A stretch of DNA of 54,759 nucleotides from a virus (Duplodnaviria; Caudoviricetes). Positions 1 to 54,759 of the stretch are shown one piece after another. Below the pieces are notes generated by a model, which made no database searches, was not told the DNA's origin, and saw only the letters and a list, made by a program, of their open reading frames with translations. Every line of letters starts with the position of its first letter. Within the stretch, counting starts at the first letter, position 1. The stretch spans positions 1-54,759 of the IMG/VR virus record IMGVR_UViG_3300030389_001655. One strand, given 5' to 3'. The position numbers were made by a program, and so were the translations under genes.

Positions 1-1
1 A

Positions 2-304
2 GTACAACAAGCAAAATTTTATGATGTAACAAATTCAGCAGATGTTTTTGTAGGCGAAGAATTAGGAAGTAGAAATAGATGCACAATAGCACATAGAGCT
101 TCACATTATGATGCAAATGATCCAGATCAAATGACCATGAGAGGATTTATTCCAGCAAGTAACACAACTGCTAGAACATATACAATACATTTTCGTTGTG
201 AGGCTTCTGGAACTAATTATGATTTTGTTCAATCACATGGCGACACCACTTCTTATGGATGGTCTTGTCCATTCATATTTACTATAAAAGAAATTAAAGG
301 TTAA
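2..304 (+). CDS. Partial (5'-truncated) tail-fibre-associated beta-rich protein
   Basis: Open frame from base 2 (VQQAKFYD...FTIKEIKG) to TAA 302-304, translated by hand; lies in the tail gene cluster. Confidence 0.6.
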   Translation, partial: VQQAKFYDVTNSADVFVGEELGSRNRCTIAHRASHYDANDPDQMTMRGFIPASNTTARTYTIHFRCEASGTNYDFVQSHGDTTSYGWSCPFIFTIKEIKG

Positions 305-306
305 TT

Positions 307-765
307 ATGCCATATATAGGAAGATCAGAAAATTTTGGAGTAAGAAGTAGGTTTCAGTATCAAGCAACCGCTAGTCAAACGAGCTTCAGTGGTTCAGATG
401 CTAATTCTTTATCTCTAAGTTACAATGATTCAAGATACATGGATGTCTATCAAAATGGTGTATTGCTTGTACCAGGCACAGACTATACTGCAACTACTGG
501 TACGACTGTTGTATTAGTTCAAGCAGCCAGTTTAAATGACATAGTAGAAATGGTCGTTTATGATGTCTTTACAGTTGCCAACTCTTACACAAAAAATGAG
601 TCAGATACGAGGTATCCTTTTAAGGGAAACAATAGTATAATCAGATTAAATGGTCAGACTATTAGTGCAGACATAACCATAGACTCAGATGAAAATGGCG
701 TAAGTGCTGGACCTATAACACAATCAGCGACAGTTACTGTTAATGGTTATTGGAGTATCGTATGA
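307..765 (+). CDS. Tail fibre adaptor-like protein (paralog of 52450..52899)
   Basis: MPYIG start, DVYQNGVLL..DYT repeat unit, and C-terminal IRLNGQTISADITI..NGVSAGPIT..VTVNG matching FRTNAQSLTSNITI..NAQVTGPLT..LTVESG of 52450. Confidence 0.6.
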   Translation: MPYIGRSENFGVRSRFQYQATASQTSFSGSDANSLSLSYNDSRYMDVYQNGVLLVPGTDYTATTGTTVVLVQAASLNDIVEMVVYDVFTVANSYTKNESDTRYPFKGNNSIIRLNGQTISADITIDSDENGVSAGPITQSATVTVNGYWSIV

Positions 766-1190
766 CAAGTCAACTCAATGTAGATACCATTGTAGATAAA
801 GCAGGTAGTGGTGGCACGAATGTTAAGATAGCTAACACTTCTACCCATGTATCTGATGGTGGTAGTGCTACACAGAATACTGTTCAAGGGTTATTAAAAG
901 TTTGGCTTAACATGGCTGCTAATGGTGCTTCTATTGATGACAGTTTTAACATAAGTAGCGTAACTGATAATGCAGCAGGTAATTTAAATCCTCAATATGC
1001 AAATGTTTTCAGTGGAGCTAGTAATTTAGCCATGACAGTTGGTGCTAGAAATTCTGGCACAAGTGGAATGGTTTATACTGCTGCTTTAATATCAACAACA
1101 GGTCAAGGTGGCTTTGTTCATTATGAAAATGGTAGTACAGCAGATCCTTTAGATTGGACAGGCTTACAAATATCAGGAGATTTAGCATAA
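762..1190 (+). CDS. GDLA-family tail-tip paralog, type A
   Basis: ATG at 762 overlaps the upstream stop (ATGA); KVW..DSFNISSVTD core; ends GDLA. Confidence 0.65.
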   Translation: MTSQLNVDTIVDKAGSGGTNVKIANTSTHVSDGGSATQNTVQGLLKVWLNMAANGASIDDSFNISSVTDNAAGNLNPQYANVFSGASNLAMTVGARNSGTSGMVYTAALISTTGQGGFVHYENGSTADPLDWTGLQISGDLA

Positions 1191-1600
1191 TGGCAAGTGA
1201 ACTTAAAGTAGATAAATTTACAGGCGTAACCACAGCAGGTTCTATTGATGTTACAGGTGAAGGCAATAGTACGACAACTAATCTGCAACAAGGGTTGGCT
1301 AAAGCATTTTCAAGTATAAATGGTGCTAGCACAGCGGCAACGCGAGGCACATTTAATATGTCATCATTAAATGATACTGGAACTGGTCAATATACAATTA
1401 CTATTACGAATCCTATGGCTAATACAAACTATACTGGTCACTTTTCAAGTGGTGATCATGATGATACTTCTGACAGTTTTACAAGACAGTTTATTCATAC
1501 TTTAAATACAGCAAATATATCTGTGTTTATCGCTCAAACTGCGAGTAGTTATTATGATACCACATATATTGGTTGTACAATTCACGGAGACCTCGCATAA
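1190..1600 (+). CDS. GDLA-family tail-tip paralog, type B
   Basis: TAATG coupling at 1190; TGEG.STTTNLQQGL motif; ends GDLA. Confidence 0.65.
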   Translation: MASELKVDKFTGVTTAGSIDVTGEGNSTTTNLQQGLAKAFSSINGASTAATRGTFNMSSLNDTGTGQYTITITNPMANTNYTGHFSSGDHDDTSDSFTRQFIHTLNTANISVFIAQTASSYYDTTYIGCTIHGDLA

Positions 1601-2007
1601 TGGCTAGTATATTAAGAGTAAACACATTAACAGATGCAAGTAGTAATAATAGTATTGCTACGAGTGTACTATTCAATGGCACTGCTAAAGCATGGGCAAC
1701 TTGTATAACGCAAAGCAGTACAGCTATAAGAGATTCTTATAATAATGCTTCTTTGACTGACAATGGAACTGGAGACACAACATTTACACTCACAAGTAAT
1801 ATGGTTAATGATGATTATTTTTTCGGAACTTGTCATGCTTATTACAATAATGCCTATCCTAGAAGTACTGGTGGAGTAAGGTCAATAAATTATTTAACAA
1901 CATCAACAATAAGAGTTGAGCAGAATTATTGTTCTACTTTTGGTTCGGGAGAAACCTATGAAGATACCTATGCTAAAGGTTATCAAATGCAAGGAGACTT
2001 AGCATGA
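1600..2007 (+). CDS. GDLA-family tail-tip paralog, type C
   Basis: TAATG coupling at 1600; FNGTAKAW..AIRDS motif; ends GDLA. Confidence 0.65.
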   Translation: MASILRVNTLTDASSNNSIATSVLFNGTAKAWATCITQSSTAIRDSYNNASLTDNGTGDTTFTLTSNMVNDDYFFGTCHAYYNNAYPRSTGGVRSINYLTTSTIRVEQNYCSTFGSGETYEDTYAKGYQMQGDLA

Positions 2008-3122
2008 GTAAAGCAGCAGAATTAGCAAAGATGGGTGAAGTTCTAACCAATAGTCAGCTTGGGGGTCGGCGGAATATTGTAATTAATGGAGCAATGCAAT
2101 GTTCGCAAAGAAGTACGTCAGCCACATCTATAACATCAACTGGTTATCACGCTTTAGATAGATTCAAATTATTATACACAGATGCTGGTACATGGACAAT
2201 GTCTCAATCATCAACTGCACCAAATGGATTTGCTAATAGTTTAAAATTAGATTGTACTTCAGCTAAATCTTCTTTGGCTTCAGACAGTAGATTATTTTTA
2301 ATGCAGCTTATTGAAGCACAGGATTTACAGCAACTGAAAAAAGGCACATCAGAATCTGAATATGTAACACTTAGTTTTTATGTGCGTTCAAATAAAACTG
2401 GGACTTATCAAGTTAATATTGAGGACAATGATAATGTAAGAATTATTGGTTCAACTTACACAATTAGCTCTGCTGATACATGGGAAAGAAAAGTGATACC
2501 TTTTGTTGGTGATACAAGTGGTACATTACCTGATGACACTGGTGATGGTTTTAATATTATGTGGGCATTGGTTGCAGGAACAGATAACTCATCTGGTGCA
2601 GTTCCTACTGCATGGGAGTCTAAAGTCAATACAGACAGAGGTGCAGGTTTAGGAGTTAATCTTGCAGATAGCACGGACAATGAATGGTACATTACAGGAG
2701 TACAACTTGAAGTTGGTAATTATCCTGGTGGTACTCCATTTGAGCATAGGTCATTTGGGGAAGAACTAGCTTTGTGTCAAAGATATTTTAATATTTTTGG
2801 TAAAGCAGAAACTGGAAACAATTATGAAAACTTTGGAACAGTTGTTGCTTTTGGAACTGGTGCAGGAGACCATAGGATGCAAATGACAATGCCTACCACT
2901 ATGAGAGCAATACCAACTGTAGGAAATTCTGGAAGTTTTGCTTGTATAGGTCAAGTAGATGGTGGTGGTCAACTTTCTTCCATAGGATTAGCAGATGGTG
3001 GCAGTAAAACCATAATAGGACTAAATCTAACCATGAATGCTGGAAATGTTGTAGGAGATGTTTCACCATTTAGGTCAAACAATGATGCAGACGCATTTAT
3101 AAGTTTTGATGCAGAATTATAG
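2004..3122 (+). CDS. Tail fibre / carbohydrate-binding-type protein
   Basis: RRNIVINGAM..QR and ITGVQLEVG..TPFEHRSFGEELALCQRY motifs, typical of aquatic-phage tail fibre domains. Confidence 0.7.
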   Translation: MSKAAELAKMGEVLTNSQLGGRRNIVINGAMQCSQRSTSATSITSTGYHALDRFKLLYTDAGTWTMSQSSTAPNGFANSLKLDCTSAKSSLASDSRLFLMQLIEAQDLQQLKKGTSESEYVTLSFYVRSNKTGTYQVNIEDNDNVRIIGSTYTISSADTWERKVIPFVGDTSGTLPDDTGDGFNIMWALVAGTDNSSGAVPTAWESKVNTDRGAGLGVNLADSTDNEWYITGVQLEVGNYPGGTPFEHRSFGEELALCQRYFNIFGKAETGNNYENFGTVVAFGTGAGDHRMQMTMPTTMRAIPTVGNSGSFACIGQVDGGGQLSSIGLADGGSKTIIGLNLTMNAGNVVGDVSPFRSNNDADAFISFDAEL

Positions 3123-3130
3123 AGGTAAAT

Positions 3131-3307
3131 ATGTTAATTGAAAATGCACAATATGTTTTAACACATGGAACAACAGAAAATTCATCAATCAATTGTACAA
3201 TAGATGGAGTTGCAATGTCTGTCCCTATGGATACTGACAACAGACATTACGCAGAAATACTAAAACAAGTTGCAGAAGGTAAACTGACCATCAAGGATGC
3301 TGAGTAA
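3131..3307 (+). CDS. Small tail-fibre-associated protein (58 aa, not in ORF track)
   Basis: GAGG RBS; MLIENAQY...VPMDTDNRHYAEIL...DAE; stop overlaps the next ATG. Confidence 0.65.
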   Translation: MLIENAQYVLTHGTTENSSINCTIDGVAMSVPMDTDNRHYAEILKQVAEGKLTIKDAE

Positions 3308-3729
3308 TGTTTGGTAACTCTTCTTTCGCTGAAGCCGCCTTTGCAAATGTAGGAGGCGTTTTACAAGTTGCTACAGCAGAGATGAGTGCTCTCGGCACTA
3401 GCTCAAGTATAGGTTCTGGAACACTTGTTGGCGTTTCATCACTAAGCGGTAACTTTACTCAAACAACAGCAGGTATATTTATTACTGGCAGTGTTAACGC
3501 AGAAGTTAGCTCTAACTTTACACAAACTACTGAAGATATAAAGGTAGTTAACTTTACAGATGTTACCATGTCTAGCATCTTTACTAAGACAACAAGTGCT
3601 ATAGCTATACTTTCTGGTGTGTCTTCACAAGATTTAAATTTTACAAAAACAACTTCTGGAGATATACTGTATGTAGCTATTGTGCCAGAACCAAGTGGTG
3701 CAGAAACATACACAGAAATAAACGCATGA
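3307..3729 (+). CDS. Virion structural protein
   Basis: MFGNSSFAEAAFA N-terminus; Thr/Ser-rich internal repeats; context. Confidence 0.55.
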   Translation: MFGNSSFAEAAFANVGGVLQVATAEMSALGTSSSIGSGTLVGVSSLSGNFTQTTAGIFITGSVNAEVSSNFTQTTEDIKVVNFTDVTMSSIFTKTTSAIAILSGVSSQDLNFTKTTSGDILYVAIVPEPSGAETYTEINA

Positions 3730-3736
3730 GGGATAT

Positions 3737-4621
3737 ATGCCAAGTTCTTATACAGCAAATTTAGGAGTAGAAAAAATAGGTTCTGGTGAACAAGCTGGAA
3801 CTTGGGGGACAACGACTAATTTAAATCTAGATATTATAGACAGAGCCGTAAATGGTGTAGGAGCTATCACACTATCTGGCACATCACATACATTGACCAC
3901 AACTGACGGAGCATTGTCAGAGGGTGGTAATAAAGTTCTTGTATTAGGTGGATCGCCATCTGGTACAAACACAATTACAATATCACCAAACGATCAAGAT
4001 AAAATGTATTTTGTACATAACAACTCTGGTCAAACTGCAACTTTTACACAAGGTTCTGGTGGCAATGTATCTATTCCAGACGGATCAAAAGGTCTTATCT
4101 TTGCAGATGGTGCAGGCTCTGGTGCTAAAGTTACTGATTTACTTGATGGTTTTGCTTTTGGTGGTACAAAAGTAACTGCTACAGGAGCAGAACTTAATCT
4201 TATGGATGGTGGTACAAGTGCTGGAACCACGGCTGTTGCCGATGGCGATGGCATTGTAACCAATGATGGTGGCACAATGAGACAAACAACTGCCGCTACT
4301 TTTTCTACCTATTTCAATGCAAATCTTGTAACTGTACCAAGTGCCATAACATCGTCCTCTGCTACACTTACGCCCTCTGCAGCACAATCAATATATCAAA
4401 AGGTAGATACTTCTAGTAATAATGTAGCGTTAACATTAGCTATAGGTAGTTTAGCCATTGGACAATATATTATTATAGATAAAACAAGTTCTTCTAACAC
4501 GCTAACAATAAGTTACCCGTCTAACTCTCAAGGTGTGAGTCTTGGTAATTCAGCATCTTTTGCTATAGCCATAAATCAAAATGGTTCTATTTTTACTTTT
4601 ATCGAGTCTGTTAAATTTTAG
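3737..4621 (+). CDS. Tail protein
   Basis: SSYT..LG.EKIGSGEQAGTWGTTTN.NL N-terminus common in podovirus-like tail proteins; Gly/Thr/Ser-rich. Confidence 0.65.
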   Translation: MPSSYTANLGVEKIGSGEQAGTWGTTTNLNLDIIDRAVNGVGAITLSGTSHTLTTTDGALSEGGNKVLVLGGSPSGTNTITISPNDQDKMYFVHNNSGQTATFTQGSGGNVSIPDGSKGLIFADGAGSGAKVTDLLDGFAFGGTKVTATGAELNLMDGGTSAGTTAVADGDGIVTNDGGTMRQTTAATFSTYFNANLVTVPSAITSSSATLTPSAAQSIYQKVDTSSNNVALTLAIGSLAIGQYIIIDKTSSSNTLTISYPSNSQGVSLGNSASFAIAINQNGSIFTFIESVKF

Positions 4622-4628
4622 GTGATTA

Positions 4629-5789
4629 ATGTCAATACCATTAATAGGAAATGTAGGTTTTACAGAAATAAGTTCAGCAGGTAGTTTAACGACTGCTGCT
4701 AGTACAAAAATTGGACTACCTATACAATTATTTAAACTCACAAGTTCTATATCTGGTCAACTAACATTGATAGAAAATAGTAATCACAAAAAAGTTATAA
4801 TTGATACAAATGGTAATAATATAATTAATTCTTCTGGATCACCTTTAAATGTTGATTGTCCGTCTGGTGTACCAGTGGAATTAAAAGGTAGTGGTAATGT
4901 ACAGTCTACAGTCAAAACATTTACAAGTGCAGTGACCGATACAAGTAATACTGGAACTACTACTATTGCAGAAGCTGGTAATTCAACACTTGCAGTTACA
5001 ACTAATCATACTTTCACAGAGCAACTTATAGATGATAACAGAAGTGCAGGTGGTGGTGCTTCTTTTGGTGATGGTTTTACAACAGTAACAAGTCCAAAAG
5101 ATGGTTCAGTAAGTAGAATGGTAAATGAAACATATTACTCTTCAACTAATGCCACAAATTTTGGAGGAAATGATTTAGATAATATAGATCGTTCTGATTT
5201 TGGTATGTCTTTTTCTCATGCTTTCTTAGAGGATGGAACTCCAATTAGTGGTCGTATTTCAGGTCCATCAACGCCAGGTGGAACGGGAGGCACAAGTACA
5301 TTTGATGGAAGTACTTCAAAGCGACCAAGTGAAAATGCAGTATATAGCGGATACCGATATATGAAATGGAATAATGCTTTAGTTGGAGTTAATAATGGCA
5401 ACTCTGGTAATTTTGATATCGAAATATTTATTAATTCAGCAAACGGGGCGGCAGTGGTAGCAATCATAGGTGGTCGTGGAGCTTTTAACCAAATTAAAAA
5501 TGTTGATGTATTTACTACATCAACTGGTAGAAAATTTACTTTTACAAATAACACAAGTCATACAATTACATTGTCTGGTAGTGATCCATACTCAAGCACA
5601 TCCGTTAGTGCAAGTGGTACTGGTGTTGTTAATAGAGATTCAACAGATGGTTCATTTAGTATTACTGGTACGTTTCCAGATACAAATGATGCTGGTGCTC
5701 CTTTGTCATCACTTGGACTTAATGAAACATCTTCAACAACTGTCAATGTGGACAATCACACTGGCACTAACTCCGTAAAGGCGTTCTAA
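4629..5789 (+). CDS. Putative tail/spike protein
   Basis: 386 aa Ser/Thr/Gly/Asn-rich ORF in the tail operon. Confidence 0.5.
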   Translation: MSIPLIGNVGFTEISSAGSLTTAASTKIGLPIQLFKLTSSISGQLTLIENSNHKKVIIDTNGNNIINSSGSPLNVDCPSGVPVELKGSGNVQSTVKTFTSAVTDTSNTGTTTIAEAGNSTLAVTTNHTFTEQLIDDNRSAGGGASFGDGFTTVTSPKDGSVSRMVNETYYSSTNATNFGGNDLDNIDRSDFGMSFSHAFLEDGTPISGRISGPSTPGGTGGTSTFDGSTSKRPSENAVYSGYRYMKWNNALVGVNNGNSGNFDIEIFINSANGAAVVAIIGGRGAFNQIKNVDVFTTSTGRKFTFTNNTSHTITLSGSDPYSSTSVSASGTGVVNRDSTDGSFSITGTFPDTNDAGAPLSSLGLNETSSTTVNVDNHTGTNSVKAF

Positions 5790-7930
5790 TGCCAATAAAA
5801 ACTTTAAAATTTAAACCTGGTATTGTAAAAGACATAACATCTTATGCTAACGAAGGTGGGTATGTTGATGGTGACAAGATACGTTTTCGTTTTGGTTTTC
5901 CAGAAAAAATAGGTGGTTGGGTTAAGTTTAGTCCAAACTCTTACGAGGGCACGGCTAGAAGATTACATAACTGGGTTGCTCTTGATGGATCTGACTTCTT
6001 AGGTGTTGGATCACACTTAAAATATTATATTGAAGAAGGTCAAACTTTTAATGACATCACTCCTATTAGAAGCACAACAAGTGCTGGTGACGTTACCTTT
6101 GCTGCAACAAATGGGTCAACAACAATAACTGTAACGGATCAAGCACATGGAGCTATAGCAGGTGATTTTGTAACTTTTTCTGATGCAGCTAGTCTAGGCG
6201 GTAATATTACAGCCGATGTCTTAAATATAGAATATCAAATACAAACTTTTGTAAATTCTAATACTTACACAATAACTTCTGCCGTTGCAGCTAATTCATC
6301 AGATTCTGGTAATGGTGGCGGTAGCACAGTAGGAACATATCAAATAAACACAGGACTAGACAACACAGTTGGTGGTACAGGTTGGGGTGCAGGTCAATGG
6401 AGTGGTACAACAAGTGGTGGTTTATCAACAACAATTAATGAGGGTGGCACATTTAGTGATTCAGATACAACACTTACAGTAACAAGTGGCACTGGTATAG
6501 CAAACAATGATTTTATATTAATTGATCAAGAAATTTTAAAAGTAACAAACGTGTCCACTAACGATCTAACAGTAACAAGAGCACAAAACGGAACTATAGC
6601 AGCCACTCATGCTGATGGAGCAACTGTATTTTTAATTGTAGGTAATGCCTCATCTGCTGATGACTTTGTAGGTTGGGGTGATGCTGCAAGTGTTACAGTA
6701 CCTGGTGCACAAATTAGAACTTGGTCACACGACAATTTTGGAGAGGATTTAATTATAAATGCAAGAGATAGTAGTTTATTTTATTGGGATAAAACATTAG
6801 GTACAAGTGCTAGAGCTATAGAACTTAGTGCAACCTCTACCTTTAGTGGAGAAAAAAGTGTGCCTACCATAGCAAAACAAGTTTTAGTATCTGATGTTGA
6901 TCGTCACGTTATAGCTTTTGGTTGTGATGGAGTGGGTGGTAGCTCCTCGGCAACACAAGGAGATGGCGTGCAAGATCCACTGCTTATAAGATTTAGTAGT
7001 CAAGAAAATCCAGTAGACTGGTTTCCAACTGCAACAAATACTGCAGGTGATTTAAGACTTGGTGCAGGCTCTACTTTTGTACAGGCTGTTGAAACAAAAA
7101 GAGAGATACTTGTTTATACAGATAAGTCTTTACATTCCATGAGATTTATAGGTCCGCCATTTACTTTTGGTATTACACAGATTGCATCTAATATAACCAT
7201 TATGTCACCAAGTGCAGCTATTGCTACAGAAGATGTGGTGTATTGGATGGGTATTGATAACTTTTATGTACACGCTGGACAAACTGCACAATTGCCTTGC
7301 ACAGTCAAAGATGAAGTATTTACAAACTTTAACTTAGAAGAAAAAGATAAAGTTATTGCGGGTATTAATTCTGAGTTTGGTGAGGTTTGGTGGTTCTATC
7401 CGTCAGCAAGTGCATCAGAAAATGATAAATATGTTATTTGGAATTATGTAGAAAAGGTGTGGTACTTTGGAACTTTATCTAGGACAGCTTGGTTAGATCG
7501 TGGCATAAGAAACTTTCCGATTGCTGCAAGCACACCACATTTATTTAACCATGAATCTGGGTTTGATGATGACACTTCTGCCATGACTGCGTTTATAGAA
7601 ACTGCTCCGATGGATATAGGAGACGGAGATAAGTTTGTATCTCTTAAAAGAGTTATACCAGATCTTACATTTACTGGATCTGTAACTGGGAGCTCTCCAA
7701 ACGCAACATTTACAGTCAAAGCAAGAGATTTTCCTGGCTCTGACTTTGATCAAACAGGCACTGGCACAACATCAAGAACCGCAACAAGTCCAGTTGAACA
7801 ATTTACAGAAAAATTAGATTATAGAATTAGAGGCAGATCTTTTGCAATAAGACTTGATTCTAGTGCATTAGGGTGTAAATTTAAGATGGGAACACCCAGA
7901 GTTGATATTAGAGAAGATGGAAGAAGATAA
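5789..7930 (+). CDS. Tail nozzle / DNA-stabilisation-like protein (P22 gp10 / T7 gp12-type role)
   Basis: 713 aa beta-rich protein (KIRFR.G.PEKIGGW, IRFSSQE, EVWWFYP); position before the internal virion genes. Confidence 0.6.
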   Translation: MPIKTLKFKPGIVKDITSYANEGGYVDGDKIRFRFGFPEKIGGWVKFSPNSYEGTARRLHNWVALDGSDFLGVGSHLKYYIEEGQTFNDITPIRSTTSAGDVTFAATNGSTTITVTDQAHGAIAGDFVTFSDAASLGGNITADVLNIEYQIQTFVNSNTYTITSAVAANSSDSGNGGGSTVGTYQINTGLDNTVGGTGWGAGQWSGTTSGGLSTTINEGGTFSDSDTTLTVTSGTGIANNDFILIDQEILKVTNVSTNDLTVTRAQNGTIAATHADGATVFLIVGNASSADDFVGWGDAASVTVPGAQIRTWSHDNFGEDLIINARDSSLFYWDKTLGTSARAIELSATSTFSGEKSVPTIAKQVLVSDVDRHVIAFGCDGVGGSSSATQGDGVQDPLLIRFSSQENPVDWFPTATNTAGDLRLGAGSTFVQAVETKREILVYTDKSLHSMRFIGPPFTFGITQIASNITIMSPSAAIATEDVVYWMGIDNFYVHAGQTAQLPCTVKDEVFTNFNLEEKDKVIAGINSEFGEVWWFYPSASASENDKYVIWNYVEKVWYFGTLSRTAWLDRGIRNFPIAASTPHLFNHESGFDDDTSAMTAFIETAPMDIGDGDKFVSLKRVIPDLTFTGSVTGSSPNATFTVKARDFPGSDFDQTGTGTTSRTATSPVEQFTEKLDYRIRGRSFAIRLDSSALGCKFKMGTPRVDIREDGRR

Positions 7931-8160
7931 TGGCATTAGTTGGCGTACCACCACCGAGGTTACCAGAACCACCTGAAGTTATAACTAGACAATATGTAGA
8001 GGATCTGGTGCGTTCTTTAGAAATTTTTATTTCACAAGAAAGAAACCCTGGTGAATTACGAGCAACAAAAATTACATTAACTGATTTACCAACAAGTTCT
8101 AGTGGCTTAGAAACTGGAGCATTATTTAATGATAGTGGGACAATAAAAATTGTTACATAG
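7930..8160 (+). CDS. Small virion-associated protein
   Basis: Translationally coupled; PPRLP..P and LPTSSSGL.TGAL motifs. Confidence 0.55.
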   Translation: MALVGVPPPRLPEPPEVITRQYVEDLVRSLEIFISQERNPGELRATKITLTDLPTSSSGLETGALFNDSGTIKIVT

Positions 8161-8192
8161 ACTAAAATATAATATTAAGGTATATTAATAGC

Positions 8193-9005
8193 ATGAGCCT
8201 AGGAAAACTTTTAAAAGATATAGCACCTGTTTTGATAGGAGCAACTTTAGGACCCGCTGTGGCTGGAACAGCAGTCAGTCCATTTATAAGTAGAGCAGTT
8301 GCAGGAGGCTTAACATCTAAATTAATGGGTGGAAAAACCAAAGATGCACTGAGAAATGCCCTAATTGCAGGAGTTGGTGGTGCTGCTTTTGATAGTTTTG
8401 GTGGAGGAGAGCAAGTTGTAAATCCAAATGCTGGTCAAACAATTGTTCGTGGAGCTGGAGGCGGAGGACAGGGAAGTGGAGCTTTTTTAGATAATAGAGG
8501 TGGAAATTTAGCAGCGGAGAGAATTTCAAAAAGCATTCCAACTGAAGTTGCAAATAAAGGCATTGCAGAAACCTTTAAGCCAAAAACATTTAGTGCAGAG
8601 CTTCTTAAATCTGCTGGAGTGGGTGGAGATAATTTACTTGCTCGATTACTTAACACACCTTTAGGAGAAGGCTTGACTGCTGGATTAATTGCACAATTAC
8701 TTTCTGGAGATGAAGAGGAACAAAAAAGAGAATTTGAACAAAGACCTTTTGGTGCTGGAGGACCAGGTGGCAGATTAGGTGGTATAACTTTTGCCAATCA
8801 AGGTGGAGAGATGGCATTCCCAAGACGTACAGGTGGCATAGACCCCTCTGAGGGATCTGGAACAAAAGATGATGTGCCTGCAATGCTTATGGCTGGTGAA
8901 TTTGTTTTAACTAAAGATGCTGTTAAAGGTTTAGGTGATGGTAATTCAAGAAAAGGCATACAAAGAGCTTATAATTTGATGGATGATTTGGAAGCGAGGG
9001 CATAA
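8193..9005 (+). CDS. Internal virion / ejection protein
   Basis: Gly/Ala-rich hydrophobic N-terminus; FANQGG...GSGTKDDVPAMLMAGEFVL motif of the kind seen in tape-measure and ejection proteins. Confidence 0.6.
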   Translation: MSLGKLLKDIAPVLIGATLGPAVAGTAVSPFISRAVAGGLTSKLMGGKTKDALRNALIAGVGGAAFDSFGGGEQVVNPNAGQTIVRGAGGGGQGSGAFLDNRGGNLAAERISKSIPTEVANKGIAETFKPKTFSAELLKSAGVGGDNLLARLLNTPLGEGLTAGLIAQLLSGDEEEQKREFEQRPFGAGGPGGRLGGITFANQGGEMAFPRRTGGIDPSEGSGTKDDVPAMLMAGEFVLTKDAVKGLGDGNSRKGIQRAYNLMDDLEARA

Positions 9006-9928
9006 TGGCTGTACAGACTGTAGAAAATATACAAAGATTACCCCCATTCTTAGAGGGTCTGCAAAAAAGACTATTGCAAACTGGATTTGGTGAGTTTGAT
9101 GGTGAAACTCAGACTACGCCAGGTCTACTCGATTCTCCCCTTGATTTGCCTCAATTTCAAATTGCAGGCATAGACCCTCTAAGAGAACGTGCAATAACAC
9201 TTGGAGAAAATTTAGTAGGATCTTTTAGACCATTTGTCGAAGGAGCTAGAGATCAGTCACTAGCTGGTCAACAAGCATTAACATCAGGATTACAATTTTT
9301 GCAGCCTGAAGCAATACAGCAATTTCAAAATCCGTTTCAACAACAAGTCATTGATAGAACAATGGCAGAGCTTGATAGACAGGCTGACATTAGAAGAGCT
9401 GGTGCTGATGCAGCAGCAGTAAGGTCTGGTGCTTTTGGTGGTTCAAGACAAGGTGTGCAAAGAGCTGAGACAGAAAGAGGATTGCAACAAGTTAAAGGTG
9501 ATACTTTATCAAGATTGCTTTCGCAAGGTTTTTCAAGTGCTTTACAAGCAGCACAGAATGCTGGTCGTTTATCTGGTGGTCTTGGGCAGGCTTTTGGAAC
9601 TTTAGCTGGAACTACAGGTGATATTGGAAGATTGCAACAAGCACTAGGGCAAGCTGATATATCACAACTAACTCAACTTGGTGCACTAAGACAAGGGCAA
9701 TCACAAGCGGAACTAGATGCACAAAGACAAAATTTATTACAATCAGCACAAGAACCATTTACAAGGTTGCAACTCGGACAGAACTTATTACAAGGTATGC
9801 CAAGTGCATCTATACCTTCAACATTTCAACAGGCTACATCACCTGGTGCAAATCCATTCTTGCAAGGTATTGGTGCTTATACAACATTGTCACAGATTGC
9901 ACCTTTTGGTGGTACAAAATCTGCGTAG
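9005..9928 (+). CDS. Internal virion / DNA transfer protein
   Basis: Gln-rich helical protein with NPFQQQVID and GAFGGSRQGV motifs. Confidence 0.6.
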   Translation: MAVQTVENIQRLPPFLEGLQKRLLQTGFGEFDGETQTTPGLLDSPLDLPQFQIAGIDPLRERAITLGENLVGSFRPFVEGARDQSLAGQQALTSGLQFLQPEAIQQFQNPFQQQVIDRTMAELDRQADIRRAGADAAAVRSGAFGGSRQGVQRAETERGLQQVKGDTLSRLLSQGFSSALQAAQNAGRLSGGLGQAFGTLAGTTGDIGRLQQALGQADISQLTQLGALRQGQSQAELDAQRQNLLQSAQEPFTRLQLGQNLLQGMPSASIPSTFQQATSPGANPFLQGIGAYTTLSQIAPFGGTKSA

Positions 9929-9937
9929 GGTAGGAAT

Positions 9938-11872
9938 ATGGCTCCAAAACAAACATTGTCACAAGGGTTAATAAATCAATTAGTTCCTAGATCTTCTTTA
10001 GGTAGAGATTTTACAACCAAATTAAATCAACTACGAGGTGATCAACAAGAAGCTTTAAATATTCTTGGTTTTAAAGATTACACGGGATCTTTAGGACCAA
10101 GTGATACCTTGTTAGGCAAAGGTGCAAAATCCTTAACAGAAGGTGCTTTAAATATCCCCTTTGCAGTCGGTGAACTCTTTAAAGATATATCTTTACCTTT
10201 CCAAGCTGGTGAAGCTGGTGTAACTGCTTTACTTAAATCTTTAGTAGATCCATTGCAAACAGAACGAGGTAGAAAAAAAGCTGCTGAGAAAATGGCAGTT
10301 GGAACAAGTGGTTTAGAATTAGGTTTGCCGATAGACACAACAGTTCCAAGAGGTCAATTAGGACCTAATCCAATTATTGGTCAAACACTAAAAGAAAGAG
10401 AAGATGCTTTAAGAAATTTAAGAGAAAAAAAATCTGAAATAGACGAATTTGCTATTGGCACGGGAAAAGACGAGAGTGTAAAAACAACAGAGGGTGCAGA
10501 TGTTACATCATCACCAAAATTTACTGATCCAACAGCAGAGGCAGCTCAAGAGGCTGCAGATAAAGAAGAGGCATTAGCTTCTTCTCCTGATGAAGATCTT
10601 GATTATACAGACACATACACCGAAGAAGAATTAAAGGCAGTTAATGATCCTGAAGTTAAAAAGAAAGCTGCACAAGCTGAATTATTTACTTCTGCTATGA
10701 AAGAAATAGAAGATATATATGGTGACGACAGTGAACCAAAAAAACGCAAAACTATTGATGATTATAAAGCTGATTTTGCGAGAGCTACAGGCATAGATAT
10801 ATCGGGTGAGCCTGATAATAAATCTGCTTTGATGGCATTAGGCTTATCTCTTATGCAGAACAGAGCTGGTAAAGGTTTTAATTTATCTAACATATTAGGT
10901 GAAGTTGGAGCTGCTGGTCAAGCTGCCTTACCTAAATTTGAAGAGGCTAGAAAAGAAGCAAGAGCTGCTCAAGTCGCTGCAGGTAAGTTTGCATTGCAAG
11001 AACAAAAAGCAGATCAAAAAGCTGCATTGGCTCTAGCTAAAGAAAAAAGAACTGCATTAGCAGCAGTATCTAAGGAATTTAGAGGTTATGCAAATAAACA
11101 ACAACTAGAGTATTTAAAACATAGAAACAATATGGAAATTAAGTTACTTGAGAATGATATGAAGCCTATTGATGCAAAGGGCAAAGTAACTACACAAACA
11201 CTTGAAGGTAATAATTTTCTTAAAGTAGATACAGCTTTTGTTACTGGATCAAGAAACAGAGTATTTTTAGCACCAGTGCAACAAGCAAAACAACACGCTA
11301 ATCAATATGTAAATGTATTAGAGGCAAGCAATAGTATTAATGAAGTTAAAAGCATACTTCAAGATTTAGGAAAAGCAAATGATGCAACTGCCATTGGTCT
11401 TTTGAAAGATAGAGTATTAAGTGTTCTGAAACCATTAGGCATAGGAGATACAGACTACTCAAAAGGAGTTGCTGAAATTATTGACAAAGGCACTAATCCT
11501 GAACAAAAAGTAAGGGCTATTCAAGATAGATTAATATCACAATATAAAAAGTTCTTAACAAAAGAAACAGGAAATGGTGTGTCCGAAGGAGACATCAAGA
11601 GATTGCAACAATTAATAGGAGAAATAAAAATTGGGCAGCCTTTATCTGAAAACTTAAATAGACTTGATCAACTTTCACAAATATTCGCAGCACCACAAAG
11701 AGCCATAGAGAGTCAACTTAACGCTTTTTCAAAAAGAGAAAATTATAGAAATGATGATGAATATAACAAAACTATGGCTATATTAAATAAAGCAATTCGC
11801 ACTGGAACAGATGGCACTTATAATTTAAATGTTAATGAAGATGGTGTGATTAATATAGATTTGACAAAATAA
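9938..11872 (+). CDS. Putative internal virion protein
   Basis: 644 aa helical/charged ORF between ejection-type genes. Confidence 0.5.
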   Translation: MAPKQTLSQGLINQLVPRSSLGRDFTTKLNQLRGDQQEALNILGFKDYTGSLGPSDTLLGKGAKSLTEGALNIPFAVGELFKDISLPFQAGEAGVTALLKSLVDPLQTERGRKKAAEKMAVGTSGLELGLPIDTTVPRGQLGPNPIIGQTLKEREDALRNLREKKSEIDEFAIGTGKDESVKTTEGADVTSSPKFTDPTAEAAQEAADKEEALASSPDEDLDYTDTYTEEELKAVNDPEVKKKAAQAELFTSAMKEIEDIYGDDSEPKKRKTIDDYKADFARATGIDISGEPDNKSALMALGLSLMQNRAGKGFNLSNILGEVGAAGQAALPKFEEARKEARAAQVAAGKFALQEQKADQKAALALAKEKRTALAAVSKEFRGYANKQQLEYLKHRNNMEIKLLENDMKPIDAKGKVTTQTLEGNNFLKVDTAFVTGSRNRVFLAPVQQAKQHANQYVNVLEASNSINEVKSILQDLGKANDATAIGLLKDRVLSVLKPLGIGDTDYSKGVAEIIDKGTNPEQKVRAIQDRLISQYKKFLTKETGNGVSEGDIKRLQQLIGEIKIGQPLSENLNRLDQLSQIFAAPQRAIESQLNAFSKRENYRNDDEYNKTMAILNKAIRTGTDGTYNLNVNEDGVINIDLTK

Positions 11873-14800
11873 TGGGTAAAGTTGTTTTAAATACACCACA
11901 GGGTAAAGTTAATATCACAATTGCAGGTGACAAGCCTACATTTGAAGAATCAATACAAATTAATAACATCATTAGACAATCAGGTGCTGGACAATTAGTT
12001 TCTAAAGAGGAACCAAATACTGCTGACAAGCTCGAACAATTGTTTGATACTAGCACAGGTATTAAAAGTAATGCTTTGCGTTCAGCTTTAAGTGTTGCTG
12101 AAAATAATGAAGAAGAGGATGCTATACTTCGTAAGTTTGATCTTAGTGATGATGATTTTCTTAGAGATAATAGAGGTAGATTAGCTCTCACACCTACTGG
12201 TGCAGCTAAGTTTGGACAAGAAACAGATAAAAATATACTTATAGATGAAGAAGGCTTTAGTCGTTATGACTTTTCCGATCTCGCTGGTGTAGCACCAGAA
12301 TTAGTAGCTGGTATAGGTGGAGCTATAGCTGGTCAGATAGCTATTCCAATTCCTATTTTAGGTGCTGCAATTGGAGCTGGATTAGGAGCTGGAGGAGGTC
12401 AAGCTATAGAAGAGATAGGTGAAGCAGTTGCTGGTGTACAAAAACAAGACATTGGCGAAATTGGAAAAGACGTAGTAAAAGAAGCAGCGATTGGTTTTTT
12501 TAGTGATTTAACATTTGGAGCGGCTGCTGCTACTTTTAGAGCCGTCAGAAGAGGTGTTACACCTGGTAAAGATTTAACAGCAACAGAGCTTGAGACAGCA
12601 GGCTTATCAACATCTCCACCAATAGATGAAGCTGGTAATGTAATAAAACCAAAAGACTTTGCAAAACTGTCTGCTGATGACAAGATTGCAGCAGTAAACA
12701 GGACTGTAACATTAGAAGATGGCACTGTTGTAAAAGGTGGATTTGGTGTTAAGCCTACGTTGTCAGCCATAAGAGCACCATCTCTTGTAGCAAGAATACA
12801 AGCTATTGGAGAAAAAATATTTAAAACATCAGACAGACTTAAAAATAATAATGATGTTATTAAACAAGTTATTGATGCGTACAAAGAAAAGTTTGGATTA
12901 GAAGGAGCTGACGCAGTTGATGTTGGTGATATACTTAAACGAGGTATGGTTGATAACAACGAACAATTGATAAAAGCTGAAAAAAAAGCACAAAAAGAAA
13001 TAATAGCACAAATGAAAGGTGCAGTTGGTGTTTTTAGAAGAGCTGCTGATGAAAATGGTTCTGTTGATGATGATTTGTTTGACATATTTAAAAATGCTTC
13101 AGATGAGTTCGACTCTTTTATTTCTGGTAAATTTAGAGCTGTGGACGACATATTAAGAGATGATGCTGGATTGGGCAGGCAAGGAGTTATGTACGTTAAC
13201 AATTTCGCAAATCATCTTCAAAGAATTAAAAGTGATTATGCTTCACAAATTGCTGCAAAAGATATTGATGGCAAGGCATTTGACAATATTATATCTTCAT
13301 TTGAGGCAGTTGCAGGCAAGTTAGATGAAGGTCTTAAAGAGTCAGTATCCTTTAATCAATTGTATAATTTAAGAAAAACTATAAGTGATATACGAATGGG
13401 TTCTAATGAAACTGTTCGTAAGGAGCTTGTGAACGCAAACGGCACAGGGCTGTTAGATGAAATTGATAATATGTTTAAGCAGATGGGTGATGAAAATAGT
13501 CAACTGTTTAGAGATTTGTCTGGCAGACTTGGAGATACTATTTCAGTTAATAAATTTAAAAACGCTGGTAAAACATTAAGAGCTGCACAAGCAGAATTTT
13601 TTCAAGGCAAAAGTATGTTGGAAGATTTATATGCTTCTCAATCAATTAAAAATTTAGATAAATATAGAACTGTGCCAGGCGAGCTTGATAAAGCACCAAT
13701 GAACATAGACATTTATAAAAATGTTGTTAAGTCAAATAACCCACAATTTTTACAAAGAGCTAAAGATTTTCTTAGAGAGTATGGTGGTGTTCAAGGTGGC
13801 AAAACTGGAGATGAAATTGCAGATGAGTTTACTGCGAGAGCTGCAAATCAATTTTTGGAGGATGCCATTGAAACATCAGGAATTAAAAATTTTAAAAATG
13901 TAAAAGATTTTAACGGCACAAAGTTTGCGATGGCTATAAAAGGTCTTGGCACAACTGCAAAAGAATTGTTCGGAGATAAAACGAATCAAATTTTAAAATT
14001 AGCTGATGAAATAGGTGGCGTTAAAATATCAGGATTGCAAGCTAGAAATGTTTTAGATCAATATAGAGATGCTATTGGAGGTTCCGAAAGCATGGATGGT
14101 TTGTTAAGTAAACTACAGTCTTTGTCTGAAACACAAAAAATATTAGTTAGAGAACAAAGAAATAGAATAATTAACAAGTTGCAAGACGAAGCTTTAGATT
14201 TAGATCCTTTAGAGGCTGCAAGATTTTTAGTTCAAAAACAAACTAAAAACTCTGAAATTAAGCCAATTATGAATTATTTTGCAAGAAATCAAGATGATGC
14301 TTCATTACAAAAAATCAGATCTTATTACATAAGCAGTATGATCGATGATTTTGGTGAGTCAGTTATGACAGACGGCAAATCTTTAAACGCTTTTGCAGAT
14401 AGAATATTAGCTGCTGCAGAGGATGGAAAACTACGAACAATTTTTCCAGGTGGCGTTGGTGAAAGTATGGAAAAGTTTGGTAAAATATTAAAATTTAATG
14501 CAAGGGCTGCCGAGGGTGGAGATCTTGTTGCAGCTAACATTGCAGCTTCTCCATTTCAAAACTTAGGTAAACTGGCAAAATTTACAATACTCGGTAATAG
14601 AATGTTATCACAAAGTTATTATGATGACATCATATCTCAATTTAATGGCATTACGTTGAAACAATTTAAAAAACCAGCAGACAGAGCAAAAAGTCTTGGA
14701 TCTATTATTGGCAAAGCACTTAGTCAATCAACTGGTCAAACAATCGATAATGCTATTAATGAAGCAGAAGACCAGATTGATGCAATTTTAGAAAGTTCTG

Positions 14801-15030
14801 GTGTAAAGAGTCAAATACAAAATGTTACACAACAATTAGGTCCTGCTATTAATCAAGCTAGAACAGGTATTAATCAAGTTAGAAACGTAGCTTCTGCACC
14901 TACCATTAATCCACCAGCAGCAGGAACTCAACTCGCTGGTGTAAATATTTCTAATCCAGCTAATGCTTTTTCGTTAGGTCTTAATCCTCAGAATATAGCC
15001 ATAGCACAAAGAACAAGAGGAACTCCATGA
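11872..15030 (+). CDS. Large internal virion / ejection protein
   Basis: 1052 aa, helical, glycine-zipper segment (GIGGAIAG..GAAIGAGLGAGGG); last large gene of the late operon. Confidence 0.55.
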   Translation: MGKVVLNTPQGKVNITIAGDKPTFEESIQINNIIRQSGAGQLVSKEEPNTADKLEQLFDTSTGIKSNALRSALSVAENNEEEDAILRKFDLSDDDFLRDNRGRLALTPTGAAKFGQETDKNILIDEEGFSRYDFSDLAGVAPELVAGIGGAIAGQIAIPIPILGAAIGAGLGAGGGQAIEEIGEAVAGVQKQDIGEIGKDVVKEAAIGFFSDLTFGAAAATFRAVRRGVTPGKDLTATELETAGLSTSPPIDEAGNVIKPKDFAKLSADDKIAAVNRTVTLEDGTVVKGGFGVKPTLSAIRAPSLVARIQAIGEKIFKTSDRLKNNNDVIKQVIDAYKEKFGLEGADAVDVGDILKRGMVDNNEQLIKAEKKAQKEIIAQMKGAVGVFRRAADENGSVDDDLFDIFKNASDEFDSFISGKFRAVDDILRDDAGLGRQGVMYVNNFANHLQRIKSDYASQIAAKDIDGKAFDNIISSFEAVAGKLDEGLKESVSFNQLYNLRKTISDIRMGSNETVRKELVNANGTGLLDEIDNMFKQMGDENSQLFRDLSGRLGDTISVNKFKNAGKTLRAAQAEFFQGKSMLEDLYASQSIKNLDKYRTVPGELDKAPMNIDIYKNVVKSNNPQFLQRAKDFLREYGGVQGGKTGDEIADEFTARAANQFLEDAIETSGIKNFKNVKDFNGTKFAMAIKGLGTTAKELFGDKTNQILKLADEIGGVKISGLQARNVLDQYRDAIGGSESMDGLLSKLQSLSETQKILVREQRNRIINKLQDEALDLDPLEAARFLVQKQTKNSEIKPIMNYFARNQDDASLQKIRSYYISSMIDDFGESVMTDGKSLNAFADRILAAAEDGKLRTIFPGGVGESMEKFGKILKFNARAAEGGDLVAANIAASPFQNLGKLAKFTILGNRMLSQSYYDDIISQFNGITLKQFKKPADRAKSLGSIIGKALSQSTGQTIDNAINEAEDQIDAILESSGVKSQIQNVTQQLGPAINQARTGINQVRNVASAPTINPPAAGTQLAGVNISNPANAFSLGLNPQNIAIAQRTRGTP

Positions 15031-15476
15031 ACATAGATGAGCTCAGACAAGAGATACAGAATGACGAGGGACGGGTCAACTCCGTGTATTTGGACCACCT
15101 TTCCCTGCCTACCATAGGAATTGGACATTTGATAAAAGAGTCAGACCCAGAGTATGGATTACCAGTAGGAACAGTGGTTGATGACGAAAGAGTTAACGAA
15201 TTATTTGACCAGGACATCAAAGTTACGCTGTCTGAGTGCGAACAATTATACGGAAACTTTAACGATTTACCTGAAGAAGTACAAAAAATATTGGCGAATA
15301 TGATGTTTAATTTAGGCAGACCAAGGCTTTCCAAATTCAGAAAGCTATGCAAAGCTGTAGCTGATAGAGACTGGCAAGAATGTGCTGTCCAGATGGAGGA
15401 CAGCCGCTGGCATAAACAGGTAACTAATCGTGCTAATCGTTTAATCTCTAGGATGAAGTCTGTTGATAGCACCTAA
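15027..15476 (+). CDS. Lysozyme (T4-like, GH24) endolysin
   Basis: DEG....Y.D....TIGIGH catalytic motif, NMMFNLG, SRW..Q..NRA. Confidence 0.9.
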   Translation: MNIDELRQEIQNDEGRVNSVYLDHLSLPTIGIGHLIKESDPEYGLPVGTVVDDERVNELFDQDIKVTLSECEQLYGNFNDLPEEVQKILANMMFNLGRPRLSKFRKLCKAVADRDWQECAVQMEDSRWHKQVTNRANRLISRMKSVDST

Positions 15477-15653
15477 TCCTAGGCTTGTTACTTTAGCTCT
15501 GTAATCGTTATACTCTTCTTTCTCAAATTCTTTATCGATCATTAATCCTAGTTGTTGTCTAATATTTCTTCTCTGATGTTCGCATATTTTGTTTAGCTTT
15601 TCATAACTTTTTAAATCTAAACCAACTGACTTGAATTTTGTTGTGTCTGTCAT
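15441..15653 (-). CDS. Ribbon-helix-helix (Arc/CopG-like) DNA-binding protein
   Basis: KFKSVGLDLKSYEKLNKICEHQRRNIRQQL pattern; GGAGG RBS on the minus strand at 15661-15665. Confidence 0.65.
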   Translation of the reverse strand: MTDTTKFKSVGLDLKSYEKLNKICEHQRRNIRQQLGLMIDKEFEKEEYNDYRAKVTSLGLGAINRLHPRD

Positions 15654-15665
15654 TATACTACCTCC

Positions 15666-16043
15666 ATGACTTATAAATACCCAATTATACCCAAAAAAAC
15701 TAGAAGACCCAACAAGTATTTTGCTAAAAAAACATTAGCCTTTGGTTTAAAGTTTGATTCAAAGTGGGAGAGTGAAAGATGGGGACAGTTAAAAGCTATG
15801 GAAAAAGCTGGTGTTGTTACAGAATTAGAACGACAGGTGCGTTATACTTTGTCAATCAATGATATTAAAATATGTGATTATATTGCTGACTTTAGATATC
15901 TGCAACAGGACGAAGATGGATTTTCAAAACTTATTGTCGAGGATGCTAAAGGCGTACTAACACCAGAATTTAAACTTAAACAGAAGATGATGAAAGCTAT
16001 ACATGGTATAGACATTCATCTCTCCTATAAAAGTAAACGCTAA
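15666..16043 (+). CDS. DUF1064-like PD-(D/E)XK endonuclease
   Basis: NKY.AKKT...FDSK.E, YIADFRY, VEDAKG..T..FKLK motifs. Confidence 0.8.
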   Translation: MTYKYPIIPKKTRRPNKYFAKKTLAFGLKFDSKWESERWGQLKAMEKAGVVTELERQVRYTLSINDIKICDYIADFRYLQQDEDGFSKLIVEDAKGVLTPEFKLKQKMMKAIHGIDIHLSYKSKR

Positions 16044-16127
16044 TTTGCATCAAGAATTTTTTTACTCATCTTCTCAATGGTAGTGGCAAATCATCTTGAC
16101 ATAGTAATTCTGCAATTACTATACCAA

Positions 16128-16886
16128 TTACGACCTTTTGCCATAAATCTTTAATCTAATTCGTCTATCAGGACTGGTTTTATGATTATAAAGCTTTTCG
16201 ATCATAATTATAAAATCATCTCTACTACCCTGATTGGTTAATTTAGAAGAAAAGTTTTCTACTCTTTTCTTAAATATTGACCAGACAAAAGATTTATCAT
16301 TCATTACTGCAATCATAGCACGAATGAAATTACATTTTTTCCATTTATCAAAATAATGACTTATCCATAAAATAGATTTAGCAATCTCTTTACCTTTTTC
16401 TAAATCATGCACTTTGAAATTACCCTCACGAAATTCTTTATAATCGTGCTGGTCTAGGTAACCTTTACCATTTAACATGGCTAATGAATCAGACACGCTA
16501 AATCCATAGGTCCTAACAAACCATTCTAAGGTTACATAATGCTCTGCACCTAATTTAAAATGACTCATCATATATTCGTGCATGGTCCATTTTCTGTTAA
16601 CAGAATTTAACTTTCTTATATCTTGTAAAGTCAAACCCTTCTTTACAATATAATGAACTGGCAAACCTAAAACTTTATAAGCTTCAAGTCTGTGTTGACC
16701 ATCGCATACTTCCATATTCTCATTAACGATAATAGGTATACTTAAATCCCTTTCATCGATATGACCTGAAAGATCTTTGACGTGCTTATTCACTATATCT
16801 CTATTTCCGACTAAGTATGAAAACTTACTATAGTCAGAAGTAACGTGTATTTTATTTTTATTAATATTTTGCAATTTTTTCTCCAT
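16128..16886 (-). CDS. ParB/Srx N-terminal-domain protein
   Basis: GNR.....HV, PIIVNENMEVCDGQHRLEA motif. Confidence 0.7.
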   Translation of the reverse strand: MEKKLQNINKNKIHVTSDYSKFSYLVGNRDIVNKHVKDLSGHIDERDLSIPIIVNENMEVCDGQHRLEAYKVLGLPVHYIVKKGLTLQDIRKLNSVNRKWTMHEYMMSHFKLGAEHYVTLEWFVRTYGFSVSDSLAMLNGKGYLDQHDYKEFREGNFKVHDLEKGKEIAKSILWISHYFDKWKKCNFIRAMIAVMNDKSFVWSIFKKRVENFSSKLTNQGSRDDFIIMIEKLYNHKTSPDRRIRLKIYGKRS

Positions 16887-17317
16887 TAGCTGAAAATTGT
16901 CTTAGTTTGTGCATTTTGCAATTTTTTAAGTTGCTCCTGCATTTTTCTTTTTTCTCGCCTGGCGTAGCGATAGTCTTTAGTTATTAGTGCAACAGTGGAT
17001 GCTATTGATCTATTATCCTCTTTTGCAATTGTAACTAAATCCTCATACACAGTTCCATGAACATTAAGAGACTTAAATTTATTTTTTTTTTCTAAATCTT
17101 CAAGTTCATATACTGGCTCCATGTAATTGCCATCAGGATCAGCATATTCTTCTCGAAAAGAATTATGCAATTTTTGTTGTGCTTCTGAAATAGTCAAAAG
17201 ACCATTCTCAGCATCCTCTATAATTTTTTTCGATAGTTGATCCCAAGTTAAATTTGGTTCTTCAACAAGCTTTTTTCTTAGTCTAGGCTTACGAAAAACC
17301 TTTTTTTCTTTAACCAT
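16886..17317 (-). CDS. Putative regulator with C-terminal RHH-like segment
   Basis: KFKSLNVHGTVYEDLVTIAKEDNRSIASTV resembles the 15441 protein; GGAGG RBS. Confidence 0.55.
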   Translation of the reverse strand: MVKEKKVFRKPRLRKKLVEEPNLTWDQLSKKIIEDAENGLLTISEAQQKLHNSFREEYADPDGNYMEPVYELEDLEKKNKFKSLNVHGTVYEDLVTIAKEDNRSIASTVALITKDYRYARREKRKMQEQLKKLQNAQTKTIFS

Positions 17318-17419
17318 TTTTACCTCCTTTTAAAATAAAATAAGTAATGTTATGAACTATTACATAATACTTAATATTTATATTGCAAGTAAAAAAATAA
17401 AAAAATGATAGTTTAAGTA

Positions 17420-17447
17420 TTGACATATATGTAATGATGTCTATATT
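17420..17447 (+). promoter_or_regulatory. Sigma70-type promoter of the replication operon, with degenerate operator
   Basis: TTGACA-N16-TATATT, upstream A-tract, spacer contains GTAATGATGTC. Confidence 0.7.
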
Positions 17448-17487
17448 AGATTGTGCAAGTAGAAATTTATGAGAAAGCGAGGTTAGT

Positions 17488-17922
17488 ATGGCACAGAATT
17501 TCTATGACATGAATGATCAAGAGCTTTTACAGGCAAAGGTTGCCTTAAAGCGTGACATTGATCGTCAAAAAAAAGAGATGGAGGAACTTAACTCTCTATT
17601 GCAAGCAAGGTTTTTTTCTGAAGCTCGTGACGAATTACAGCGAGATGGTAAAGACTTTGGTACGACCACTATATTTAGTGAGCAAGACCAGAAAGTTAAG
17701 GTCGCCATTAATAAAAAAGTAACATGGGATCAGCAAGCATTGCGTGATGCTTTCGATAGCATGGATGCTGAAGATGCAAGACACTATGCAAAAGTCACAT
17801 ACTCTGTTGACGAGAGGAAGTACACTAATGCTCCTCCAGCTATTGTTGCAAAGCTTCAGCCAGCCAGAACTGTCGAGCAAGGCACGATCAATGTTGATCT
17901 TGTACAAACAGAGGAGGCTTAA
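17488..17922 (+). CDS. Conserved phage replication-module protein
   Basis: GKDFGT, KKVTWDQ, Y.V.ERKY motifs; first gene of the operon. Confidence 0.65.
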   Translation: MAQNFYDMNDQELLQAKVALKRDIDRQKKEMEELNSLLQARFFSEARDELQRDGKDFGTTTIFSEQDQKVKVAINKKVTWDQQALRDAFDSMDAEDARHYAKVTYSVDERKYTNAPPAIVAKLQPARTVEQGTINVDLVQTEEA

Positions 17923-18777
17923 TTGGCTTTAGAAATAATAACTGCCGAACAACGTATGGCAGAAAAGCGAGGTCATAAGATGGTCATCTGTGGTCAAAGT
18001 GGTGTGGGCAAGACAACTCTTGCCCGTACTCTTGATGCAGATAAGACTTTGTTTATTGATCTTGAGGCAGGAGATACTGCCATTAAGGATTTTCCTATTG
18101 ATGTAATTAGACCAAAGACATGGCAAGAGTGTCGTGACTTTGTTTGTTATATTGGTGGTGTTAATCCATCTTTAACAAGGGAGCCTTATGATAAACTACA
18201 TCATGAGAGAGTTATGCAAGAGTTTGGAGATAAACTTGTGCGAATGAGTAAATACGACACTATATTTGTAGATAGTATTACAGTTGCAGGACGTTTGTGT
18301 TTTCAATATTGTATGTCTCATCCCGATAACATTGCTGAAAGATCTGGCAAAGTTGATACTCGTGCTGCTTATGGTATGCACGGCAGAGAGATGATGGCTT
18401 GGCTAACTCATCTACAACATATTAGAGATAAGAATGTTATATTAGTTGGCATACTTGATTCTAAGTTAGATGATTATGGTCGAACTAATTATGAGTTACA
18501 GATAGAGGGTTCTAAAACTGCACGAGAACTACCTGGAATTGTTGATGAAGTTATCACAATGACAGTTATGGGTGGTGGCGAAGGTGTGCAACCTTATAGA
18601 GCTTTCGTATGTCAAACTCTTAATGAGTGGGGTTATCCAGCCAAAGATAGATCTGGCAAACTTGAGGTTATTGAAGAGCCACATTTAGGCAAACTTTTAG
18701 AAAAGCTTAATGGCAATCCTTTGACCGATTTAAATAAAGTTGAATCACAACCAATAAAGAAAGGAGAATTATCGTGA
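17923..18777 (+). CDS. AAA_24 / Sak4-like ATPase
   Basis: TTG start with GAGGAGG RBS; Walker A GQSGVGKT, IDLEAG, Walker B IFVDSIT, AKDRSG. Confidence 0.85.
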   Translation: MALEIITAEQRMAEKRGHKMVICGQSGVGKTTLARTLDADKTLFIDLEAGDTAIKDFPIDVIRPKTWQECRDFVCYIGGVNPSLTREPYDKLHHERVMQEFGDKLVRMSKYDTIFVDSITVAGRLCFQYCMSHPDNIAERSGKVDTRAAYGMHGREMMAWLTHLQHIRDKNVILVGILDSKLDDYGRTNYELQIEGSKTARELPGIVDEVITMTVMGGGEGVQPYRAFVCQTLNEWGYPAKDRSGKLEVIEEPHLGKLLEKLNGNPLTDLNKVESQPIKKGELS

Positions 18778-19391
18778 TTGATTTAAATAATGTAACTGGG
18801 GGTGGTGGTTCTGATTTTGAACTCATTCCCGAAGGGACTATTGCAAGAGCAATAATAAATATACAACCTAATCCTTTAACTATTCCAGAGTTAAGTAACA
18901 CGCCAATGTTTAAGCAATCAACAAGCTCATCTGCTAAATGGATGGATGTTGAGTATACCATTTTTGGTGGTCAATTTGACAGACGTAGGTTCTGGCATAA
19001 GCATTTTTTTGATGGTGATTCCAAAGATACAGATGGTGTATCTAAGTCAAAAAAAATTAGCTTGGCTTGGTTAAAGGCAGTTTTAGAGAGTCATAAGAAT
19101 ATAGCTTCTAATGATGCTTCACCAGAGGCACAAGCCGTTAGGCAATTAGATCCTTCTAAGGGTGGAGTTGCATCTATTAACGGCATGAGTGTTTGTGTTA
19201 AAGTAGGTATTGAGAAATCAAATGATCCTCAATATGGTGACAAAAACATACTTAGAGTTGTTTTGACACCTGGCATGGATGGTTATATTCCTAACGGCGA
19301 TACACCGAATAGTTCACCACCTGTAGGCGGGGGCACTCCACCAGTGAATAATGGTGGTGGTGCTACTGTACCCAGTTGGGCAAAGGGATAG
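18774..19391 (+). CDS. Putative single-stranded DNA-binding protein (DUF669-like)
   Basis: FELIPEG N-terminus, Pro/Gly-rich tail ending PSWA; follows a Sak4-like gene. Confidence 0.6.
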   Translation: MIDLNNVTGGGGSDFELIPEGTIARAIINIQPNPLTIPELSNTPMFKQSTSSSAKWMDVEYTIFGGQFDRRRFWHKHFFDGDSKDTDGVSKSKKISLAWLKAVLESHKNIASNDASPEAQAVRQLDPSKGGVASINGMSVCVKVGIEKSNDPQYGDKNILRVVLTPGMDGYIPNGDTPNSSPPVGGGTPPVNNGGGATVPSWAKG

Positions 19392-19405
19392 TGGTGAAAG
19401 GCATA

Positions 19406-19473
19406 GCAAGGGCTAACTGACCTTAGTCTACTTGCAACTCGTTTGGGTAGTACGAGTGCCCTAAAACTACCCA
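19406..19473 (+). promoter_or_regulatory. Structured leader (hairpin plus H-type pseudoknot) upstream of helicase
   Basis: Hairpin 19406-19435; S1 ACTCGT 19437-42 / ACGAGT 19452-57; S2 TGGGTAGT 19444-51 / ACTACCCA 19466-73. Confidence 0.55.
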
Positions 19474-19495
19474 CCATTAAGCCAGTGAGGGATAT

Positions 19496-21178
19496 ATGAT
19501 TTTAAGACCATATCAAGAGATAGCAGTACAAGATGCTTCAGATGCTTTAGATAAGCATAAAAATACTATTGTTGTTGCACCAACTGGTGCTGGTAAAACT
19601 ATTATGTTATCTGCATTGATTGGCAAACGATATTCCAAAGGTAAAAAAGTTTTAGTATTACAACATAGAGATGAACTTGTAGGACAGAATGCAAGTAAGT
19701 TTAGTCGTGTTAATCCAAAAATATCAACAAGTGTAGTTGATGCTTCACAAAAGAACTGGAATGGTAGTGCAGTATTTAGCATGGTGCAGACCTTATCCAG
19801 ACCGAACAATTTAGATAATATGTCGAAAGTAGACATGATGGTCATAGATGAAAGTCATCATGCTATAGCTGACACATACATGAGAATTATAAAAAGAGTT
19901 AAGGAAGCTAACGAGTCTGTAGAAATTGTTGGCTTTACGGCTACACCTAATCGTGGTGACAGAAAAGGCTTGAAAGATATTTTCAACAACTGCTCACATC
20001 AGATTGAAATAGGCAACTTGATACGAGAAGGTTTTCTTGTGCCACCAAAAACATTTGTTGTAGATGTGGGTGTACAACAAGATTTACAAAATGTTCGTAA
20101 AACAGTTTCAGACTTCGACATGAGTGAGGTCGAGCAGATCATGAACAAACGTGCCATCAACGAGAAGATTGTAGAGGAATGGCAAGACAAAGCTGGAGAT
20201 AGAAAAACAGTTATATTTTGTAGCACAGTCGTTCATGCACAAGATTTATGTGATGAGTTTAGAAGATCACAAGTTAGAGCTGAGATTGTAACAGGTGAAA
20301 CTCCATCGGAAGAACGAAAACAAATACTTCATGACTTAGAACATGGAGATGTCCAGGTGGTTGTGAATGTTGCAGTTTTGACAGAGGGTTTTGATGCACC
20401 ACCTGTCAGTTGTATTGTGCTTACAAGACCATGTTCATACAAATCAACAATGGTCCAGATGATTGGTCGTGGACTACGAACAATAGATCCAGAGGAACAT
20501 CCTGGAATAATTAAAAAAGATTGTATCGTATTAGACTTTGGTACAAGTGTTTTGACACATGGATCGCTTGACGAGGGTGTCGATCTTGATGGTAAAGATA
20601 AATCACAATCAGGAGCTGGACCAGAGAAGATGTGTCCAAATTGTAAATGTCTCATACCATTAAATGTTCGTGTCTGTCCTATGTGTGGGCATGAAATCGA
20701 AATGCAGGCAAAAGAGTTGCTTGAAACATTTAACATGACAGAGATTGACCTTATCGATAGATCTCCATTTAGATGGATTGACTTATTCAATAATGGCAAA
20801 TGTATGTCAGCAAGTGGCTTTAATGGATTTGGTTTAGTTGCACATTTAGATGATGTTTCTGTAGCGTTAGTTAAGCGTACAAAGGGTAAACTTAGAATTG
20901 TAGGTGTAGGCACAAAAGAACAAGCTTTAGCTTCTGCTGACGATTTTTTAAGGCAAATAGAAGATAGTGACGGAGCTAAGAAAGGTAAAAGATGGTTGAA
21001 TCAAGCTATGACAGAAAGACAAAGAGAAGCTTTGGCTAGAGAAAACAAAATTGTCAGCCCATTAGATTTAAGTTTTAGTAAATACAAAGCAGCTTGCTGG
21101 TTAAATTATTTGTGGAATAAACAAGAAATAGATGGCAAAGTTTTAGATTATTACGAAGGAGATAACAATGCAGCGTAG
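19496..21178 (+). CDS. Superfamily 2 (DEAD/DEAH-like) helicase with C-terminal Zn finger
   Basis: APTGAGKT, IDESHH, TATP, QMIGRGLR, CPNC..CPMC. Confidence 0.92.
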   Translation: MILRPYQEIAVQDASDALDKHKNTIVVAPTGAGKTIMLSALIGKRYSKGKKVLVLQHRDELVGQNASKFSRVNPKISTSVVDASQKNWNGSAVFSMVQTLSRPNNLDNMSKVDMMVIDESHHAIADTYMRIIKRVKEANESVEIVGFTATPNRGDRKGLKDIFNNCSHQIEIGNLIREGFLVPPKTFVVDVGVQQDLQNVRKTVSDFDMSEVEQIMNKRAINEKIVEEWQDKAGDRKTVIFCSTVVHAQDLCDEFRRSQVRAEIVTGETPSEERKQILHDLEHGDVQVVVNVAVLTEGFDAPPVSCIVLTRPCSYKSTMVQMIGRGLRTIDPEEHPGIIKKDCIVLDFGTSVLTHGSLDEGVDLDGKDKSQSGAGPEKMCPNCKCLIPLNVRVCPMCGHEIEMQAKELLETFNMTEIDLIDRSPFRWIDLFNNGKCMSASGFNGFGLVAHLDDVSVALVKRTKGKLRIVGVGTKEQALASADDFLRQIEDSDGAKKGKRWLNQAMTERQREALARENKIVSPLDLSFSKYKAACWLNYLWNKQEIDGKVLDYYEGDNNAA

Positions 21179-21449
21179 TGAAGCTTTACAAAAAGCAGAA
21201 CAATTAATCAACGGAGCAAGGGCAAGGACACATGGAGATGCTAAAGATACACATGAATCAATAGCTAAGATCATGAATGTTTTGTGGAGACATAAAATTA
21301 AATCAGAACTTACTTATGATGACATATATAAACTTTGCATAGTGCAGAAACTTGTTCGAGACTCTCAAAATCCAAAGAACATGGACAATCCGATAGATGT
21401 AATAGGATACGCAGCACTATGGGCAGAGGGAAAAAGTGGCAAGAATTAA
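21168..21449 (+). CDS. DUF6378-like phage protein
   Basis: A..LING.R..THGD, K..R, DN.ID..GYAAL motifs. Confidence 0.7.
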   Translation: MQRSEALQKAEQLINGARARTHGDAKDTHESIAKIMNVLWRHKIKSELTYDDIYKLCIVQKLVRDSQNPKNMDNPIDVIGYAALWAEGKSGKN

Positions 21450-21729
21450 CGTGGATTATCAACTCAACATGAAATCTAAAAGTAATGTGCATTATATTCG
21501 TGAGGGCAAAATCGTTATACCTATATTTTTAGAAAAACATAATGACCATGTGCTGGATCACATAGACACATACATTGAAGAAGCTATTAAAGACACAGAT
21601 GATGAGTTGTTAGGTGGCATGATAGTGGCTGAATTTTTAGGAGTTTGTCACTATTTTGATTTTATAGTAATGGAAGAAGGAGACAAGAAATGGAAGAACA
21701 TGGTATCGGGGACAGACACAATACACTAA
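21436..21729 (+). CDS. Hypothetical protein
   Basis: GTG start with GAGGG RBS; fills the operon. Confidence 0.55.
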   Translation: MARINVDYQLNMKSKSNVHYIREGKIVIPIFLEKHNDHVLDHIDTYIEEAIKDTDDELLGGMIVAEFLGVCHYFDFIVMEEGDKKWKNMVSGTDTIH

Positions 21730-21905
21730 AAGCACTGTCCGAACAATTTGCTAAAATAGGTTGGGATAAACAATTACATCATTTGACACAGGACGATGCA
21801 ATTGCCATAATTGACGCTATTCAATCAGTCAATGAAAGTAAAAGCAATGGCATTCTCGACCTTAATCCAAACACAGACATCCCAGATGATGAGATCCCGT
21901 TCTAG
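21690..21905 (+). CDS. Hypothetical protein with acidic DDEIPF tail
   Basis: AAGGAG RBS; SSB-like C-terminal DDEIPF peptide. Confidence 0.6.
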   Translation: MEEHGIGDRHNTLKALSEQFAKIGWDKQLHHLTQDDAIAIIDAIQSVNESKSNGILDLNPNTDIPDDEIPF

Positions 21906-21906
21906 T

Positions 21907-22614
21907 ATGTTAGACCAGGAGATATCAAATATTATTGACGAAGCTATTGTCAAAAAAAACAAAGAAGTTAAGCAAAGAACTTATCTTGGTGCTTCTAGCT
22001 TGGGCGATTCCTGTTCCAGGAAGATACAATATCGGTATATGGGCAAGCCCATTGATGATCAGCGGGACTTTGATGCAAAGACACTGCGAATATTTCAGTT
22101 TGGTCATGAGATAGAACTAAGTGTAGCTGGTTGGCTTAGACAAGCTGGATTTGATTTACGAGTTCAGGATAAGAATGGCGAACAATTTGGATTTAGTATA
22201 GCTGAAGGTGAGGTCAAAGGTCATATTGATGGTGTTATCTGTGGAGGACCTTTGAATGCTAAGTATCCTATGTTGTGGGAATGTAAGTCAGCCAATGATA
22301 AAAAGTTTAAAGAGTTTCAAATCAAAGGTGTAACTTTAGCTAATCCTGTATATGCAGCACAAGTCGCATTGTATCAGGCTTACATGGAGCTAACAGACAA
22401 TCCTTGTTTGTTTACTGTATTAAATAAGAATACAAGTGAAATTTATTATGAGTTTATACCTTTTAACAAAGCTTTAGCACAGGACATTAGTGACAAAGCA
22501 GTAACAATACTTGAAGCAACAAAAGCAAATGAAGTATTACCACGAGTCGCACAGTCTCGTGATTACTTTGCTTGCAAATATTGTGAGTTTCAAGATACTT
22601 GTTGGAGTAATTAA
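21907..22614 (+). CDS. Cas4-like / PD-(D/E)XK exonuclease
   Basis: YLGASSLG..C.R, GHIDG, ECKS, Q...Y, C-terminal CKYC.....C (1+3 Cys); start taken at MLDQ. Confidence 0.85.
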   Translation: MLDQEISNIIDEAIVKKNKEVKQRTYLGASSLGDSCSRKIQYRYMGKPIDDQRDFDAKTLRIFQFGHEIELSVAGWLRQAGFDLRVQDKNGEQFGFSIAEGEVKGHIDGVICGGPLNAKYPMLWECKSANDKKFKEFQIKGVTLANPVYAAQVALYQAYMELTDNPCLFTVLNKNTSEIYYEFIPFNKALAQDISDKAVTILEATKANEVLPRVAQSRDYFACKYCEFQDTCWSN

Positions 22615-22646
22615 ATATGAGGACGAAGGTAGTTTCGCCCTCATAT
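22615..22646 (+). promoter_or_regulatory. Leader hairpin upstream of primase-helicase, loop GGTAGT
   Basis: ATATGAGG-a-CGAA / TTCG-c-CCTCATAT inverted repeat; no U-tract after it. Confidence 0.5.
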
Positions 22647-22675
22647 ACTTCAGCCAATGAAGTGAGGTCAGTATA

Positions 22676-24844
22676 ATGAACATTATAAAATTTGGCAATA
22701 AGAATAGGGATATGTCAGCCAATGAATTAGTCGATATGATTAGTCAGAAAGTCCCAGCCAGTGTACAAATTAACGCTCTTCGGGATACTTATCCACAAGG
22801 AGAAATTAGAGGAGATGTGTTTACCATCGGGTCATTACATGGTGAACCTGGCAAATCTTTAAAAATAGATATTAATCCAAGATCACCATACTTTATGAAG
22901 GGATCGGATTTTAATGGAGCCGAGGGTGTTGGTGGTATTGTAAAGATTTTAATGGAAGGCAGAAACATGAGACTGCCTGAAATCAGAGAATTGTTCGGAA
23001 ACTATTTGGACGAATCGTCACCTTCGCAGCCAGATATACCACAAGAACTTAGCGTAACATTTAAAAAGACATATGACATAAACACGCCATTTGATCACGA
23101 GCACTTATATCTGTCAGTTGATGGCGAACTCTTATGTCGTGTTCGTAGGTATAATATAAAAGATGAGAATGGCAATCCAGTTATGGATAGTCATGGCAAG
23201 CCCAAAAAAGAGTTCAGGCAGTTTACAGATGCGTCTTATCCAAAGATACCTGATGTAAGACCTTTGTATAATCTGCCCAATGTGGTTGCTTCAGAAAAAG
23301 TCATATGGGTTGAGGGCGAGAAATGTGCTGATGCACTGAATGAGATCGGATATACTGCAACGTGCACAATGGGAGGAGCGGGTATGCTTTCTCGTAAGTC
23401 AGCTAGTCGGTTTGATTTCTCACCATTACAGGACAAAGAACTTATTATATGGGGTGATAATGACAATGCTGGGCGTAAGGTAGCTGAACTGGTACAAGAA
23501 CTGGCATTGAATGCTGGTGCAAGATCGGTAACCACATTAACGCCACCAAGAGGTAAGCCAGAGGGTTGGGATGCCGTTGATGCTATATCGGAAAGCTTTG
23601 ATGTCCAACATTTTTTAAATACGACAGTTAAACATACCAGACGTAATATAAATTTACTGGACGATAGTTTACTGGTCAGCAGATTTGAAGGTAATGCACC
23701 CGAACAAAAGTTCCTGGTCGATGGTACATTCCCTCTGGGTGTACCAATAATATTTTCTGCAGCAGGTGATGCTGGTAAAGGAATGATGACACTTGACTTA
23801 GCTATGAAAGTAGCATCGGGTCAGCCGTTAGCTCAGAGTTTTGGTAGCTCCATCGGGGAGTTTGGCAACGTGGTAATCTTCACGGCAGAGGACGATGAGG
23901 CAGAAATGCACAGAAGAATTGAGCGTTTGGATCCGAACAATTTAAGATTTTCTTACAGGCATGAGCTACGAGTCGTGTCACTTCCTAATGTAGGTGGTGT
24001 GTTCCCAATACTTCAAGATACCAGAGATGGCTACAGCACCAGCGAAGAATTTGAAAAACTTTACGAACAATTATTGCAAATGAATAACCTGAAGTTGATT
24101 ATCTTTGATCCTCTGGCTTCTTTTGTTCATGCTGATGTCAATGCTGATCCAGCGGCAGGAGCTGCTTTGACTGGTTTACTGGCACAAATTGGTACAGAAA
24201 CTGGTGCGTCAGTCGTGATGTGTCACCATATGACAAAGATTAAAGACGATACAGTGGTCAATACTCCAGAGCAAGCAAGGTTGCTTATAAGAGGGACAAG
24301 TGCACTGGTTGATGGTGTTCGTTGTGCGTTTGCGTTGTGGCAAGTTGATGAAGCTACTGGGCGTAGACGTTGCATGGATATTGGGACTGAATACGAGAGA
24401 AACAGGTGTTTTGATGGTGCAGTTGTAAAATCTAATGGACCAGCTAACAGAAATATTAGACATTTCGTCAGAAATAGTTACTCTGGATTATTAGAGGACA
24501 AGACTGAAGAGATTAAAAGACTGCACTCTGGTACAAACAGAGAGATTAAAAAAGATGCCTTGTTCGCTTGGATAGCAACCTGTGAGAGGGAGGGCAGAGC
24601 CTTGACACAACAATCGGGAGCAGATGCAATACAACAACGTATGGTTTCAGATGCTGATGCACCAAGGGTGTTGCAGAACTTGACGCAGCGAAGCATTGAT
24701 GGAATTGTTCGTGAACTTATCCAGGAATCACGAATCGGGAAATACTCATTTTCAGCATCGGGTGGTCGTAAATGGCTTGGCACAATAGATGGCGTTATGT
24801 CCAGTGGTGAGTATGAAGCAACCACAGCAACGGATAATGTCTAA
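22676..24844 (+). CDS. Primase-helicase (TOPRIM + AAA_25/RepA-type helicase)
   Basis: WVEGEKCADAL, GDNDNAG, WDAVD (TOPRIM); GDAGKG, FTAEDD, IIFDPL, HHMTK, RGTSAL. Confidence 0.88.
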   Translation: MNIIKFGNKNRDMSANELVDMISQKVPASVQINALRDTYPQGEIRGDVFTIGSLHGEPGKSLKIDINPRSPYFMKGSDFNGAEGVGGIVKILMEGRNMRLPEIRELFGNYLDESSPSQPDIPQELSVTFKKTYDINTPFDHEHLYLSVDGELLCRVRRYNIKDENGNPVMDSHGKPKKEFRQFTDASYPKIPDVRPLYNLPNVVASEKVIWVEGEKCADALNEIGYTATCTMGGAGMLSRKSASRFDFSPLQDKELIIWGDNDNAGRKVAELVQELALNAGARSVTTLTPPRGKPEGWDAVDAISESFDVQHFLNTTVKHTRRNINLLDDSLLVSRFEGNAPEQKFLVDGTFPLGVPIIFSAAGDAGKGMMTLDLAMKVASGQPLAQSFGSSIGEFGNVVIFTAEDDEAEMHRRIERLDPNNLRFSYRHELRVVSLPNVGGVFPILQDTRDGYSTSEEFEKLYEQLLQMNNLKLIIFDPLASFVHADVNADPAAGAALTGLLAQIGTETGASVVMCHHMTKIKDDTVVNTPEQARLLIRGTSALVDGVRCAFALWQVDEATGRRRCMDIGTEYERNRCFDGAVVKSNGPANRNIRHFVRNSYSGLLEDKTEEIKRLHSGTNREIKKDALFAWIATCEREGRALTQQSGADAIQQRMVSDADAPRVLQNLTQRSIDGIVRELIQESRIGKYSFSASGGRKWLGTIDGVMSSGEYEATTATDNV

Positions 24845-25049
24845 GAAGGGCAGATACAGTAAGACCAGCAAAAAATACAACGAACTGATTGCGTTTACCA
24901 AAAAATTAATTCACGAAAAATCAAACCAGCTCGATGAGTCCGAACAATTATTCGAGGACGATCCCAGGGCAGCGAAGGAAAAAGATTATGGTCGAGTCAG
25001 AAGAAAGCCGACTCATGTTTTTTCTAAAAGTACATTAAGTGATATTTAA
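24837..25049 (+). CDS. Hypothetical protein
   Basis: ATG overlapping the primase end; FEDDP.A motif. Confidence 0.55.
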   Translation: MSKKGRYSKTSKKYNELIAFTKKLIHEKSNQLDESEQLFEDDPRAAKEKDYGRVRRKPTHVFSKSTLSDI

Positions 25050-25072
25050 AAAAGGGTGGAAAAATCCACCCT
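25048..25072 (-). terminator. Intrinsic terminator (U-tract on minus strand; possibly bidirectional)
   Basis: AGGGTGGA/TCCACCCT stem with an A6 run on its left. Confidence 0.65.
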
Positions 25073-25141
25073 CATTTCATCTTTACAAGAATAGTTATCA
25101 ACAAATCTTACATAGGTAGTGTTCTGTTAATTTTCTATTCT
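25048..25141 (-). ncRNA. Candidate sRNA-2 (~90 nt)
   Basis: Possible minus promoter TTGTAA(25174-69)-N16-TATATT(25152-47); long hairpin with two G-U pairs valid only on the minus strand; ends in a terminator; no ORF. Confidence 0.4.
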
Positions 25142-25180
25142 CCTCTAATATAATTAATTAAAAAAAAATTACAATAGTTG

Positions 25181-25208
25181 TTGACATATATGTAATCAAT
25201 ACTATATT
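25181..25208 (+). promoter_or_regulatory. Sigma70-type promoter with operator
   Basis: TTGACA-N16-TATATT; spacer contains GTAATCAATAC. Confidence 0.7.
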
Positions 25209-25241
25209 GAACTATTATTAACTATCTTTTAGGAGGTCAGA

Positions 25242-25418
25242 ATGGGTAGAAAAACAACATTAGAAATAAAAAAGCAGTTTGACGATATGCTTTTTGAAAT
25301 CATAAAGACCAGGACTTTAAATTATTCAGACGAAGTCAATAGTTTGGTGAAAATAATTTCACCACAAATCGAGAAAATTAACCAATTATTGGAGGAGAAG
25401 TTACATGGTAAAAGCTAA
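25242..25418 (+). CDS. Hypothetical protein (58 aa, not in ORF track)
   Basis: AGGAGG RBS; MGRKTTLEIKKQF...HGKS. Confidence 0.65.
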   Translation: MGRKTTLEIKKQFDDMLFEIIKTRTLNYSDEVNSLVKIISPQIEKINQLLEEKLHGKS

Positions 25419-25656
25419 TGAAATGTCAATACAAGATTGGGAGGATTTAAATCGTTTCTTGGATCACGAGAACGAGATCTTAGATCGCCCATCAAGTTCT
25501 TTAACATCAGATGCTATTTTAGCTATTGATCACATTTTAAAAGTGATTGAGAAGAGAGATGTTAAGAAGTGTACTCAAGATACTCAAGAGTCTTACGTTG
25601 TGTTAAAAGATTTAAAGCACAAGTTAGAAAATGAGTATGTTATTTATAGACCATAG
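25405..25656 (+). CDS. Hypothetical protein
   Basis: GGAGGAG RBS. Confidence 0.6.
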   Translation: MVKANEMSIQDWEDLNRFLDHENEILDRPSSSLTSDAILAIDHILKVIEKRDVKKCTQDTQESYVVLKDLKHKLENEYVIYRP

Positions 25657-25696
25657 TCAAATTTATTTGACTATGCAATCAATGCAATGTAATAAT
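25652..25696 (+). promoter_or_regulatory. Inverted repeat plus probable promoter/operator
   Basis: CATAGTCAAA/TTTGACTATG inverted repeat; TTGACT followed by GCAATCAATGC. Confidence 0.45.
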
Positions 25697-25723
25697 ATCT
25701 TTAACTATCAAAGGAGCAAGTAG

Positions 25724-25906
25724 ATGAGTAGATACAAAGATAAAATGATGGGAGTAATGCAAGAGTTTTATTCCTATTTAACTGATGATAGCATGACAAA
25801 TGATCAAGCTATCGCTAGAATTAAAGAAGATCATGGCGAGCATTGGGCAGAATATGTTCGTGACGAGATTGAAACTGAGGAGGCACAATATGAGACCATT
25901 GGTTAA
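25724..25906 (+). CDS. Hypothetical acidic protein
   Basis: AAAGGAG RBS. Confidence 0.6.
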   Translation: MSRYKDKMMGVMQEFYSYLTDDSMTNDQAIARIKEDHGEHWAEYVRDEIETEEAQYETIG

Positions 25907-26306
25907 ACGTATCGATATGGCTTTACATATCCAGCAGTTGTGTGCAGATCATGGCATTACTGTTACCTATCAATCGTTAGATGATGCCGTTCCTCATTAC
26001 TATGCCAGCCCTAGTCAAAGGCACATACATATTAGACCGACTAAGAATACGGGTTATTATGTATCGGCTTTGCATGAGATCGGGCATATTATGGGTGATA
26101 ATCAATCTTATAACAACACAGTAAAGGAGAGAGAAATTGGTGCATGGATTTGGGCAATGCTTAATGCAAAAGTTTGGACAGATACGGCGGATCGTGTCAT
26201 GTCGAGGGCTTTATCGTCTTATGGTGTTAATGAAGAGGAAAGTAGGGAAATCCAACAAAGGTGGAATCCCTGTCACAGGGACGATGAAGAACAAATCGCA
26301 GTTTAA
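25890..26306 (+). CDS. HExxH metallopeptidase-like protein (ImmA/IrrE-like)
   Basis: ALHEIGH plus downstream E..AW..A; start moved to MRPL using the GGAGG RBS. Confidence 0.65.
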   Translation: MRPLVKRIDMALHIQQLCADHGITVTYQSLDDAVPHYYASPSQRHIHIRPTKNTGYYVSALHEIGHIMGDNQSYNNTVKEREIGAWIWAMLNAKVWTDTADRVMSRALSSYGVNEEESREIQQRWNPCHRDDEEQIAV

Positions 26307-26405
26307 TAAGATTTTTATGAAAAATCTTATTAGTCATATTAACAATGCAACTCCCACAAGGGAGTTGTCTTTGTTTGAAAAAATTTATGTAAAGGTAGTA
26401 AAATT

Positions 26406-26636
26406 ATGTCGAAGATGATTGTTTATATATGTGTGGTATGGATCGCAGGAAGTCGTCACGATGGTGGTATAACCAAGTGTATGTGGCATGAAAGCCAGGT
26501 GAAGTATCAGACAGTAGCTGAATGTGAAGATGATATCAAGCACTCAAAAAAGTTGCTTAGACTTAGAATTAGACAAGAGTTTGGAGATCGACCAGAGTCT
26601 ATATCAATTCAGCCTAGTTGTGTCATGGAGTCGTAA
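26406..26636 (+). CDS. Hypothetical Cys-containing, possibly exported protein
   Basis: Hydrophobic N-terminus, Y.T..EC motif, terminal Cys. Confidence 0.5.
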   Translation: MSKMIVYICVVWIAGSRHDGGITKCMWHESQVKYQTVAECEDDIKHSKKLLRLRIRQEFGDRPESISIQPSCVMES

Positions 26637-26637
26637 A

Positions 26638-26766
26638 ATGAAGCACAAGGATATGTTATCAAAAACGCACTCCACATCCCGTAAATGGGAGAAGAGCATG
26701 AAGAAGCGGGCTAAAAAATCGCAACGTCAATTGGATCGGAGGGTAGCTAATGAAAGCCAAAAGTAA
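26638..26766 (+). CDS. Small basic protein
   Basis: GGAG RBS; MKHKDML... Confidence 0.45.
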   Translation: MKHKDMLSKTHSTSRKWEKSMKKRAKKSQRQLDRRVANESQK

Positions 26767-27112
26767 AAGATGCTGCAACTGTAACCAGAAAATTGTTCGG
26801 GGTATGGCGTTCCCGCTTATGAAAAAAAGCCTGTGCATGGGATGTTTTGTTGAGTTTGGATTAGCCCAGAAGCTGGATATTGATGTGCATCATTACATGA
26901 ATTGTTCGCATGAACATTGTTTTGATTGTGAATATGCGTTTATGAAAGCACTCTGGGCACTGGACTATAAACAGACCGAAATGGGCAACTGGTACAGGTG
27001 CACGCCAGACCCGAAAATTGTTCGTATTTATGACGATTTACTTACCAACTTACCAACTTCCACGGGAAGTAAAAACTTCGGTAAGTTGCAAGGTGTTGAT
27101 TTTGTTGAATAA
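26750..27112 (+). CDS. Cys-rich putative Zn-binding protein
   Basis: CCNC, CMGC, C..EHCFDC; GGAGGG RBS; 3' end runs into the repeat region. Confidence 0.55.
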   Translation: MKAKSKRCCNCNQKIVRGMAFPLMKKSLCMGCFVEFGLAQKLDIDVHHYMNCSHEHCFDCEYAFMKALWALDYKQTEMGNWYRCTPDPKIVRIYDDLLTNLPTSTGSKNFGKLQGVDFVE

Positions 27113-27256
27113 ATTTAATTTACTTACGAAACTTACCATTTACCTTGGTAAGTTAATTGTGGCTTGTAAGTCATTGATTTTATTGCTACTTACCAACTTA
27201 CCGAACTTCCCCCCCTATAGGGGGTATAGGGGGGTGGTAAGTAACCCACCTCCCCC
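27040..27256. repeat. Iteron-like ACTTACC repeats with IHF-consensus sites (putative ori or packaging element)
   Basis: Three blocks of tandem ACTTACC-like units with inverted GGTAAGT; CAAGGTGTTGATT 27089 and TAAGTCATTGATT 27167; CCCCCTATAGGGGG palindrome. Confidence 0.6.
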
Positions 27257-27292
27257 AACCCTATTTAACGTAACAACAAGGAGTGAAAACGT

Positions 27293-27805
27293 ATGCCAAA
27301 AGTAGGCGAAAATTTACCAAAGGAACAAAGAGACAAAGGTCTTAAAAGATTAACGCAACGCCAACAGGATTTTCTCGATAATTTTATACACAAGGATATG
27401 ACGCAGACAAATGCAGCCAGACAAGCTGGATATAGCAATCCTAGCGTAGATGCAGTGAGGTTGCTAAGAAATCCTGTGGTGCAGGAGCGTTGGCAAGAAA
27501 TGCAGGAAGAGAACAGGTCAAGATTTGGTGTAACGCTTGATAAATCTCTTCGGGATCTTTTAAAGATCCGTAATGAGGCTCTGGAGCGGGAAAGGTATAG
27601 CGAAGCTATTCGGGCTGAAGAACTACGCTTAAAGGCTTCTGGACTGCTTGTTAACAAGGCTCATGTGCTACATGAGAAAGTAGATAGCATGACGAAGGAG
27701 GATATTCTGGCTGAACTGGAGAATTTGCAACGAAAAGCACAGGATCGGATGAAAAAAGCTAACGTCACCCATATACGCCCAAAAAAGATAGAGAAAAATA
27801 GCTAA
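27293..27805 (+). CDS. terS: Terminase small subunit
   Basis: LT.RQQ.F......T.AARQAGYS......RLLRNP.V HTH typical of TerS. Confidence 0.8.
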   Translation: MPKVGENLPKEQRDKGLKRLTQRQQDFLDNFIHKDMTQTNAARQAGYSNPSVDAVRLLRNPVVQERWQEMQEENRSRFGVTLDKSLRDLLKIRNEALERERYSEAIRAEELRLKASGLLVNKAHVLHEKVDSMTKEDILAELENLQRKAQDRMKKANVTHIRPKKIEKNS

Positions 27806-27809
27806 GAGT

Positions 27810-28320
27810 GGGTTGATCGGGCTCTGCACATGGCGTGTCGCCTGACGGAGTTGCCGAACAATTTCCAGTAGCATCGGGATCGGGAGTCTGGATCGGGCTG
27901 TTTTACGCTGCCAATGCGTAGAATTGTTCGCTTTCAGGTGCAGGTAAGCTCCTGGTATCGGGATCGGATCGGACTCCAGCCTCCTGCTGCAGGCTGTATA
28001 CTCACAATTGTTCGTCTTCAGGGTCCTGCCCTGGTCAGGCAGCAGGGGAGGCATCGGAGTCGGGAGGCTGTCCAGGCGTAACCTGCTGCCGAACACGCAC
28101 AATTGTTCGGAGTCAGGTCCAGCAGGGTGTGCTGCCCAGGCGAGATCGGGGTGAATCGAAGCGGGACTCGCTGCGTCCTGCCCTGAACGCTCACAATTGT
28201 TCGGACTGGTAGGTCCAGCAGGTGCTGCACAGCCTCCTTCACCAGGCTACACCTGCTGCTGTCCTGGTGAATACTCACAATTGTTCGCAGTCGTTACGCT
28301 GCAGGTGCTGCCTCCAGGCT
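27810..28320. repeat. GC-rich non-coding array with phased (CAC)AATTGTTCG units and GATCGGG / CCTGCTG motifs
   Basis: AATTGTTCG at 27922, 28006, 28101, 28195, 28279; 42/60 G+C in 28021-28080; internal inverted repeats. Confidence 0.85.
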
Positions 28321-28353
28321 GTAAAAAAAAATAAAAAAAAATGTTTTTATGTG

Positions 28354-28407
28354 TTGACACTATGTAATCATTACTATATATTATATATATAATTCAGCCA
28401 AAGGAGA
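28354..28407 (+). promoter_or_regulatory. Cassette promoter, operator and shared leader
   Basis: TTGACA-N17-TATATT, GTAATCATTAC palindrome, CAGCCAAAGGAGA at 28395. Confidence 0.75.
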
Positions 28408-28413
28408 TTTAAA

Positions 28414-28806
28414 ATGAGTTATGAAAAAATAAAAGAAGCAGTTATCAAGCAATTAAAGTGCGATGATGTGCAGCAAACTTTCAAAGATGTTGTTAAAGGT
28501 GGAGCCTCTGGAGGTTTTGGTGGTTTCATTTACCATAACGAAACTGTTAAATTTGCGAAAGACAACATCAAACATATCTACAAATATTTAAAGGAGCAAG
28601 CCAGCGACATGGGCGTTAACGCTTTTGAGATGGTGCAAGGCTTTAATTGTTTGTACGATATCCAGCCCACTTTGTCAGAGGTAGCTGACACGATACATGG
28701 GTATCCTGACCAAGCAACAATAAATGATGGGGTTGATACTCAGATATTAAATGCGTTGGCTTGGTATGCTTTGGAAGAAGTCGCCTTCAACGAGACAGAA
28801 ACCTGA
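28414..28806 (+). CDS. Conserved phage early protein of unknown function
   Basis: G.SGGFGGFIY..ET..F and NALAWYALEEVA motifs; own promoter and terminator. Confidence 0.75.
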   Translation: MSYEKIKEAVIKQLKCDDVQQTFKDVVKGGASGGFGGFIYHNETVKFAKDNIKHIYKYLKEQASDMGVNAFEMVQGFNCLYDIQPTLSEVADTIHGYPDQATINDGVDTQILNALAWYALEEVAFNETET

Positions 28807-28828
28807 TCGGGCTAAATTGTTCGGGAAG

Positions 28829-28865
28829 AATCGGGAACGGGGTTCACCTGCTCCCGATTTTTTTT
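28829..28865 (+). terminator. Intrinsic terminator
   Basis: AATCGGGA...TCCCGATT stem followed by a T-run. Confidence 0.7.
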
Positions 28866-29014
28866 GTGCTGGTTCTGGGTCTAACTTCATCAGGTTAAGG
28901 TCCAGCTACCTGCCTGGGAAGGAATACGCACAATTGTTCGTACTCACGGCTGGACGCAGGTCATGCCTGGAAAGAGCTGTGCCTGCTGAAATTGTTCGGA
29001 GTTGTGCCTGGAAT

Positions 29015-29090
29015 AAAAAAAGAGTCGAGAAATATTTGGAAAGGAAAATTCTCGACTCTTCTAAATGTAACGCTCACACATAATGAGCAT
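29015..29090 (-). ncRNA. Candidate trans-acting antisense sRNA-1 (~76 nt)
   Basis: Minus promoter, 5' hairpin ATGCTCA/TGAGCGT, 12-bp terminator stem with U-tract; loop complementary to 30664-30677. Confidence 0.65.
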
Positions 29091-29095
29091 TTATT

Positions 29096-29124
29096 AATAT
29101 AGTATTGATTACCAGATATGTCAA
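29096..29124 (-). promoter_or_regulatory. Minus-strand sigma70-type promoter with operator
   Basis: Reverse complement reads TTGACA-tatctgGTAATCAATAC-TATATT (17-bp spacer). Confidence 0.75.
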
Positions 29125-29147
29125 TAGAAAAAAAATAAAAAAAGTTG

Positions 29148-29200
29148 TTGACATTATATATAGTAATGATTACTATGTATATATAAACAGCCAAAGGAGA
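29148..29200 (+). promoter_or_regulatory. Cassette promoter, operator and shared leader
   Basis: TTGACA-N17-TACTAT; ATAGTAAT-G-ATTACTAT perfect inverted repeat 29160-29176; CAGCCAAAGGAGA at 29188. Confidence 0.75.
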
Positions 29201-29205
29201 AAAAA

Positions 29206-29382
29206 ATGAGAAAAACAATTACAGGTTACAATATAATTATACGTTGGAGTGATGGCACTAAGGAAGATCTTGATGCACATGGTCAGATTCCTTACTTCAA
29301 AAATGTAGATCACTACCTTGATACAATAGAGGAAGAAATTAATCAAAACGAAGATGAAATAGAGGAGGCGGTAAATGACTAA
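29206..29382 (+). CDS. Small acidic protein (58 aa, not in ORF track)
   Basis: AAGGAG RBS; MRKTITGYNIIIRWSDG...EEAVND. Confidence 0.7.
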   Translation: MRKTITGYNIIIRWSDGTKEDLDAHGQIPYFKNVDHYLDTIEEEINQNEDEIEEAVND

Positions 29383-29464
29383 GTGGGAAGTTGCATTGAC
29401 AATCGTGCAAATGGTTACCTTCTGGGTAATGGTTTGTGCAGTCGTAATAATCGTACCATTTTAA
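29375..29464 (+). CDS. 29-aa hydrophobic membrane peptide (not in ORF track)
   Basis: GAGGAGG RBS; MTKWEVALTIVQMVTFWVMVCAVVIIVPF; followed by a terminator. Confidence 0.6.
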   Translation: MTKWEVALTIVQMVTFWVMVCAVVIIVPF

Positions 29465-29477
29465 GAAGGGAGGAGCT

Positions 29478-29508
29478 GAAGCTGGGTTTGTAGCCCAGCT
29501 TCTTTTTT
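29478..29508 (+). terminator. Intrinsic terminator
   Basis: GAAGCTGGG/CCCAGCTTC stem plus T6. Confidence 0.8.
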
Positions 29509-29553
29509 ATCCTGTAACCGAACAATTGTTCGTATTTAAAGAAGGAGGAATAA

Positions 29554-29787
29554 ATGGCAAAGTGTGAAATATGTGATGATTTTAATGAAGATCATATAGA
29601 CAACGAAGGTGACGACTCATTATATGAGAGCGAACAATATAAGCCTAATTTATATTTTTACTGGCATGGAGACATAGAGGAGGATTATGATATGGGAGAA
29701 TATGAGTGTATATGTGTTAGTTGCTTTAATGGTTTAGATCTGCAGGGAGAAATAAAATGGAAAAAAGTTAAAAAAGATATTGACTAA
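29554..29787 (+). CDS. Small acidic protein with CxxC pairs
   Basis: AAGGAGG RBS; CEIC...CVSC; Asp/Glu-rich. Confidence 0.65.
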   Translation: MAKCEICDDFNEDHIDNEGDDSLYESEQYKPNLYFYWHGDIEEDYDMGEYECICVSCFNGLDLQGEIKWKKVKKDID

Positions 29788-29839
29788 TGTAGTAATCAAT
29801 ACTATATATATACTATAAATTAATTTCAGCCAAAGGAGA
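29780..29839 (+). promoter_or_regulatory. Cassette promoter, operator and shared leader
   Basis: TTGACT-N17-TATATA; TAGTAATCAATACTA; CAGCCAAAGGAGA at 29827. Confidence 0.7.
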
Positions 29840-29844
29840 AAAAA

Positions 29845-30348
29845 ATGCAGAAAAAAATTTATTTTGCTTACGGAGCAAACACTAACAAAGATGCGATGGC
29901 GATTAGATGTCCCAAAGCTAAAGTTATAGGTGGCGGTCATATTTACGGCTACAGGTTAAAGTTTAACAATGTAGCAGATATTGTTCCTGTCAAAGGATTC
30001 GACCAATATGCACCTTGTGTTATATGGGAAATCACAGAGTCTTGCGAAAAATCCTTGGATCGATTCGAGAGTTATCCGTCATTGTATGACAAGATTGAGG
30101 TAACTGGTTACGAGGGAACGCAAGGAGAAAGTATAACTGGCTTTGCGTATGTCATGAACTACAAAGGTTTTCATACACCAAGTCCAATTTATGTCAGAGG
30201 CATTAGGAATGGATTGAAGGGAGTATGGGATAAGTTTTATCATGCAGATATTGATAACCATATTGACAAAGCAATTATAGAAAGTTTTCGTGAAAGCGAG
30301 AAGCCAATGGTTCATCATCAAAGAATCGGTGGGAAGCAGTGGGCGTAA
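29845..30348 (+). CDS. Gamma-glutamylcyclotransferase (GGCT/AIG2-like)
   Basis: YFAYGAN.N...M..RCP.A, VADI, LDRFE.YP.LY motifs. Confidence 0.85.
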   Translation: MQKKIYFAYGANTNKDAMAIRCPKAKVIGGGHIYGYRLKFNNVADIVPVKGFDQYAPCVIWEITESCEKSLDRFESYPSLYDKIEVTGYEGTQGESITGFAYVMNYKGFHTPSPIYVRGIRNGLKGVWDKFYHADIDNHIDKAIIESFRESEKPMVHHQRIGGKQWA

Positions 30349-30363
30349 AACTTTCCTGAGGCG

Positions 30364-30396
30364 AAAGCCCAGACCTTCACGGGTCTGGGTTTTTTT
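30364..30396 (+). terminator. Intrinsic terminator
   Basis: CCCAGACC/GGTCTGGG stem plus T-run. Confidence 0.8.
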
Positions 30397-30612
30397 CTTG
30401 CTGGAGAGCGAACAATTGTTCGTACTGGATCGGGCAGGCAGCAGATCGGGCTGATCGGGGATCGGGCTTCGCAGCCATCTGGCTCATGAAGCATCAACCT
30501 TCCAGTGGTTTTATAGGGTTATAAATAAAAAAAAAAATAAAAAAAAATTTTTTTTAAGTTATTGATTTTATTGGATTTTTTTCTTCAGCTCTAAATTGTT
30601 CGCATTTAGGTA

Positions 30613-30640
30613 TTGTAATGATTGCTATATAGTATATATT
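30613..30640 (+). promoter_or_regulatory. Probable amidoligase promoter with operator
   Basis: TTGTAA-N16-TATATT; GTAATGATTGC overlaps the -35; IHF-like TAAGTTATTGATT at ~30556. Confidence 0.5.
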
Positions 30641-30681
30641 AAATATTGTATTTAATTTTTAATTTTGGAAAGGAAAAAAAA

Positions 30682-31878
30682 ATGCAAAATAAATTTAAAA
30701 ACATAAACAATCAATCAAGATTTGCCTTTGGATTTGAACCAGAGTTTATGAACTCTCAAAATTCAGATTATGATTTAAATCAATTGAATAGAACTAGTTC
30801 AAATCCTATTGGTGGTTTAACAATCAAGACAGATGGTAGCCAAGCAGATTATGAAATGGATTTGCCAGTGTTAGCAGATTGTCAATTGGCTTGGGATTAT
30901 TTAGAACAAGCTTGTAATTTTGTTAGTTCAAATGGTGGATACGTAAACAAAGCTTGTTCTGCTCATGTTCATTTATCCACGTTACCAATTAGATCAGATC
31001 TTACAAATGAAGAGTTTACTATAAAATCAATTCAAATGAAAAGACATTCAAATAATTATTTATCTGATCCAAATAACTTAGAACAATTGTTTGATGTTAA
31101 CTGTCAATTACCATTAGAACTTTATAAAGACATTGGATATAGAGTATCTAAACATATTGATTTTTATAAAAGTACAATTGCAAGATCTAGGCATGATTGT
31201 TATTATGCCAAGTTCCCTAAATCATGTGATCAAATACTTAGAGCAAATCCAACCATTGAAAGCTTGAAGGATGTTTTAAACTCTATTGCTCCACGTGGAA
31301 TATATAAATATACAGCTCTAAATATTAATCATTACAATGTTAAAAAGACATTTGAAAATAGATCACATGGTGGAACATTAGAGATGAACAAGCTTAAAAC
31401 ATGGTTCAAGTTTTTATCTAATATGTTAGATCATAGCCTACAAACTCGATTTAAGCCTTGTACAGTGGCAGAACAATTAAATAGCCCATCATACATAGGA
31501 AGATCTGCTAACACTGTTAAAAGTCAATTATGGGCTTTTTGTAGAGGTCAAGTAAGATCTACACAAGAGATTATGGCTCATTGTAATATTAACAATGCAC
31601 AATCTGTTAGAAGAACAATTTCAGAGATTAGAGCAAATGAAAATTATAGACCATTTGTAGTTACACATAATCAGCAAGAGTTTAATGTTAATTATGGTCA
31701 ATCAGATAATTACAGTAACAATGGTTATGAAATATTAATTCAATCAAATGTAAACAGAAATACAAATGATCTTGAATTTATTTCAGATGATAATGAACGT
31801 GGTTCAAGTTCATTAATTGCTGGATTGGATAGCCAAACGCTAGCAGATCTAAATGAAAGGATTAGACAATTATCATAA
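30682..31878 (+). CDS. Putative amidoligase (COOH-NH2 ligase, Amidoligase_2-like) with C-terminal HTH-like extension
   Basis: FGFEPEF, DGS, E...P.L, VN..C..HVH, KY.ALN, T.E.R...GT motifs; ATG at 30682 after GGAAAGGA. Confidence 0.75.
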   Translation: MQNKFKNINNQSRFAFGFEPEFMNSQNSDYDLNQLNRTSSNPIGGLTIKTDGSQADYEMDLPVLADCQLAWDYLEQACNFVSSNGGYVNKACSAHVHLSTLPIRSDLTNEEFTIKSIQMKRHSNNYLSDPNNLEQLFDVNCQLPLELYKDIGYRVSKHIDFYKSTIARSRHDCYYAKFPKSCDQILRANPTIESLKDVLNSIAPRGIYKYTALNINHYNVKKTFENRSHGGTLEMNKLKTWFKFLSNMLDHSLQTRFKPCTVAEQLNSPSYIGRSANTVKSQLWAFCRGQVRSTQEIMAHCNINNAQSVRRTISEIRANENYRPFVVTHNQQEFNVNYGQSDNYSNNGYEILIQSNVNRNTNDLEFISDDNERGSSSLIAGLDSQTLADLNERIRQLS

Positions 31879-31932
31879 TTGTCTAATCGAATTTTAAAGA
31901 ATAACCTGCTTAATATAGCAGGTTATTTTTTT
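31860..31932 (+). terminator. Tandem hairpins; the second is an intrinsic terminator
   Basis: GATTAGACAATTA/TAATTGTCTAATC over the stop codon; AATAACCTGCT/AGCAGGTTATT plus T-run. Confidence 0.75.
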
Positions 31933-32092
31933 GTCTAAGTTATTGTTTTTATTGAATAAATCGGGGATGGTATACCATAGTCACCACCAAAAATTACATT
32001 TTTTGTCACAAAACTTTCTACACCAAGTTTACCTCAAACGACCCCCATCTGTTTGAAAAACGACCACCAAAAAAATTTTTCACAAAAAAATC

Positions 32093-32121
32093 TTGCACTT
32101 TTGTGCAATCAATACTATATA
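32093..32121 (+). promoter_or_regulatory. Sigma70-type promoter with operator variant
   Basis: TTGCAC-N17-TATATA; GCAATCAATAC in the spacer. Confidence 0.55.
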
Positions 32122-32141
32122 TAGTATGAAATGAGGTACAA

Positions 32142-32402
32142 ATGGCAACATATAGATTCAAGCTCCCTCGTACAAGGGAGTTCAATGTCAGAAGTGACAA
32201 TCATTTAATGCAAGAGATAGCGACTTCGTTGTGGTGTAAGGGCATGGAGATGTCTTCTCTCCTTAAAAACGTAGCCAATGCCTGCTGCGACTGGAATGGC
32301 AAGGCATATCGTTACGGCACGAAGGAAGAATTAATTGCAGACATGAAAAAAAATAATATTTTAATAAACATTGACGAAAGGAAAGCCAATGAAGCGAACT
32401 GA
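32142..32402 (+). CDS. Hypothetical protein
   Basis: GAGG RBS, downstream of a promoter. Confidence 0.65.
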   Translation: MATYRFKLPRTREFNVRSDNHLMQEIATSLWCKGMEMSSLLKNVANACCDWNGKAYRYGTKEELIADMKKNNILINIDERKANEAN

Positions 32403-32790
32403 TTACGGGTATGCAGACCTGACAAGCAATGAGATTTACAAGTTTCGTAAAACTCTAGGCATGAGTCAGGCAAAATTATCCAAAAAACTAGGACTAAGCC
32501 TAAGAACTTGGTGTCATTACGAGTATGGAACGCAAAGAATGCCAGTTTCTGTGCACATGGCACTCCAATTTTTACAAAATGGGGGTGAAGAAGTAGAAAA
32601 AGCACATGAAAATATAAAAAAACATCAAGAACCACTGACAAAATACGACATGGACAGGATTACGAGGCTAAGACAGTCGATAAAAGACACTTTAACGTCA
32701 ATTAAGGACAGTTTAGACCCTATGTCAGCTAAAATCATCACACAAAGCGATAAAGAGATGGGCTTTCTGTTGTCAAAAATAAATAATTGA
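32389..32790 (+). CDS. XRE/Cro-family HTH transcriptional regulator
   Basis: FRKTLGMSQAKLSKKLGLSLRTWCHYEYG. Confidence 0.8.
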   Translation: MKRTDYGYADLTSNEIYKFRKTLGMSQAKLSKKLGLSLRTWCHYEYGTQRMPVSVHMALQFLQNGGEEVEKAHENIKKHQEPLTKYDMDRITRLRQSIKDTLTSIKDSLDPMSAKIITQSDKEMGFLLSKINN

Positions 32791-32798
32791 TATAATAT
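32770..32798 (+). promoter_or_regulatory. Possible promoter of the packaging/structural operon
   Basis: Extended -10 TGaTATAAT 32788-32796 with upstream TTGTCA. Confidence 0.4.
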
Positions 32799-32831
32799 CT
32801 CTACAAGAACAAGTTTTTTGTGGAGAGATAC

Positions 32832-34904
32832 ATGGCAAACGGACCTCTTGGGGGATTTATGCCTACCCCACCATCACCAGGTCAACCACCACAGGTGAAA
32901 TTAGAGACATCTGCTGAAAGTAGGGGTGCTTTCAATAAATTTTTAGGTACTTTGCCGAGAAATGGAGCCGTGGCTCCGATTCAGACAGGGGTTGTTCCAT
33001 CCTCCACAGCTCCTGTCTCTCCAGTGACAAGTAACGTCAATATATTCCAACCACAAATGTCACAAATGGCTCCTATGGCTCCAATGCCTATGATGCCACC
33101 AGCACAACCAGTTGCGATGATGAGAGAGGGTGGAGACCCAATGGATGCTTCTTTTAGTGATTTTTCTGGTTTTGATGACCCCTCTGACCCATTTGGAGGT
33201 GGTGACAGTTTTAATGATTCAAGCGACACAAGTGATCCGTTCATTGGGGAAAGTGTAAGTTTATCTCCAGCCGAAATAGCTGGTGGCACATTAAGCACAC
33301 CAGACACTTCTCTGTTTTCTGACGATCCTGCTACAGGAGCAAATATAGGTCTTGAAAAATCAGGTGGCTTTACAACAGGCGTTGCACCTGGCTCTGGTCT
33401 TTCTGGAGGAAACAGATTTGCAACATTTTTTAATCTTCCGTTTGCACTAAGAGGTGTAGGAAGAGACTTTCAAACAAAATTGAATAGAGATCCAAACTTA
33501 ACAGTAGGTGAGTATTTTGATACATACAATCCTGGTGGTAATGCAGATAGATTGCTTGAATTTGCACAAAATACGGGAAAGTTGAGAGATGATAAACTTG
33601 ATATTGGTGATATGCCCAATATTATGAAAACACAAGCTAAGTTTGAAATAGGTTCTCCAGAGTCAAGAAACATTCCAACAGAGTTATTAAACAGAGCTGT
33701 GCAATCTGTTAATGTAAATGATCCAAAAGAAGTAAGTAATATTTTATTTGACTTTGATCCAAATCCTTTAGCTTTAACTTTAGACGATTTAAATGCACCA
33801 AAAATAGGTGTTCCTCCAATTGGAGAGCAAAGACCAGAATCAAGAGGTAACATTCCATCGTTGAATCCATTTGGAAGGGCTCGACCTGATTTGGTAACAG
33901 ACAGAGAAGATGATGTATTGTCTGAAATAGCAGAAAGAAACGAAGATAGAGCAAGATCTATAGCTGACAGAGGGTTTCCAGTAAGTGTAGATGAAATTAC
34001 AGGTAGACCAAGTATAGCACCAACTGTCGATAATTTACTAAGGTTAGGTCAAGAAGCTCAACAAAGAAGAAATTTAGAAAAAGCAACCAGACCAGATCAA
34101 GCATTAGAAACTTTAGAAGGAAGAAGAGATAGATTGCCAGATCAAGTTTTTGATATTGAAACAATTACTCCAGAAGATGACAGGTTAACAACAGTATCTC
34201 CTGATGTTTTAGCAAGGATTGGTCGTGAACAGAGAATAGATGATGCAAACACATTTAGACAAACTGTTCCCGATGCTGCCAAAATATTTGGTGGCAGACA
34301 AATCACGACAACTCCAAGAGGAATAGATCAAGAGTTATCACCAATAGTAGCTGCAGGCATAGGAGCACCAGAGGAATTTAAACAGCCTTTTCCTGATGCA
34401 GGAATAAAAGTTGGCAACTTTACCATTCCAACACTAACATCTGGGTTAAATTTAATATCTGATTTCTCAAGACAAAGAGTATTTGATGCTGTTCTTAATA
34501 AAGGAGCAACACCCGTCTATGATGGTAATACTCTAGTTGGAGCTAAGATAAATGGAGTTCTTGTTGAGGGCATGGATCCAAATGCACCTATGGACTCTGG
34601 TGATAATCAAGACCCTGTTACAAAGTTTTTGAAAAAAGCTACTGAAGACAAAAAAAAAGAAGACAAAGATGATCAGCCGCCGAATCAAATAGGTGATGTT
34701 GTAATAAGAGATCCAGAACCACCAAAACCGACAGTCGTTAAATCTACAGCTCCTGCATCAACAGCAAGCTTTACACCTGTAGGTTTTAATGTGGGTAACT
34801 TAAATGATTTGATTGCAAGAATAACAGGTGTGCCTACTCCAAGAAGAATGCAAGAAGGTGGCACAGTAGCAGCAGTGGATAGATTTTTATCTAAGGTAGC
34901 ATGA
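32832..34904 (+). CDS. Large low-complexity protein upstream of terL (probable internal virion protein)
   Basis: GGAG RBS; Pro-rich and acidic; MMREGG and MQEGG motifs; coupled to terL. Confidence 0.6.
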   Translation: MANGPLGGFMPTPPSPGQPPQVKLETSAESRGAFNKFLGTLPRNGAVAPIQTGVVPSSTAPVSPVTSNVNIFQPQMSQMAPMAPMPMMPPAQPVAMMREGGDPMDASFSDFSGFDDPSDPFGGGDSFNDSSDTSDPFIGESVSLSPAEIAGGTLSTPDTSLFSDDPATGANIGLEKSGGFTTGVAPGSGLSGGNRFATFFNLPFALRGVGRDFQTKLNRDPNLTVGEYFDTYNPGGNADRLLEFAQNTGKLRDDKLDIGDMPNIMKTQAKFEIGSPESRNIPTELLNRAVQSVNVNDPKEVSNILFDFDPNPLALTLDDLNAPKIGVPPIGEQRPESRGNIPSLNPFGRARPDLVTDREDDVLSEIAERNEDRARSIADRGFPVSVDEITGRPSIAPTVDNLLRLGQEAQQRRNLEKATRPDQALETLEGRRDRLPDQVFDIETITPEDDRLTTVSPDVLARIGREQRIDDANTFRQTVPDAAKIFGGRQITTTPRGIDQELSPIVAAGIGAPEEFKQPFPDAGIKVGNFTIPTLTSGLNLISDFSRQRVFDAVLNKGATPVYDGNTLVGAKINGVLVEGMDPNAPMDSGDNQDPVTKFLKKATEDKKKEDKDDQPPNQIGDVVIRDPEPPKPTVVKSTAPASTASFTPVGFNVGNLNDLIARITGVPTPRRMQEGGTVAAVDRFLSKVA

Positions 34905-36373
34905 ACAACTTACAATATGCTGAGTATTTAAGTGATGATGAGTTACAAAAAGTAGCACCATTACTAAAAAGACTTAAAAAGTTAGAGGACAGATCAGAGT
35001 CTCAAGAAGATTATTTACGTTTTGTAAAAAAGATATGGTCTGGCTTTATCGAGGGCAGACATCATAAGATCTATGGTGAGAAACTGCAAGCTGTAGCTGA
35101 TGGCAAGATCAAGCGTTTAATTGTTAATATGCCACCAAGACACACCAAGTCTGAGTTTGCAAGTTACTTATTCCCTGCATGGCTGATGGGCAAAAGACCA
35201 GATTTAAAGATTATTCAAGCAACACATACGGCTGAACTTGCCGTTGGCTTTGGTCGTAAAGTAAAGAATCTGATTGATAGTGAAGATTTTAGAGATATCT
35301 TTCCTGATGTTAAGCTTGCCTCAGATGCAAAAGCTGCAGGAAGATGGTCAACAAATAGTGGAGGAGAGTATTATGCCGTTGGTGTTGGAGGTGCTTTGGC
35401 TGGACGAGGTGCTGATTTGCTCATTATTGACGATCCTGTTTCTGAACAAGATGCTTTAAGTCCAACTGCTTTAGATGGTATTTATGATTGGTATACTTCA
35501 GGTCCTAGACAAAGATTACAACCTGGTGGATCGATTATCATTGTCATGACACGTTGGGGTATCAAGGATTTAACTGCACGAGTATTGCAAAAACAAGCAG
35601 AAGGTGGTGCTGACAGATGGGAAGTCGTAGAGTTTCCTGCAATATTTCCTGACACAGGTAATGTGTTATGGGAGGAATATTGGTCGAAAGAAGAATTAGA
35701 AGCTGTTAAATCTTCGATACCTGTGTCAAAATGGAACTCACAATATATGCAAAACCCTACTGCTGAAGAGGGTGCAATTATAAAAAGGGAATGGTGGAAT
35801 GTTTGGGATCGTTCTGAGCCACCTGTGTGCTCATACATCATACAATCATACGACACGGCTTTCACGAAGACTGAGCGTTCTGATTATAGTGCTATTACTA
35901 CTTGGGGTATTTTTACACCTGTTGAGGGTGAAGGAGATGCCATCATCTTGCTTGACGCAGAAAAAGGTCGTTGGGATTTTCCAGAACTCAAACTTAAAGC
36001 ACAAGAACTGTGCGAAGCATATGATCCTGACATGATATTGATAGAGCAAAAAGCAAGTGGTACACCACTGACACAAGAGCTAAGACGTATGGGTATACCT
36101 GTAACTCCGTTCACACCAAGCAAAGGTGCTGATAAGTTTGCAAGAATGAATGCTTGTGCACCTGTGTTTGAAAGTGGTATGGTATGGAGACCCGATGCTA
36201 ATTTTGCAGAAGAGGTTGTTGAAGAATGTGCTAGTTTTCCACATGGTGATTTTGATGACTTGGCAGATTCGATGACACAAGCTATACTAAGATTCAGACA
36301 GGGTGGTTTTATCACTACACCTGATGACGAAGATGACGAACCAATTTATAGAAGAAAGATGGAGTATTACTAA
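34901..36373 (+). CDS. terL: Terminase large subunit
   Basis: NMPPRHTKS (Walker A variant), LLIIDDP, MTRW, YMQNP, SYDTAF, DDLADSMTQA nuclease motifs. Confidence 0.95.
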   Translation: MNNLQYAEYLSDDELQKVAPLLKRLKKLEDRSESQEDYLRFVKKIWSGFIEGRHHKIYGEKLQAVADGKIKRLIVNMPPRHTKSEFASYLFPAWLMGKRPDLKIIQATHTAELAVGFGRKVKNLIDSEDFRDIFPDVKLASDAKAAGRWSTNSGGEYYAVGVGGALAGRGADLLIIDDPVSEQDALSPTALDGIYDWYTSGPRQRLQPGGSIIIVMTRWGIKDLTARVLQKQAEGGADRWEVVEFPAIFPDTGNVLWEEYWSKEELEAVKSSIPVSKWNSQYMQNPTAEEGAIIKREWWNVWDRSEPPVCSYIIQSYDTAFTKTERSDYSAITTWGIFTPVEGEGDAIILLDAEKGRWDFPELKLKAQELCEAYDPDMILIEQKASGTPLTQELRRMGIPVTPFTPSKGADKFARMNACAPVFESGMVWRPDANFAEEVVEECASFPHGDFDDLADSMTQAILRFRQGGFITTPDDEDDEPIYRRKMEYY

Positions 36374-36642
36374 TGGCAGATTTTGAAAAAAATATTAAAA
36401 AAGCTTTGGCAGGCATAAAGCCAGAAAATTTTAAACCAAAATCACTTTCTAAAAAAGAAAAAGATTTGATGAGGAAAATCCAAGAAATAGGAGAAGGTGT
36501 TCTAAAAAAAGAAATGGGTGGCGAAGTCATGGACATGACAAAATCACAACCTGTCGGCATGATGGATGGTGGTAAAGTTAAAAAGATGAACATGGGTGGC
36601 GTTGTGCCAGGTCGTGGTGGTAAGTTTAAGGGTATGAAGTAA
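36373..36642 (+). CDS. Small basic protein with M-x-x-GG repeats
   Basis: KEMGG, MMDGG, MNMGG. Confidence 0.6.
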   Translation: MADFEKNIKKALAGIKPENFKPKSLSKKEKDLMRKIQEIGEGVLKKEMGGEVMDMTKSQPVGMMDGGKVKKMNMGGVVPGRGGKFKGMK

Positions 36643-37274
36643 TGTCATCAGACGAAGCAGATAGAAGAAGGACTTACGCAGAGCTTGAAAGGCGTGGTCA
36701 GAAAGTTCCTGGCAAATATTTTGGTCCTAGCACGCCTAAGTTGAGAGTAAAGAAAACTCCTGAGGTCAAGACTATTGACATGACTAAAATGAAACAATTG
36801 AAGTTATTCAGATTAGGTGGCTTGGCTTCTGCTGATCCTTTTGGTGACAAGAGAAGAAAAGAGTCAGCCAAAACAATGGCTAAACTTAAAAAAGGTGCTA
36901 AGACAGCTAAGAAGATTAGGACAAAGCCTATCAAGATATCAATTCAAAGTGCTTCGATAACAACGCCTAAAGGAATGTCTATTGAAAAAAATACAATTAT
37001 GCCTAAAATGGCTAAAGAAGGAGGTCTTATGACACAAGGAAATTTAAGAGATGCCATTGCAAAAGTAAAAGCAAAAGAGATGGAAAAAGGCGGTGAAGCT
37101 GTTCCCTCAAAGTTCAAAGGCTTTTCAAAGCTGCCAGAAGAAGTGCAAAAGAAAATGGACCCAGCATTAGCTGAGAGATTTGAAGATGGTGGACCTGTCA
37201 AGATGGGTTCTGGTGGTGGTGTCTGCAAAGGCATGGGTATCGCAAGAGCTGGTGGCAAATTCAAAGTAAGGTAA
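36642..37274 (+). CDS. Basic protein with repeated x-x-x-GG motifs
   Basis: FRLGG, AKEGG, MEKGG, FEDGG, MGSGG. Confidence 0.6.
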   Translation: MSSDEADRRRTYAELERRGQKVPGKYFGPSTPKLRVKKTPEVKTIDMTKMKQLKLFRLGGLASADPFGDKRRKESAKTMAKLKKGAKTAKKIRTKPIKISIQSASITTPKGMSIEKNTIMPKMAKEGGLMTQGNLRDAIAKVKAKEMEKGGEAVPSKFKGFSKLPEEVQKKMDPALAERFEDGGPVKMGSGGGVCKGMGIARAGGKFKVR

Positions 37275-37278
37275 AATT

Positions 37279-39678
37279 ATGGCAGTCGAAAAGGTAGACG
37301 GAGTTGAGAATATAGATGCACCTGAGGGTGTCACATCTGTAGAAGTAGAAGAAGCTGAGTTAGCACCAAACGTCACAGAAATGGATGATGGATCTGTTGT
37401 TATTGGTGAGATAGAAGAGCAGATAACTCCAATACAAGTGCCTTTCAATGCCAACCTTGCAGAATTTATTGATGACACTGAACTTGGTCGAATATCATCA
37501 GACCTTGTTGGTGAAGTACAAGAGGATATTAATTCACGAAAAGAGTGGGAAGATCAGTACAAAAGTGGATTAGAATTATTAGGAATGAATTACGAAGACA
37601 GAGCAGAGCCTTTTGAAGGTGCTTCTGGTATTGTTCATCCTTTACTTGCTGAATCTGTTACACAGTTTCAAGCACAAGCATATAGAGAATTATTACCTGC
37701 TGGAGGTCCTGTTAAGACAGCCATTATAGGACAAGAAACTCCTGAAGTTACAGCACAGGCTGAACGTGTTAAAAATTTTATGAATTATCAGATAACTTAC
37801 GAGATGGAAGAGTATGACCCTGAGTTAGATCAGATGTTATTTTATCTCCCAATTGTAGGTTCATCATTTAAAAAAGTTTATTTTGACCCTTCGTTGCAAA
37901 GGGCAGTTTCTAAGTTTGTTCATGCAGAGGACTTGATTGTTCCATACAATGCTACAGACTTAAAGACTTCCACGAGGATCTGTCATGTTATTCGCATGGA
38001 TTCGAATGAAATAAGAAAGTTGCAACTATCTGGGTTTTACAAAGATATAGAGTTGCCTACATCTGACTCCGATGGAGCTAATTATGATGAGGTAAGAGAA
38101 ACAATAAAAGAGATTGAAGGCGTACATTCAGAGTCAAGTTACAACGAAGAATTAACATTATACGAAATACACACCGATTTAGATTTGCCAGGTTTTGAGG
38201 ATCAAAATCAAATGGGCGAAAACACTGGATTGAAGATGCCTTATATCGTCACAATCGTGGAGAAATCTGGTGAAGTATTATCTATCAAGAGGAATTTCAA
38301 CGAAGCCGATCCGTTACGCAGTAAGATACCTTATTTTGTACACTATAAGTTCTTGCCTGGTCTTGGGTTTTATGGCTTTGGTCTTACACATATGATTGGA
38401 GGCTTATCAAGAGCTTCTACATCAATACTTAGACAATTAATAGATGCAGGAACATTATCTAATCTGCCTGCTGGATTTAAAGCTAGAGGTGCTCGTATAC
38501 GAGATGACGAAACACCACTAAACCCAGGCGAGTTTAGAGATGTTGATATGGTTGGCATGGACTTACGTCAAGCTATTATGCCATTGCCATTTAAAGAGCC
38601 GTCACAAACTTTATATTCACTATTAGGGACATTAATAGACTCAGGTAGACGCTTTGCTTCTATGGCTGATATGAAAGTTGGTGATATGCAAGGCAACTCA
38701 CCTGTAGGCACAACGATGGCTATAATGGAACGTGGTACAAAAGTCATGTCTGCCATACATAAAAGATTACATTATTCACAAAAAATAGAGTTTAAAATAC
38801 TTGCAAGAATATTTGCAATGGGTGCACCTATCTATCCTTATCAAGTGCCAGGTGCTCCACCAGAAATAAAACAATCTGACTTTGATCAAAGAATAGATGT
38901 GTTACCTGTATCAGATCCAAACATTTTTTCTATGTCACAAAGGATTGCATTAGCACAAACACAATTGCAACTTGCACAAAGTAATCCAGAAATTCATGGG
39001 CAAAATGGAATGTATCAAGCCTATAGAAAAATGTATGAAGCATTAGGCGTGTCGAATATAGATGCTGTGTTGCAACCTCCCCCACAGCCGATGCCCATGA
39101 ATCCAGCAAAAGAAAATCAAGAGGCATTAAGAGGAGCAAGATTGCAGGCTTTTCCAGAACAAAATCATCAAGCTCATATATCTGCACATTTAGCTATGAT
39201 CGCAACACCGATAGCTCAATCAAATGCTTCGATTGTTATGACATTGCAAGGGCATATATCTGAACACATTGCTATGATGTCAGAAATACAAGCACAACAA
39301 GAAATTACAGCTAACATGACACCAGAGCAACAAGCTATGATGCAGTCCGATCCTAATGCCATGCAACAGTTTCAAAATCAAGTTGCATCAAGAGCTGCTG
39401 AAATATCAAGTGAAGTTAGTGAGCAGTATGCACAATCCATTACTCCACCACCTAGTGAAGATCCTCTAGTGTCTATAAGAAAACAAGAGTTAGCATTAAA
39501 AGGTCAAGAGTTGGCTCAAAGACAAGAGCAGTTTGAAGCTAAACAACAATTTGCACAAGACAAAGAAAGAAATGATGTTCTTCTTGATCAGCAAAGACTT
39601 GATCAACAAGAGGAAATAGCAAATCAAAACGATCAAACCAAAAGAGATATTGCTGCAGCAAAAGAAATGAAAGGATAA
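37279..39678 (+). CDS. Portal protein
   Basis: 799 aa after terL; HPLLAESVTQFQAQAY.EL, GS.FKKVY.D, GFYGFG; Gln-rich C-terminal barrel as in P22-like portals. Confidence 0.88.
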   Translation: MAVEKVDGVENIDAPEGVTSVEVEEAELAPNVTEMDDGSVVIGEIEEQITPIQVPFNANLAEFIDDTELGRISSDLVGEVQEDINSRKEWEDQYKSGLELLGMNYEDRAEPFEGASGIVHPLLAESVTQFQAQAYRELLPAGGPVKTAIIGQETPEVTAQAERVKNFMNYQITYEMEEYDPELDQMLFYLPIVGSSFKKVYFDPSLQRAVSKFVHAEDLIVPYNATDLKTSTRICHVIRMDSNEIRKLQLSGFYKDIELPTSDSDGANYDEVRETIKEIEGVHSESSYNEELTLYEIHTDLDLPGFEDQNQMGENTGLKMPYIVTIVEKSGEVLSIKRNFNEADPLRSKIPYFVHYKFLPGLGFYGFGLTHMIGGLSRASTSILRQLIDAGTLSNLPAGFKARGARIRDDETPLNPGEFRDVDMVGMDLRQAIMPLPFKEPSQTLYSLLGTLIDSGRRFASMADMKVGDMQGNSPVGTTMAIMERGTKVMSAIHKRLHYSQKIEFKILARIFAMGAPIYPYQVPGAPPEIKQSDFDQRIDVLPVSDPNIFSMSQRIALAQTQLQLAQSNPEIHGQNGMYQAYRKMYEALGVSNIDAVLQPPPQPMPMNPAKENQEALRGARLQAFPEQNHQAHISAHLAMIATPIAQSNASIVMTLQGHISEHIAMMSEIQAQQEITANMTPEQQAMMQSDPNAMQQFQNQVASRAAEISSEVSEQYAQSITPPPSEDPLVSIRKQELALKGQELAQRQEQFEAKQQFAQDKERNDVLLDQQRLDQQEEIANQNDQTKRDIAAAKEMKG

Positions 39679-39681
39679 ACT

Positions 39682-39942
39682 ATGGTTAGTTCTATTAGAG
39701 AAAAAATTTGGAAAGAAGAAAAGCAAAAGAAAGTAAAAAGAAGATTAGTAAAAGAGGGAGTTCTAGATGCCGTTGAAGAAAGGCAAGAGCCAGAAAACGA
39801 TCAGCAAGAACATCAGGAAGTTGAGGTCGGAGAAGTATCCCCAGAAGCAATCAGTGGCGATAGCATTGTCGAAAGCGGGGAAGTCAAAGCCAAAATCAAC
39901 AAGCCGAAAAAGAAAGCCAAAAAAGCCAGTAAAAAAAGCTAA
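39682..39942 (+). CDS. Hypothetical protein overlapping the next gene
   Basis: AAGGA RBS just after the portal stop; overlaps 39767 ORF by 176 nt. Confidence 0.45.
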
Positions 39943-40006
39943 TGGTGGCATAATTAAAAAGTTCTCTGATATAGCTAAACCACAAAAATTCAAGGGGATA
40001 TTTTAA
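39767..40006 (+). CDS. Small basic protein
   Basis: [16 protein letters not shown]...PQKQ.VAIAL..A motif; GAGGGAG RBS. Confidence 0.7.
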
Positions 40007-40491
40007 TGCTAGATCCCGCCTCAATTGGTATAGCTATAACGGCAGCTAATACGGCGTTCAACGCAATCAAAAAAGGTTTCGCCGCAGGGCGTGAAATCGA
40101 ATCTATGGGAAAAGATTTAAGTCGTTGGATGGGTGCCATATCAGATGTAGAAAATACTGAGAAGTCTGCGAAGAATGCTTCGCCACTTAGAAAACTATTT
40201 AAAGGAAGAGAGATAGAAGCCTCTGCAATAGAAGCATTTACTGCAAAAAAGAAACTTGAAGCACAACGCCAAGAGCTCAAATCATTTATTAATTTTCACT
40301 ACGGGGCTAATTCCTGGGCAGAAATTTTGCGTATGGAAGCCGAGATAAGAAAAAAAAGAAAAGAAGAGATTTATGAGAGACAGGAGCTTATCCGTAAGAT
40401 ATGGGAATATGTAGGTTGGTTTGTTTTGTTTTGTACAGTTGTAGGTTTTGTATTTTTACTTGCTTGGATGTATAAGGAAAACAGAAGATGA
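40006..40491 (+). CDS. Membrane-anchored coiled-coil protein
   Basis: MLDP.SI N-terminus; C-terminal TM segment. Confidence 0.65.
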   Translation: MLDPASIGIAITAANTAFNAIKKGFAAGREIESMGKDLSRWMGAISDVENTEKSAKNASPLRKLFKGREIEASAIEAFTAKKKLEAQRQELKSFINFHYGANSWAEILRMEAEIRKKRKEEIYERQELIRKIWEYVGWFVLFCTVVGFVFLLAWMYKENRR

Positions 40492-40808
40492 AACAAAAAA
40501 AATTACAAGATAAATCCAAATATGCGTCTTACGATATCAATCAGGACGGAGTAGTTAGCGATGAAGAATTTGAGCATATGGCAGAGATCAAAAGACTTGA
40601 GCATGATCTTAGAAAACAAAGAGCACAAAGACGTATGGCTACTGCTAGTCTGGTTGCTATGGCTACTTTTACTGCTGCGATGTTTTTTGTCGATCTCGAC
40701 AGAGTCAAAGCACTTGCCGATATTAGTAATCTGTTTTACATCACTGGGGGTGGCATCGTTGCTGCATATATGGGAGCATCTGCAATAATGAACAGAAATG
40801 GTAAATAA
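40488..40808 (+). CDS. Two-TM membrane protein with EF-hand-like loop (holin-like)
   Basis: DINQDGVVSDEE loop; two hydrophobic segments. Confidence 0.6.
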   Translation: MKQKKLQDKSKYASYDINQDGVVSDEEFEHMAEIKRLEHDLRKQRAQRRMATASLVAMATFTAAMFFVDLDRVKALADISNLFYITGGGIVAAYMGASAIMNRNGK

Positions 40809-40818
40809 GGAGAGAAAC

Positions 40819-40947
40819 ATGGCAATAGCACCAAAGAAAAAAAATAAAATTAAAAAAGTTATTAAAGGTTTAAAAAAAGCAAGTGCTTTACATAAAAAAC
40901 AAGCTAAATCTTTAAAAAGCGTTATGAGTAATAAAAAGAGAAAGTGA
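40819..40947 (+). CDS. Small Lys-rich protein (42 aa, not in ORF track)
   Basis: AAGGAG RBS; KKVIKGLKKAS.LH..QA. Confidence 0.6.
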   Translation: MAIAPKKKNKIKKVIKGLKKASALHKKQAKSLKSVMSNKKRK

Positions 40948-40954
40948 TTATTAA

Positions 40955-41239
40955 GTGGCGAAAAAAGATCCAAAAGTTGGCACTGGCAAAAAACCTAAAG
41001 GTTCAGGTAGAAGACTCTATACTGACGAAAATCCAAAAGATACTGTTAGTATTAAATTTGCAACTCCTGCTGATGCTCGTGCAACAGTTGCAAAAGTTAG
41101 AAGAATTAATAAACCTTATGCTCGAAAAATTCAAATCCTTACTGTCATGGAACAAAGGGCAAAAGTAATGAAAAAAGCAGAAGTAGTTCGTATAGCAAAA
41201 AAAGCAAAAGAGTCTTTAAAAAAAGCTAAAAAAACATGA
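40955..41239 (+). CDS. Small basic protein
   Basis: KKDPKVGTGKKPKGSGRRLYTDENPKDTV; GTG start. Confidence 0.65.
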   Translation: MAKKDPKVGTGKKPKGSGRRLYTDENPKDTVSIKFATPADARATVAKVRRINKPYARKIQILTVMEQRAKVMKKAEVVRIAKKAKESLKKAKKT

Positions 41240-41433
41240 GTGCATTTCTCTTAACGTGCTTTCTAAACATGAATGTTGATGCAAAAATTTATTTTAAAGA
41301 TGTGAACAATTGTCTGTATTATGCCGAAAAGTTAACAGAGCAATCTGTGCAAATACCAGAAAAGGTTGAATCTTATAAATGTATGTGTAAACTCGTGGCA
41401 TATGTGAACGACAAAAAGACAAAAGTGTATTAG
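41236..41433 (+). CDS. Hypothetical Cys-containing protein
   Basis: ATGA coupling; YF....C..YA, C.C. Confidence 0.55.
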   Translation: MSAFLLTCFLNMNVDAKIYFKDVNNCLYYAEKLTEQSVQIPEKVESYKCMCKLVAYVNDKKTKVY

Positions 41434-41441
41434 GAGGTAGT

Positions 41442-41849
41442 ATGTTACAAGCACTTATTGGACCCGTTACAAGTCTGGTGGGAAAATTCATAGAAGATAA
41501 AGATCAGAAAAACAAATTGGCACATGACTTGGCAACGCTTGCTTCTCGTCATGCCCAGGAGCTGGCGAAAGGGCAAATCGCAGCTAATGCCGAACAGGCG
41601 AAACATCCTTCAATATTTGTTGCAGGAGCACGCCCAGCGATAATGTGGATCTGTGCTCTAGGGTTATTAACTCAATTTTTTATCATGCCTATTGCAGAAT
41701 GGGCAACAGCGATATGGATGCCAGATATAAGTTTGCCAAAACTAGCCACGGGTGAACTTATGACTTTGACCCTTTCGTTACTAGGTCTCGGAGGAATGAG
41801 ATCCTATGAAAAGTCAAAAGGTGTAGCTAGAGAGAATATGAAGAAATGA
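41442..41849 (+). CDS. Holin (3TM / GTA-holin-like)
   Basis: L..KFIEDKD, FVAGARPAI.W, LLGLGGMRS.EK.KGV. Confidence 0.8.
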   Translation: MLQALIGPVTSLVGKFIEDKDQKNKLAHDLATLASRHAQELAKGQIAANAEQAKHPSIFVAGARPAIMWICALGLLTQFFIMPIAEWATAIWMPDISLPKLATGELMTLTLSLLGLGGMRSYEKSKGVARENMKK

Positions 41850-41962
41850 CAGATAAAATCTGCATTAGATGTAAAGTAGCTTTAAAAAAAACAGAATTAA
41901 AAGACGTGCATCAATGTCCTGTTTGTTTTACTGTCATAGAATTTAAAGAAGAGGATGAATAA
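41846..41962 (+). CDS. 38-aa Zn-ribbon protein (not in ORF track)
   Basis: CIRC...CPVC; coupled at both ends. Confidence 0.55.
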   Translation: MTDKICIRCKVALKKTELKDVHQCPVCFTVIEFKEEDE

Positions 41963-42153
41963 TGGATGGTGTTAAATTAGCAGAACATCTTTATAAGAAC
42001 ATACGTCAAAGAAAAGAGCAGTTAACTGAATCTTTGGCTGATGGAGCGATAGGATCAATGGAAGACTATCGAGCAATCACAGGTGAAATACGAGGTCTAA
42101 TCTGGATTGAAGAAGAACTAAGAACCTCGATGAAAGGTATAGAAGATGACTAA
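41962..42153 (+). CDS. Conserved small protein upstream of GroES
   Basis: Y....GEIRGL motif; GAGG RBS. Confidence 0.65.
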   Translation: MDGVKLAEHLYKNIRQRKEQLTESLADGAIGSMEDYRAITGEIRGLIWIEEELRTSMKGIEDD

Positions 42154-42622
42154 AAAGTTATATGTGCCAGAACGGATTTTAGCACAGAAAAAAGTAAATC
42201 CGACACCAAAAGCAATATCCAAAGCTTTTGATAATAAAGAGGAGGCTAATAAAAATAGCAAAGATCCATCTCAATTAGACGTATCTGTATTAGAGAGACT
42301 ACCACAACCAACTGGATATAGAATGCTTGTCATCCCATATTATTTGTCTGAAAAGACTAAGGGAGGGATATTCATTCCAGATGCAACTCGTGATAGAGAG
42401 AGTTTTGCAACTGTGGTTGCTTATGTCGTTAAACTAGGACCTGATGCCTATAAAGATTCTGATAAATTCCCAAATGGAGCATACTGTTCTGAGAAGCAAT
42501 GGGTGCTTATGGGTAGGTATGCTGGAAATAGGTTCAAAGTGGATGGTCTTGAGTTAAGAATCATAAATGACGATAATATTATAGCAACAATACTTGACCC
42601 AGCAGATATTTCTTATGTATAG
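42146..42622 (+). CDS. groES: GroES-like co-chaperonin
   Basis: P.GYRMLV, KTKGGIFIP mobile loop, VV.LGP, RYAG, RIINDD.I.A. Confidence 0.85.
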   Translation: MTKKLYVPERILAQKKVNPTPKAISKAFDNKEEANKNSKDPSQLDVSVLERLPQPTGYRMLVIPYYLSEKTKGGIFIPDATRDRESFATVVAYVVKLGPDAYKDSDKFPNGAYCSEKQWVLMGRYAGNRFKVDGLELRIINDDNIIATILDPADISYV

Positions 42623-42630
42623 TGGAGGTA

Positions 42631-43539
42631 ATGATGAATGAAGCACAAGAAAACAAAGTAGAAGAAACTTCTAACGAAAATGAATTTGTTGTAGAAGTTG
42701 ATGAAAATCAAGAATCTACAAAAAAAGAAGTCCAACCAGAAAAACAAGAACAGACAATTGTTCGTGATGAAGAACCTGATGAGGCTGAATCATACAGTGA
42801 AAAAGTTCAAAAAAGAATAAATGCGTTAACCGCAAAGAAAAAAGCTGCAGAAGATGACATGAACAATGCTATAAAGTATGGCAAACAAGTTGAAGAAGAA
42901 AATCAACGTCTTAAAAAACAACTTGAGACATACACCAATGGCTACACAAATGAGTTTGATACAAGAGTCCAATCTCAAGAGGCTCAAGTTAAGCAATTGT
43001 TAAAGGAGGCTTATGATGCTCAAGATGTTGATAAGATTGCAGAGGCGAATTCAGCTCTTACTCAGGTCAATATTGAAAAAGAAAGACTTAGAGTCCTCAA
43101 GCAACAAAGAGAGCAAGAACAAGCAGCTCAAAAAGATGCACGACAGAGCAGTCAAAAAGAAGAAGTAAAACAACCATCAATAGAGGACAATCCAAAAATA
43201 AAAGCTTGGATTGCTAAAAATCCTTGGTATGGCAAAGATGACGAAATTGAAAAAAACTTAGCTTTAATGTTAGCTGATAAAAAAGTATCAACAATGTATG
43301 ATGCTACAGATGACAGATACTATGAAGAAATAGATAAAGAGATGGCTAAGTTGTTTCCACAAGATCAGAGCAATAGTAATGTCCAAACTGTTGCACCTGT
43401 AAATGGCAGAGCTTCTGTCAAAACTGGACGTAAACAGAGAGTGGTCTTAACTGAAAGTGAAAGACGTACTGCTGATAGACTTGGTGTGCCATACGATAAA
43501 TATGCACAACAAAAACTCAAATTGCAAAAAGGAGCATAA
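42631..43539 (+). CDS. Putative scaffolding protein
   Basis: Acidic coiled coil (YSEKVQKRI..L; W...NPWY; V.LT......A..LGV); upstream of capsid. Confidence 0.7.
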   Translation: MMNEAQENKVEETSNENEFVVEVDENQESTKKEVQPEKQEQTIVRDEEPDEAESYSEKVQKRINALTAKKKAAEDDMNNAIKYGKQVEEENQRLKKQLETYTNGYTNEFDTRVQSQEAQVKQLLKEAYDAQDVDKIAEANSALTQVNIEKERLRVLKQQREQEQAAQKDARQSSQKEEVKQPSIEDNPKIKAWIAKNPWYGKDDEIEKNLALMLADKKVSTMYDATDDRYYEEIDKEMAKLFPQDQSNSNVQTVAPVNGRASVKTGRKQRVVLTESERRTADRLGVPYDKYAQQKLKLQKGA

Positions 43540-43540
43540 G

Positions 43541-44005
43541 ATGGCTGATAGATCAAATCGAGAGTCTGCTACTCGTGAAAAACAGGAAAGAAAAGTTGAT
43601 TGGAAGCCGCCTTCAACCTTAGATGCACCCGAGGCTCCTGTGGGGTATAAACACAGGTGGATAAGAGAACGTGTAATGGATTTTGACGATAAGCAAAATG
43701 TATATAAACGAAGAAGAGAGGGATATGAATTAGTGCGTGCAGAGGAGTATCCTGATTTTGACACCCCTGTGGTCGATGAAGGCAAGAATGCTGGAGTAAT
43801 TGGTCAAGGAGGTTTATTATTAGCACGAGTCCCAGAGGAAGTTGCTGATAGTCGAAATGAATATTTCGCCAAAAAAACTTCAAATCAGATGTCAGTTTAT
43901 GATCAAGAGTTGGCTAACCAACCAGAGTCATCGGCTGGTAGAATCTTAAAACCAGAAAGAAAATCACAAGTTCGATTTGGTGGAAAGAAAACTTTAAATG
44001 ATTAA
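43541..44005 (+). CDS. Conserved head-region protein
   Basis: W.PPS.LDAP..P.G..HRWIR, REGYELV, GGLLLAR.P; start at MADR. Confidence 0.7.
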   Translation: MADRSNRESATREKQERKVDWKPPSTLDAPEAPVGYKHRWIRERVMDFDDKQNVYKRRREGYELVRAEEYPDFDTPVVDEGKNAGVIGQGGLLLARVPEEVADSRNEYFAKKTSNQMSVYDQELANQPESSAGRILKPERKSQVRFGGKKTLND

Positions 44006-44022
44006 TTTTACAGGAGTATAAA

Positions 44023-44607
44023 ATGGCAAATCAAGATGCTGCTTTTGGAATGCGTCCTTTAAAAATGATAGGTGGACAAGCCTTTCATGGTGGACAAAGC
44101 CGATATAGAATCGCTGCCAATTATGGAACTTCTATCTTTCAAGGTGACATGGTTGCCCAAGTCACAGGAGGCACTGTTGAAGTGCACGCTGATGGAGGAA
44201 CAGTACCAATAGTTGGAGTGTTCAATGGTTGTAGGTTTACAGACCCAACCACGAAAAAGGAAACTTTTTCAAACTTTTATCCTGCAAGTACAAATGCTTC
44301 AGACATTGAAGCTTTTATTATAGATGACCCAAATGTTGTTTATGAGATTCAATGTGATGCTGCATTTCCTATTGCAGATTTATTTGGTAACTTTGACATC
44401 GTATATACAAGTTCAGGTTCTACTGTAACTGGTATTTCTGGTGCAGAGTTGGATGTAACAACAGGTGCAACTACTGCTGGTTTACCTCTGAAAGCGATTG
44501 ATATATCGCAAGATCCAGAGAACAGCGATGTTAGTTCCGATGCAACCAATGTTCAAGTGGTTATTCAAAATAGCATATTTGGACAAAAGGGTGCAGGATT
44601 AGCGTAA
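44023..44607 (+). CDS. Capsid decoration / minor head protein
   Basis: MAN.DAAFG.RP, IFQGD.V, DDP...Y.IQ; directly before the MCP. Confidence 0.6.
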   Translation: MANQDAAFGMRPLKMIGGQAFHGGQSRYRIAANYGTSIFQGDMVAQVTGGTVEVHADGGTVPIVGVFNGCRFTDPTTKKETFSNFYPASTNASDIEAFIIDDPNVVYEIQCDAAFPIADLFGNFDIVYTSSGSTVTGISGAELDVTTGATTAGLPLKAIDISQDPENSDVSSDATNVQVVIQNSIFGQKGAGLA

Positions 44608-44620
44608 GGGAGATTAGATT

Positions 44621-45529
44621 ATGGCTATTTCAAGAGCACAACTCGTTAAAGAGTTAGAACCTGGTCTTAACGCTTTATTCGGCATGGAATATGATCGTTA
44701 TGACAATCAGCATACTGAAATATTTGAGACAGAAACTTCAGATCGAGCATTTGAAGAAGAAGTCATGTTAAGTGGTTTTGGTAATGCACAAACTAAATCT
44801 GAAGGTGCTGGTGTAGCATTTGATGATGCAAACGAAGTGTATACTTCAAGATATACAATGGAAACAATTTCACTTGCTTTTGCTTTGACAGAAGAAGCGA
44901 TGGAAGACAATTTGTATGACCAACTTGGTAGAAGATATACAAGAGCGTTAGCAAGATCAATGTCTCACACAAAGCAAATTAAAGCTGCTGCAGTTTTAAA
45001 CAATGCGTTTGATTCAAGTTTTACTGGTGGTGATGGTAAAGAGCTTTGTGCAACAGATCATCCTTTAGGTGGTGGTGGCACATTCAGAAATGAATTTACA
45101 GTTGCTGCAGACCTTAATGAAACATCATTAGAAAATGCTCTCATTGACATTTCACAATTTGTTGATGAAAGAAACATGATTGTTGCTTTAAGAGGCATGA
45201 AGCTTATTGTTCCACCAGCATTACAATTTGTTGCTGACAGACTACTTGAGTCAACATTAAGAACAGGTACTTCTGACAATGATTTAAACGCAATCAAAAA
45301 CATGGGTATGTTACCAGATGGTTATACTATCAACCATTTCTTAACAGATACAGATGCGTTTTTTCTCAAGACAGATGCACCTAATGGTTTCAAGTATTTT
45401 GAAAGAACACCATTAAGCACAAGTATGGAAGCTGATTTCGATACTGGCAACATGAGATACAAAGCAAGAGAGCGTTATGCCTTTGGCTTTTCAGATCCAA
45501 GATGTGTCTTCGGATCACCAGGTGCATAA
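44621..45529 (+). CDS. Major capsid protein
   Basis: MAISRAQL.KELEPGLNALFG.EY, GDG..L...HP, KARERY.FG.SD.R; followed by a strong terminator. Confidence 0.88.
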   Translation: MAISRAQLVKELEPGLNALFGMEYDRYDNQHTEIFETETSDRAFEEEVMLSGFGNAQTKSEGAGVAFDDANEVYTSRYTMETISLAFALTEEAMEDNLYDQLGRRYTRALARSMSHTKQIKAAAVLNNAFDSSFTGGDGKELCATDHPLGGGGTFRNEFTVAADLNETSLENALIDISQFVDERNMIVALRGMKLIVPPALQFVADRLLESTLRTGTSDNDLNAIKNMGMLPDGYTINHFLTDTDAFFLKTDAPNGFKYFERTPLSTSMEADFDTGNMRYKARERYAFGFSDPRCVFGSPGA

Positions 45530-45552
45530 GCGAACAATTGTTCGTTTTTTAC

Positions 45553-45581
45553 AAAGGGGTCTTTCCAGACCCCTTTTTTTT
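45553..45581 (+). terminator. Intrinsic terminator after MCP
   Basis: AAAGGGGTCT/AGACCCCTTT stem plus T-run; preceded by CGAACAATTGTTCG 45531-44. Confidence 0.85.
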
Positions 45582-45645
45582 GTGTATACTTAAATAACCT
45601 TGACGAAGAATTAACTTCGACAATAGCCAAGACAAGGAGATTTAC

Positions 45646-46155
45646 ATGGCTAATACAACATTCTCAGGTCCTATTAGATCTGAAAGCACAGTCAAGACTA
45701 TCAGCAAAAATTCAACTACTGGAACTATTACAGAGGTAACAACTCTTGGTGGTGCTCCAGTTAGCTTATCTGATGGTGATGTAACTTTAACAAATGCAAC
45801 TCATAGTGGTAGAATTTTACTTGTGCCAGATGGATCACAAGATAATACATACACACTACCAGCACCTATAGCTGGATCAGTATTTAGATTTATTTACGCT
45901 GGTGGAGCTGCTGATGCTACTGATGCTTTAATTCTTACACCAGGTAATACAAACTTTTATATTGGTGGAGTAACATTTTTAGATACTGATGGTAATGAAG
46001 TCAGTTCAGTATTTTCTGATGGTAACTCAAACAGTAGTATACAATTAAATGTTCCTGCTGGATTCGATGTAACTATTGTTGGAATTGATACAACTAATTA
46101 TCAAATATTTGGTAACGTAACATCAACGACTGCTCCAGCTTTCGCTGATCAATAA
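45646..46155 (+). CDS. Virion structural protein (head fibre/decoration-like)
   Basis: MANTTFSGPIRS N-terminus; TLP.P..G..F.F. Confidence 0.6.
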   Translation: MANTTFSGPIRSESTVKTISKNSTTGTITEVTTLGGAPVSLSDGDVTLTNATHSGRILLVPDGSQDNTYTLPAPIAGSVFRFIYAGGAADATDALILTPGNTNFYIGGVTFLDTDGNEVSSVFSDGNSNSSIQLNVPAGFDVTIVGIDTTNYQIFGNVTSTTAPAFADQ

Positions 46156-46167
46156 TAGGAGAGTTAT

Positions 46168-46569
46168 ATGGCAGACGCAGTTACCTCTCAAACCTTACAG
46201 GATGGTAATCAAATTGCTGTTTTTAAATTTACTAATATCTCTGACGGAAGTGGTGAAGATGCAGTAACAAAAGTTGATGTTTCTGCATTACAAAAAAATG
46301 TTCGTGGTGAAGCTTGCACAAGAGCTACTATTGAAAAAATGTGGTGGCAGTGTAATGGCATGAAAGTTAAAGTGCTATTCGATGCTACAACAGATGATTT
46401 TTGTATAGAGCTTGGTGAAAATCAAAGTGGACATCACGATTACACATCTTTCGGTGGTTTGGTGAATCCTGCTAGTTCTGGTGTAACTGGTGACATAAAG
46501 TTCACAACTGTAGGACATAGTTCAGCAGATAGTTACACTGTTATTATGCAGGTCAGAAAGAGCTATTAA
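46168..46569 (+). CDS. Virion structural protein
   Basis: MADAVTSQT..DG, FTN.SDG.GE..V.KVD, TGDI.FTT. Confidence 0.6.
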   Translation: MADAVTSQTLQDGNQIAVFKFTNISDGSGEDAVTKVDVSALQKNVRGEACTRATIEKMWWQCNGMKVKVLFDATTDDFCIELGENQSGHHDYTSFGGLVNPASSGVTGDIKFTTVGHSSADSYTVIMQVRKSY

Positions 46570-46853
46570 TGGCTAGAAGGCAAGATAAACAGCCTCCAAA
46601 AACTAAAAAGTATTTCCGCTCCACTAAAAGTGGTGCGGGAATGACTAAAGCTGGAGTTGCACGATATAGACGTGAAAATCCAGGCAGTAAATTAAAAACA
46701 GCCGTTACTGGCAAAGTTAAGAAAGGAAGTAAAGCAGCTAAAAGAAGAAAGTCATTTTGTGCTCGTTCTGCGGGTCAAATGAAAAAGTTTCCTAAAGCAG
46801 CTAAAAATCCTAACAGTAGATTAAGACAAGCAAGAAGAAGATGGAAGTGTTAA
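46569..46853 (+). CDS. Small basic protein
   Basis: RRKSFCARS.G..NSRL...RRWKC. Confidence 0.7.
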   Translation: MARRQDKQPPKTKKYFRSTKSGAGMTKAGVARYRRENPGSKLKTAVTGKVKKGSKAAKRRKSFCARSAGQMKKFPKAAKNPNSRLRQARRRWKC

Positions 46854-47012
46854 ATGACAAGTAAAGAATTATTAAAAATGTTGGAAAAACATGAGTCAGT
46901 ATGTAATGCTAGATTTGATGGCATTAATAATAAATTAAATAAATTAGATACCCGTTTATGGGGAATATATGGAGTAATAATTGGTGTTGCAGTTCTTGAG
47001 AAGTTTTTTTAA
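46854..47012 (+). CDS. Coiled-coil plus TM small protein (52 aa, not in ORF track)
   Basis: HE..C..R....KLD.RLW followed by a TM segment. Confidence 0.6.
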   Translation: MTSKELLKMLEKHESVCNARFDGINNKLNKLDTRLWGIYGVIIGVAVLEKFF

Positions 47013-47173
47013 TGGTTATGGGCAGGGCACAAATGTCACGACAAGTGTCAAAGCCACCACAGAAAAGGAGATGGAGTGCCAGTAGGAAGAGGAAAATCAA
47101 TTGTAAACGACCTAAAGGATTTTCTCAAAAAGCACATTGTGCCGCTAAAAAAAGGAGAGGTGGTAAGAGGTGA
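47012..47173 (+). CDS. Small basic protein (53 aa, not in ORF track)
   Basis: W....KRKINCKRPKGFSQKAHC; TAATG coupling. Confidence 0.6.
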   Translation: MVMGRAQMSRQVSKPPQKRRWSASRKRKINCKRPKGFSQKAHCAAKKRRGGKR

Positions 47174-47252
47174 ACCACAAAAGATTTGTAGAAAATGTAA
47201 AAAAAGAGAATTTTTTTGCAATTGTTGGAAGTTATTAACTAGGAGATAAATT

Positions 47253-47534
47253 ATGCCAAAAGACGCTTGTTATCATAAAGTAAAAGCTCGTTACAGGGTT
47301 TTTCCATCAGCTTATGCTTCAGGAGCTATTGCAAAGTGCCGAAAGGTAGGAGCAGCTAATTATGGCAAAGGTGGTAAAAAAGCCAAGAAAAAAGCTGAAG
47401 GTGGATTAATAGAAATGAAAAATGGTGGATCAGTTCCAAAGCAAACTCGTAAAAGAAGAACTAAAAATCCAAATATAGCAAGAGGTTGTGGTGTAGTTAT
47501 GAGTAATAGAAGAAAAGTAACAAAGTTTAGATAA
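47253..47534 (+). CDS. Small basic protein
   Basis: KDACYHKVKARY.VFPSAYASGAI.KCRK; AGGAG RBS. Confidence 0.7.
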   Translation: MPKDACYHKVKARYRVFPSAYASGAIAKCRKVGAANYGKGGKKAKKKAEGGLIEMKNGGSVPKQTRKRRTKNPNIARGCGVVMSNRRKVTKFR

Positions 47535-47815
47535 TGGCTGTTCGTAAAACAAAAGCTGGTCTAGCTCTTAAACGATGGTTTAAAGAAGATTGGAAAGATC
47601 AAAGAACTGGCAAAAAGTGTGGTAGACAAAAAGGTGAAAAACGTGGCACTCCATATTGTAGACCTACTAAACGTATTTCGAGTAAAACTCCAAAAACTGC
47701 ATCTGAGATGTCTGCATCAGAAAAAAGAAAACGAATAGCACAAAAGAAAAGATTAGGTCAACCAGCAGGTAAGCCAAGAAGAGTAGCTGCTGCAAGACGT
47801 AGGAAGAAAAAATAA
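47534..47815 (+). CDS. Small basic protein
   Basis: LKRWFKE.W......CGR.......PYCRP. Confidence 0.7.
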   Translation: MAVRKTKAGLALKRWFKEDWKDQRTGKKCGRQKGEKRGTPYCRPTKRISSKTPKTASEMSASEKRKRIAQKKRLGQPAGKPRRVAAARRRKKK

Positions 47816-48390
47816 TGGATGAGTATAAAAACATAGAAGATCAAATTTGTGAAGAAATTCGTGAATGGTCTAGATATGCTTTAGAAAAACCAAATAAAAA
47901 TTATAACAATTTACCCTCGTGTCCTTTTGCAAAAACTGCTTGGAAAGATAAAAGAGTTAGTTTTGCTTTTAAGAATACATATTCATACTACTGTTTAGAC
48001 ACCTTAATAGATTGTTTCAAAGACAATAAAGATCTAATAATTATTGTCGATATGTGTTTTGAAAATAATGAAAAATTTCACAAACATTTAAGTGATGTAA
48101 ATGAAAAAATTCATAAAGGTGAATATAAACAAAAGGACATTTGGATAATGGGATTCCACCCTGACGATGATGTAAATGAACTTATTGACGATGGTACATT
48201 TACAGAAATTGTAAAGGAAGAATATGCTTTGATATTCGTTCAACGATTAACAAAGCTACAAGAGAGTGCAAATAAATTGAAGAAGCTTGGTTATTATGAT
48301 AAATATTATAGTAACTATAATGTAGAAGATATTTATGAGCAAAGACAACAATACTATAATAATCTTAAAAGGAGTGAAGTATGGCAATGA
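47815..48390 (+). CDS. DUF1415-like protein
   Basis: CPFAK.A and FHP motifs. Confidence 0.55.
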   Translation: MDEYKNIEDQICEEIREWSRYALEKPNKNYNNLPSCPFAKTAWKDKRVSFAFKNTYSYYCLDTLIDCFKDNKDLIIIVDMCFENNEKFHKHLSDVNEKIHKGEYKQKDIWIMGFHPDDDVNELIDDGTFTEIVKEEYALIFVQRLTKLQESANKLKKLGYYDKYYSNYNVEDIYEQRQQYYNNLKRSEVWQ

Positions 48391-48587
48391 GTCCTAAAAA
48401 AATGATGGCTATGGGCGATCAATTAAAAAATGCTGCTAAAAAAATGATGGAAGGTGGCAAAGTTAAAAAAATGAGAGGTGGCGGCATGGCTATGAAACCA
48501 AAAAAAATGCGTGGCGGTGGTATGGCTAAAAAAATGCGTGGTGGCGGAATGGCAATGAAGAAGATGAATAAAGGCGGTAAAGCTTAA
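48381..48587 (+). CDS. Met/Lys/Gly repeat protein
   Basis: KKMRGGGMA x3 plus MMEGG and MNKGG; AAGGAG RBS. Confidence 0.65.
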   Translation: MAMSPKKMMAMGDQLKNAAKKMMEGGKVKKMRGGGMAMKPKKMRGGGMAKKMRGGGMAMKKMNKGGKA

Positions 48588-49252
48588 TGACAACTTCTAG
48601 TTCCACGAACTTTGATTTAGATGTAGCTGAGTACATTGAAGAAGCTTATGAAAGATGTGGCTTAGAAACAAGGACTGGTTACGATTTGCAAACTGCCAAG
48701 CGTTCTTTAAATATAATGCTTGCTGAGTGGGCAAATCGTGGCTTAAATCAATGGACAATAGAACAGAGAACACAAGCTCTAACAGCAAATGATTCTGAAT
48801 ATTCACTTGGAACAGATTTAATTGACATACTGTCTTTAGTTGTAAGAAGAAGTGGCACAGATTTTACAATGACAAGAATCAGCAGAGATGCTTTTTTAAA
48901 TTTACCTAACAAAACATCTACTGGTAGACCTACTCAGTATTTTTTGGATAGACAGATAACTCCAAATTTAAAAATTTTCCCAACACCAGAAAATAGCACG
49001 GATGTAATTCATTATGACGCTTTGACTAGAATACAAGATGCAGACACACAAGTTAACACGATGGAAATACCTTTTAGGTTTATACCTTGCCTTACAGCAG
49101 GTTTAGCTTATTATATAGCTATGAAAAAAGCACCAGATAGAATACAACTTCTTAAAACAGTTTACGAAGAAGAGTTCGATAGAGCTATAGCTGAAGATAG
49201 AGATAGATCTGCATTTAATGTGGTTCCTAAACTGGATTATTATAGGGTTTAG
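48587..49252 (+). CDS. Head-tail adaptor-like protein
   Basis: IEEAYERCG, RSLN....W.NRG.N.W, GRPTQY, P.RF...L..GLAY. Confidence 0.7.
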   Translation: MTTSSSTNFDLDVAEYIEEAYERCGLETRTGYDLQTAKRSLNIMLAEWANRGLNQWTIEQRTQALTANDSEYSLGTDLIDILSLVVRRSGTDFTMTRISRDAFLNLPNKTSTGRPTQYFLDRQITPNLKIFPTPENSTDVIHYDALTRIQDADTQVNTMEIPFRFIPCLTAGLAYYIAMKKAPDRIQLLKTVYEEEFDRAIAEDRDRSAFNVVPKLDYYRV

Positions 49253-49253
49253 T

Positions 49254-49745
49254 ATGGCTTTTGCTACTGGAAAATACGCTTACAGAATATCAGATAGATC
49301 AGGATTTAGGTATCGTCTTAAAGACACTAGAAAAGAATGGAATGGCTCTATTGTTGGAAAAGATGAGTATGAAGAAAAACATCCACAATTAGAGCCGTTA
49401 AGAACAAGAGCTGATGCGGAAGCTATAAGAGAAGCTCGACCTGACAGAGATGAAACTGCTGTTCCAAATTTACTTCCTTTAAATGCTTTTTCAACTACAG
49501 CAAGTTCACAAACAGTTTCTGTTAATGAACCAAATCATGGCAGATCAACAAGTGATACTGTTCGTTTTAGAGATGTTGTAAGTGTTGGTGGCATTACATC
49601 ATCAACAATTAATTCGTCATCTGGTTTTTCAATTACAGTAGTAGATACGAACAATTATTCGTTTTCAGCAGGTGCAACTGCTAGTTTTGTACAGAAAGGT
49701 GGTGGAGGGTTCGCAAGTGCTGGACCAGTCACTATAACAAATTAA
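49254..49745 (+). CDS. Virion-associated protein
   Basis: A.GK.A..ISDRSGFRY, E.KHPQL, EARPD; start at MAFA. Confidence 0.65.
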   Translation: MAFATGKYAYRISDRSGFRYRLKDTRKEWNGSIVGKDEYEEKHPQLEPLRTRADAEAIREARPDRDETAVPNLLPLNAFSTTASSQTVSVNEPNHGRSTSDTVRFRDVVSVGGITSSTINSSSGFSITVVDTNNYSFSAGATASFVQKGGGGFASAGPVTITN

Positions 49746-50392
49746 TGAGTTTTACTTTAGCAACATTAAAAACAGCGATTCAAGATTATGTAGATAATTC
49801 AGAAACTACATTTGTAAATAATTTAGATAATTTTATTAAAGGTGCAGAAAACAAAATATTTGAAACTGTTGATTTAGAAATTTTTAGGAAAAATGTTACC
49901 AGCACTTTAACTTCATCTGATCAATTTCTAACAGTTCCCTCAGATTATTTAGCTTCGTTTTCACTACAAATAACAACATCTGGATCAGAAAGTTTTTTAT
50001 TACCAAAAGATGTTAATTTTTTAAGAGAGTATACACCAGCAGCAACAACCACTGGACTCCCTAAATATTATGCTAGATTTGATCAAAACAATTTTATGTT
50101 AGCTCCAACACCAAATAGTAATTATACAATAGAACTTCATTATTATTATAAACCAACAAGTCTAACTGCGGGTAGTGATAGTGGCACAACTTGGTTGAGT
50201 ACAAATGCACCTTTTACTTTATTGTATGGTTCAATAGTTGAGTCTTATGCTTTTATGAAAGGTGAAGCAGATACTATTGCAAATTATACGAATTTATTTA
50301 TGGCAAGTTTACAAAGATTGAAAGATTTAGGCGAAGCTAGAGAAAATACAGATGGATATAGAGTTGGTCTACCATCAAGACCGAGAACATAG
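49745..50392 (+). CDS. Head-tail adaptor-like protein
   Basis: LKTAIQDY, G.PKYYA, APTP...Y..EL.YYY.P.SL, LLYG. Confidence 0.7.
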   Translation: MSFTLATLKTAIQDYVDNSETTFVNNLDNFIKGAENKIFETVDLEIFRKNVTSTLTSSDQFLTVPSDYLASFSLQITTSGSESFLLPKDVNFLREYTPAATTTGLPKYYARFDQNNFMLAPTPNSNYTIELHYYYKPTSLTAGSDSGTTWLSTNAPFTLLYGSIVESYAFMKGEADTIANYTNLFMASLQRLKDLGEARENTDGYRVGLPSRPRT

Positions 50393-50401
50393 GAGTAGAA
50401 A

Positions 50402-50875
50402 ATGGCAACAGCAAATGCAGCAACCACCTTTTTAGAAAATAGACTTTTAAGTTTTATTTTCAAAAACAATGCCGCATCGTTTAGTTCACCAGGTGATAGC
50501 ATTTATGTTGGACTAGCAACGGCAGTATCTAATTTTAATGATTCAACTGGAGAGTCTGGAGACCCTGCCATTACAGAGGCTACGTTTACAAATTATGCAA
50601 GACAACAAGTTGCAGCTTCTGCATGGACATTGACAGCAGAATCCGCTGATACACAAACTTGCAAAAACACCAACAATATTGAATTTCCAGCATCTGGTGG
50701 CACAAATAATACAATCACTCATGTATTTATAACAACCGCAGCCAGTGCCAGTTTAGATGTTGTGGGATCTGGTGGTAATGTATTATTTATAGGTGCGTTA
50801 GATGCAAGTAAGGCAATAGCAAGTGGTGATATATTTAGAATAAATGCAACTAACTTAACAATAGAGCTTAAATAA
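50402..50875 (+). CDS. Tail-associated structural protein
   Basis: LE..LL, YVGL.T, YARQ.V, I.FP, GN.L..GAL...K.I.SGD.F. Confidence 0.65.
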   Translation: MATANAATTFLENRLLSFIFKNNAASFSSPGDSIYVGLATAVSNFNDSTGESGDPAITEATFTNYARQQVAASAWTLTAESADTQTCKNTNNIEFPASGGTNNTITHVFITTAASASLDVVGSGGNVLFIGALDASKAIASGDIFRINATNLTIELK

Positions 50876-52098
50876 TGGCATTAGTATTAAACGACAGAGT
50901 AAAAGAAACCACAACTACAACTGGCACTGGTACACTGACTTTAGCTGGTGCAGTAACTGGTTTTGAAACTTTTGGCACTGGGGTTGGTAATTCTAACACA
51001 ACATACTATGCAGTAACATTACCAGGCACGGCAGAGTTTGAAGTCGGTTTAGGTACATTAAGTAGTGATTCTAGCACTATAGCTAGAACCACAGTTATTA
51101 GCAGTTCAAATAGTGATAATGCAGTAAACTTTAGTGCTGGAACTAAAACTATATTTTGTACGTTACCAGCGTCAAAGACTGTGTTTTTAGATGCAAGTGG
51201 TAATGCAACATTAGGTGCAGATTTATCTGTGGGTGATGATCTTACAGTAGAGGGTGGTGTAATAGAATTAAAAAACACTGGTGCACAATCAGAATTAAGA
51301 ATGTATTGTGAAAGTTCTAATGCTCACTATGCTGCTTTAAAAGCACCTGCCCACTCTGACTTTGCAGGTAATACAACATTAACCTTACCTGCCACCACAG
51401 ATGTTATTGTAGGTAGAGCAACTACAGATACATTAACAAATAAAAGTTTAACAGCACCCGTTTTAACTGGATCTTCCTCTGCTGCTGGTTCTATATTGTT
51501 CAAAGAAGATACAGACAATGGAACAAATGCAGTTACTCTAATAGGACCAGCTTCCACGGCAGATGTTACAGTTACATTACCTTCCTCTGCTGGAACTGTA
51601 GCTCTAACATCTGATATCCCTAGTTCTGGTATATCAAGTGGTAATGTAGCAACTTTCACATCTGGAGTTGCAGACAATGATTTTTTAAGAGTTGATGGGA
51701 CATCTGTTGAAGGCAGATCTGCAAGTGAGGTTTTGTCTGATATAGGTGGTCAAGCATCTTTAACATTTGGTATATCAAATACAAATGCAGTAAAAATAGA
51801 TAGTTCTAGTGTGGCAGATGATGAGTTTGCAAGATTTACTGCAAATGGATTAGAGAGTAGAAGTGCATCAGAAGTTAGATCAGATATAGGATTAGGAACG
51901 GCAGCAACACTTGCAGTTGGCATATCAAATACAAATGTAGCACAGTTTGGATCTGGGGTAGCTGATAATGACTTCTTACGAGTCGATGGAACAACAATAG
52001 AGGGTAGGAGTGCATCAGAACTACTATCAGATATAGGTGCAACAAGTGCTACAGATGCAGCCAACGAGGCAACAGCTTTAGCAATAGCGTTAGGATGA
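50875..52098 (+). CDS. Tail fibre protein with internal repeats
   Basis: MALVLNDRVKETTTTTGTG N-terminus; TLTLP..T/TLTNK motifs; ends AIALG. Confidence 0.75.
   Translation: MALVLNDRVKETTTTTGTGTLTLAGAVTGFETFGTGVGNSNTTYYAVTLPGTAEFEVGLGTLSSDSSTIARTTVISSSNSDNAVNFSAGTKTIFCTLPASKTVFLDASGNATLGADLSVGDDLTVEGGVIELKNTGAQSELRMYCESSNAHYAALKAPAHSDFAGNTTLTLPATTDVIVGRATTDTLTNKSLTAPVLTGSSSAAGSILFKEDTDNGTNAVTLIGPASTADVTVTLPSSAGTVALTSDIPSSGISSGNVATFTSGVADNDFLRVDGTSVEGRSASEVLSDIGGQASLTFGISNTNAVKIDSSSVADDEFARFTANGLESRSASEVRSDIGLGTAATLAVGISNTNVAQFGSGVADNDFLRVDGTTIEGRSASELLSDIGATSATDAANEATALAIALG
51628..52038 (+). repeat. Three ~47-aa intragenic repeats
   Basis: GIS..N......VAD..F.R......E.RSASE..SDIG x3. Confidence 0.8.
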
Positions 52099-52102
52099 TA
52101 AC

Positions 52103-52450
52103 ATGGCAAATACATTTAAATTATCAAGTAAAGCAGGAGTAACAAGTGCAGATGTGATCTACACAGTTGCATCTAGCACGACAACTATAATCTTAGGTTT
52201 GATATTAGGAAATACAACGACAAGTCAAGTAACTGCTACAGTAACATTAACATCTGATACTGGCAATAGAACAAATGCTAATGATGAGGTTAATCAAACA
52301 GTAGAACTTATTACAAATGCACCCATACCAGCAGGATCATCGCTAGAACTACTAGCTGGTAACAAAGTTGTTTTAGAAGCAACAGATAGTATATCGGTTA
52401 CTGCAACAGGTGCAACAGATGTTGCTTTATCATATATGGAGATTACATAA
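52103..52450 (+). CDS. Tail-fibre-associated protein
   Basis: MANTFK..., IP.GSSLE...GNK.VL...D, ends S.MEIT. Confidence 0.65.
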   Translation: MANTFKLSSKAGVTSADVIYTVASSTTTIILGLILGNTTTSQVTATVTLTSDTGNRTNANDEVNQTVELITNAPIPAGSSLELLAGNKVVLEATDSISVTATGATDVALSYMEIT

Positions 52451-52899
52451 TGCCTTTTATTGGTAAAGGTCCAGTTACGACTTTTGAGGCTACAACTGCT
52501 GTTCAGAGATTTAATGGGGACGGATCAGATACAACATTTACATTAAGTAGAACTGTAAGTTCGGTTCAAGATGTTCTTGTATCTGTTGATGGTGTTGTTC
52601 AAGATACATCAGCATACACTATACCAGATGGTACAACATTAACATTTACGGCTGCACCTTCAAGTGGCACGAATAATATTTTTGTAAATTTTTTAGCACC
52701 ACAGACAGGCACAGTTACACCAGCAGATGAGAATAAAGGTAACTTTAAAGGTGGTGGATTGTTTAGAACGAATGCACAATCTTTAACTTCAAACATAACA
52801 ATACTTGCAACAGAGAATGCACAAGTGACGGGTCCGTTAACAGTTGCATCTGGTGTAACTCTCACAGTTGAAAGTGGTGGAAGGTTGGTAACATCGTGA
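52450..52899 (+). CDS. Tail fibre adaptor-like protein (paralog of 307..765)
   Basis: MPFIG, F.GDGS.TTFTL, VSVDGVVQ, LTFTAAP; shared C-terminal motif. Confidence 0.65.
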   Translation: MPFIGKGPVTTFEATTAVQRFNGDGSDTTFTLSRTVSSVQDVLVSVDGVVQDTSAYTIPDGTTLTFTAAPSSGTNNIFVNFLAPQTGTVTPADENKGNFKGGGLFRTNAQSLTSNITILATENAQVTGPLTVASGVTLTVESGGRLVTS

Positions 52900-53318
52900 G
52901 TGAAATATTTGTAGATACGATAAGAAAGACTGGTGGTTCACTAGGCACAGACATAAGGATTAAAAATACATCTGTGTATGAGTCTGATGGTGGCACAAGT
53001 GTTACACAAAATTTAGTACAAGGAATAGCAAAATCGTGGATTTCACACAATTTTGGTAGCGATAATTCTGCAATCGATTCTTTTAATATAAGTAGCACAA
53101 CAGATAATTCTACTGCAGACATGGACATTACTTTTTCTAATCCTATGAATAACGCTAATTATGTCGTATTATTGGGTCAACGTCTAATAACGTCTCTGAA
53201 TGGTGTGTATTATTCGTATAATTTAACTACGACCAAGTTTGAAGTTTTTGGAAGATATAACACAGCCTATTATGAATGGAGTCCTCAACGTAATGCAGTA
53301 ATGGGAGACCTGGCATGA
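52896..53318 (+). CDS. GDLA-family tail-tip paralog, type A
   Basis: VDTI...G..GT...I.NTS...SDGG...TQN.VQG..K.W shared with 762; ends GDLA. Confidence 0.65.
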   Translation: MSEIFVDTIRKTGGSLGTDIRIKNTSVYESDGGTSVTQNLVQGIAKSWISHNFGSDNSAIDSFNISSTTDNSTADMDITFSNPMNNANYVVLLGQRLITSLNGVYYSYNLTTTKFEVFGRYNTAYYEWSPQRNAVMGDLA

Positions 53319-53713
53319 GTACCATTAAGACAAACACCTTAACAGGTACAACTTCAGCAGGTAGCATTCTTGTTACAGGAGAGGGTGGTTCTACCACAAC
53401 GAATTTACAACAAGGGTTGACAAAGCATTGGGTAAATTTAGATGGCACAGGCACTTTTGCCATAAGTGACAGTTTTAACTGTGCTTCAGTTACTGATGAT
53501 GGTACAGGTGACTATGACCCTTTTTTTACTAACAACATGAGCAATACTGAATATTCAGTTACATGTGGGTGTCCTTCAGGTTCTGGCGACCATTCGGTGA
53601 TTAATGCCACAACTCTCGCTACAAACAAATATAGAATAGTAGTTTCAGATGGTGGCTCAAGTTTAGAAGACCAAGACCCTGCTATGACACAAGTTAACGG
53701 AGACCTAGCATAA
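53315..53713 (+). CDS. GDLA-family tail-tip paralog, type B
   Basis: TG.T.AGSI.VTGEG.STTTNLQQGL.K shared with 1190; ends GDLA. Confidence 0.65.
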   Translation: MSTIKTNTLTGTTSAGSILVTGEGGSTTTNLQQGLTKHWVNLDGTGTFAISDSFNCASVTDDGTGDYDPFFTNNMSNTEYSVTCGCPSGSGDHSVINATTLATNKYRIVVSDGGSSLEDQDPAMTQVNGDLA

Positions 53714-54129
53714 TGGCAAACGGAACAATAGCATTTGATACATTAACAACATCTGACTCAGTTAAGTCTGGAACAGAGAAATCTATTGATACGAGTTATA
53801 TTTTTAATGGTGTTGCTAAAGTATGGGTAAATTACACACATACCACTACTACTGCCATTAGAGATAGCCTTAATATGTCAAGTATTACTGACCTTGATAC
53901 AGGTTCATCAACACTTACATTTGCTAATAACATGAATAATGATGATTTTGCACAATCTAATGGTATTGGAGATTTTGGTACACAATTTAATAATAGTACA
54001 GCTTTAGGGCAAGATGGAAATAGTTCAAAAACAACTGCTCTTACAAAACTTCATGTAGCTGGTCAGACAGCAAATACTGCTTATGACCACCATGAAACTA
54101 ATGTAATTGTACACGGAGATTTAGCATGA
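53713..54129 (+). CDS. GDLA-family tail-tip paralog, type C
   Basis: SI.TS..FNG.AK.W...TAIRDS shared with 1600; ends GDLA. Confidence 0.65.
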   Translation: MANGTIAFDTLTTSDSVKSGTEKSIDTSYIFNGVAKVWVNYTHTTTTAIRDSLNMSSITDLDTGSSTLTFANNMNNDDFAQSNGIGDFGTQFNNSTALGQDGNSSKTTALTKLHVAGQTANTAYDHHETNVIVHGDLA

Positions 54130-54611
54130 CAATAAAAACACCAAAGTTTCAAGGCACACATTTATGGGATAGATTGTGTTGGGCAAAAGAAAACTTAGAA
54201 GGTAAACAATCAGACTATCGCATTGTATGGGAAGATCCAGACAAACCTGAAGAATGTTCTAAGGTAACTGTACCTGACCCTAACTGGCTTGCTTGTGCAT
54301 TACAAGGTGGCATATTACCACCTGTAGAAGTGTATTGGCTATTAGCAGAAGATGAAGCAAAGCCAGATTTTAAAAAACATACAAGAGGATATTTACTGCA
54401 TAATACAAAACCAGTTGAAGCAATGACAGAAGAACAAGCCATAGAATATTTAATTATGAAAGACATACCACAAAGAGTGTGGAGAAATTATGACAAAGCT
54501 AATAAACCAAGATTAGTGATTTGTAAAAAGGATCAGCTACCAAGTACAAGAGAATGGCGTAATGCTTGGAAGATTGATGAAAATGTAGTAAAACTAGAAG
54601 AAGTAGCATAA
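54126..54611 (+). CDS. Tail-fibre-assembly-like protein
   Basis: TEEQAIEYLIMKDIP and LPSTREWRNAW motifs; context. Confidence 0.55.
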   Translation: MTIKTPKFQGTHLWDRLCWAKENLEGKQSDYRIVWEDPDKPEECSKVTVPDPNWLACALQGGILPPVEVYWLLAEDEAKPDFKKHTRGYLLHNTKPVEAMTEEQAIEYLIMKDIPQRVWRNYDKANKPRLVICKKDQLPSTREWRNAWKIDENVVKLEEVA

Positions 54612-54621
54612 GGAGTAAAAA

Positions 54622-54759
54622 ATGCCGACAACAAATATAGTAGATAAAAATGGTGTTACTGTAGATGCTTCTACAGTTACTAAGCCATCTGATAGACACT
54701 TTAGAGGTGCTTGGGTCGTAGACTCAGACAAGAAGGTTATATCAGAAGACATGACTGAA
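54622..54759 (+). CDS. Partial (3'-truncated) tail-fibre-assembly-like protein
   Basis: AAGGAG RBS; MPTTNIVD...PSDRHFRGAW; open to the window end. Confidence 0.55.
   Translation, partial: MPTTNIVDKNGVTVDASTVTKPSDRHFRGAWVVDSDKKVISEDMTE

Follow-up and report, generated by a model that had tools for sequence, protein, structure and literature searches.

To our knowledge, the dispersal of one short motif in many copies is known from only a few other phages. Phage P1 carries many operators for its C1 repressor dispersed over the genome; they are asymmetric and lie at promoters, and P1 is a temperate plasmid prophage. In SPP1/SF6 (pacL and pacR) and in lambda (the R sites of cosB), repeats flank or overlap the small terminase gene. 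The Noc, SlmA, MatP/matS and dispersed N15 centromere sets belong to cellular chromosomes or plasmid prophages and have known binders, and the sites of ParB/Noc-type systems are palindromic, partly intragenic and regionally clustered. In the portions of two papers drawn on here (PMC9283540, PMC6550527), the stoperators of Cluster A mycobacteriophages are described as more than 20 copies of a sharp short motif genome-wide, both at and away from promoters, to which a phage-encoded HTH repressor (L5 repressor gp71) binds, and their variants differ between clades and track repressor divergence. The same portions of the first paper (PMC9283540) describe the stoperator as a 13-bp asymmetric site, bound by a monomer, mostly found in short intergenic spaces and oriented with transcription.

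Stoperators and the P1 C1 operators are the closest known systems to the motif analysed here, which was found in a 54.8-kb phage record (the window, meaning the whole stretch of DNA that was analysed). Like stoperators, the motif occurs at 32 loci, has clade-specific variants and lies next to early promoters, so it shows more than 20 copies of one sharp motif as dispersed operators do. Unlike stoperators, its site is a dyad, 19 of the 32 loci lie inside genes, orientation is independent of transcription, multi-copy arrays are present and the 78 ORFs scanned included no recognisable integrase. The P1 operators are alike in genome-wide dispersal for one phage repressor, but they differ in being asymmetric promoter sites of a plasmid prophage, and lysogeny has no sign here. 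As in the SPP1/SF6 and lambda cosB elements, repeats flank terS, and the TerS of this phage has an SF6-like HTH domain; those elements, however, are confined to the packaging region, whereas here an exact dyadic word is dispersed over 23 kb. The resemblance to the Noc, SlmA, matS and N15 sets lies in tens of 12-16-bp palindromes, many of them intragenic, in one region of the replicon, but the sole ParB-like gene here is dissociated from the motif.

Abundance and structure of the motif

The 9-mer AATTGTTCG had 35 strand matches at 32 loci (20 on the plus and 15 on the minus strand) when both strands of the window were searched. An earlier note had counted about 29 copies; all 29 coordinates were correct on recount, and the higher number is due to three copies that were overlooked, all on the minus strand (14434, 19803 and 49648). 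AATTGTTCG was the top-ranking 9-mer of the record, the next unrelated 9-mer, AAAAAAAAT, having 16 copies, while its 27 single-mismatch variants had 0-4 copies each and 29 in total. In 100 dinucleotide shuffles the 9-mer appeared 0.28 times on average (largest 2) and the 14-mer 0.00 times, and Markov models of orders 1-4 predicted 0.4-1.1 copies of the 9-mer. The enrichment is real under every null tried, and it is stronger than had been claimed before.

The site is a dyad. CGAACAA is followed directly by TTGTTCG, that is, two abutting 7-bp half-sites (TTGTTCG) form a 14-bp sequence with two-fold symmetry, of which AATTGTTCG is the best-conserved part. The second arm kept at least four of five bases at 9 of the 32 loci, against 0.3 expected: it was perfect at three, had four of five bases at six and was absent at 23. 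In relatives, the same level was reached at 12 of 38 loci in G006 and at 9 of 15 in the available part of G004. No second associated signal was detected, with no information outside positions -5 to +12 in 35-45 aligned sites.

We found no literature description of the 14-mer or the 9-mer as a motif of this kind. In the main paper on uncultivated HTVC023P-type genomes, the motif and repeat passages of the main text do not describe it. A nucleotide search of a phage collection with 26.7-31 kb gave no match.

Distribution of the sites

The 8-31 kb region held 29 of the 32 loci, and 22 (69%) were concentrated in the 16% of the record between 21.7 and 30.61 kb (binomial p = 5e-11). The clustering and the peak around terS noticed earlier are right, the share being slightly short of the three quarters given then. 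Many copies had also been placed inside coding sequences, and we located 19 loci there.

The leftmost site (8441-8449, plus strand) lies in the CDS 8193-9005, where it encodes TIVR; its palindrome matches at 13 of 14 positions, with a partner 9-mer at 8436. The CDS 11872-15030 carries sites at 12033-12041 (minus, LEQL, palindrome 13/14), 12960-12968 (minus, NEQL), 13964-13972 (plus, ELFG) and 14434-14442 (minus, RTI). Minus-strand sites follow in the lysozyme-like CDS 15027-15476 (15239-15247), the helicase CDS 19496-21178 (19803-19811), the ORF 21690-21905 (21740-21748) and the Cas4-like exonuclease CDS 21811-22614 (22179-22187). The primase-helicase CDS 22676-24844 contains 22989-22997 (plus), 23934-23942 (minus), 24064-24072 (minus) and 24703-24711 (plus). 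The third of these is built on CGAACAA, which was kept at this column in 5 of the 6 other genomes compared, G008 having none. The ORF 24789-25049 has a site at 24941-24949 (minus, palindrome 13/14).

The small terminase gene (Terminase_2; 27293-27805, plus strand) is flanked by sites on both sides. Upstream, the Cys-rich ORF 26750-27112 carries three plus-strand sites at 26791, 26900 and 27016 (26791-27024), whose offsets are retained in close relatives; a protein atlas gave no informative family for ORF 26750-27109 or for ORF 32820-34904. Downstream, six sites form an array (27855-28287; 27855 on the minus strand, 27922, 28006, 28101, 28195 and 28279 on the plus strand); the non-coding DNA that holds it is rich in G+C and separates the terS stop from the first early promoter. 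This sigma-70-like promoter (28354-28382, plus strand, TTGACA-17-TATATT) lies downstream of the array and an A-tract. Three further plus-strand sites at 28815, 28932 and 28990 (28815-28998) are non-coding and upstream of a promoter at 29148. A DNA contig from sequencing runs bridges 25742-29454, and an RNA run contained only small pieces of relatives.

Three loci are perfect 14-bp palindromes, and each adjoins a terminator-like hairpin, as the earlier note had seen. The first (29519-29532) lies between the terminator 29478-29502 and the start codon of ORF 29554-29787, the second (30409-30422) after the terminator 30363-30394, and the third (45531-45544) between the stop of the major head gene (45529) and the terminator 45553-45576. 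The dense region is closed by a plus-strand site at 30594-30602, which ends 10 bp before the -35 element of a promoter-like sequence (30613-30640). Beyond it there are isolated sites at 42756-42764 (plus, in CDS 42622-43539) and 49648-49656 (minus, in CDS 49218-49745, palindrome 13/14). The view that copies avoid the promoters is mostly right, but sites lie upstream of every early promoter cassette in the window and 30594 comes close to a -35 element. In the relative L061, sites were located upstream of a -35 element and just before a ribosome-binding site.

Two simple explanations of the six-site array were discarded. RNA folding of 27806-28330 gave z = -2.1 on the plus and -2.5 on the minus strand, and neither Rfam matches at the gathering threshold nor tRNAs were found (0 each); an RNA gene was dropped because the fold signal is weak and equal on both strands. 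Helical phasing was rejected because the spacing, suggestive here at 84, 95, 94 and 84 bp, differs among relatives (40-66, 44-65 and 100-170 bp).

Selection on the DNA sequence

The 74 listed CDS contained 18 matches of the 9-mer (the list was without the ORF of 21740, which holds the 19th CDS site), compared with a mean of 1.55 and a maximum of 6 in 500 synonymous-codon shuffles and a mean of 0.41 and a maximum of 3 in 500 codon-order shuffles, so that the enrichment persists under codon-aware nulls. The 19 CDS loci use all three phases and both orientations and encode differing peptides. Eight are on the strand of the gene and 11 on the opposite strand; the direction of transcription is not followed, as it is by the asymmetric stoperators.

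The 9-mer occupied 19 of the 34 positions where the encoded peptide is compatible with it. The occupancy was 17 of 23 in the 8-31 kb region versus 2 of 11 elsewhere (Fisher p = 0.0035), and the amidoligase-like gene just past the last site of the dense region had 0 of 6 compatible positions occupied. Aligned sites were identical at 28 of 30 positions in G006 (flank identity 80%, 13% expected) and at 29 of 30 in G007 (flank identity 90%, 38% expected), and at 0 of 8 in G008, which has another motif variant. The motif is under positive and purifying selection at the DNA level, regionally bounded and changing clade by clade.

Relatives and clade variants

The phage belongs to a group of uncultured marine podophages, with large terminases 55-60% identical to those of HTVC023P-type pelagiphages. 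We know of nothing about regulation in this phage group. Two scans yielded 154 related IMG/VR loci, with 1211 motif matches in 1.33 Mb. At least three core sites lay within 700 bp after terS in 57 of 59 related loci, the background being 0.17 per 700 bp. In 50 kb of 023Pt_psg01, a cultured or named relative, the motif had 0 copies.

The G001 genome had 27 copies of AATTGATCG and 5 of AATTGTTCG, with GATCG arms, and the variant in G008-10 and L131/L133 is TTGTTCG followed by G or C and then T. An identical 9-mer was kept in relatives spanning 36% to 53% G+C, which argues for a phage-encoded reader.

Proposed dispersed operators and the XRE-like candidate protein

The earlier note proposed a site for a genome-organising protein. 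Its core, a cis-acting binding site, holds on the grounds of DNA-level selection, two-fold symmetry, purifying selection and clade-specific variants, and we predict a cis-acting protein-binding site under selection. That a protein binds at the motif, which protein it is and what its binding would do are inferences. The reading we put first, tentatively, is a predicted dispersed-operator system that is read by a phage-encoded dimeric HTH protein; dyad symmetry fits a dimer and not a ring of HTH motifs. Such a system would have two parts: arrays in non-coding DNA, from terS to the first early promoter and upstream of each further early promoter cassette, and single sites written into coding sequence across 8-31 kb where the protein permits.

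The leading candidate binder is the XRE-like (lambda-repressor-like HTH) protein encoded at 32389-32790 on the plus strand, with TerS as the second candidate. The XRE-like protein might be expressed from a promoter of early type and feed back on the early region much as Cro does, and the intragenic sites might serve as roadblocks or as a reservoir, as with stoperators. The XRE-like protein was found in all motif-bearing genomes sampled. Its predicted recognition helix follows the motif class, with SLR or SHR for the TT motif, SKR for the AT variant and SER for the flank variant, and one residue separates the helix of the high-G+C TT clade from that of the AT clade. A homodimer model passed, with a score of 0.42 against 0.00 for the best of three controls; it is symmetric, with an interface of C-terminal helices, at least 90% of contacts agree between runs and partner pLDDT is at least 76. 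Of the proteins with solved structures, 20 of the 30 determined as pairs of one chain attained this mark, as did 1 of the 23 determined as single chains; for a model built from an 8-row custom alignment these counts apply only roughly.

Several observations complicate this assignment. Two clades with an identical TT motif have XRE-like proteins of only 31-33% identity, with helices SLRTWCH and SHRM[YL]CY. The L059 locus has an XRE-like homologue with an SKRMYC helix, but neither TTGATCG nor the 9-mer in 21.5 kb. The XRE gene is located outside the site-rich region, and the promoter of its operon has no motif site. This promoter has a different palindrome, TTGCACTTTTGTGCAA (32093-32108), unique in the window, which is nearly kept in G006 and was not seen in G008, G001 or G004. 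The helix variants of TerS follow the motif classes just as well as those of the XRE-like protein, and the loci holding both genes yielded no recombinant in which terS, XRE and motif were uncoupled, so the covariation of either protein with the motif is confounded by linkage and shared descent. In addition, 19 intragenic sites in one 23-kb region are hard to explain by a pure regulator.

Alternative explanations

The sites may instead be recognition boxes of TerS, although we consider this unlikely. The arrays around terS would then be an extended pac with pacL/pacR-like parts flanking the cleavage zone, and the dispersed copies would be secondary TerS-loading sites. It agrees with the position of the arrays straight after terS in nearly all relatives and with the kept offsets of the three upstream sites, and 21 of 46 left locus ends lay within 500 bp, just upstream of terS (17 were judged true contig ends), a pile-up that fits a nearby packaging cut. 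The two TT clades share NP[ST]V as their TerS HTH helix, the AT clade has NETV and the flank-variant clade NPGV, a simpler mapping to the motif than that of the XRE-like protein, and L059 lacks both this TerS family and the motif.

On the other hand, a dyad site does not suit a ring, whose HTH motifs are presented for direct repeats. The nearest solved homologue of the TerS DNA-binding domain is the small terminase of phage SF6 (E = 0.003), and the part of the SF6 work considered here describes its DNA binding as weak with little local sequence specificity. A more natural pac element is available immediately upstream of terS, namely an ACTTACC/GGTAAGT cluster with a CCCCCTATAGGGGG palindrome; it is unchanged in the AT clade, where the 9-mer changes, and a cluster of this kind also accompanies a TerS relative of 31% identity. 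L046-type and G009-type phages have an identical TerS HTH, but their requirement for AA differs. Though repeats beside terS are expected of a pac or cos region, the sites are not confined to the packaging region, and pac would predict neither sites upstream of every early promoter nor 19 CDS sites up to 19 kb away. TerS, also named in the earlier note, is therefore a possible but weakened binder.

A rather improbable explanation is that a phage-encoded dimeric protein coats a bounded domain of about 23 kb into a nucleoprotein structure. This domain would extend over the ejection-protein genes, the replication module and the early promoters, with an abrupt end at 30.6 kb. The coat might play the part that macrodomain organisers have in bacteria, or mark the genome as self, and it could protect or place the part of the genome that enters first or is packaged last and not regulate single promoters.

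There is little chance that the arrays serve as iterons at an origin of replication, where a phage initiator (for instance a terminal domain of the primase-helicase) would bind, with neighbouring A-tracts as the unwinding element. The direct-repeat arrays do adjoin long A-tracts (28322-28342 and 30523-30548), about 150 residues at either end of the primase-helicase are unassigned, and its gene carries four sites here and several in G001, G004 and G006. The array spacing of 84-95 bp here and 40-66 bp in relatives is not iteron-like, however, and the gene has no core site in G008 and only the shared CGAACAA at the conserved column in G010. Iterons would also leave unexplained the palindromes beside terminators and the sites at three to four promoter cassettes.

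Binding of a host factor, LexA or another global regulator recruited or titrated by the phage, is quite unlikely. The 14-mer fits the CGAAC-N4-GTTCG box of Gram-positive LexA, as the three perfect copies show, the early promoters look host-type, and in the portions of the literature covered the exact 14-mer came up only in two papers on actinobacterial LexA or regulons. But only 3 of 32 loci are full CGAAC-N4-GTTCG dyads; the 23 loci without a second arm are half-sites with an exact central AATT, which the LexA box does not need, and the sites as a whole are not promoter-centred. Sister clades use GATCG arms (27 versus 5 copies in G001-type phages) or other flanks (G008-type), so that the box is broken and not constant among related phages, and the identical 9-mer in phages of 36-53% G+C also disfavours a host factor. 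A scan for the 14-mer in one genome per prokaryote species found at least 120 stretches; among the matches listed they were single, scattered and spread over many phyla, and gave no host lead.

A strand-polar signal, such as a Chi-like or nicking site oriented to the genome ends or to an origin near 26 kb, is very unlikely. Strand usage flips from 4 plus and 10 minus left of 25.1 kb to 13 plus and 2 minus right of 26.7 kb (Fisher p = 0.0025), and the phage encodes a Cas4-like exonuclease, a helicase and a Sak4-like protein. Chi-like polarity was rejected, as the flip does not recur in G001 or the high-G+C clade, their upstream sites being mostly plus, and is explained by the peptides that permit the word in CDS set against same-strand non-coding arrays; dyad symmetry also points to a site that is read as double-stranded DNA.

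Centromere-like or Noc-like sites for the ParB-like protein (16128-16886; PHROG E = 1.4e-31), another proposal of the earlier note, would fit palindromic, partly intragenic and regionally clustered sites, but are hardly credible and were ruled out by a double dissociation: the gene is absent from the motif-bearing G001 and from G008, which is 100% complete and also motif-bearing (and the 40%-complete G004 record gave no match), so it is not encoded wherever the sites occur, while homologues of 28-32% identity exist in the motif-free L086 and L088, and the protein shows no Pfam ParB domain at E below 0.01.

Implications

The motif is an unusually clear case of selection on DNA, as an exact word that fills more than half of the compatible coding positions in one region. 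It survives 20% divergence of its flanks, and single-base variants replace AATTGTTCG in sister clades. With a defined site and two or three candidate binders, there is a testable pair for which the host is not required.

If the binder is a regulator, as in the dispersed-operator reading that we put first, stoperator-like control would reach beyond actinobacteriophages. If it is TerS, a small terminase would, unusually, be reading a sharply defined sequence. If the coated domain were true, the clade variants would be compatibility or immunity types among co-infecting marine phages. The group is widespread, with the 154 IMG/VR loci noted above, and the motif variants provide a marker for typing these phages in metagenomes.

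Copy number and structure of the motif

The word AATTGTTCG is the most frequent 9-mer of the record. Pattern search found 35 strand matches, representing 32 loci, against a mean of 0.28 in dinucleotide shuffles and 0.4-1.1 under Markov models of order 1-4. Its single-base variants have 0-4 copies each, so the motif is very sharp. The stretch 21.7-30.61 kb makes up 16% of the record and contains 22 of the 32 loci. An earlier note had listed about 29 copies from the sequence alone; all its coordinates were correct and every entry was right, but the copies at 14434, 19803 and 49648 had been missed.

The extended logo of the site is cgaacAATTGTTCG. Two TTGTTCG half-sites thus abut each other, and the 9-mer covers one of them together with the inner AA of its partner. 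Perfect 14-bp palindromes were present at three of the 32 loci (29519, 30409 and 45531). The second arm matched in at least four of five bases at 9 of 32 loci (0.3 expected), and likewise in the related genomes G006 (12 of 38) and G007 (10 of 34) and in part of G004 (9 of 15). No additional signal was found within 40 bp of the aligned sites.

Sites in coding sequence

Nineteen loci belonged to coding sequence, in both orientations and all three phases, and they encode the peptides IVR, EQL/EQF, ELFG, NNL/NNY, RTI or NCS. The enrichment persisted under the codon-preserving shuffle that the earlier note had suggested: 18 matches were observed in coding sequence, compared with 1.55 (maximum 6) in 500 synonymous shuffles keeping the amino-acid sequence and the codon usage of each gene constant, and 0.41 in codon-order shuffles. 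Where the word is reachable by synonymous choice in the listed genes, 19 of 34 positions carry it, with 17 of 23 occupied in 8-31 kb and 2 of 11 elsewhere (p = 0.0035). The amidoligase-like gene begins 44 bp past the last site of the dense region, and none of its six compatible positions was occupied.

Non-coding sites and neighbouring repeats

The other 13 loci are non-coding. Six sites are in the G+C-rich DNA from the terS stop to the A-tract and TTGACA-17-TATATT promoter at 28354, three are upstream of the promoter at 29148, and one ends 10 bp ahead of the -35 hexamer at 30613. The terminators at 29478-29502 and 30363-30394 are each followed by a palindrome, and a further palindrome separates the head gene from its terminator. 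The strand of the sites flips near 26 kb, which is significant in the window (p = 0.0025) and not conserved among relatives. This flip arises because sites in coding sequence take the orientation that the peptide permits, and the non-coding arrays are same-strand repeats.

Several other repeats were found in this part of the genome. GATCGGG(CT) repeats, on one strand only (10 on plus, 0 on minus; 27815-27897, 28144, 28805 and 30428-30466), share the G+C-rich spacers with the 9-mer, and in the clade using the AT variant (G001 type) the 9-mer variant and a GATCGGG-type word are fused as AATTGATCGGG. The related loci L059, L061 and G008 have TCGGA, TCGGG or TCGGAC runs between the terminator and the early-promoter A-tract. 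Early-promoter cassettes are repeated at 25181-25208, 28322-28382, 29123-29176, 29790-29812 and 30523-30640, each made of a long A-tract, TTGACA-17-TATATT and the 11-bp palindrome GTAATSATTAC in the spacer. This palindrome has seven matches with at most one mismatch (1.5 expected) and is likely the operator for a different regulator. In metagenome contigs 28342 is joined to 30608/30610, with further joints between promoter cassettes (28342-30610), which indicates that small early genes are swapped as cassettes among strains.

The window has ten copies of ACTTACC/GGTAAGT, eight of them at 27040-27242 directly upstream of terS, accompanied by the palindrome CCCCCTATAGGGGG (27035-27250). In 36 of 41 relatives, including the clade with the changed 9-mer, the 700 bp preceding terS contain four or more copies of ACTTAC/GTAAGT, and many related contigs have an end no more than 500 bp from the cluster. 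The cluster is probably the pac site or the genome terminus; alternatively, it may be an element that breaks assembly.

Genome features and relatives

The window, an entire IMG/VR virus record of 54,759 bp, is classed as linear with a CheckV completeness of 93%; no DNA polymerase was recognised in it, though primase-helicase and helicase are present. PHROG and Pfam scans of 78 ORFs revealed podophage-like gene content (TerL, portal, major head protein, tail-fibre paralogues and ejection proteins) and a replication/recombination module with Sak4-like protein, helicase, Cas4-like exonuclease and primase-helicase. The same scans recognised the small terminase TerS (27293-27805), a ParB-like protein (16128-16886, minus strand) and an XRE-like HTH protein (32389-32790). 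TerL showed 55-60% identity to Pelagibacter phages HTVC027P and HTVC023P, phage 023Pt_psg01 and phage DSL-LC04, and 19 of the 20 sequencing runs listed for part of the 26-30 kb stretch were labelled marine or seawater metagenomes.

ORF 32820-34904, upstream of TerL, encodes a conserved 694-aa protein without family match. Seven short paralogous tail-fibre-like ORFs (phrog_11355) are at both record ends (750-2007 and 52896-54129), which fits a circularly permuted assembly broken in a repeat. A 63-bp tandem repeat (48438-48559; 1.9 copies, 80% matches) runs across the end of ORF 48381-48587.

The motif is also abundant in related phages, where the earlier note had proposed to search: two IMG/VR scans, with TerL and TerS as queries, gave 154 loci of 1.33 Mb in total with 1211 matches. 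Of the 59 loci that extend 700 bp or more past terS, 57 have three or more core sites in the first 700 bp, where structural-gene DNA would predict 0.17; the two exceptions are L139 with two sites and L151 with the array 1.5 kb further on. The 9-mer is identical across relatives of 36% to 53% G+C. G001, L150, L151 and L154 use the variant AATTGATCG, with 27 copies in G001 (0.36 expected) versus 5 of AATTGTTCG. Genomes of L046 type keep AATTGTTCG with G or C as the next base, and G008-10, L131 and L133 retain only (A)TTGTTCG, then G or C, then T. The system was not found in the more distant relatives L059, L086, L088 and 023Pt_psg01.

In G006, 28 of 30 aligned sites were identical at a flank identity of 80% (13% expected), and 29 of 30 were identical in G007, versus 0 of 8 in G008, which has the other variant. 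These alignments indicate that the sites are under purifying selection within a clade. In the primase-helicase gene the alignment columns of the sites differ between clades, which means that sites are gained and lost.

Candidate binding proteins

Iterative searches in all fetched loci showed that motif-bearing genomes have in common TerS, gamma-glutamyl cyclotransferase-like, amidoligase-like, 86-aa, XRE-like and 694-aa proteins and primase-helicase. The gamma-glutamyl cyclotransferase-like gene (29845-30348) and the Amidoligase_2-like gene (30646-31878) occurred in every motif-bearing relative sampled. Two of these, TerS and the XRE-like protein, contain HTH motifs, and the recognition helix predicted for each changes with the motif class. 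With the motif of the window (TT), the TerS helix is NP[ST]V in both G+C clades, and the XRE-like helix is SLRTWCH in the low-G+C and SHRM[YL]CY in the high-G+C clade; with the AT variant they are NETV and SKRMYCY, and with the flank variant (G008 type) NPGV and SERGYRC. No genome that uncouples the two genes was seen among the loci containing both, so covariation cannot choose between the two proteins.

The XRE-like protein has a lambda-repressor-like HTH, and its model is a symmetric homodimer joined by the C-terminal helices, with a score of 0.42 against 0.00 for the best of three controls, contact agreement between runs of at least 90% and pLDDT of at least 76. Of proteins solved as one-chain pairs, 20 of 30 reached this mark, as did 1 of 23 solved as single chains; these counts hold only roughly here because a custom 8-row alignment was used as input. 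Its gene has an early-type promoter, and 9-mer sites are at early promoters in the window and in L061. Against it, two dissimilar helices go with the one TT motif, and L059 has a homologue without the motif. No 9-mer site was found at the gene's own promoter. A perfect palindrome unique in the window, TTGCACTTTTGTGCAA (32093-32108), overlaps the -35 hexamer of the 86-aa/XRE-like operon promoter; it is nearly kept in G006 and was not seen in G008, G001 and G004.

TerS is also a candidate reader of the 9-mer, since its recognition helix varies with the motif class and a single helix type goes with both TT clades. However, the site is a dyad, and TerS has directly upstream of its own gene the ACTTACC/GGTAAGT cluster and CCCCCTATAGGGGG, which the AT clade keeps as they are; a cluster of this kind also accompanies a TerS relative at 31% identity. 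The helices of L046 and G009 are identical, yet their motif flanks differ. The nearest solved DNA-binding domain, that of the phage SF6 small terminase, reportedly binds with little local sequence specificity.

The ParB-like protein, which the earlier note had also named, is excluded by double dissociation, as it is absent from motif-bearing G001 and G008 (nor was it seen in the G004 record, which is 40% complete) and present in L086 and L088, both without the motif.

Possible function of the sites

We tentatively propose, at somewhat less than an even chance, that the sites are dispersed operators read by a dimeric HTH protein which the phage encodes. The arrays and palindromes around the early-promoter cassettes would either set early transcription or shut it off, and the intragenic sites would be roadblocks or a reservoir. 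Among the literature matches listed, the exact 14-mer occurred only in two papers on actinobacterial LexA or regulons; for the 9-mer, none of the 20 papers listed out of 122 dealt with phage. The main text of the principal paper on uncultivated HTVC023P-type genomes does not treat palindromes, promoters or such repeats.

Among described systems, the stoperator network of Cluster A mycobacteriophages comes closest. In it, more than 20 13-mers are bound by a monomeric repressor (PMC9283540), with a motif that varies along with the repressor (PMC9283540, PMC6550527). In contrast, the phage site in the window is a dyad, and its copies do not follow the direction of transcription and are confined to one genome region. 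This regional bound is not accounted for by a pure regulator and leaves a smaller probability to a structural role of the sites, marking a domain of the genome.

Follow-up and report, generated by a model that had tools for sequence, protein, structure and literature searches.

The locus and its features

The window, meaning the whole 54.7-kb stretch of DNA analysed, appears to belong to an uncultured marine podovirus-like phage. An amidoligase gene lies on its plus strand and, upstream of it on the minus strand, a putative small RNA (sRNA) gene at 29012–29124 (Table 1). The match of the amidoligase to Pfam Amidoligase_2 (PF12224) is weak and covers part of its length (26 bits, cut-off 22; residues 57–247).

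Table 1 Features of the putative sRNA gene, its surroundings, and its predicted target. Positions are those of the window.
Feature	Position	Strand	Remarks
Terminator closing upstream plus-strand cassette	28839–28860	+	
U-tract of intrinsic terminator	29012–29019	-	Reads as A-run on plus strand
Predicted non-coding small RNA, about 76–78 nt	29012–29089	-	Ends predicted: 5' by the -10 box, 3' by the U-tract
Terminator hairpin	29020–29060	-	12-bp stem (29020–31/29049–60) and 17-nt loop (29032–29048)
Seed within terminator loop, UUUUCCUUUCCAAA	29035–29048	-	Complementary to amidoligase RBS
5' hairpin of predicted sRNA	29072–29088	-	Variable module; other hairpins or longer bodies in its place in relatives
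sRNA promoter, sigma-70-type, TTGACA-N17-TATATT	29096–29124	-	Consensus match 11/12
Operator-like palindrome	29100–29114		In sRNA promoter spacer; operator-like match with 2 mismatches
Divergent promoter, next cassette	29148–29176	+	A-rich tract between it and sRNA promoter
Amidoligase promoter-like site, TTGTAA-N16-TATATT	30613–30640	+	9/12; overlaps operator-like palindrome
Target, Shine-Dalgarno region of amidoligase mRNA, TTTGGAAAGGAAAA	30664–30677	+	Ends 4 nt before ATG 30682
Amidoligase gene, 398 aa	30682–31878	+	Pfam Amidoligase_2 match

The sRNA would be driven by a strong host-type promoter, which shares its operator-like palindrome with the early cassettes nearby, and ended by an intrinsic terminator; from these signals we infer its transcription. 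The promoter is one of only three 11/12 sites within 22000–36000, a region in which promoter-like sites overall are not in excess (49 found vs. 42 ± 7.2 in shuffles). An earlier, sequence-only reading had placed the sRNA and the amidoligase under one operator, and operator-like palindromes do lie in the spacers of both promoters (14 matches to the pattern at ≤3 mismatches vs. 3.9 expected). The minus strand from 29090 to 29010 folds into a 5' hairpin, a 12-bp stem closing a loop of 17 nt (UUUUCCUUUCCAAAUAU), and a U-tract (-27.3 kcal/mol; z = -7.75, equalled by 0/200 shuffles). The promoter and a unit of ~76 nt composed of just these elements had been described in the sequence-only reading, whose observation as a whole was confirmed base for base.

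The upstream plus-strand cassette is closed by a terminator, so that the plus strand of the sRNA gene lies between this terminator and the next promoter. Two small open reading frames, one of 85 aa on the minus strand (28961–29218) and one of 110 aa on the plus strand (28751–29083), were rejected as genes because the promoter, spacer, and hairpin sequence that they cross has indels in relatives. GC-rich iteron-like repeats are found just beyond the terminator hairpin.

Complementarity of the loop and the amidoligase ribosome-binding site

TTTGGAAAGGAAAA is found exactly twice in the window, at 29035–48 in the hairpin and at 30664–77 before the amidoligase start codon, both times on the plus strand; the 14-nt complementarity of loop and ribosome-binding site (RBS) that had been claimed is thus exact. 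The three neighbouring cassettes (starts 28414, 29206, and 29845), said earlier to have another leader, indeed carry CAGCCAAAGGAG. Across the window, no plus-strand site forms a more stable duplex with the loop than the amidoligase RBS (-18.4 kcal/mol vs. -15.8 kcal/mol for the next site), for which the net energy after opening costs is -13.4 kcal/mol. A 14-bp helix within a closed 17-nt loop requires partial opening of the stem.

Allowing mismatches or shortening the motif reveals no enrichment in the window: TTTGGAAAGGAAAA at ≤2 mismatches occurs 4 times vs. 1.9 expected, a count reached by 18/100 shuffles, and the core TGGAAAGG occurs 3 times vs. 2.1 expected. The window alone therefore offers just a single exact 14-mer coincidence, and it is the related phages, not the window by itself, that argue for more than chance.

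Conservation in related viral contigs

Relatives were gathered with the amidoligase as search seed (52 viral loci), so the search was blind to the hairpin. The comparison set consisted of the 42 loci with an intact amidoligase N-terminus and ≥55% identity (range 55–94%). The hairpin is present in 38 of these 42. A minus-strand TTGACA-N17-TATAxx promoter lies upstream of it in all 38 and in the window, 7–253 nt from the stem, so that both signals of a trans-encoded sRNA, an own promoter and a Rho-independent terminator, are found in 39/39 sequences. The loop pairs over 7–16 bp with the RBS of its own amidoligase in each of the 39, the paired run ending 1–10 nt before the start codon; conserved complementarity to the initiation region of a target encoded elsewhere, as in trans-acting sRNAs generally, is thus seen throughout. 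Retention of the hairpin without RBS complementarity, which had been named beforehand as evidence against the earlier reading, was not seen in the relatives. In four loci (L033, L035, L036, and L037) both the hairpin and the GGAAAGG RBS are absent.

The run is only 7–9 bp long, on the core (U)GGAAAGG, in about 20–22 of the 39 sequences. This core is purine-rich and Shine-Dalgarno-like (SD-like) and also serves as RBS of other cassette genes in relatives; part of the conservation may therefore be ordinary SD constraint. By energy, the amidoligase RBS again ranks first among the plus-strand partners of the loop in L028, and it is not clearly the best target in the short-loop loci L041, L054, and L057; in 6/7 loci tested, no complement to the whole RNA is longer than this RBS. 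A 16–17-nt loop is invariant across amidoligase lineages only 56% identical, and the motif always lies within the loop, whatever the loop length.

The 5' body is absent, a small hairpin, or a structured domain of 110–240 nt, and is exchanged between relatives; hence no open reading frame is conserved in the unit, and the predicted RNAs are between about 49 and 287 nt long. In the minimal forms (L024 and L057/L059) the RNA would be barely more than the hairpin, about 50 nt. Some 5' hairpins in relatives also have CU-rich loops; a search of the variable 5' hairpins for complementarity of ≥10 nt to other genes gave none that was convincing. In groups C and D the hairpin has T-runs on both sides, making the terminator bidirectional.

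L089 has at the same place a different stem with a 30-nt loop, and this loop and its own amidoligase leader share a 12-mer. Two candidates were discarded: L093, the one match to the L089-type hairpin pattern in viral contigs, is an unrelated GC-rich contig, and L013 is unrelated and adjoins a tRNA-like sequence. Cultured relatives were sought among GenBank phages (megablast and blastn of the region, tblastn of the amidoligase) with no match, and prokaryote genomes searched for amidoligase relatives gave none. A virion protein matches only distant podoviruses at ≤39% identity (Pelagibacter, Roseobacter, Synechococcus, and Pseudomonas Bruynoghevirus-type phages). Among the sequencing runs listed as sharing sampled words with the sequence none was of RNA; two, of unspecified kind and available as contigs, contain about a fifth of these words.

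Strand of the hairpin

Six of the 12 distinct stems (30 loci) contain G.U pairs when read as the minus strand, the same positions being C.A on the plus strand, and are 3.6–5.3 kcal/mol more stable as minus-strand RNA; none of the 12 clearly favours the plus strand. Over the stem alignment of the relatives 96.4% of cells are paired; pair 6 is U-A, U.G, or C-G, and pair 11 changes from A-U to G-C, that is, on both sides. The G.U-only variants show, at the level of sequence, that the hairpin is selected as a minus-strand RNA.

The motif might instead act on the plus strand or as DNA, as a shared protein site (translational repressor or transcription factor) or as a decoy SD in a plus-strand hairpin. 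On the plus strand its two copies form a direct repeat, and a hairpin still folds there (-8 to -16 kcal/mol); we nevertheless hold this to be very improbable, given the minus-strand selection of the stems, the terminator and the promoter that flank the sRNA gene on the plus strand, and the confinement of the motif to the loop at any loop length.

Co-variation of loop and ribosome-binding site

Long loops and RBS flanks change together (TTTGG vs. AATGG): loops ..TTTGGAAAGGAAA(A) accompany the RBS TTTGGAAAGGAAAA, loops ..AATGGAAAGGAA the RBS AATGGAAAGGA. In the comparison of loop groups A and B, cognate pairs share runs averaging 13.0 and 11.75 nt, crossed pairs runs averaging 10.3 and 9.25 nt. 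Summed over the 30 distinct combinations the run comes to 319 vs. 284 ± 7.5 when shuffled, and 0/20000 shuffles reach 319 in this permutation test, which ignores the relatedness of the sequences. In a quick amidoligase tree, from which L052 was left out because its amidoligase frame has only 27 aa, loop types A, C, and D are each spread over two amidoligase clades; in L014 and L042 the long A loop is accompanied by the fitting GGAAAA flank, and their sister lineages have GGT instead. In the paired RBS stretch, 3/4 substitutions are A-to-G, by which a G.U pair is kept. L051 is a counter-example, with a long loop, an RBS mismatch, and a run of only 10 nt. The number of independent co-variation events is small, roughly three or four.

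These data bear on two other accounts. In one, the hairpin is an insulating terminator only, the leftward promoter is half of a divergent region or serves, e.g., the activation of the origin-like repeats, and the likeness of loop and RBS comes from A/G-rich SD-like strings. The hairpin is a good terminator, bidirectional in groups C and D; the GGAAAGG core shows no enrichment in the window and turns up at further RBSs; the short-loop groups have no unique target by energy; and the iteron-like repeats lie close by. Such a terminator offers no reason, however, for an invariant 16–17-nt loop across such divergent amidoligase lineages, for a TTTGG to AATGG change jointly with the RBS, or for the joint loss of hairpin and RBS motif, and among 120 unrelated hairpins of the same stem pattern, taken as a negative control from a stem-only pattern search of prokaryote genomes, none (0/120) carries the loop motif. 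We regard this account as unlikely.

In the other, the sRNA is a general anti-Shine-Dalgarno RNA, its loop damping a set of phage or host mRNAs with GGAAAGG- or AAGGAG-type sites, and the amidoligase is merely the best match in some phages. Other cassette genes do have ACAACA..GGAAAGGA.. RBSs (L010, position 1930; L014, position 1366; L025, position 950), CU-rich loops recur in some 5' hairpins, and the best partner of the L089 loop is a CCAAAGGAGG-type RBS of another cassette (-19.3 kcal/mol vs. -17.8 kcal/mol with the amidoligase SD region); the bacterial sRNAs LhrC and RepG, as far as described in the sources given below, act on several targets via CU-rich loops. On the other hand, the 14-mer is unique to the amidoligase in the window, where the three neighbouring cassettes have another leader, the flank co-variation is with the amidoligase RBS, and the amidoligase has the motif in 39/39 phages carrying the RNA. 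A general role of this kind seems to us quite unlikely.

Comparison with known RNAs

Rfam includes a C4 model; neither the window nor any of six related loci gave an Rfam match at or above the gathering score of its family, and C4 is absent among the 13 weak matches to E = 10 at 28980–29140. The c4 RNA of P1/P7 (target icd-ant, about 77 nt) is cut from the same transcript as its target and controls the antirepressor of a temperate phage, whereas the window RNA, which has no sequence or profile relation to it, would be transcribed from a separate divergent promoter, carries only one seed, in the terminator loop, and is predicted to target an enzyme. Like c4, the window RNA has a loop complementary to the RBS region of a gene in its own phage genome, which suggests a c4-like way of working and not membership. 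In a review, c4 is described as a phage RNA whose loop-exposed stretches pair around the RBS of another gene of the same phage and so block its translation (PMC12197685).

By its two-hairpin shape, 17-nt terminator loop, and GAGAA/UUCUC stem end the window RNA resembles ctRNA_pND324 (RF00238), with which it aligns end to end at 40.6 bits (E = 2.8e-5 for a search of 161 nt), short of the 45 bits set as gathering threshold. Among relatives, L022 scores 19.7 bits and L028 has no match to RF00238; when 7 loci (53 kb) were scanned at an E-value threshold for the ctRNA, the only hit was a weak and unrelated one in L014, and the long 5' body of L041 has no Rfam match below E = 0.019. The ctRNAs repress translation of rep genes and are cis-antisense to the rep leader, in contrast to the window RNA, which is encoded 1.6 kb from its target; the strand opposite the sRNA lies between a terminator and a promoter and is not a replication-gene leader. 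Nor is the target a small, toxic, usually membrane-active peptide as in Type I toxin-antitoxin systems, being a 398-aa Amidoligase_2 enzyme.

Phage P22 encodes sar RNA on the strand opposite its target, to which it is fully complementary; in the window family the complementarity is of 7–16 nt and in trans. The sar RNA is summarized as a small phage RNA that stops translation initiation of a phage gene (PMC12197685). C/U-rich terminator loops that pair with a G/A-rich leader or SD region are described for RepG of Helicobacter pylori, in which the loop is the seed (PMC8295292), and for LhrC of Listeria monocytogenes (PMC4132741); these are chromosomal bacterial sRNAs with host targets and have no sequence relation to the window RNA. 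The PeSL cassettes of T4-type phages, one- or two-gene cassettes between repeated modules of promoter and stem-loop that are shuffled among relatives (PMC2839356, PMC4122927), are alike in neighbourhood only, the accounts given there treating them as recombination or regulatory modules and not as sources of trans-acting RNA.

The statement of the sequence-only reading that no such pair had been described holds for the particular family, in the literature searched, and fails for the mechanism, which is textbook (P1/P7 c4, RepG). The mechanism is not new, c4, RepG, and LhrC working likewise; the family is an undescribed one of a known kind.

Proposed function

The reading we prefer, with a probability of about two in three, is that of a conserved sRNA that brakes amidoligase translation by means of its terminator loop on the RBS. 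The conserved working part would be the terminator hairpin itself. Its C/U-rich loop is predicted to pair with the SD region of the amidoligase mRNA, made 1.4–2.5 kb away on the other strand; this pairing would block 30S binding and so lower amidoligase translation, and may additionally speed decay of the mRNA. Of the earlier interpretation, the minus-strand unit with a loop antisense to the amidoligase SD is retained; the word "dedicated" was too strong, in view of the many sequences with 7–9 bp of pairing and of the other cassette genes in relatives that share the core in their RBS. A role as RNA antitoxin or timing switch, also proposed, is speculation.

Few trans-acting RNAs are known that phages encode to regulate their own genes, and the review cited above lists none from uncultured marine phages (PMC12197685). 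The RNA family presented here was recognized from sequence only and occurs in at least 39 viral contigs; its natural variants resemble a compensatory-mutation series. The amidoligase/gamma-glutamyl-cyclotransferase pair, whose role in phages is only guessed at (cell-wall or peptide modification, as discussed in PMC10580990, citing Iyer et al. 2009), would be flagged as something that these phages take care to limit. Should the sRNA reading be wrong, the locus would still be a well-documented conserved divergent promoter-terminator module.

There is a wider reading, which we hold to be improbable: the amidoligase of this marine phage group might be under obligatory RNA-level restraint by a modular "addressed" RNA, in which the terminator loop would be the address, co-evolving with the leader, and the 5' body, swapped cassette-like, may sense or add inputs. 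The pair would then serve lytic phages as a strict dosage module or as one resembling toxin-antitoxin systems, and the family would form a natural set of orthogonal sRNA/RBS pairs. The clade that lost the RNA would, on the same wider reading, have substituted a cis anti-leader; in this clade, that of L033, an anti-leader of 18–21 nt, co-varying, is found directly after the amidoligase terminator.

Predicted RNA and its proposed pairing site in the window

The terminator-hairpin loop of a predicted minus-strand RNA is probably antisense to the ribosome-binding site (RBS) of the window's amidoligase gene, a reading well supported by comparative sequence and put here at about two chances in three. 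The RNA may serve as an antitoxin, a timing switch or a dosage control. The promoter, 5' hairpin, stem, loop and U-tract named in the sequence-only reading are correct to each base, and the match it reported between loop and RBS, an exact complement of TTTGGAAAGGAAAA, was confirmed; TTTGGAAAGGAAAA stops 4 nt short of the ATG of the gene, which encodes an Amidoligase_2 protein of 398 aa and directly follows a gamma-glutamyl cyclotransferase gene. The unit (fold -27.3 kcal/mol, z = -7.75) sits inside one GC-rich spacer, reversed in orientation relative to the cassettes, and on the plus strand the RNA gene is flanked by the upstream cassette's terminator and the next promoter.

Features of the window (11/12 and 9/12, promoter matches)
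Feature	Position	Strand	Basis
Promoter of predicted small RNA	29124-29096	minus	11/12
5' hairpin	upstream of terminator stem	minus	fold
12-bp stem	29020-31 with 29049-60	minus	fold
17-nt loop UUUUCCUUUCCAAAUAU	between stem arms	minus	fold
U-tract	3' of stem	minus	sequence
Pairing stretch at amidoligase RBS	30664-30677	plus	sequence
Terminator of upstream cassette	28839-28860	plus	
Next promoter	29148	plus	
Region with weaker promoter-like site, TTGTAA-N16-TATATT	25045-25174	minus	9/12
Bidirectional terminator	25052-25073		
First cassette promoter	25181		
Helix-turn-helix protein, 139 aa	32371-32790	plus	

From the window by itself the case against chance pairing is thin. The exact 14-mer occurs twice there, with no enrichment of its relaxed versions or of the 8-nt core. 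With the RNA gene's own plus-strand copy set aside, the amidoligase RBS is the loop's strongest plus-strand duplex partner across 54.7 kb (-18.4 versus -15.8 kcal/mol for the next site), and since the amidoligase leader is unstructured, about -13.4 kcal/mol remains after opening costs.

Occurrence and architecture among relatives

Relatives were searched for with the amidoligase only, so that the search was blind to the hairpin. It gave 52 viral contigs (identity 94% to 29%), of which 42 were kept after exclusion of four without an N-terminus and six distant ones (29-32%). The hairpin is present in 38 of the 42, 1.4-2.6 kb upstream of the amidoligase. In all 38, and in the window too, its stem is preceded at a distance of 7-253 nt by a palindrome-bearing TTGACA-N17-TATAxx promoter on the minus strand. 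Predicted RNA length ranges from ~49 to 287 nt. Some lack a 5' part altogether; in others it consists of a small hairpin, of which there are four unrelated kinds, or of a 110-240-nt body rich in G/C hairpins. The 3' terminator hairpin is constant, and in contigs L024 and L057/L059 it makes up essentially the whole RNA, which points to this hairpin as the conserved working part of the predicted RNA. A marine metagenome scan gave the same picture in 24 contigs (14 with hairpin; seven with a GGAAAGG RBS and upstream sequence of <1.9 kb, too short to judge the hairpin; two of a different lineage, L089 and L090; one distant), which are not independent support because some are identical in sequence to viral contigs.

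The long 5' body, which brings the predicted RNA to 152-287 nt, is found at L041:2755-2995 (-) and in L025, L032, L034, L038-L050, L053-L056, L058 and L089. It is built from conserved G/C-rich hairpin modules combined differently per contig, has a fold z of -4.9 in L041, and matched no Rfam family. In L016 / L052 (the same contig) the amidoligase frame is interrupted (27 aa open from the start; tblastn recovers residues 1-22 and 103-367 only), despite which hairpin and RBS motif are intact.

Strand selection

Stem variation follows the pattern of an RNA helix under selection on the minus strand. Six of the 12 distinct hairpins (30 loci) have G.U pairs on the minus strand that are C.A on the plus strand, and in these six the minus-strand RNA is the more stable by 3.6-5.3 kcal/mol; the remaining six are symmetric. 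Aligned stems are paired in 96.4% of cells: at pair 6 the window has U-A, six hairpins have U.G and five have C-G; pair 10 occurs as G-C and as G.U; at pair 11, A-U gives way to G-C.

Joint change of loop and RBS

Both comparative checks proposed in the sequence-only reading were run. Complementarity is kept in 39/39 sequences (38 hairpin-bearing contigs and the window), each loop pairing over 7-16 bp with its own amidoligase RBS in a stretch that stops 1-10 nt short of the start codon. Covariation was also seen, the flanks of types A and B differing jointly in loop and RBS: A phages have the TTTGGAAAGGAAAA-type RBS and B phages the AATGGAAAGGA-type. Mean shared runs in cognate combinations are 13.0 nt for A and 11.75 nt for B, versus 10.3 and 9.25 nt in crossed ones.

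Loop types among the 39 sequences
Type	Loop	Sequences
A	ATATTTGGAAAGGAAA(A)	13
B	(A/T)ATAATGGAAAGGAA	6
C	TGGAAAGGA	11
D	TGGAAAGG(T/C)	7
E	GGAAAGG	2

Summed over 30 distinct combinations, the runs reach 319, against 284 +/- 7.5 with leaders shuffled (0/20000 reach 319), relatedness being ignored; the apparent co-variation comes from a handful of independent events. Contigs L014 and L042 have the long A loop though nested in a short-loop clade, and their RBS flank, GGAAAA, matches their own loop, the sister phages having GGT (quick tree). In type E the T before GGAAAGG is missing from loop and RBS alike. Four substitutions fall within the paired RBS stretch: three, in L008, L026 and L034, are A-to-G and retain a G.U pair, and the fourth (L051) is a mismatch. 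On a quick amidoligase tree, each of the loop types A, C and D is found in two clades, which indicates that the predicted RNA module and the gene have recombined.

Possible other targets and possible RBS constraint

The GGAAAGG core is Shine-Dalgarno-like, and in relatives it serves other cassette genes as RBS too; part of its conservation may be ordinary Shine-Dalgarno constraint. In 20 of the 39 sequences the pairing extends over no more than 7-9 bp, and at the short-loop loci examined the energies do not single out the amidoligase RBS as best target; the predicted RNA may act on further targets, other cassette genes among them. RBSs of the form ACAACA..GGAAAGGA.., at L010:1930, L014:1366, L025:950, L027:2393, L032:1770 and L057:2267 and 3741, belong to small cassette genes absent from the window and have 10-11 nt in common with the loop copy.

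Contigs without the hairpin, and L089

The four hairpin-less contigs (L033, L035, L036, L037) form one clade, in which the RBS motif is also absent and the RBS is AAAAAGGGAAATTAAG; in L033 the GC-rich spacer repeat is joined directly to the next promoter. Their amidoligase leader is complementary over 18-21 nt (94-95%) to sequence directly following the amidoligase gene's own terminator hairpin (L033:3216-3236 with 4466-4486; L036:3143-3160 with 4390-4407), and L033 and L036 differ from each other in both arms of the pairing. Such pairing may replace the trans RNA in cis; the window has no pair of this type. In the metagenome contig L089 (50% identity) the same position is occupied by a hairpin with a different stem and a 30-nt loop, which a long body and a promoter of this same kind precede. 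A 12-mer of the loop recurs in the contig's own amidoligase leader, ~40 nt ahead of the ATG, and its AGGAG recurs in the amidoligase Shine-Dalgarno sequence; by energy another cassette's RBS pairs at least as well.

Relation to known systems

The sequence-only reading knew of no description of such a pair. This stands for the RNA family, which is new: among the papers searched, none was found that ties phage amidoligases to a small RNA or describes this family. The mechanism is already known. According to PMC12197685, loop sequences of P1/P7 c4 RNA pair with the RBS region of their target in the same phage, as proposed here, and sar of P22 blocks translation of ant; RepG of Helicobacter pylori has its seed in the loop of its terminator (PMC8295292), as LhrC appears to have (PMC4132741). 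The closest Rfam likeness, the plasmid counter-transcript ctRNA_pND324, scores 40.6 bits end to end against a gathering score of 45, and 19.7 bits or no match against relatives with other 5' hairpins; the predicted RNA is alike in shape and not a member. The predicted pair of small RNA and amidoligase RBS is directly testable.

Genomic setting

One IMG/VR viral contig of 54,759 bp (completeness estimate 93%; AT-rich, G+C ~36%) makes up the window, with almost all genes on the plus strand. Terminase, portal, tail-fibre, helicase and primase genes are among its PHROGs matches, and a virion protein matches only distant podoviruses (Pelagibacter, Roseobacter, Synechococcus, Pseudomonas; <=39% identity). 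Short AT-rich cassettes lie at ~27800-30500, each with an A-tract, a promoter of the form TTGACA-N17-TATAxT whose spacer holds an operator-like palindrome, the leader CAGCCAAAGGAG and an intrinsic terminator. Between the cassettes are GC-rich spacers bearing the palindrome GAACAATTGTTCG, which also occur at 24940, 45531 and 49648; the window holds 41 matches to GAACAATTGTTCG (<=2 mismatches; 1.6 expected) and 26 to ATCGGG, which lies in spacers and is biased to the plus strand (5 expected). Five spacer-repeat copies at 27900-28290 are iteron-like, ~85-95 bp apart. Cassette content varies among relatives, as in the PeSL shuffling modules of T4-type phages (PMC2839356, PMC4122927).

The weaker minus-strand promoter-like site lies upstream of the first cassette promoter and faces a bidirectional terminator; a second short leftward transcript could arise there. 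An operator-like palindrome is common to the cassette, small-RNA and amidoligase promoters, and the helix-turn-helix protein (weak HTH_19 / MqsA-antitoxin-like and PHROG repressor matches) is a candidate for binding it.
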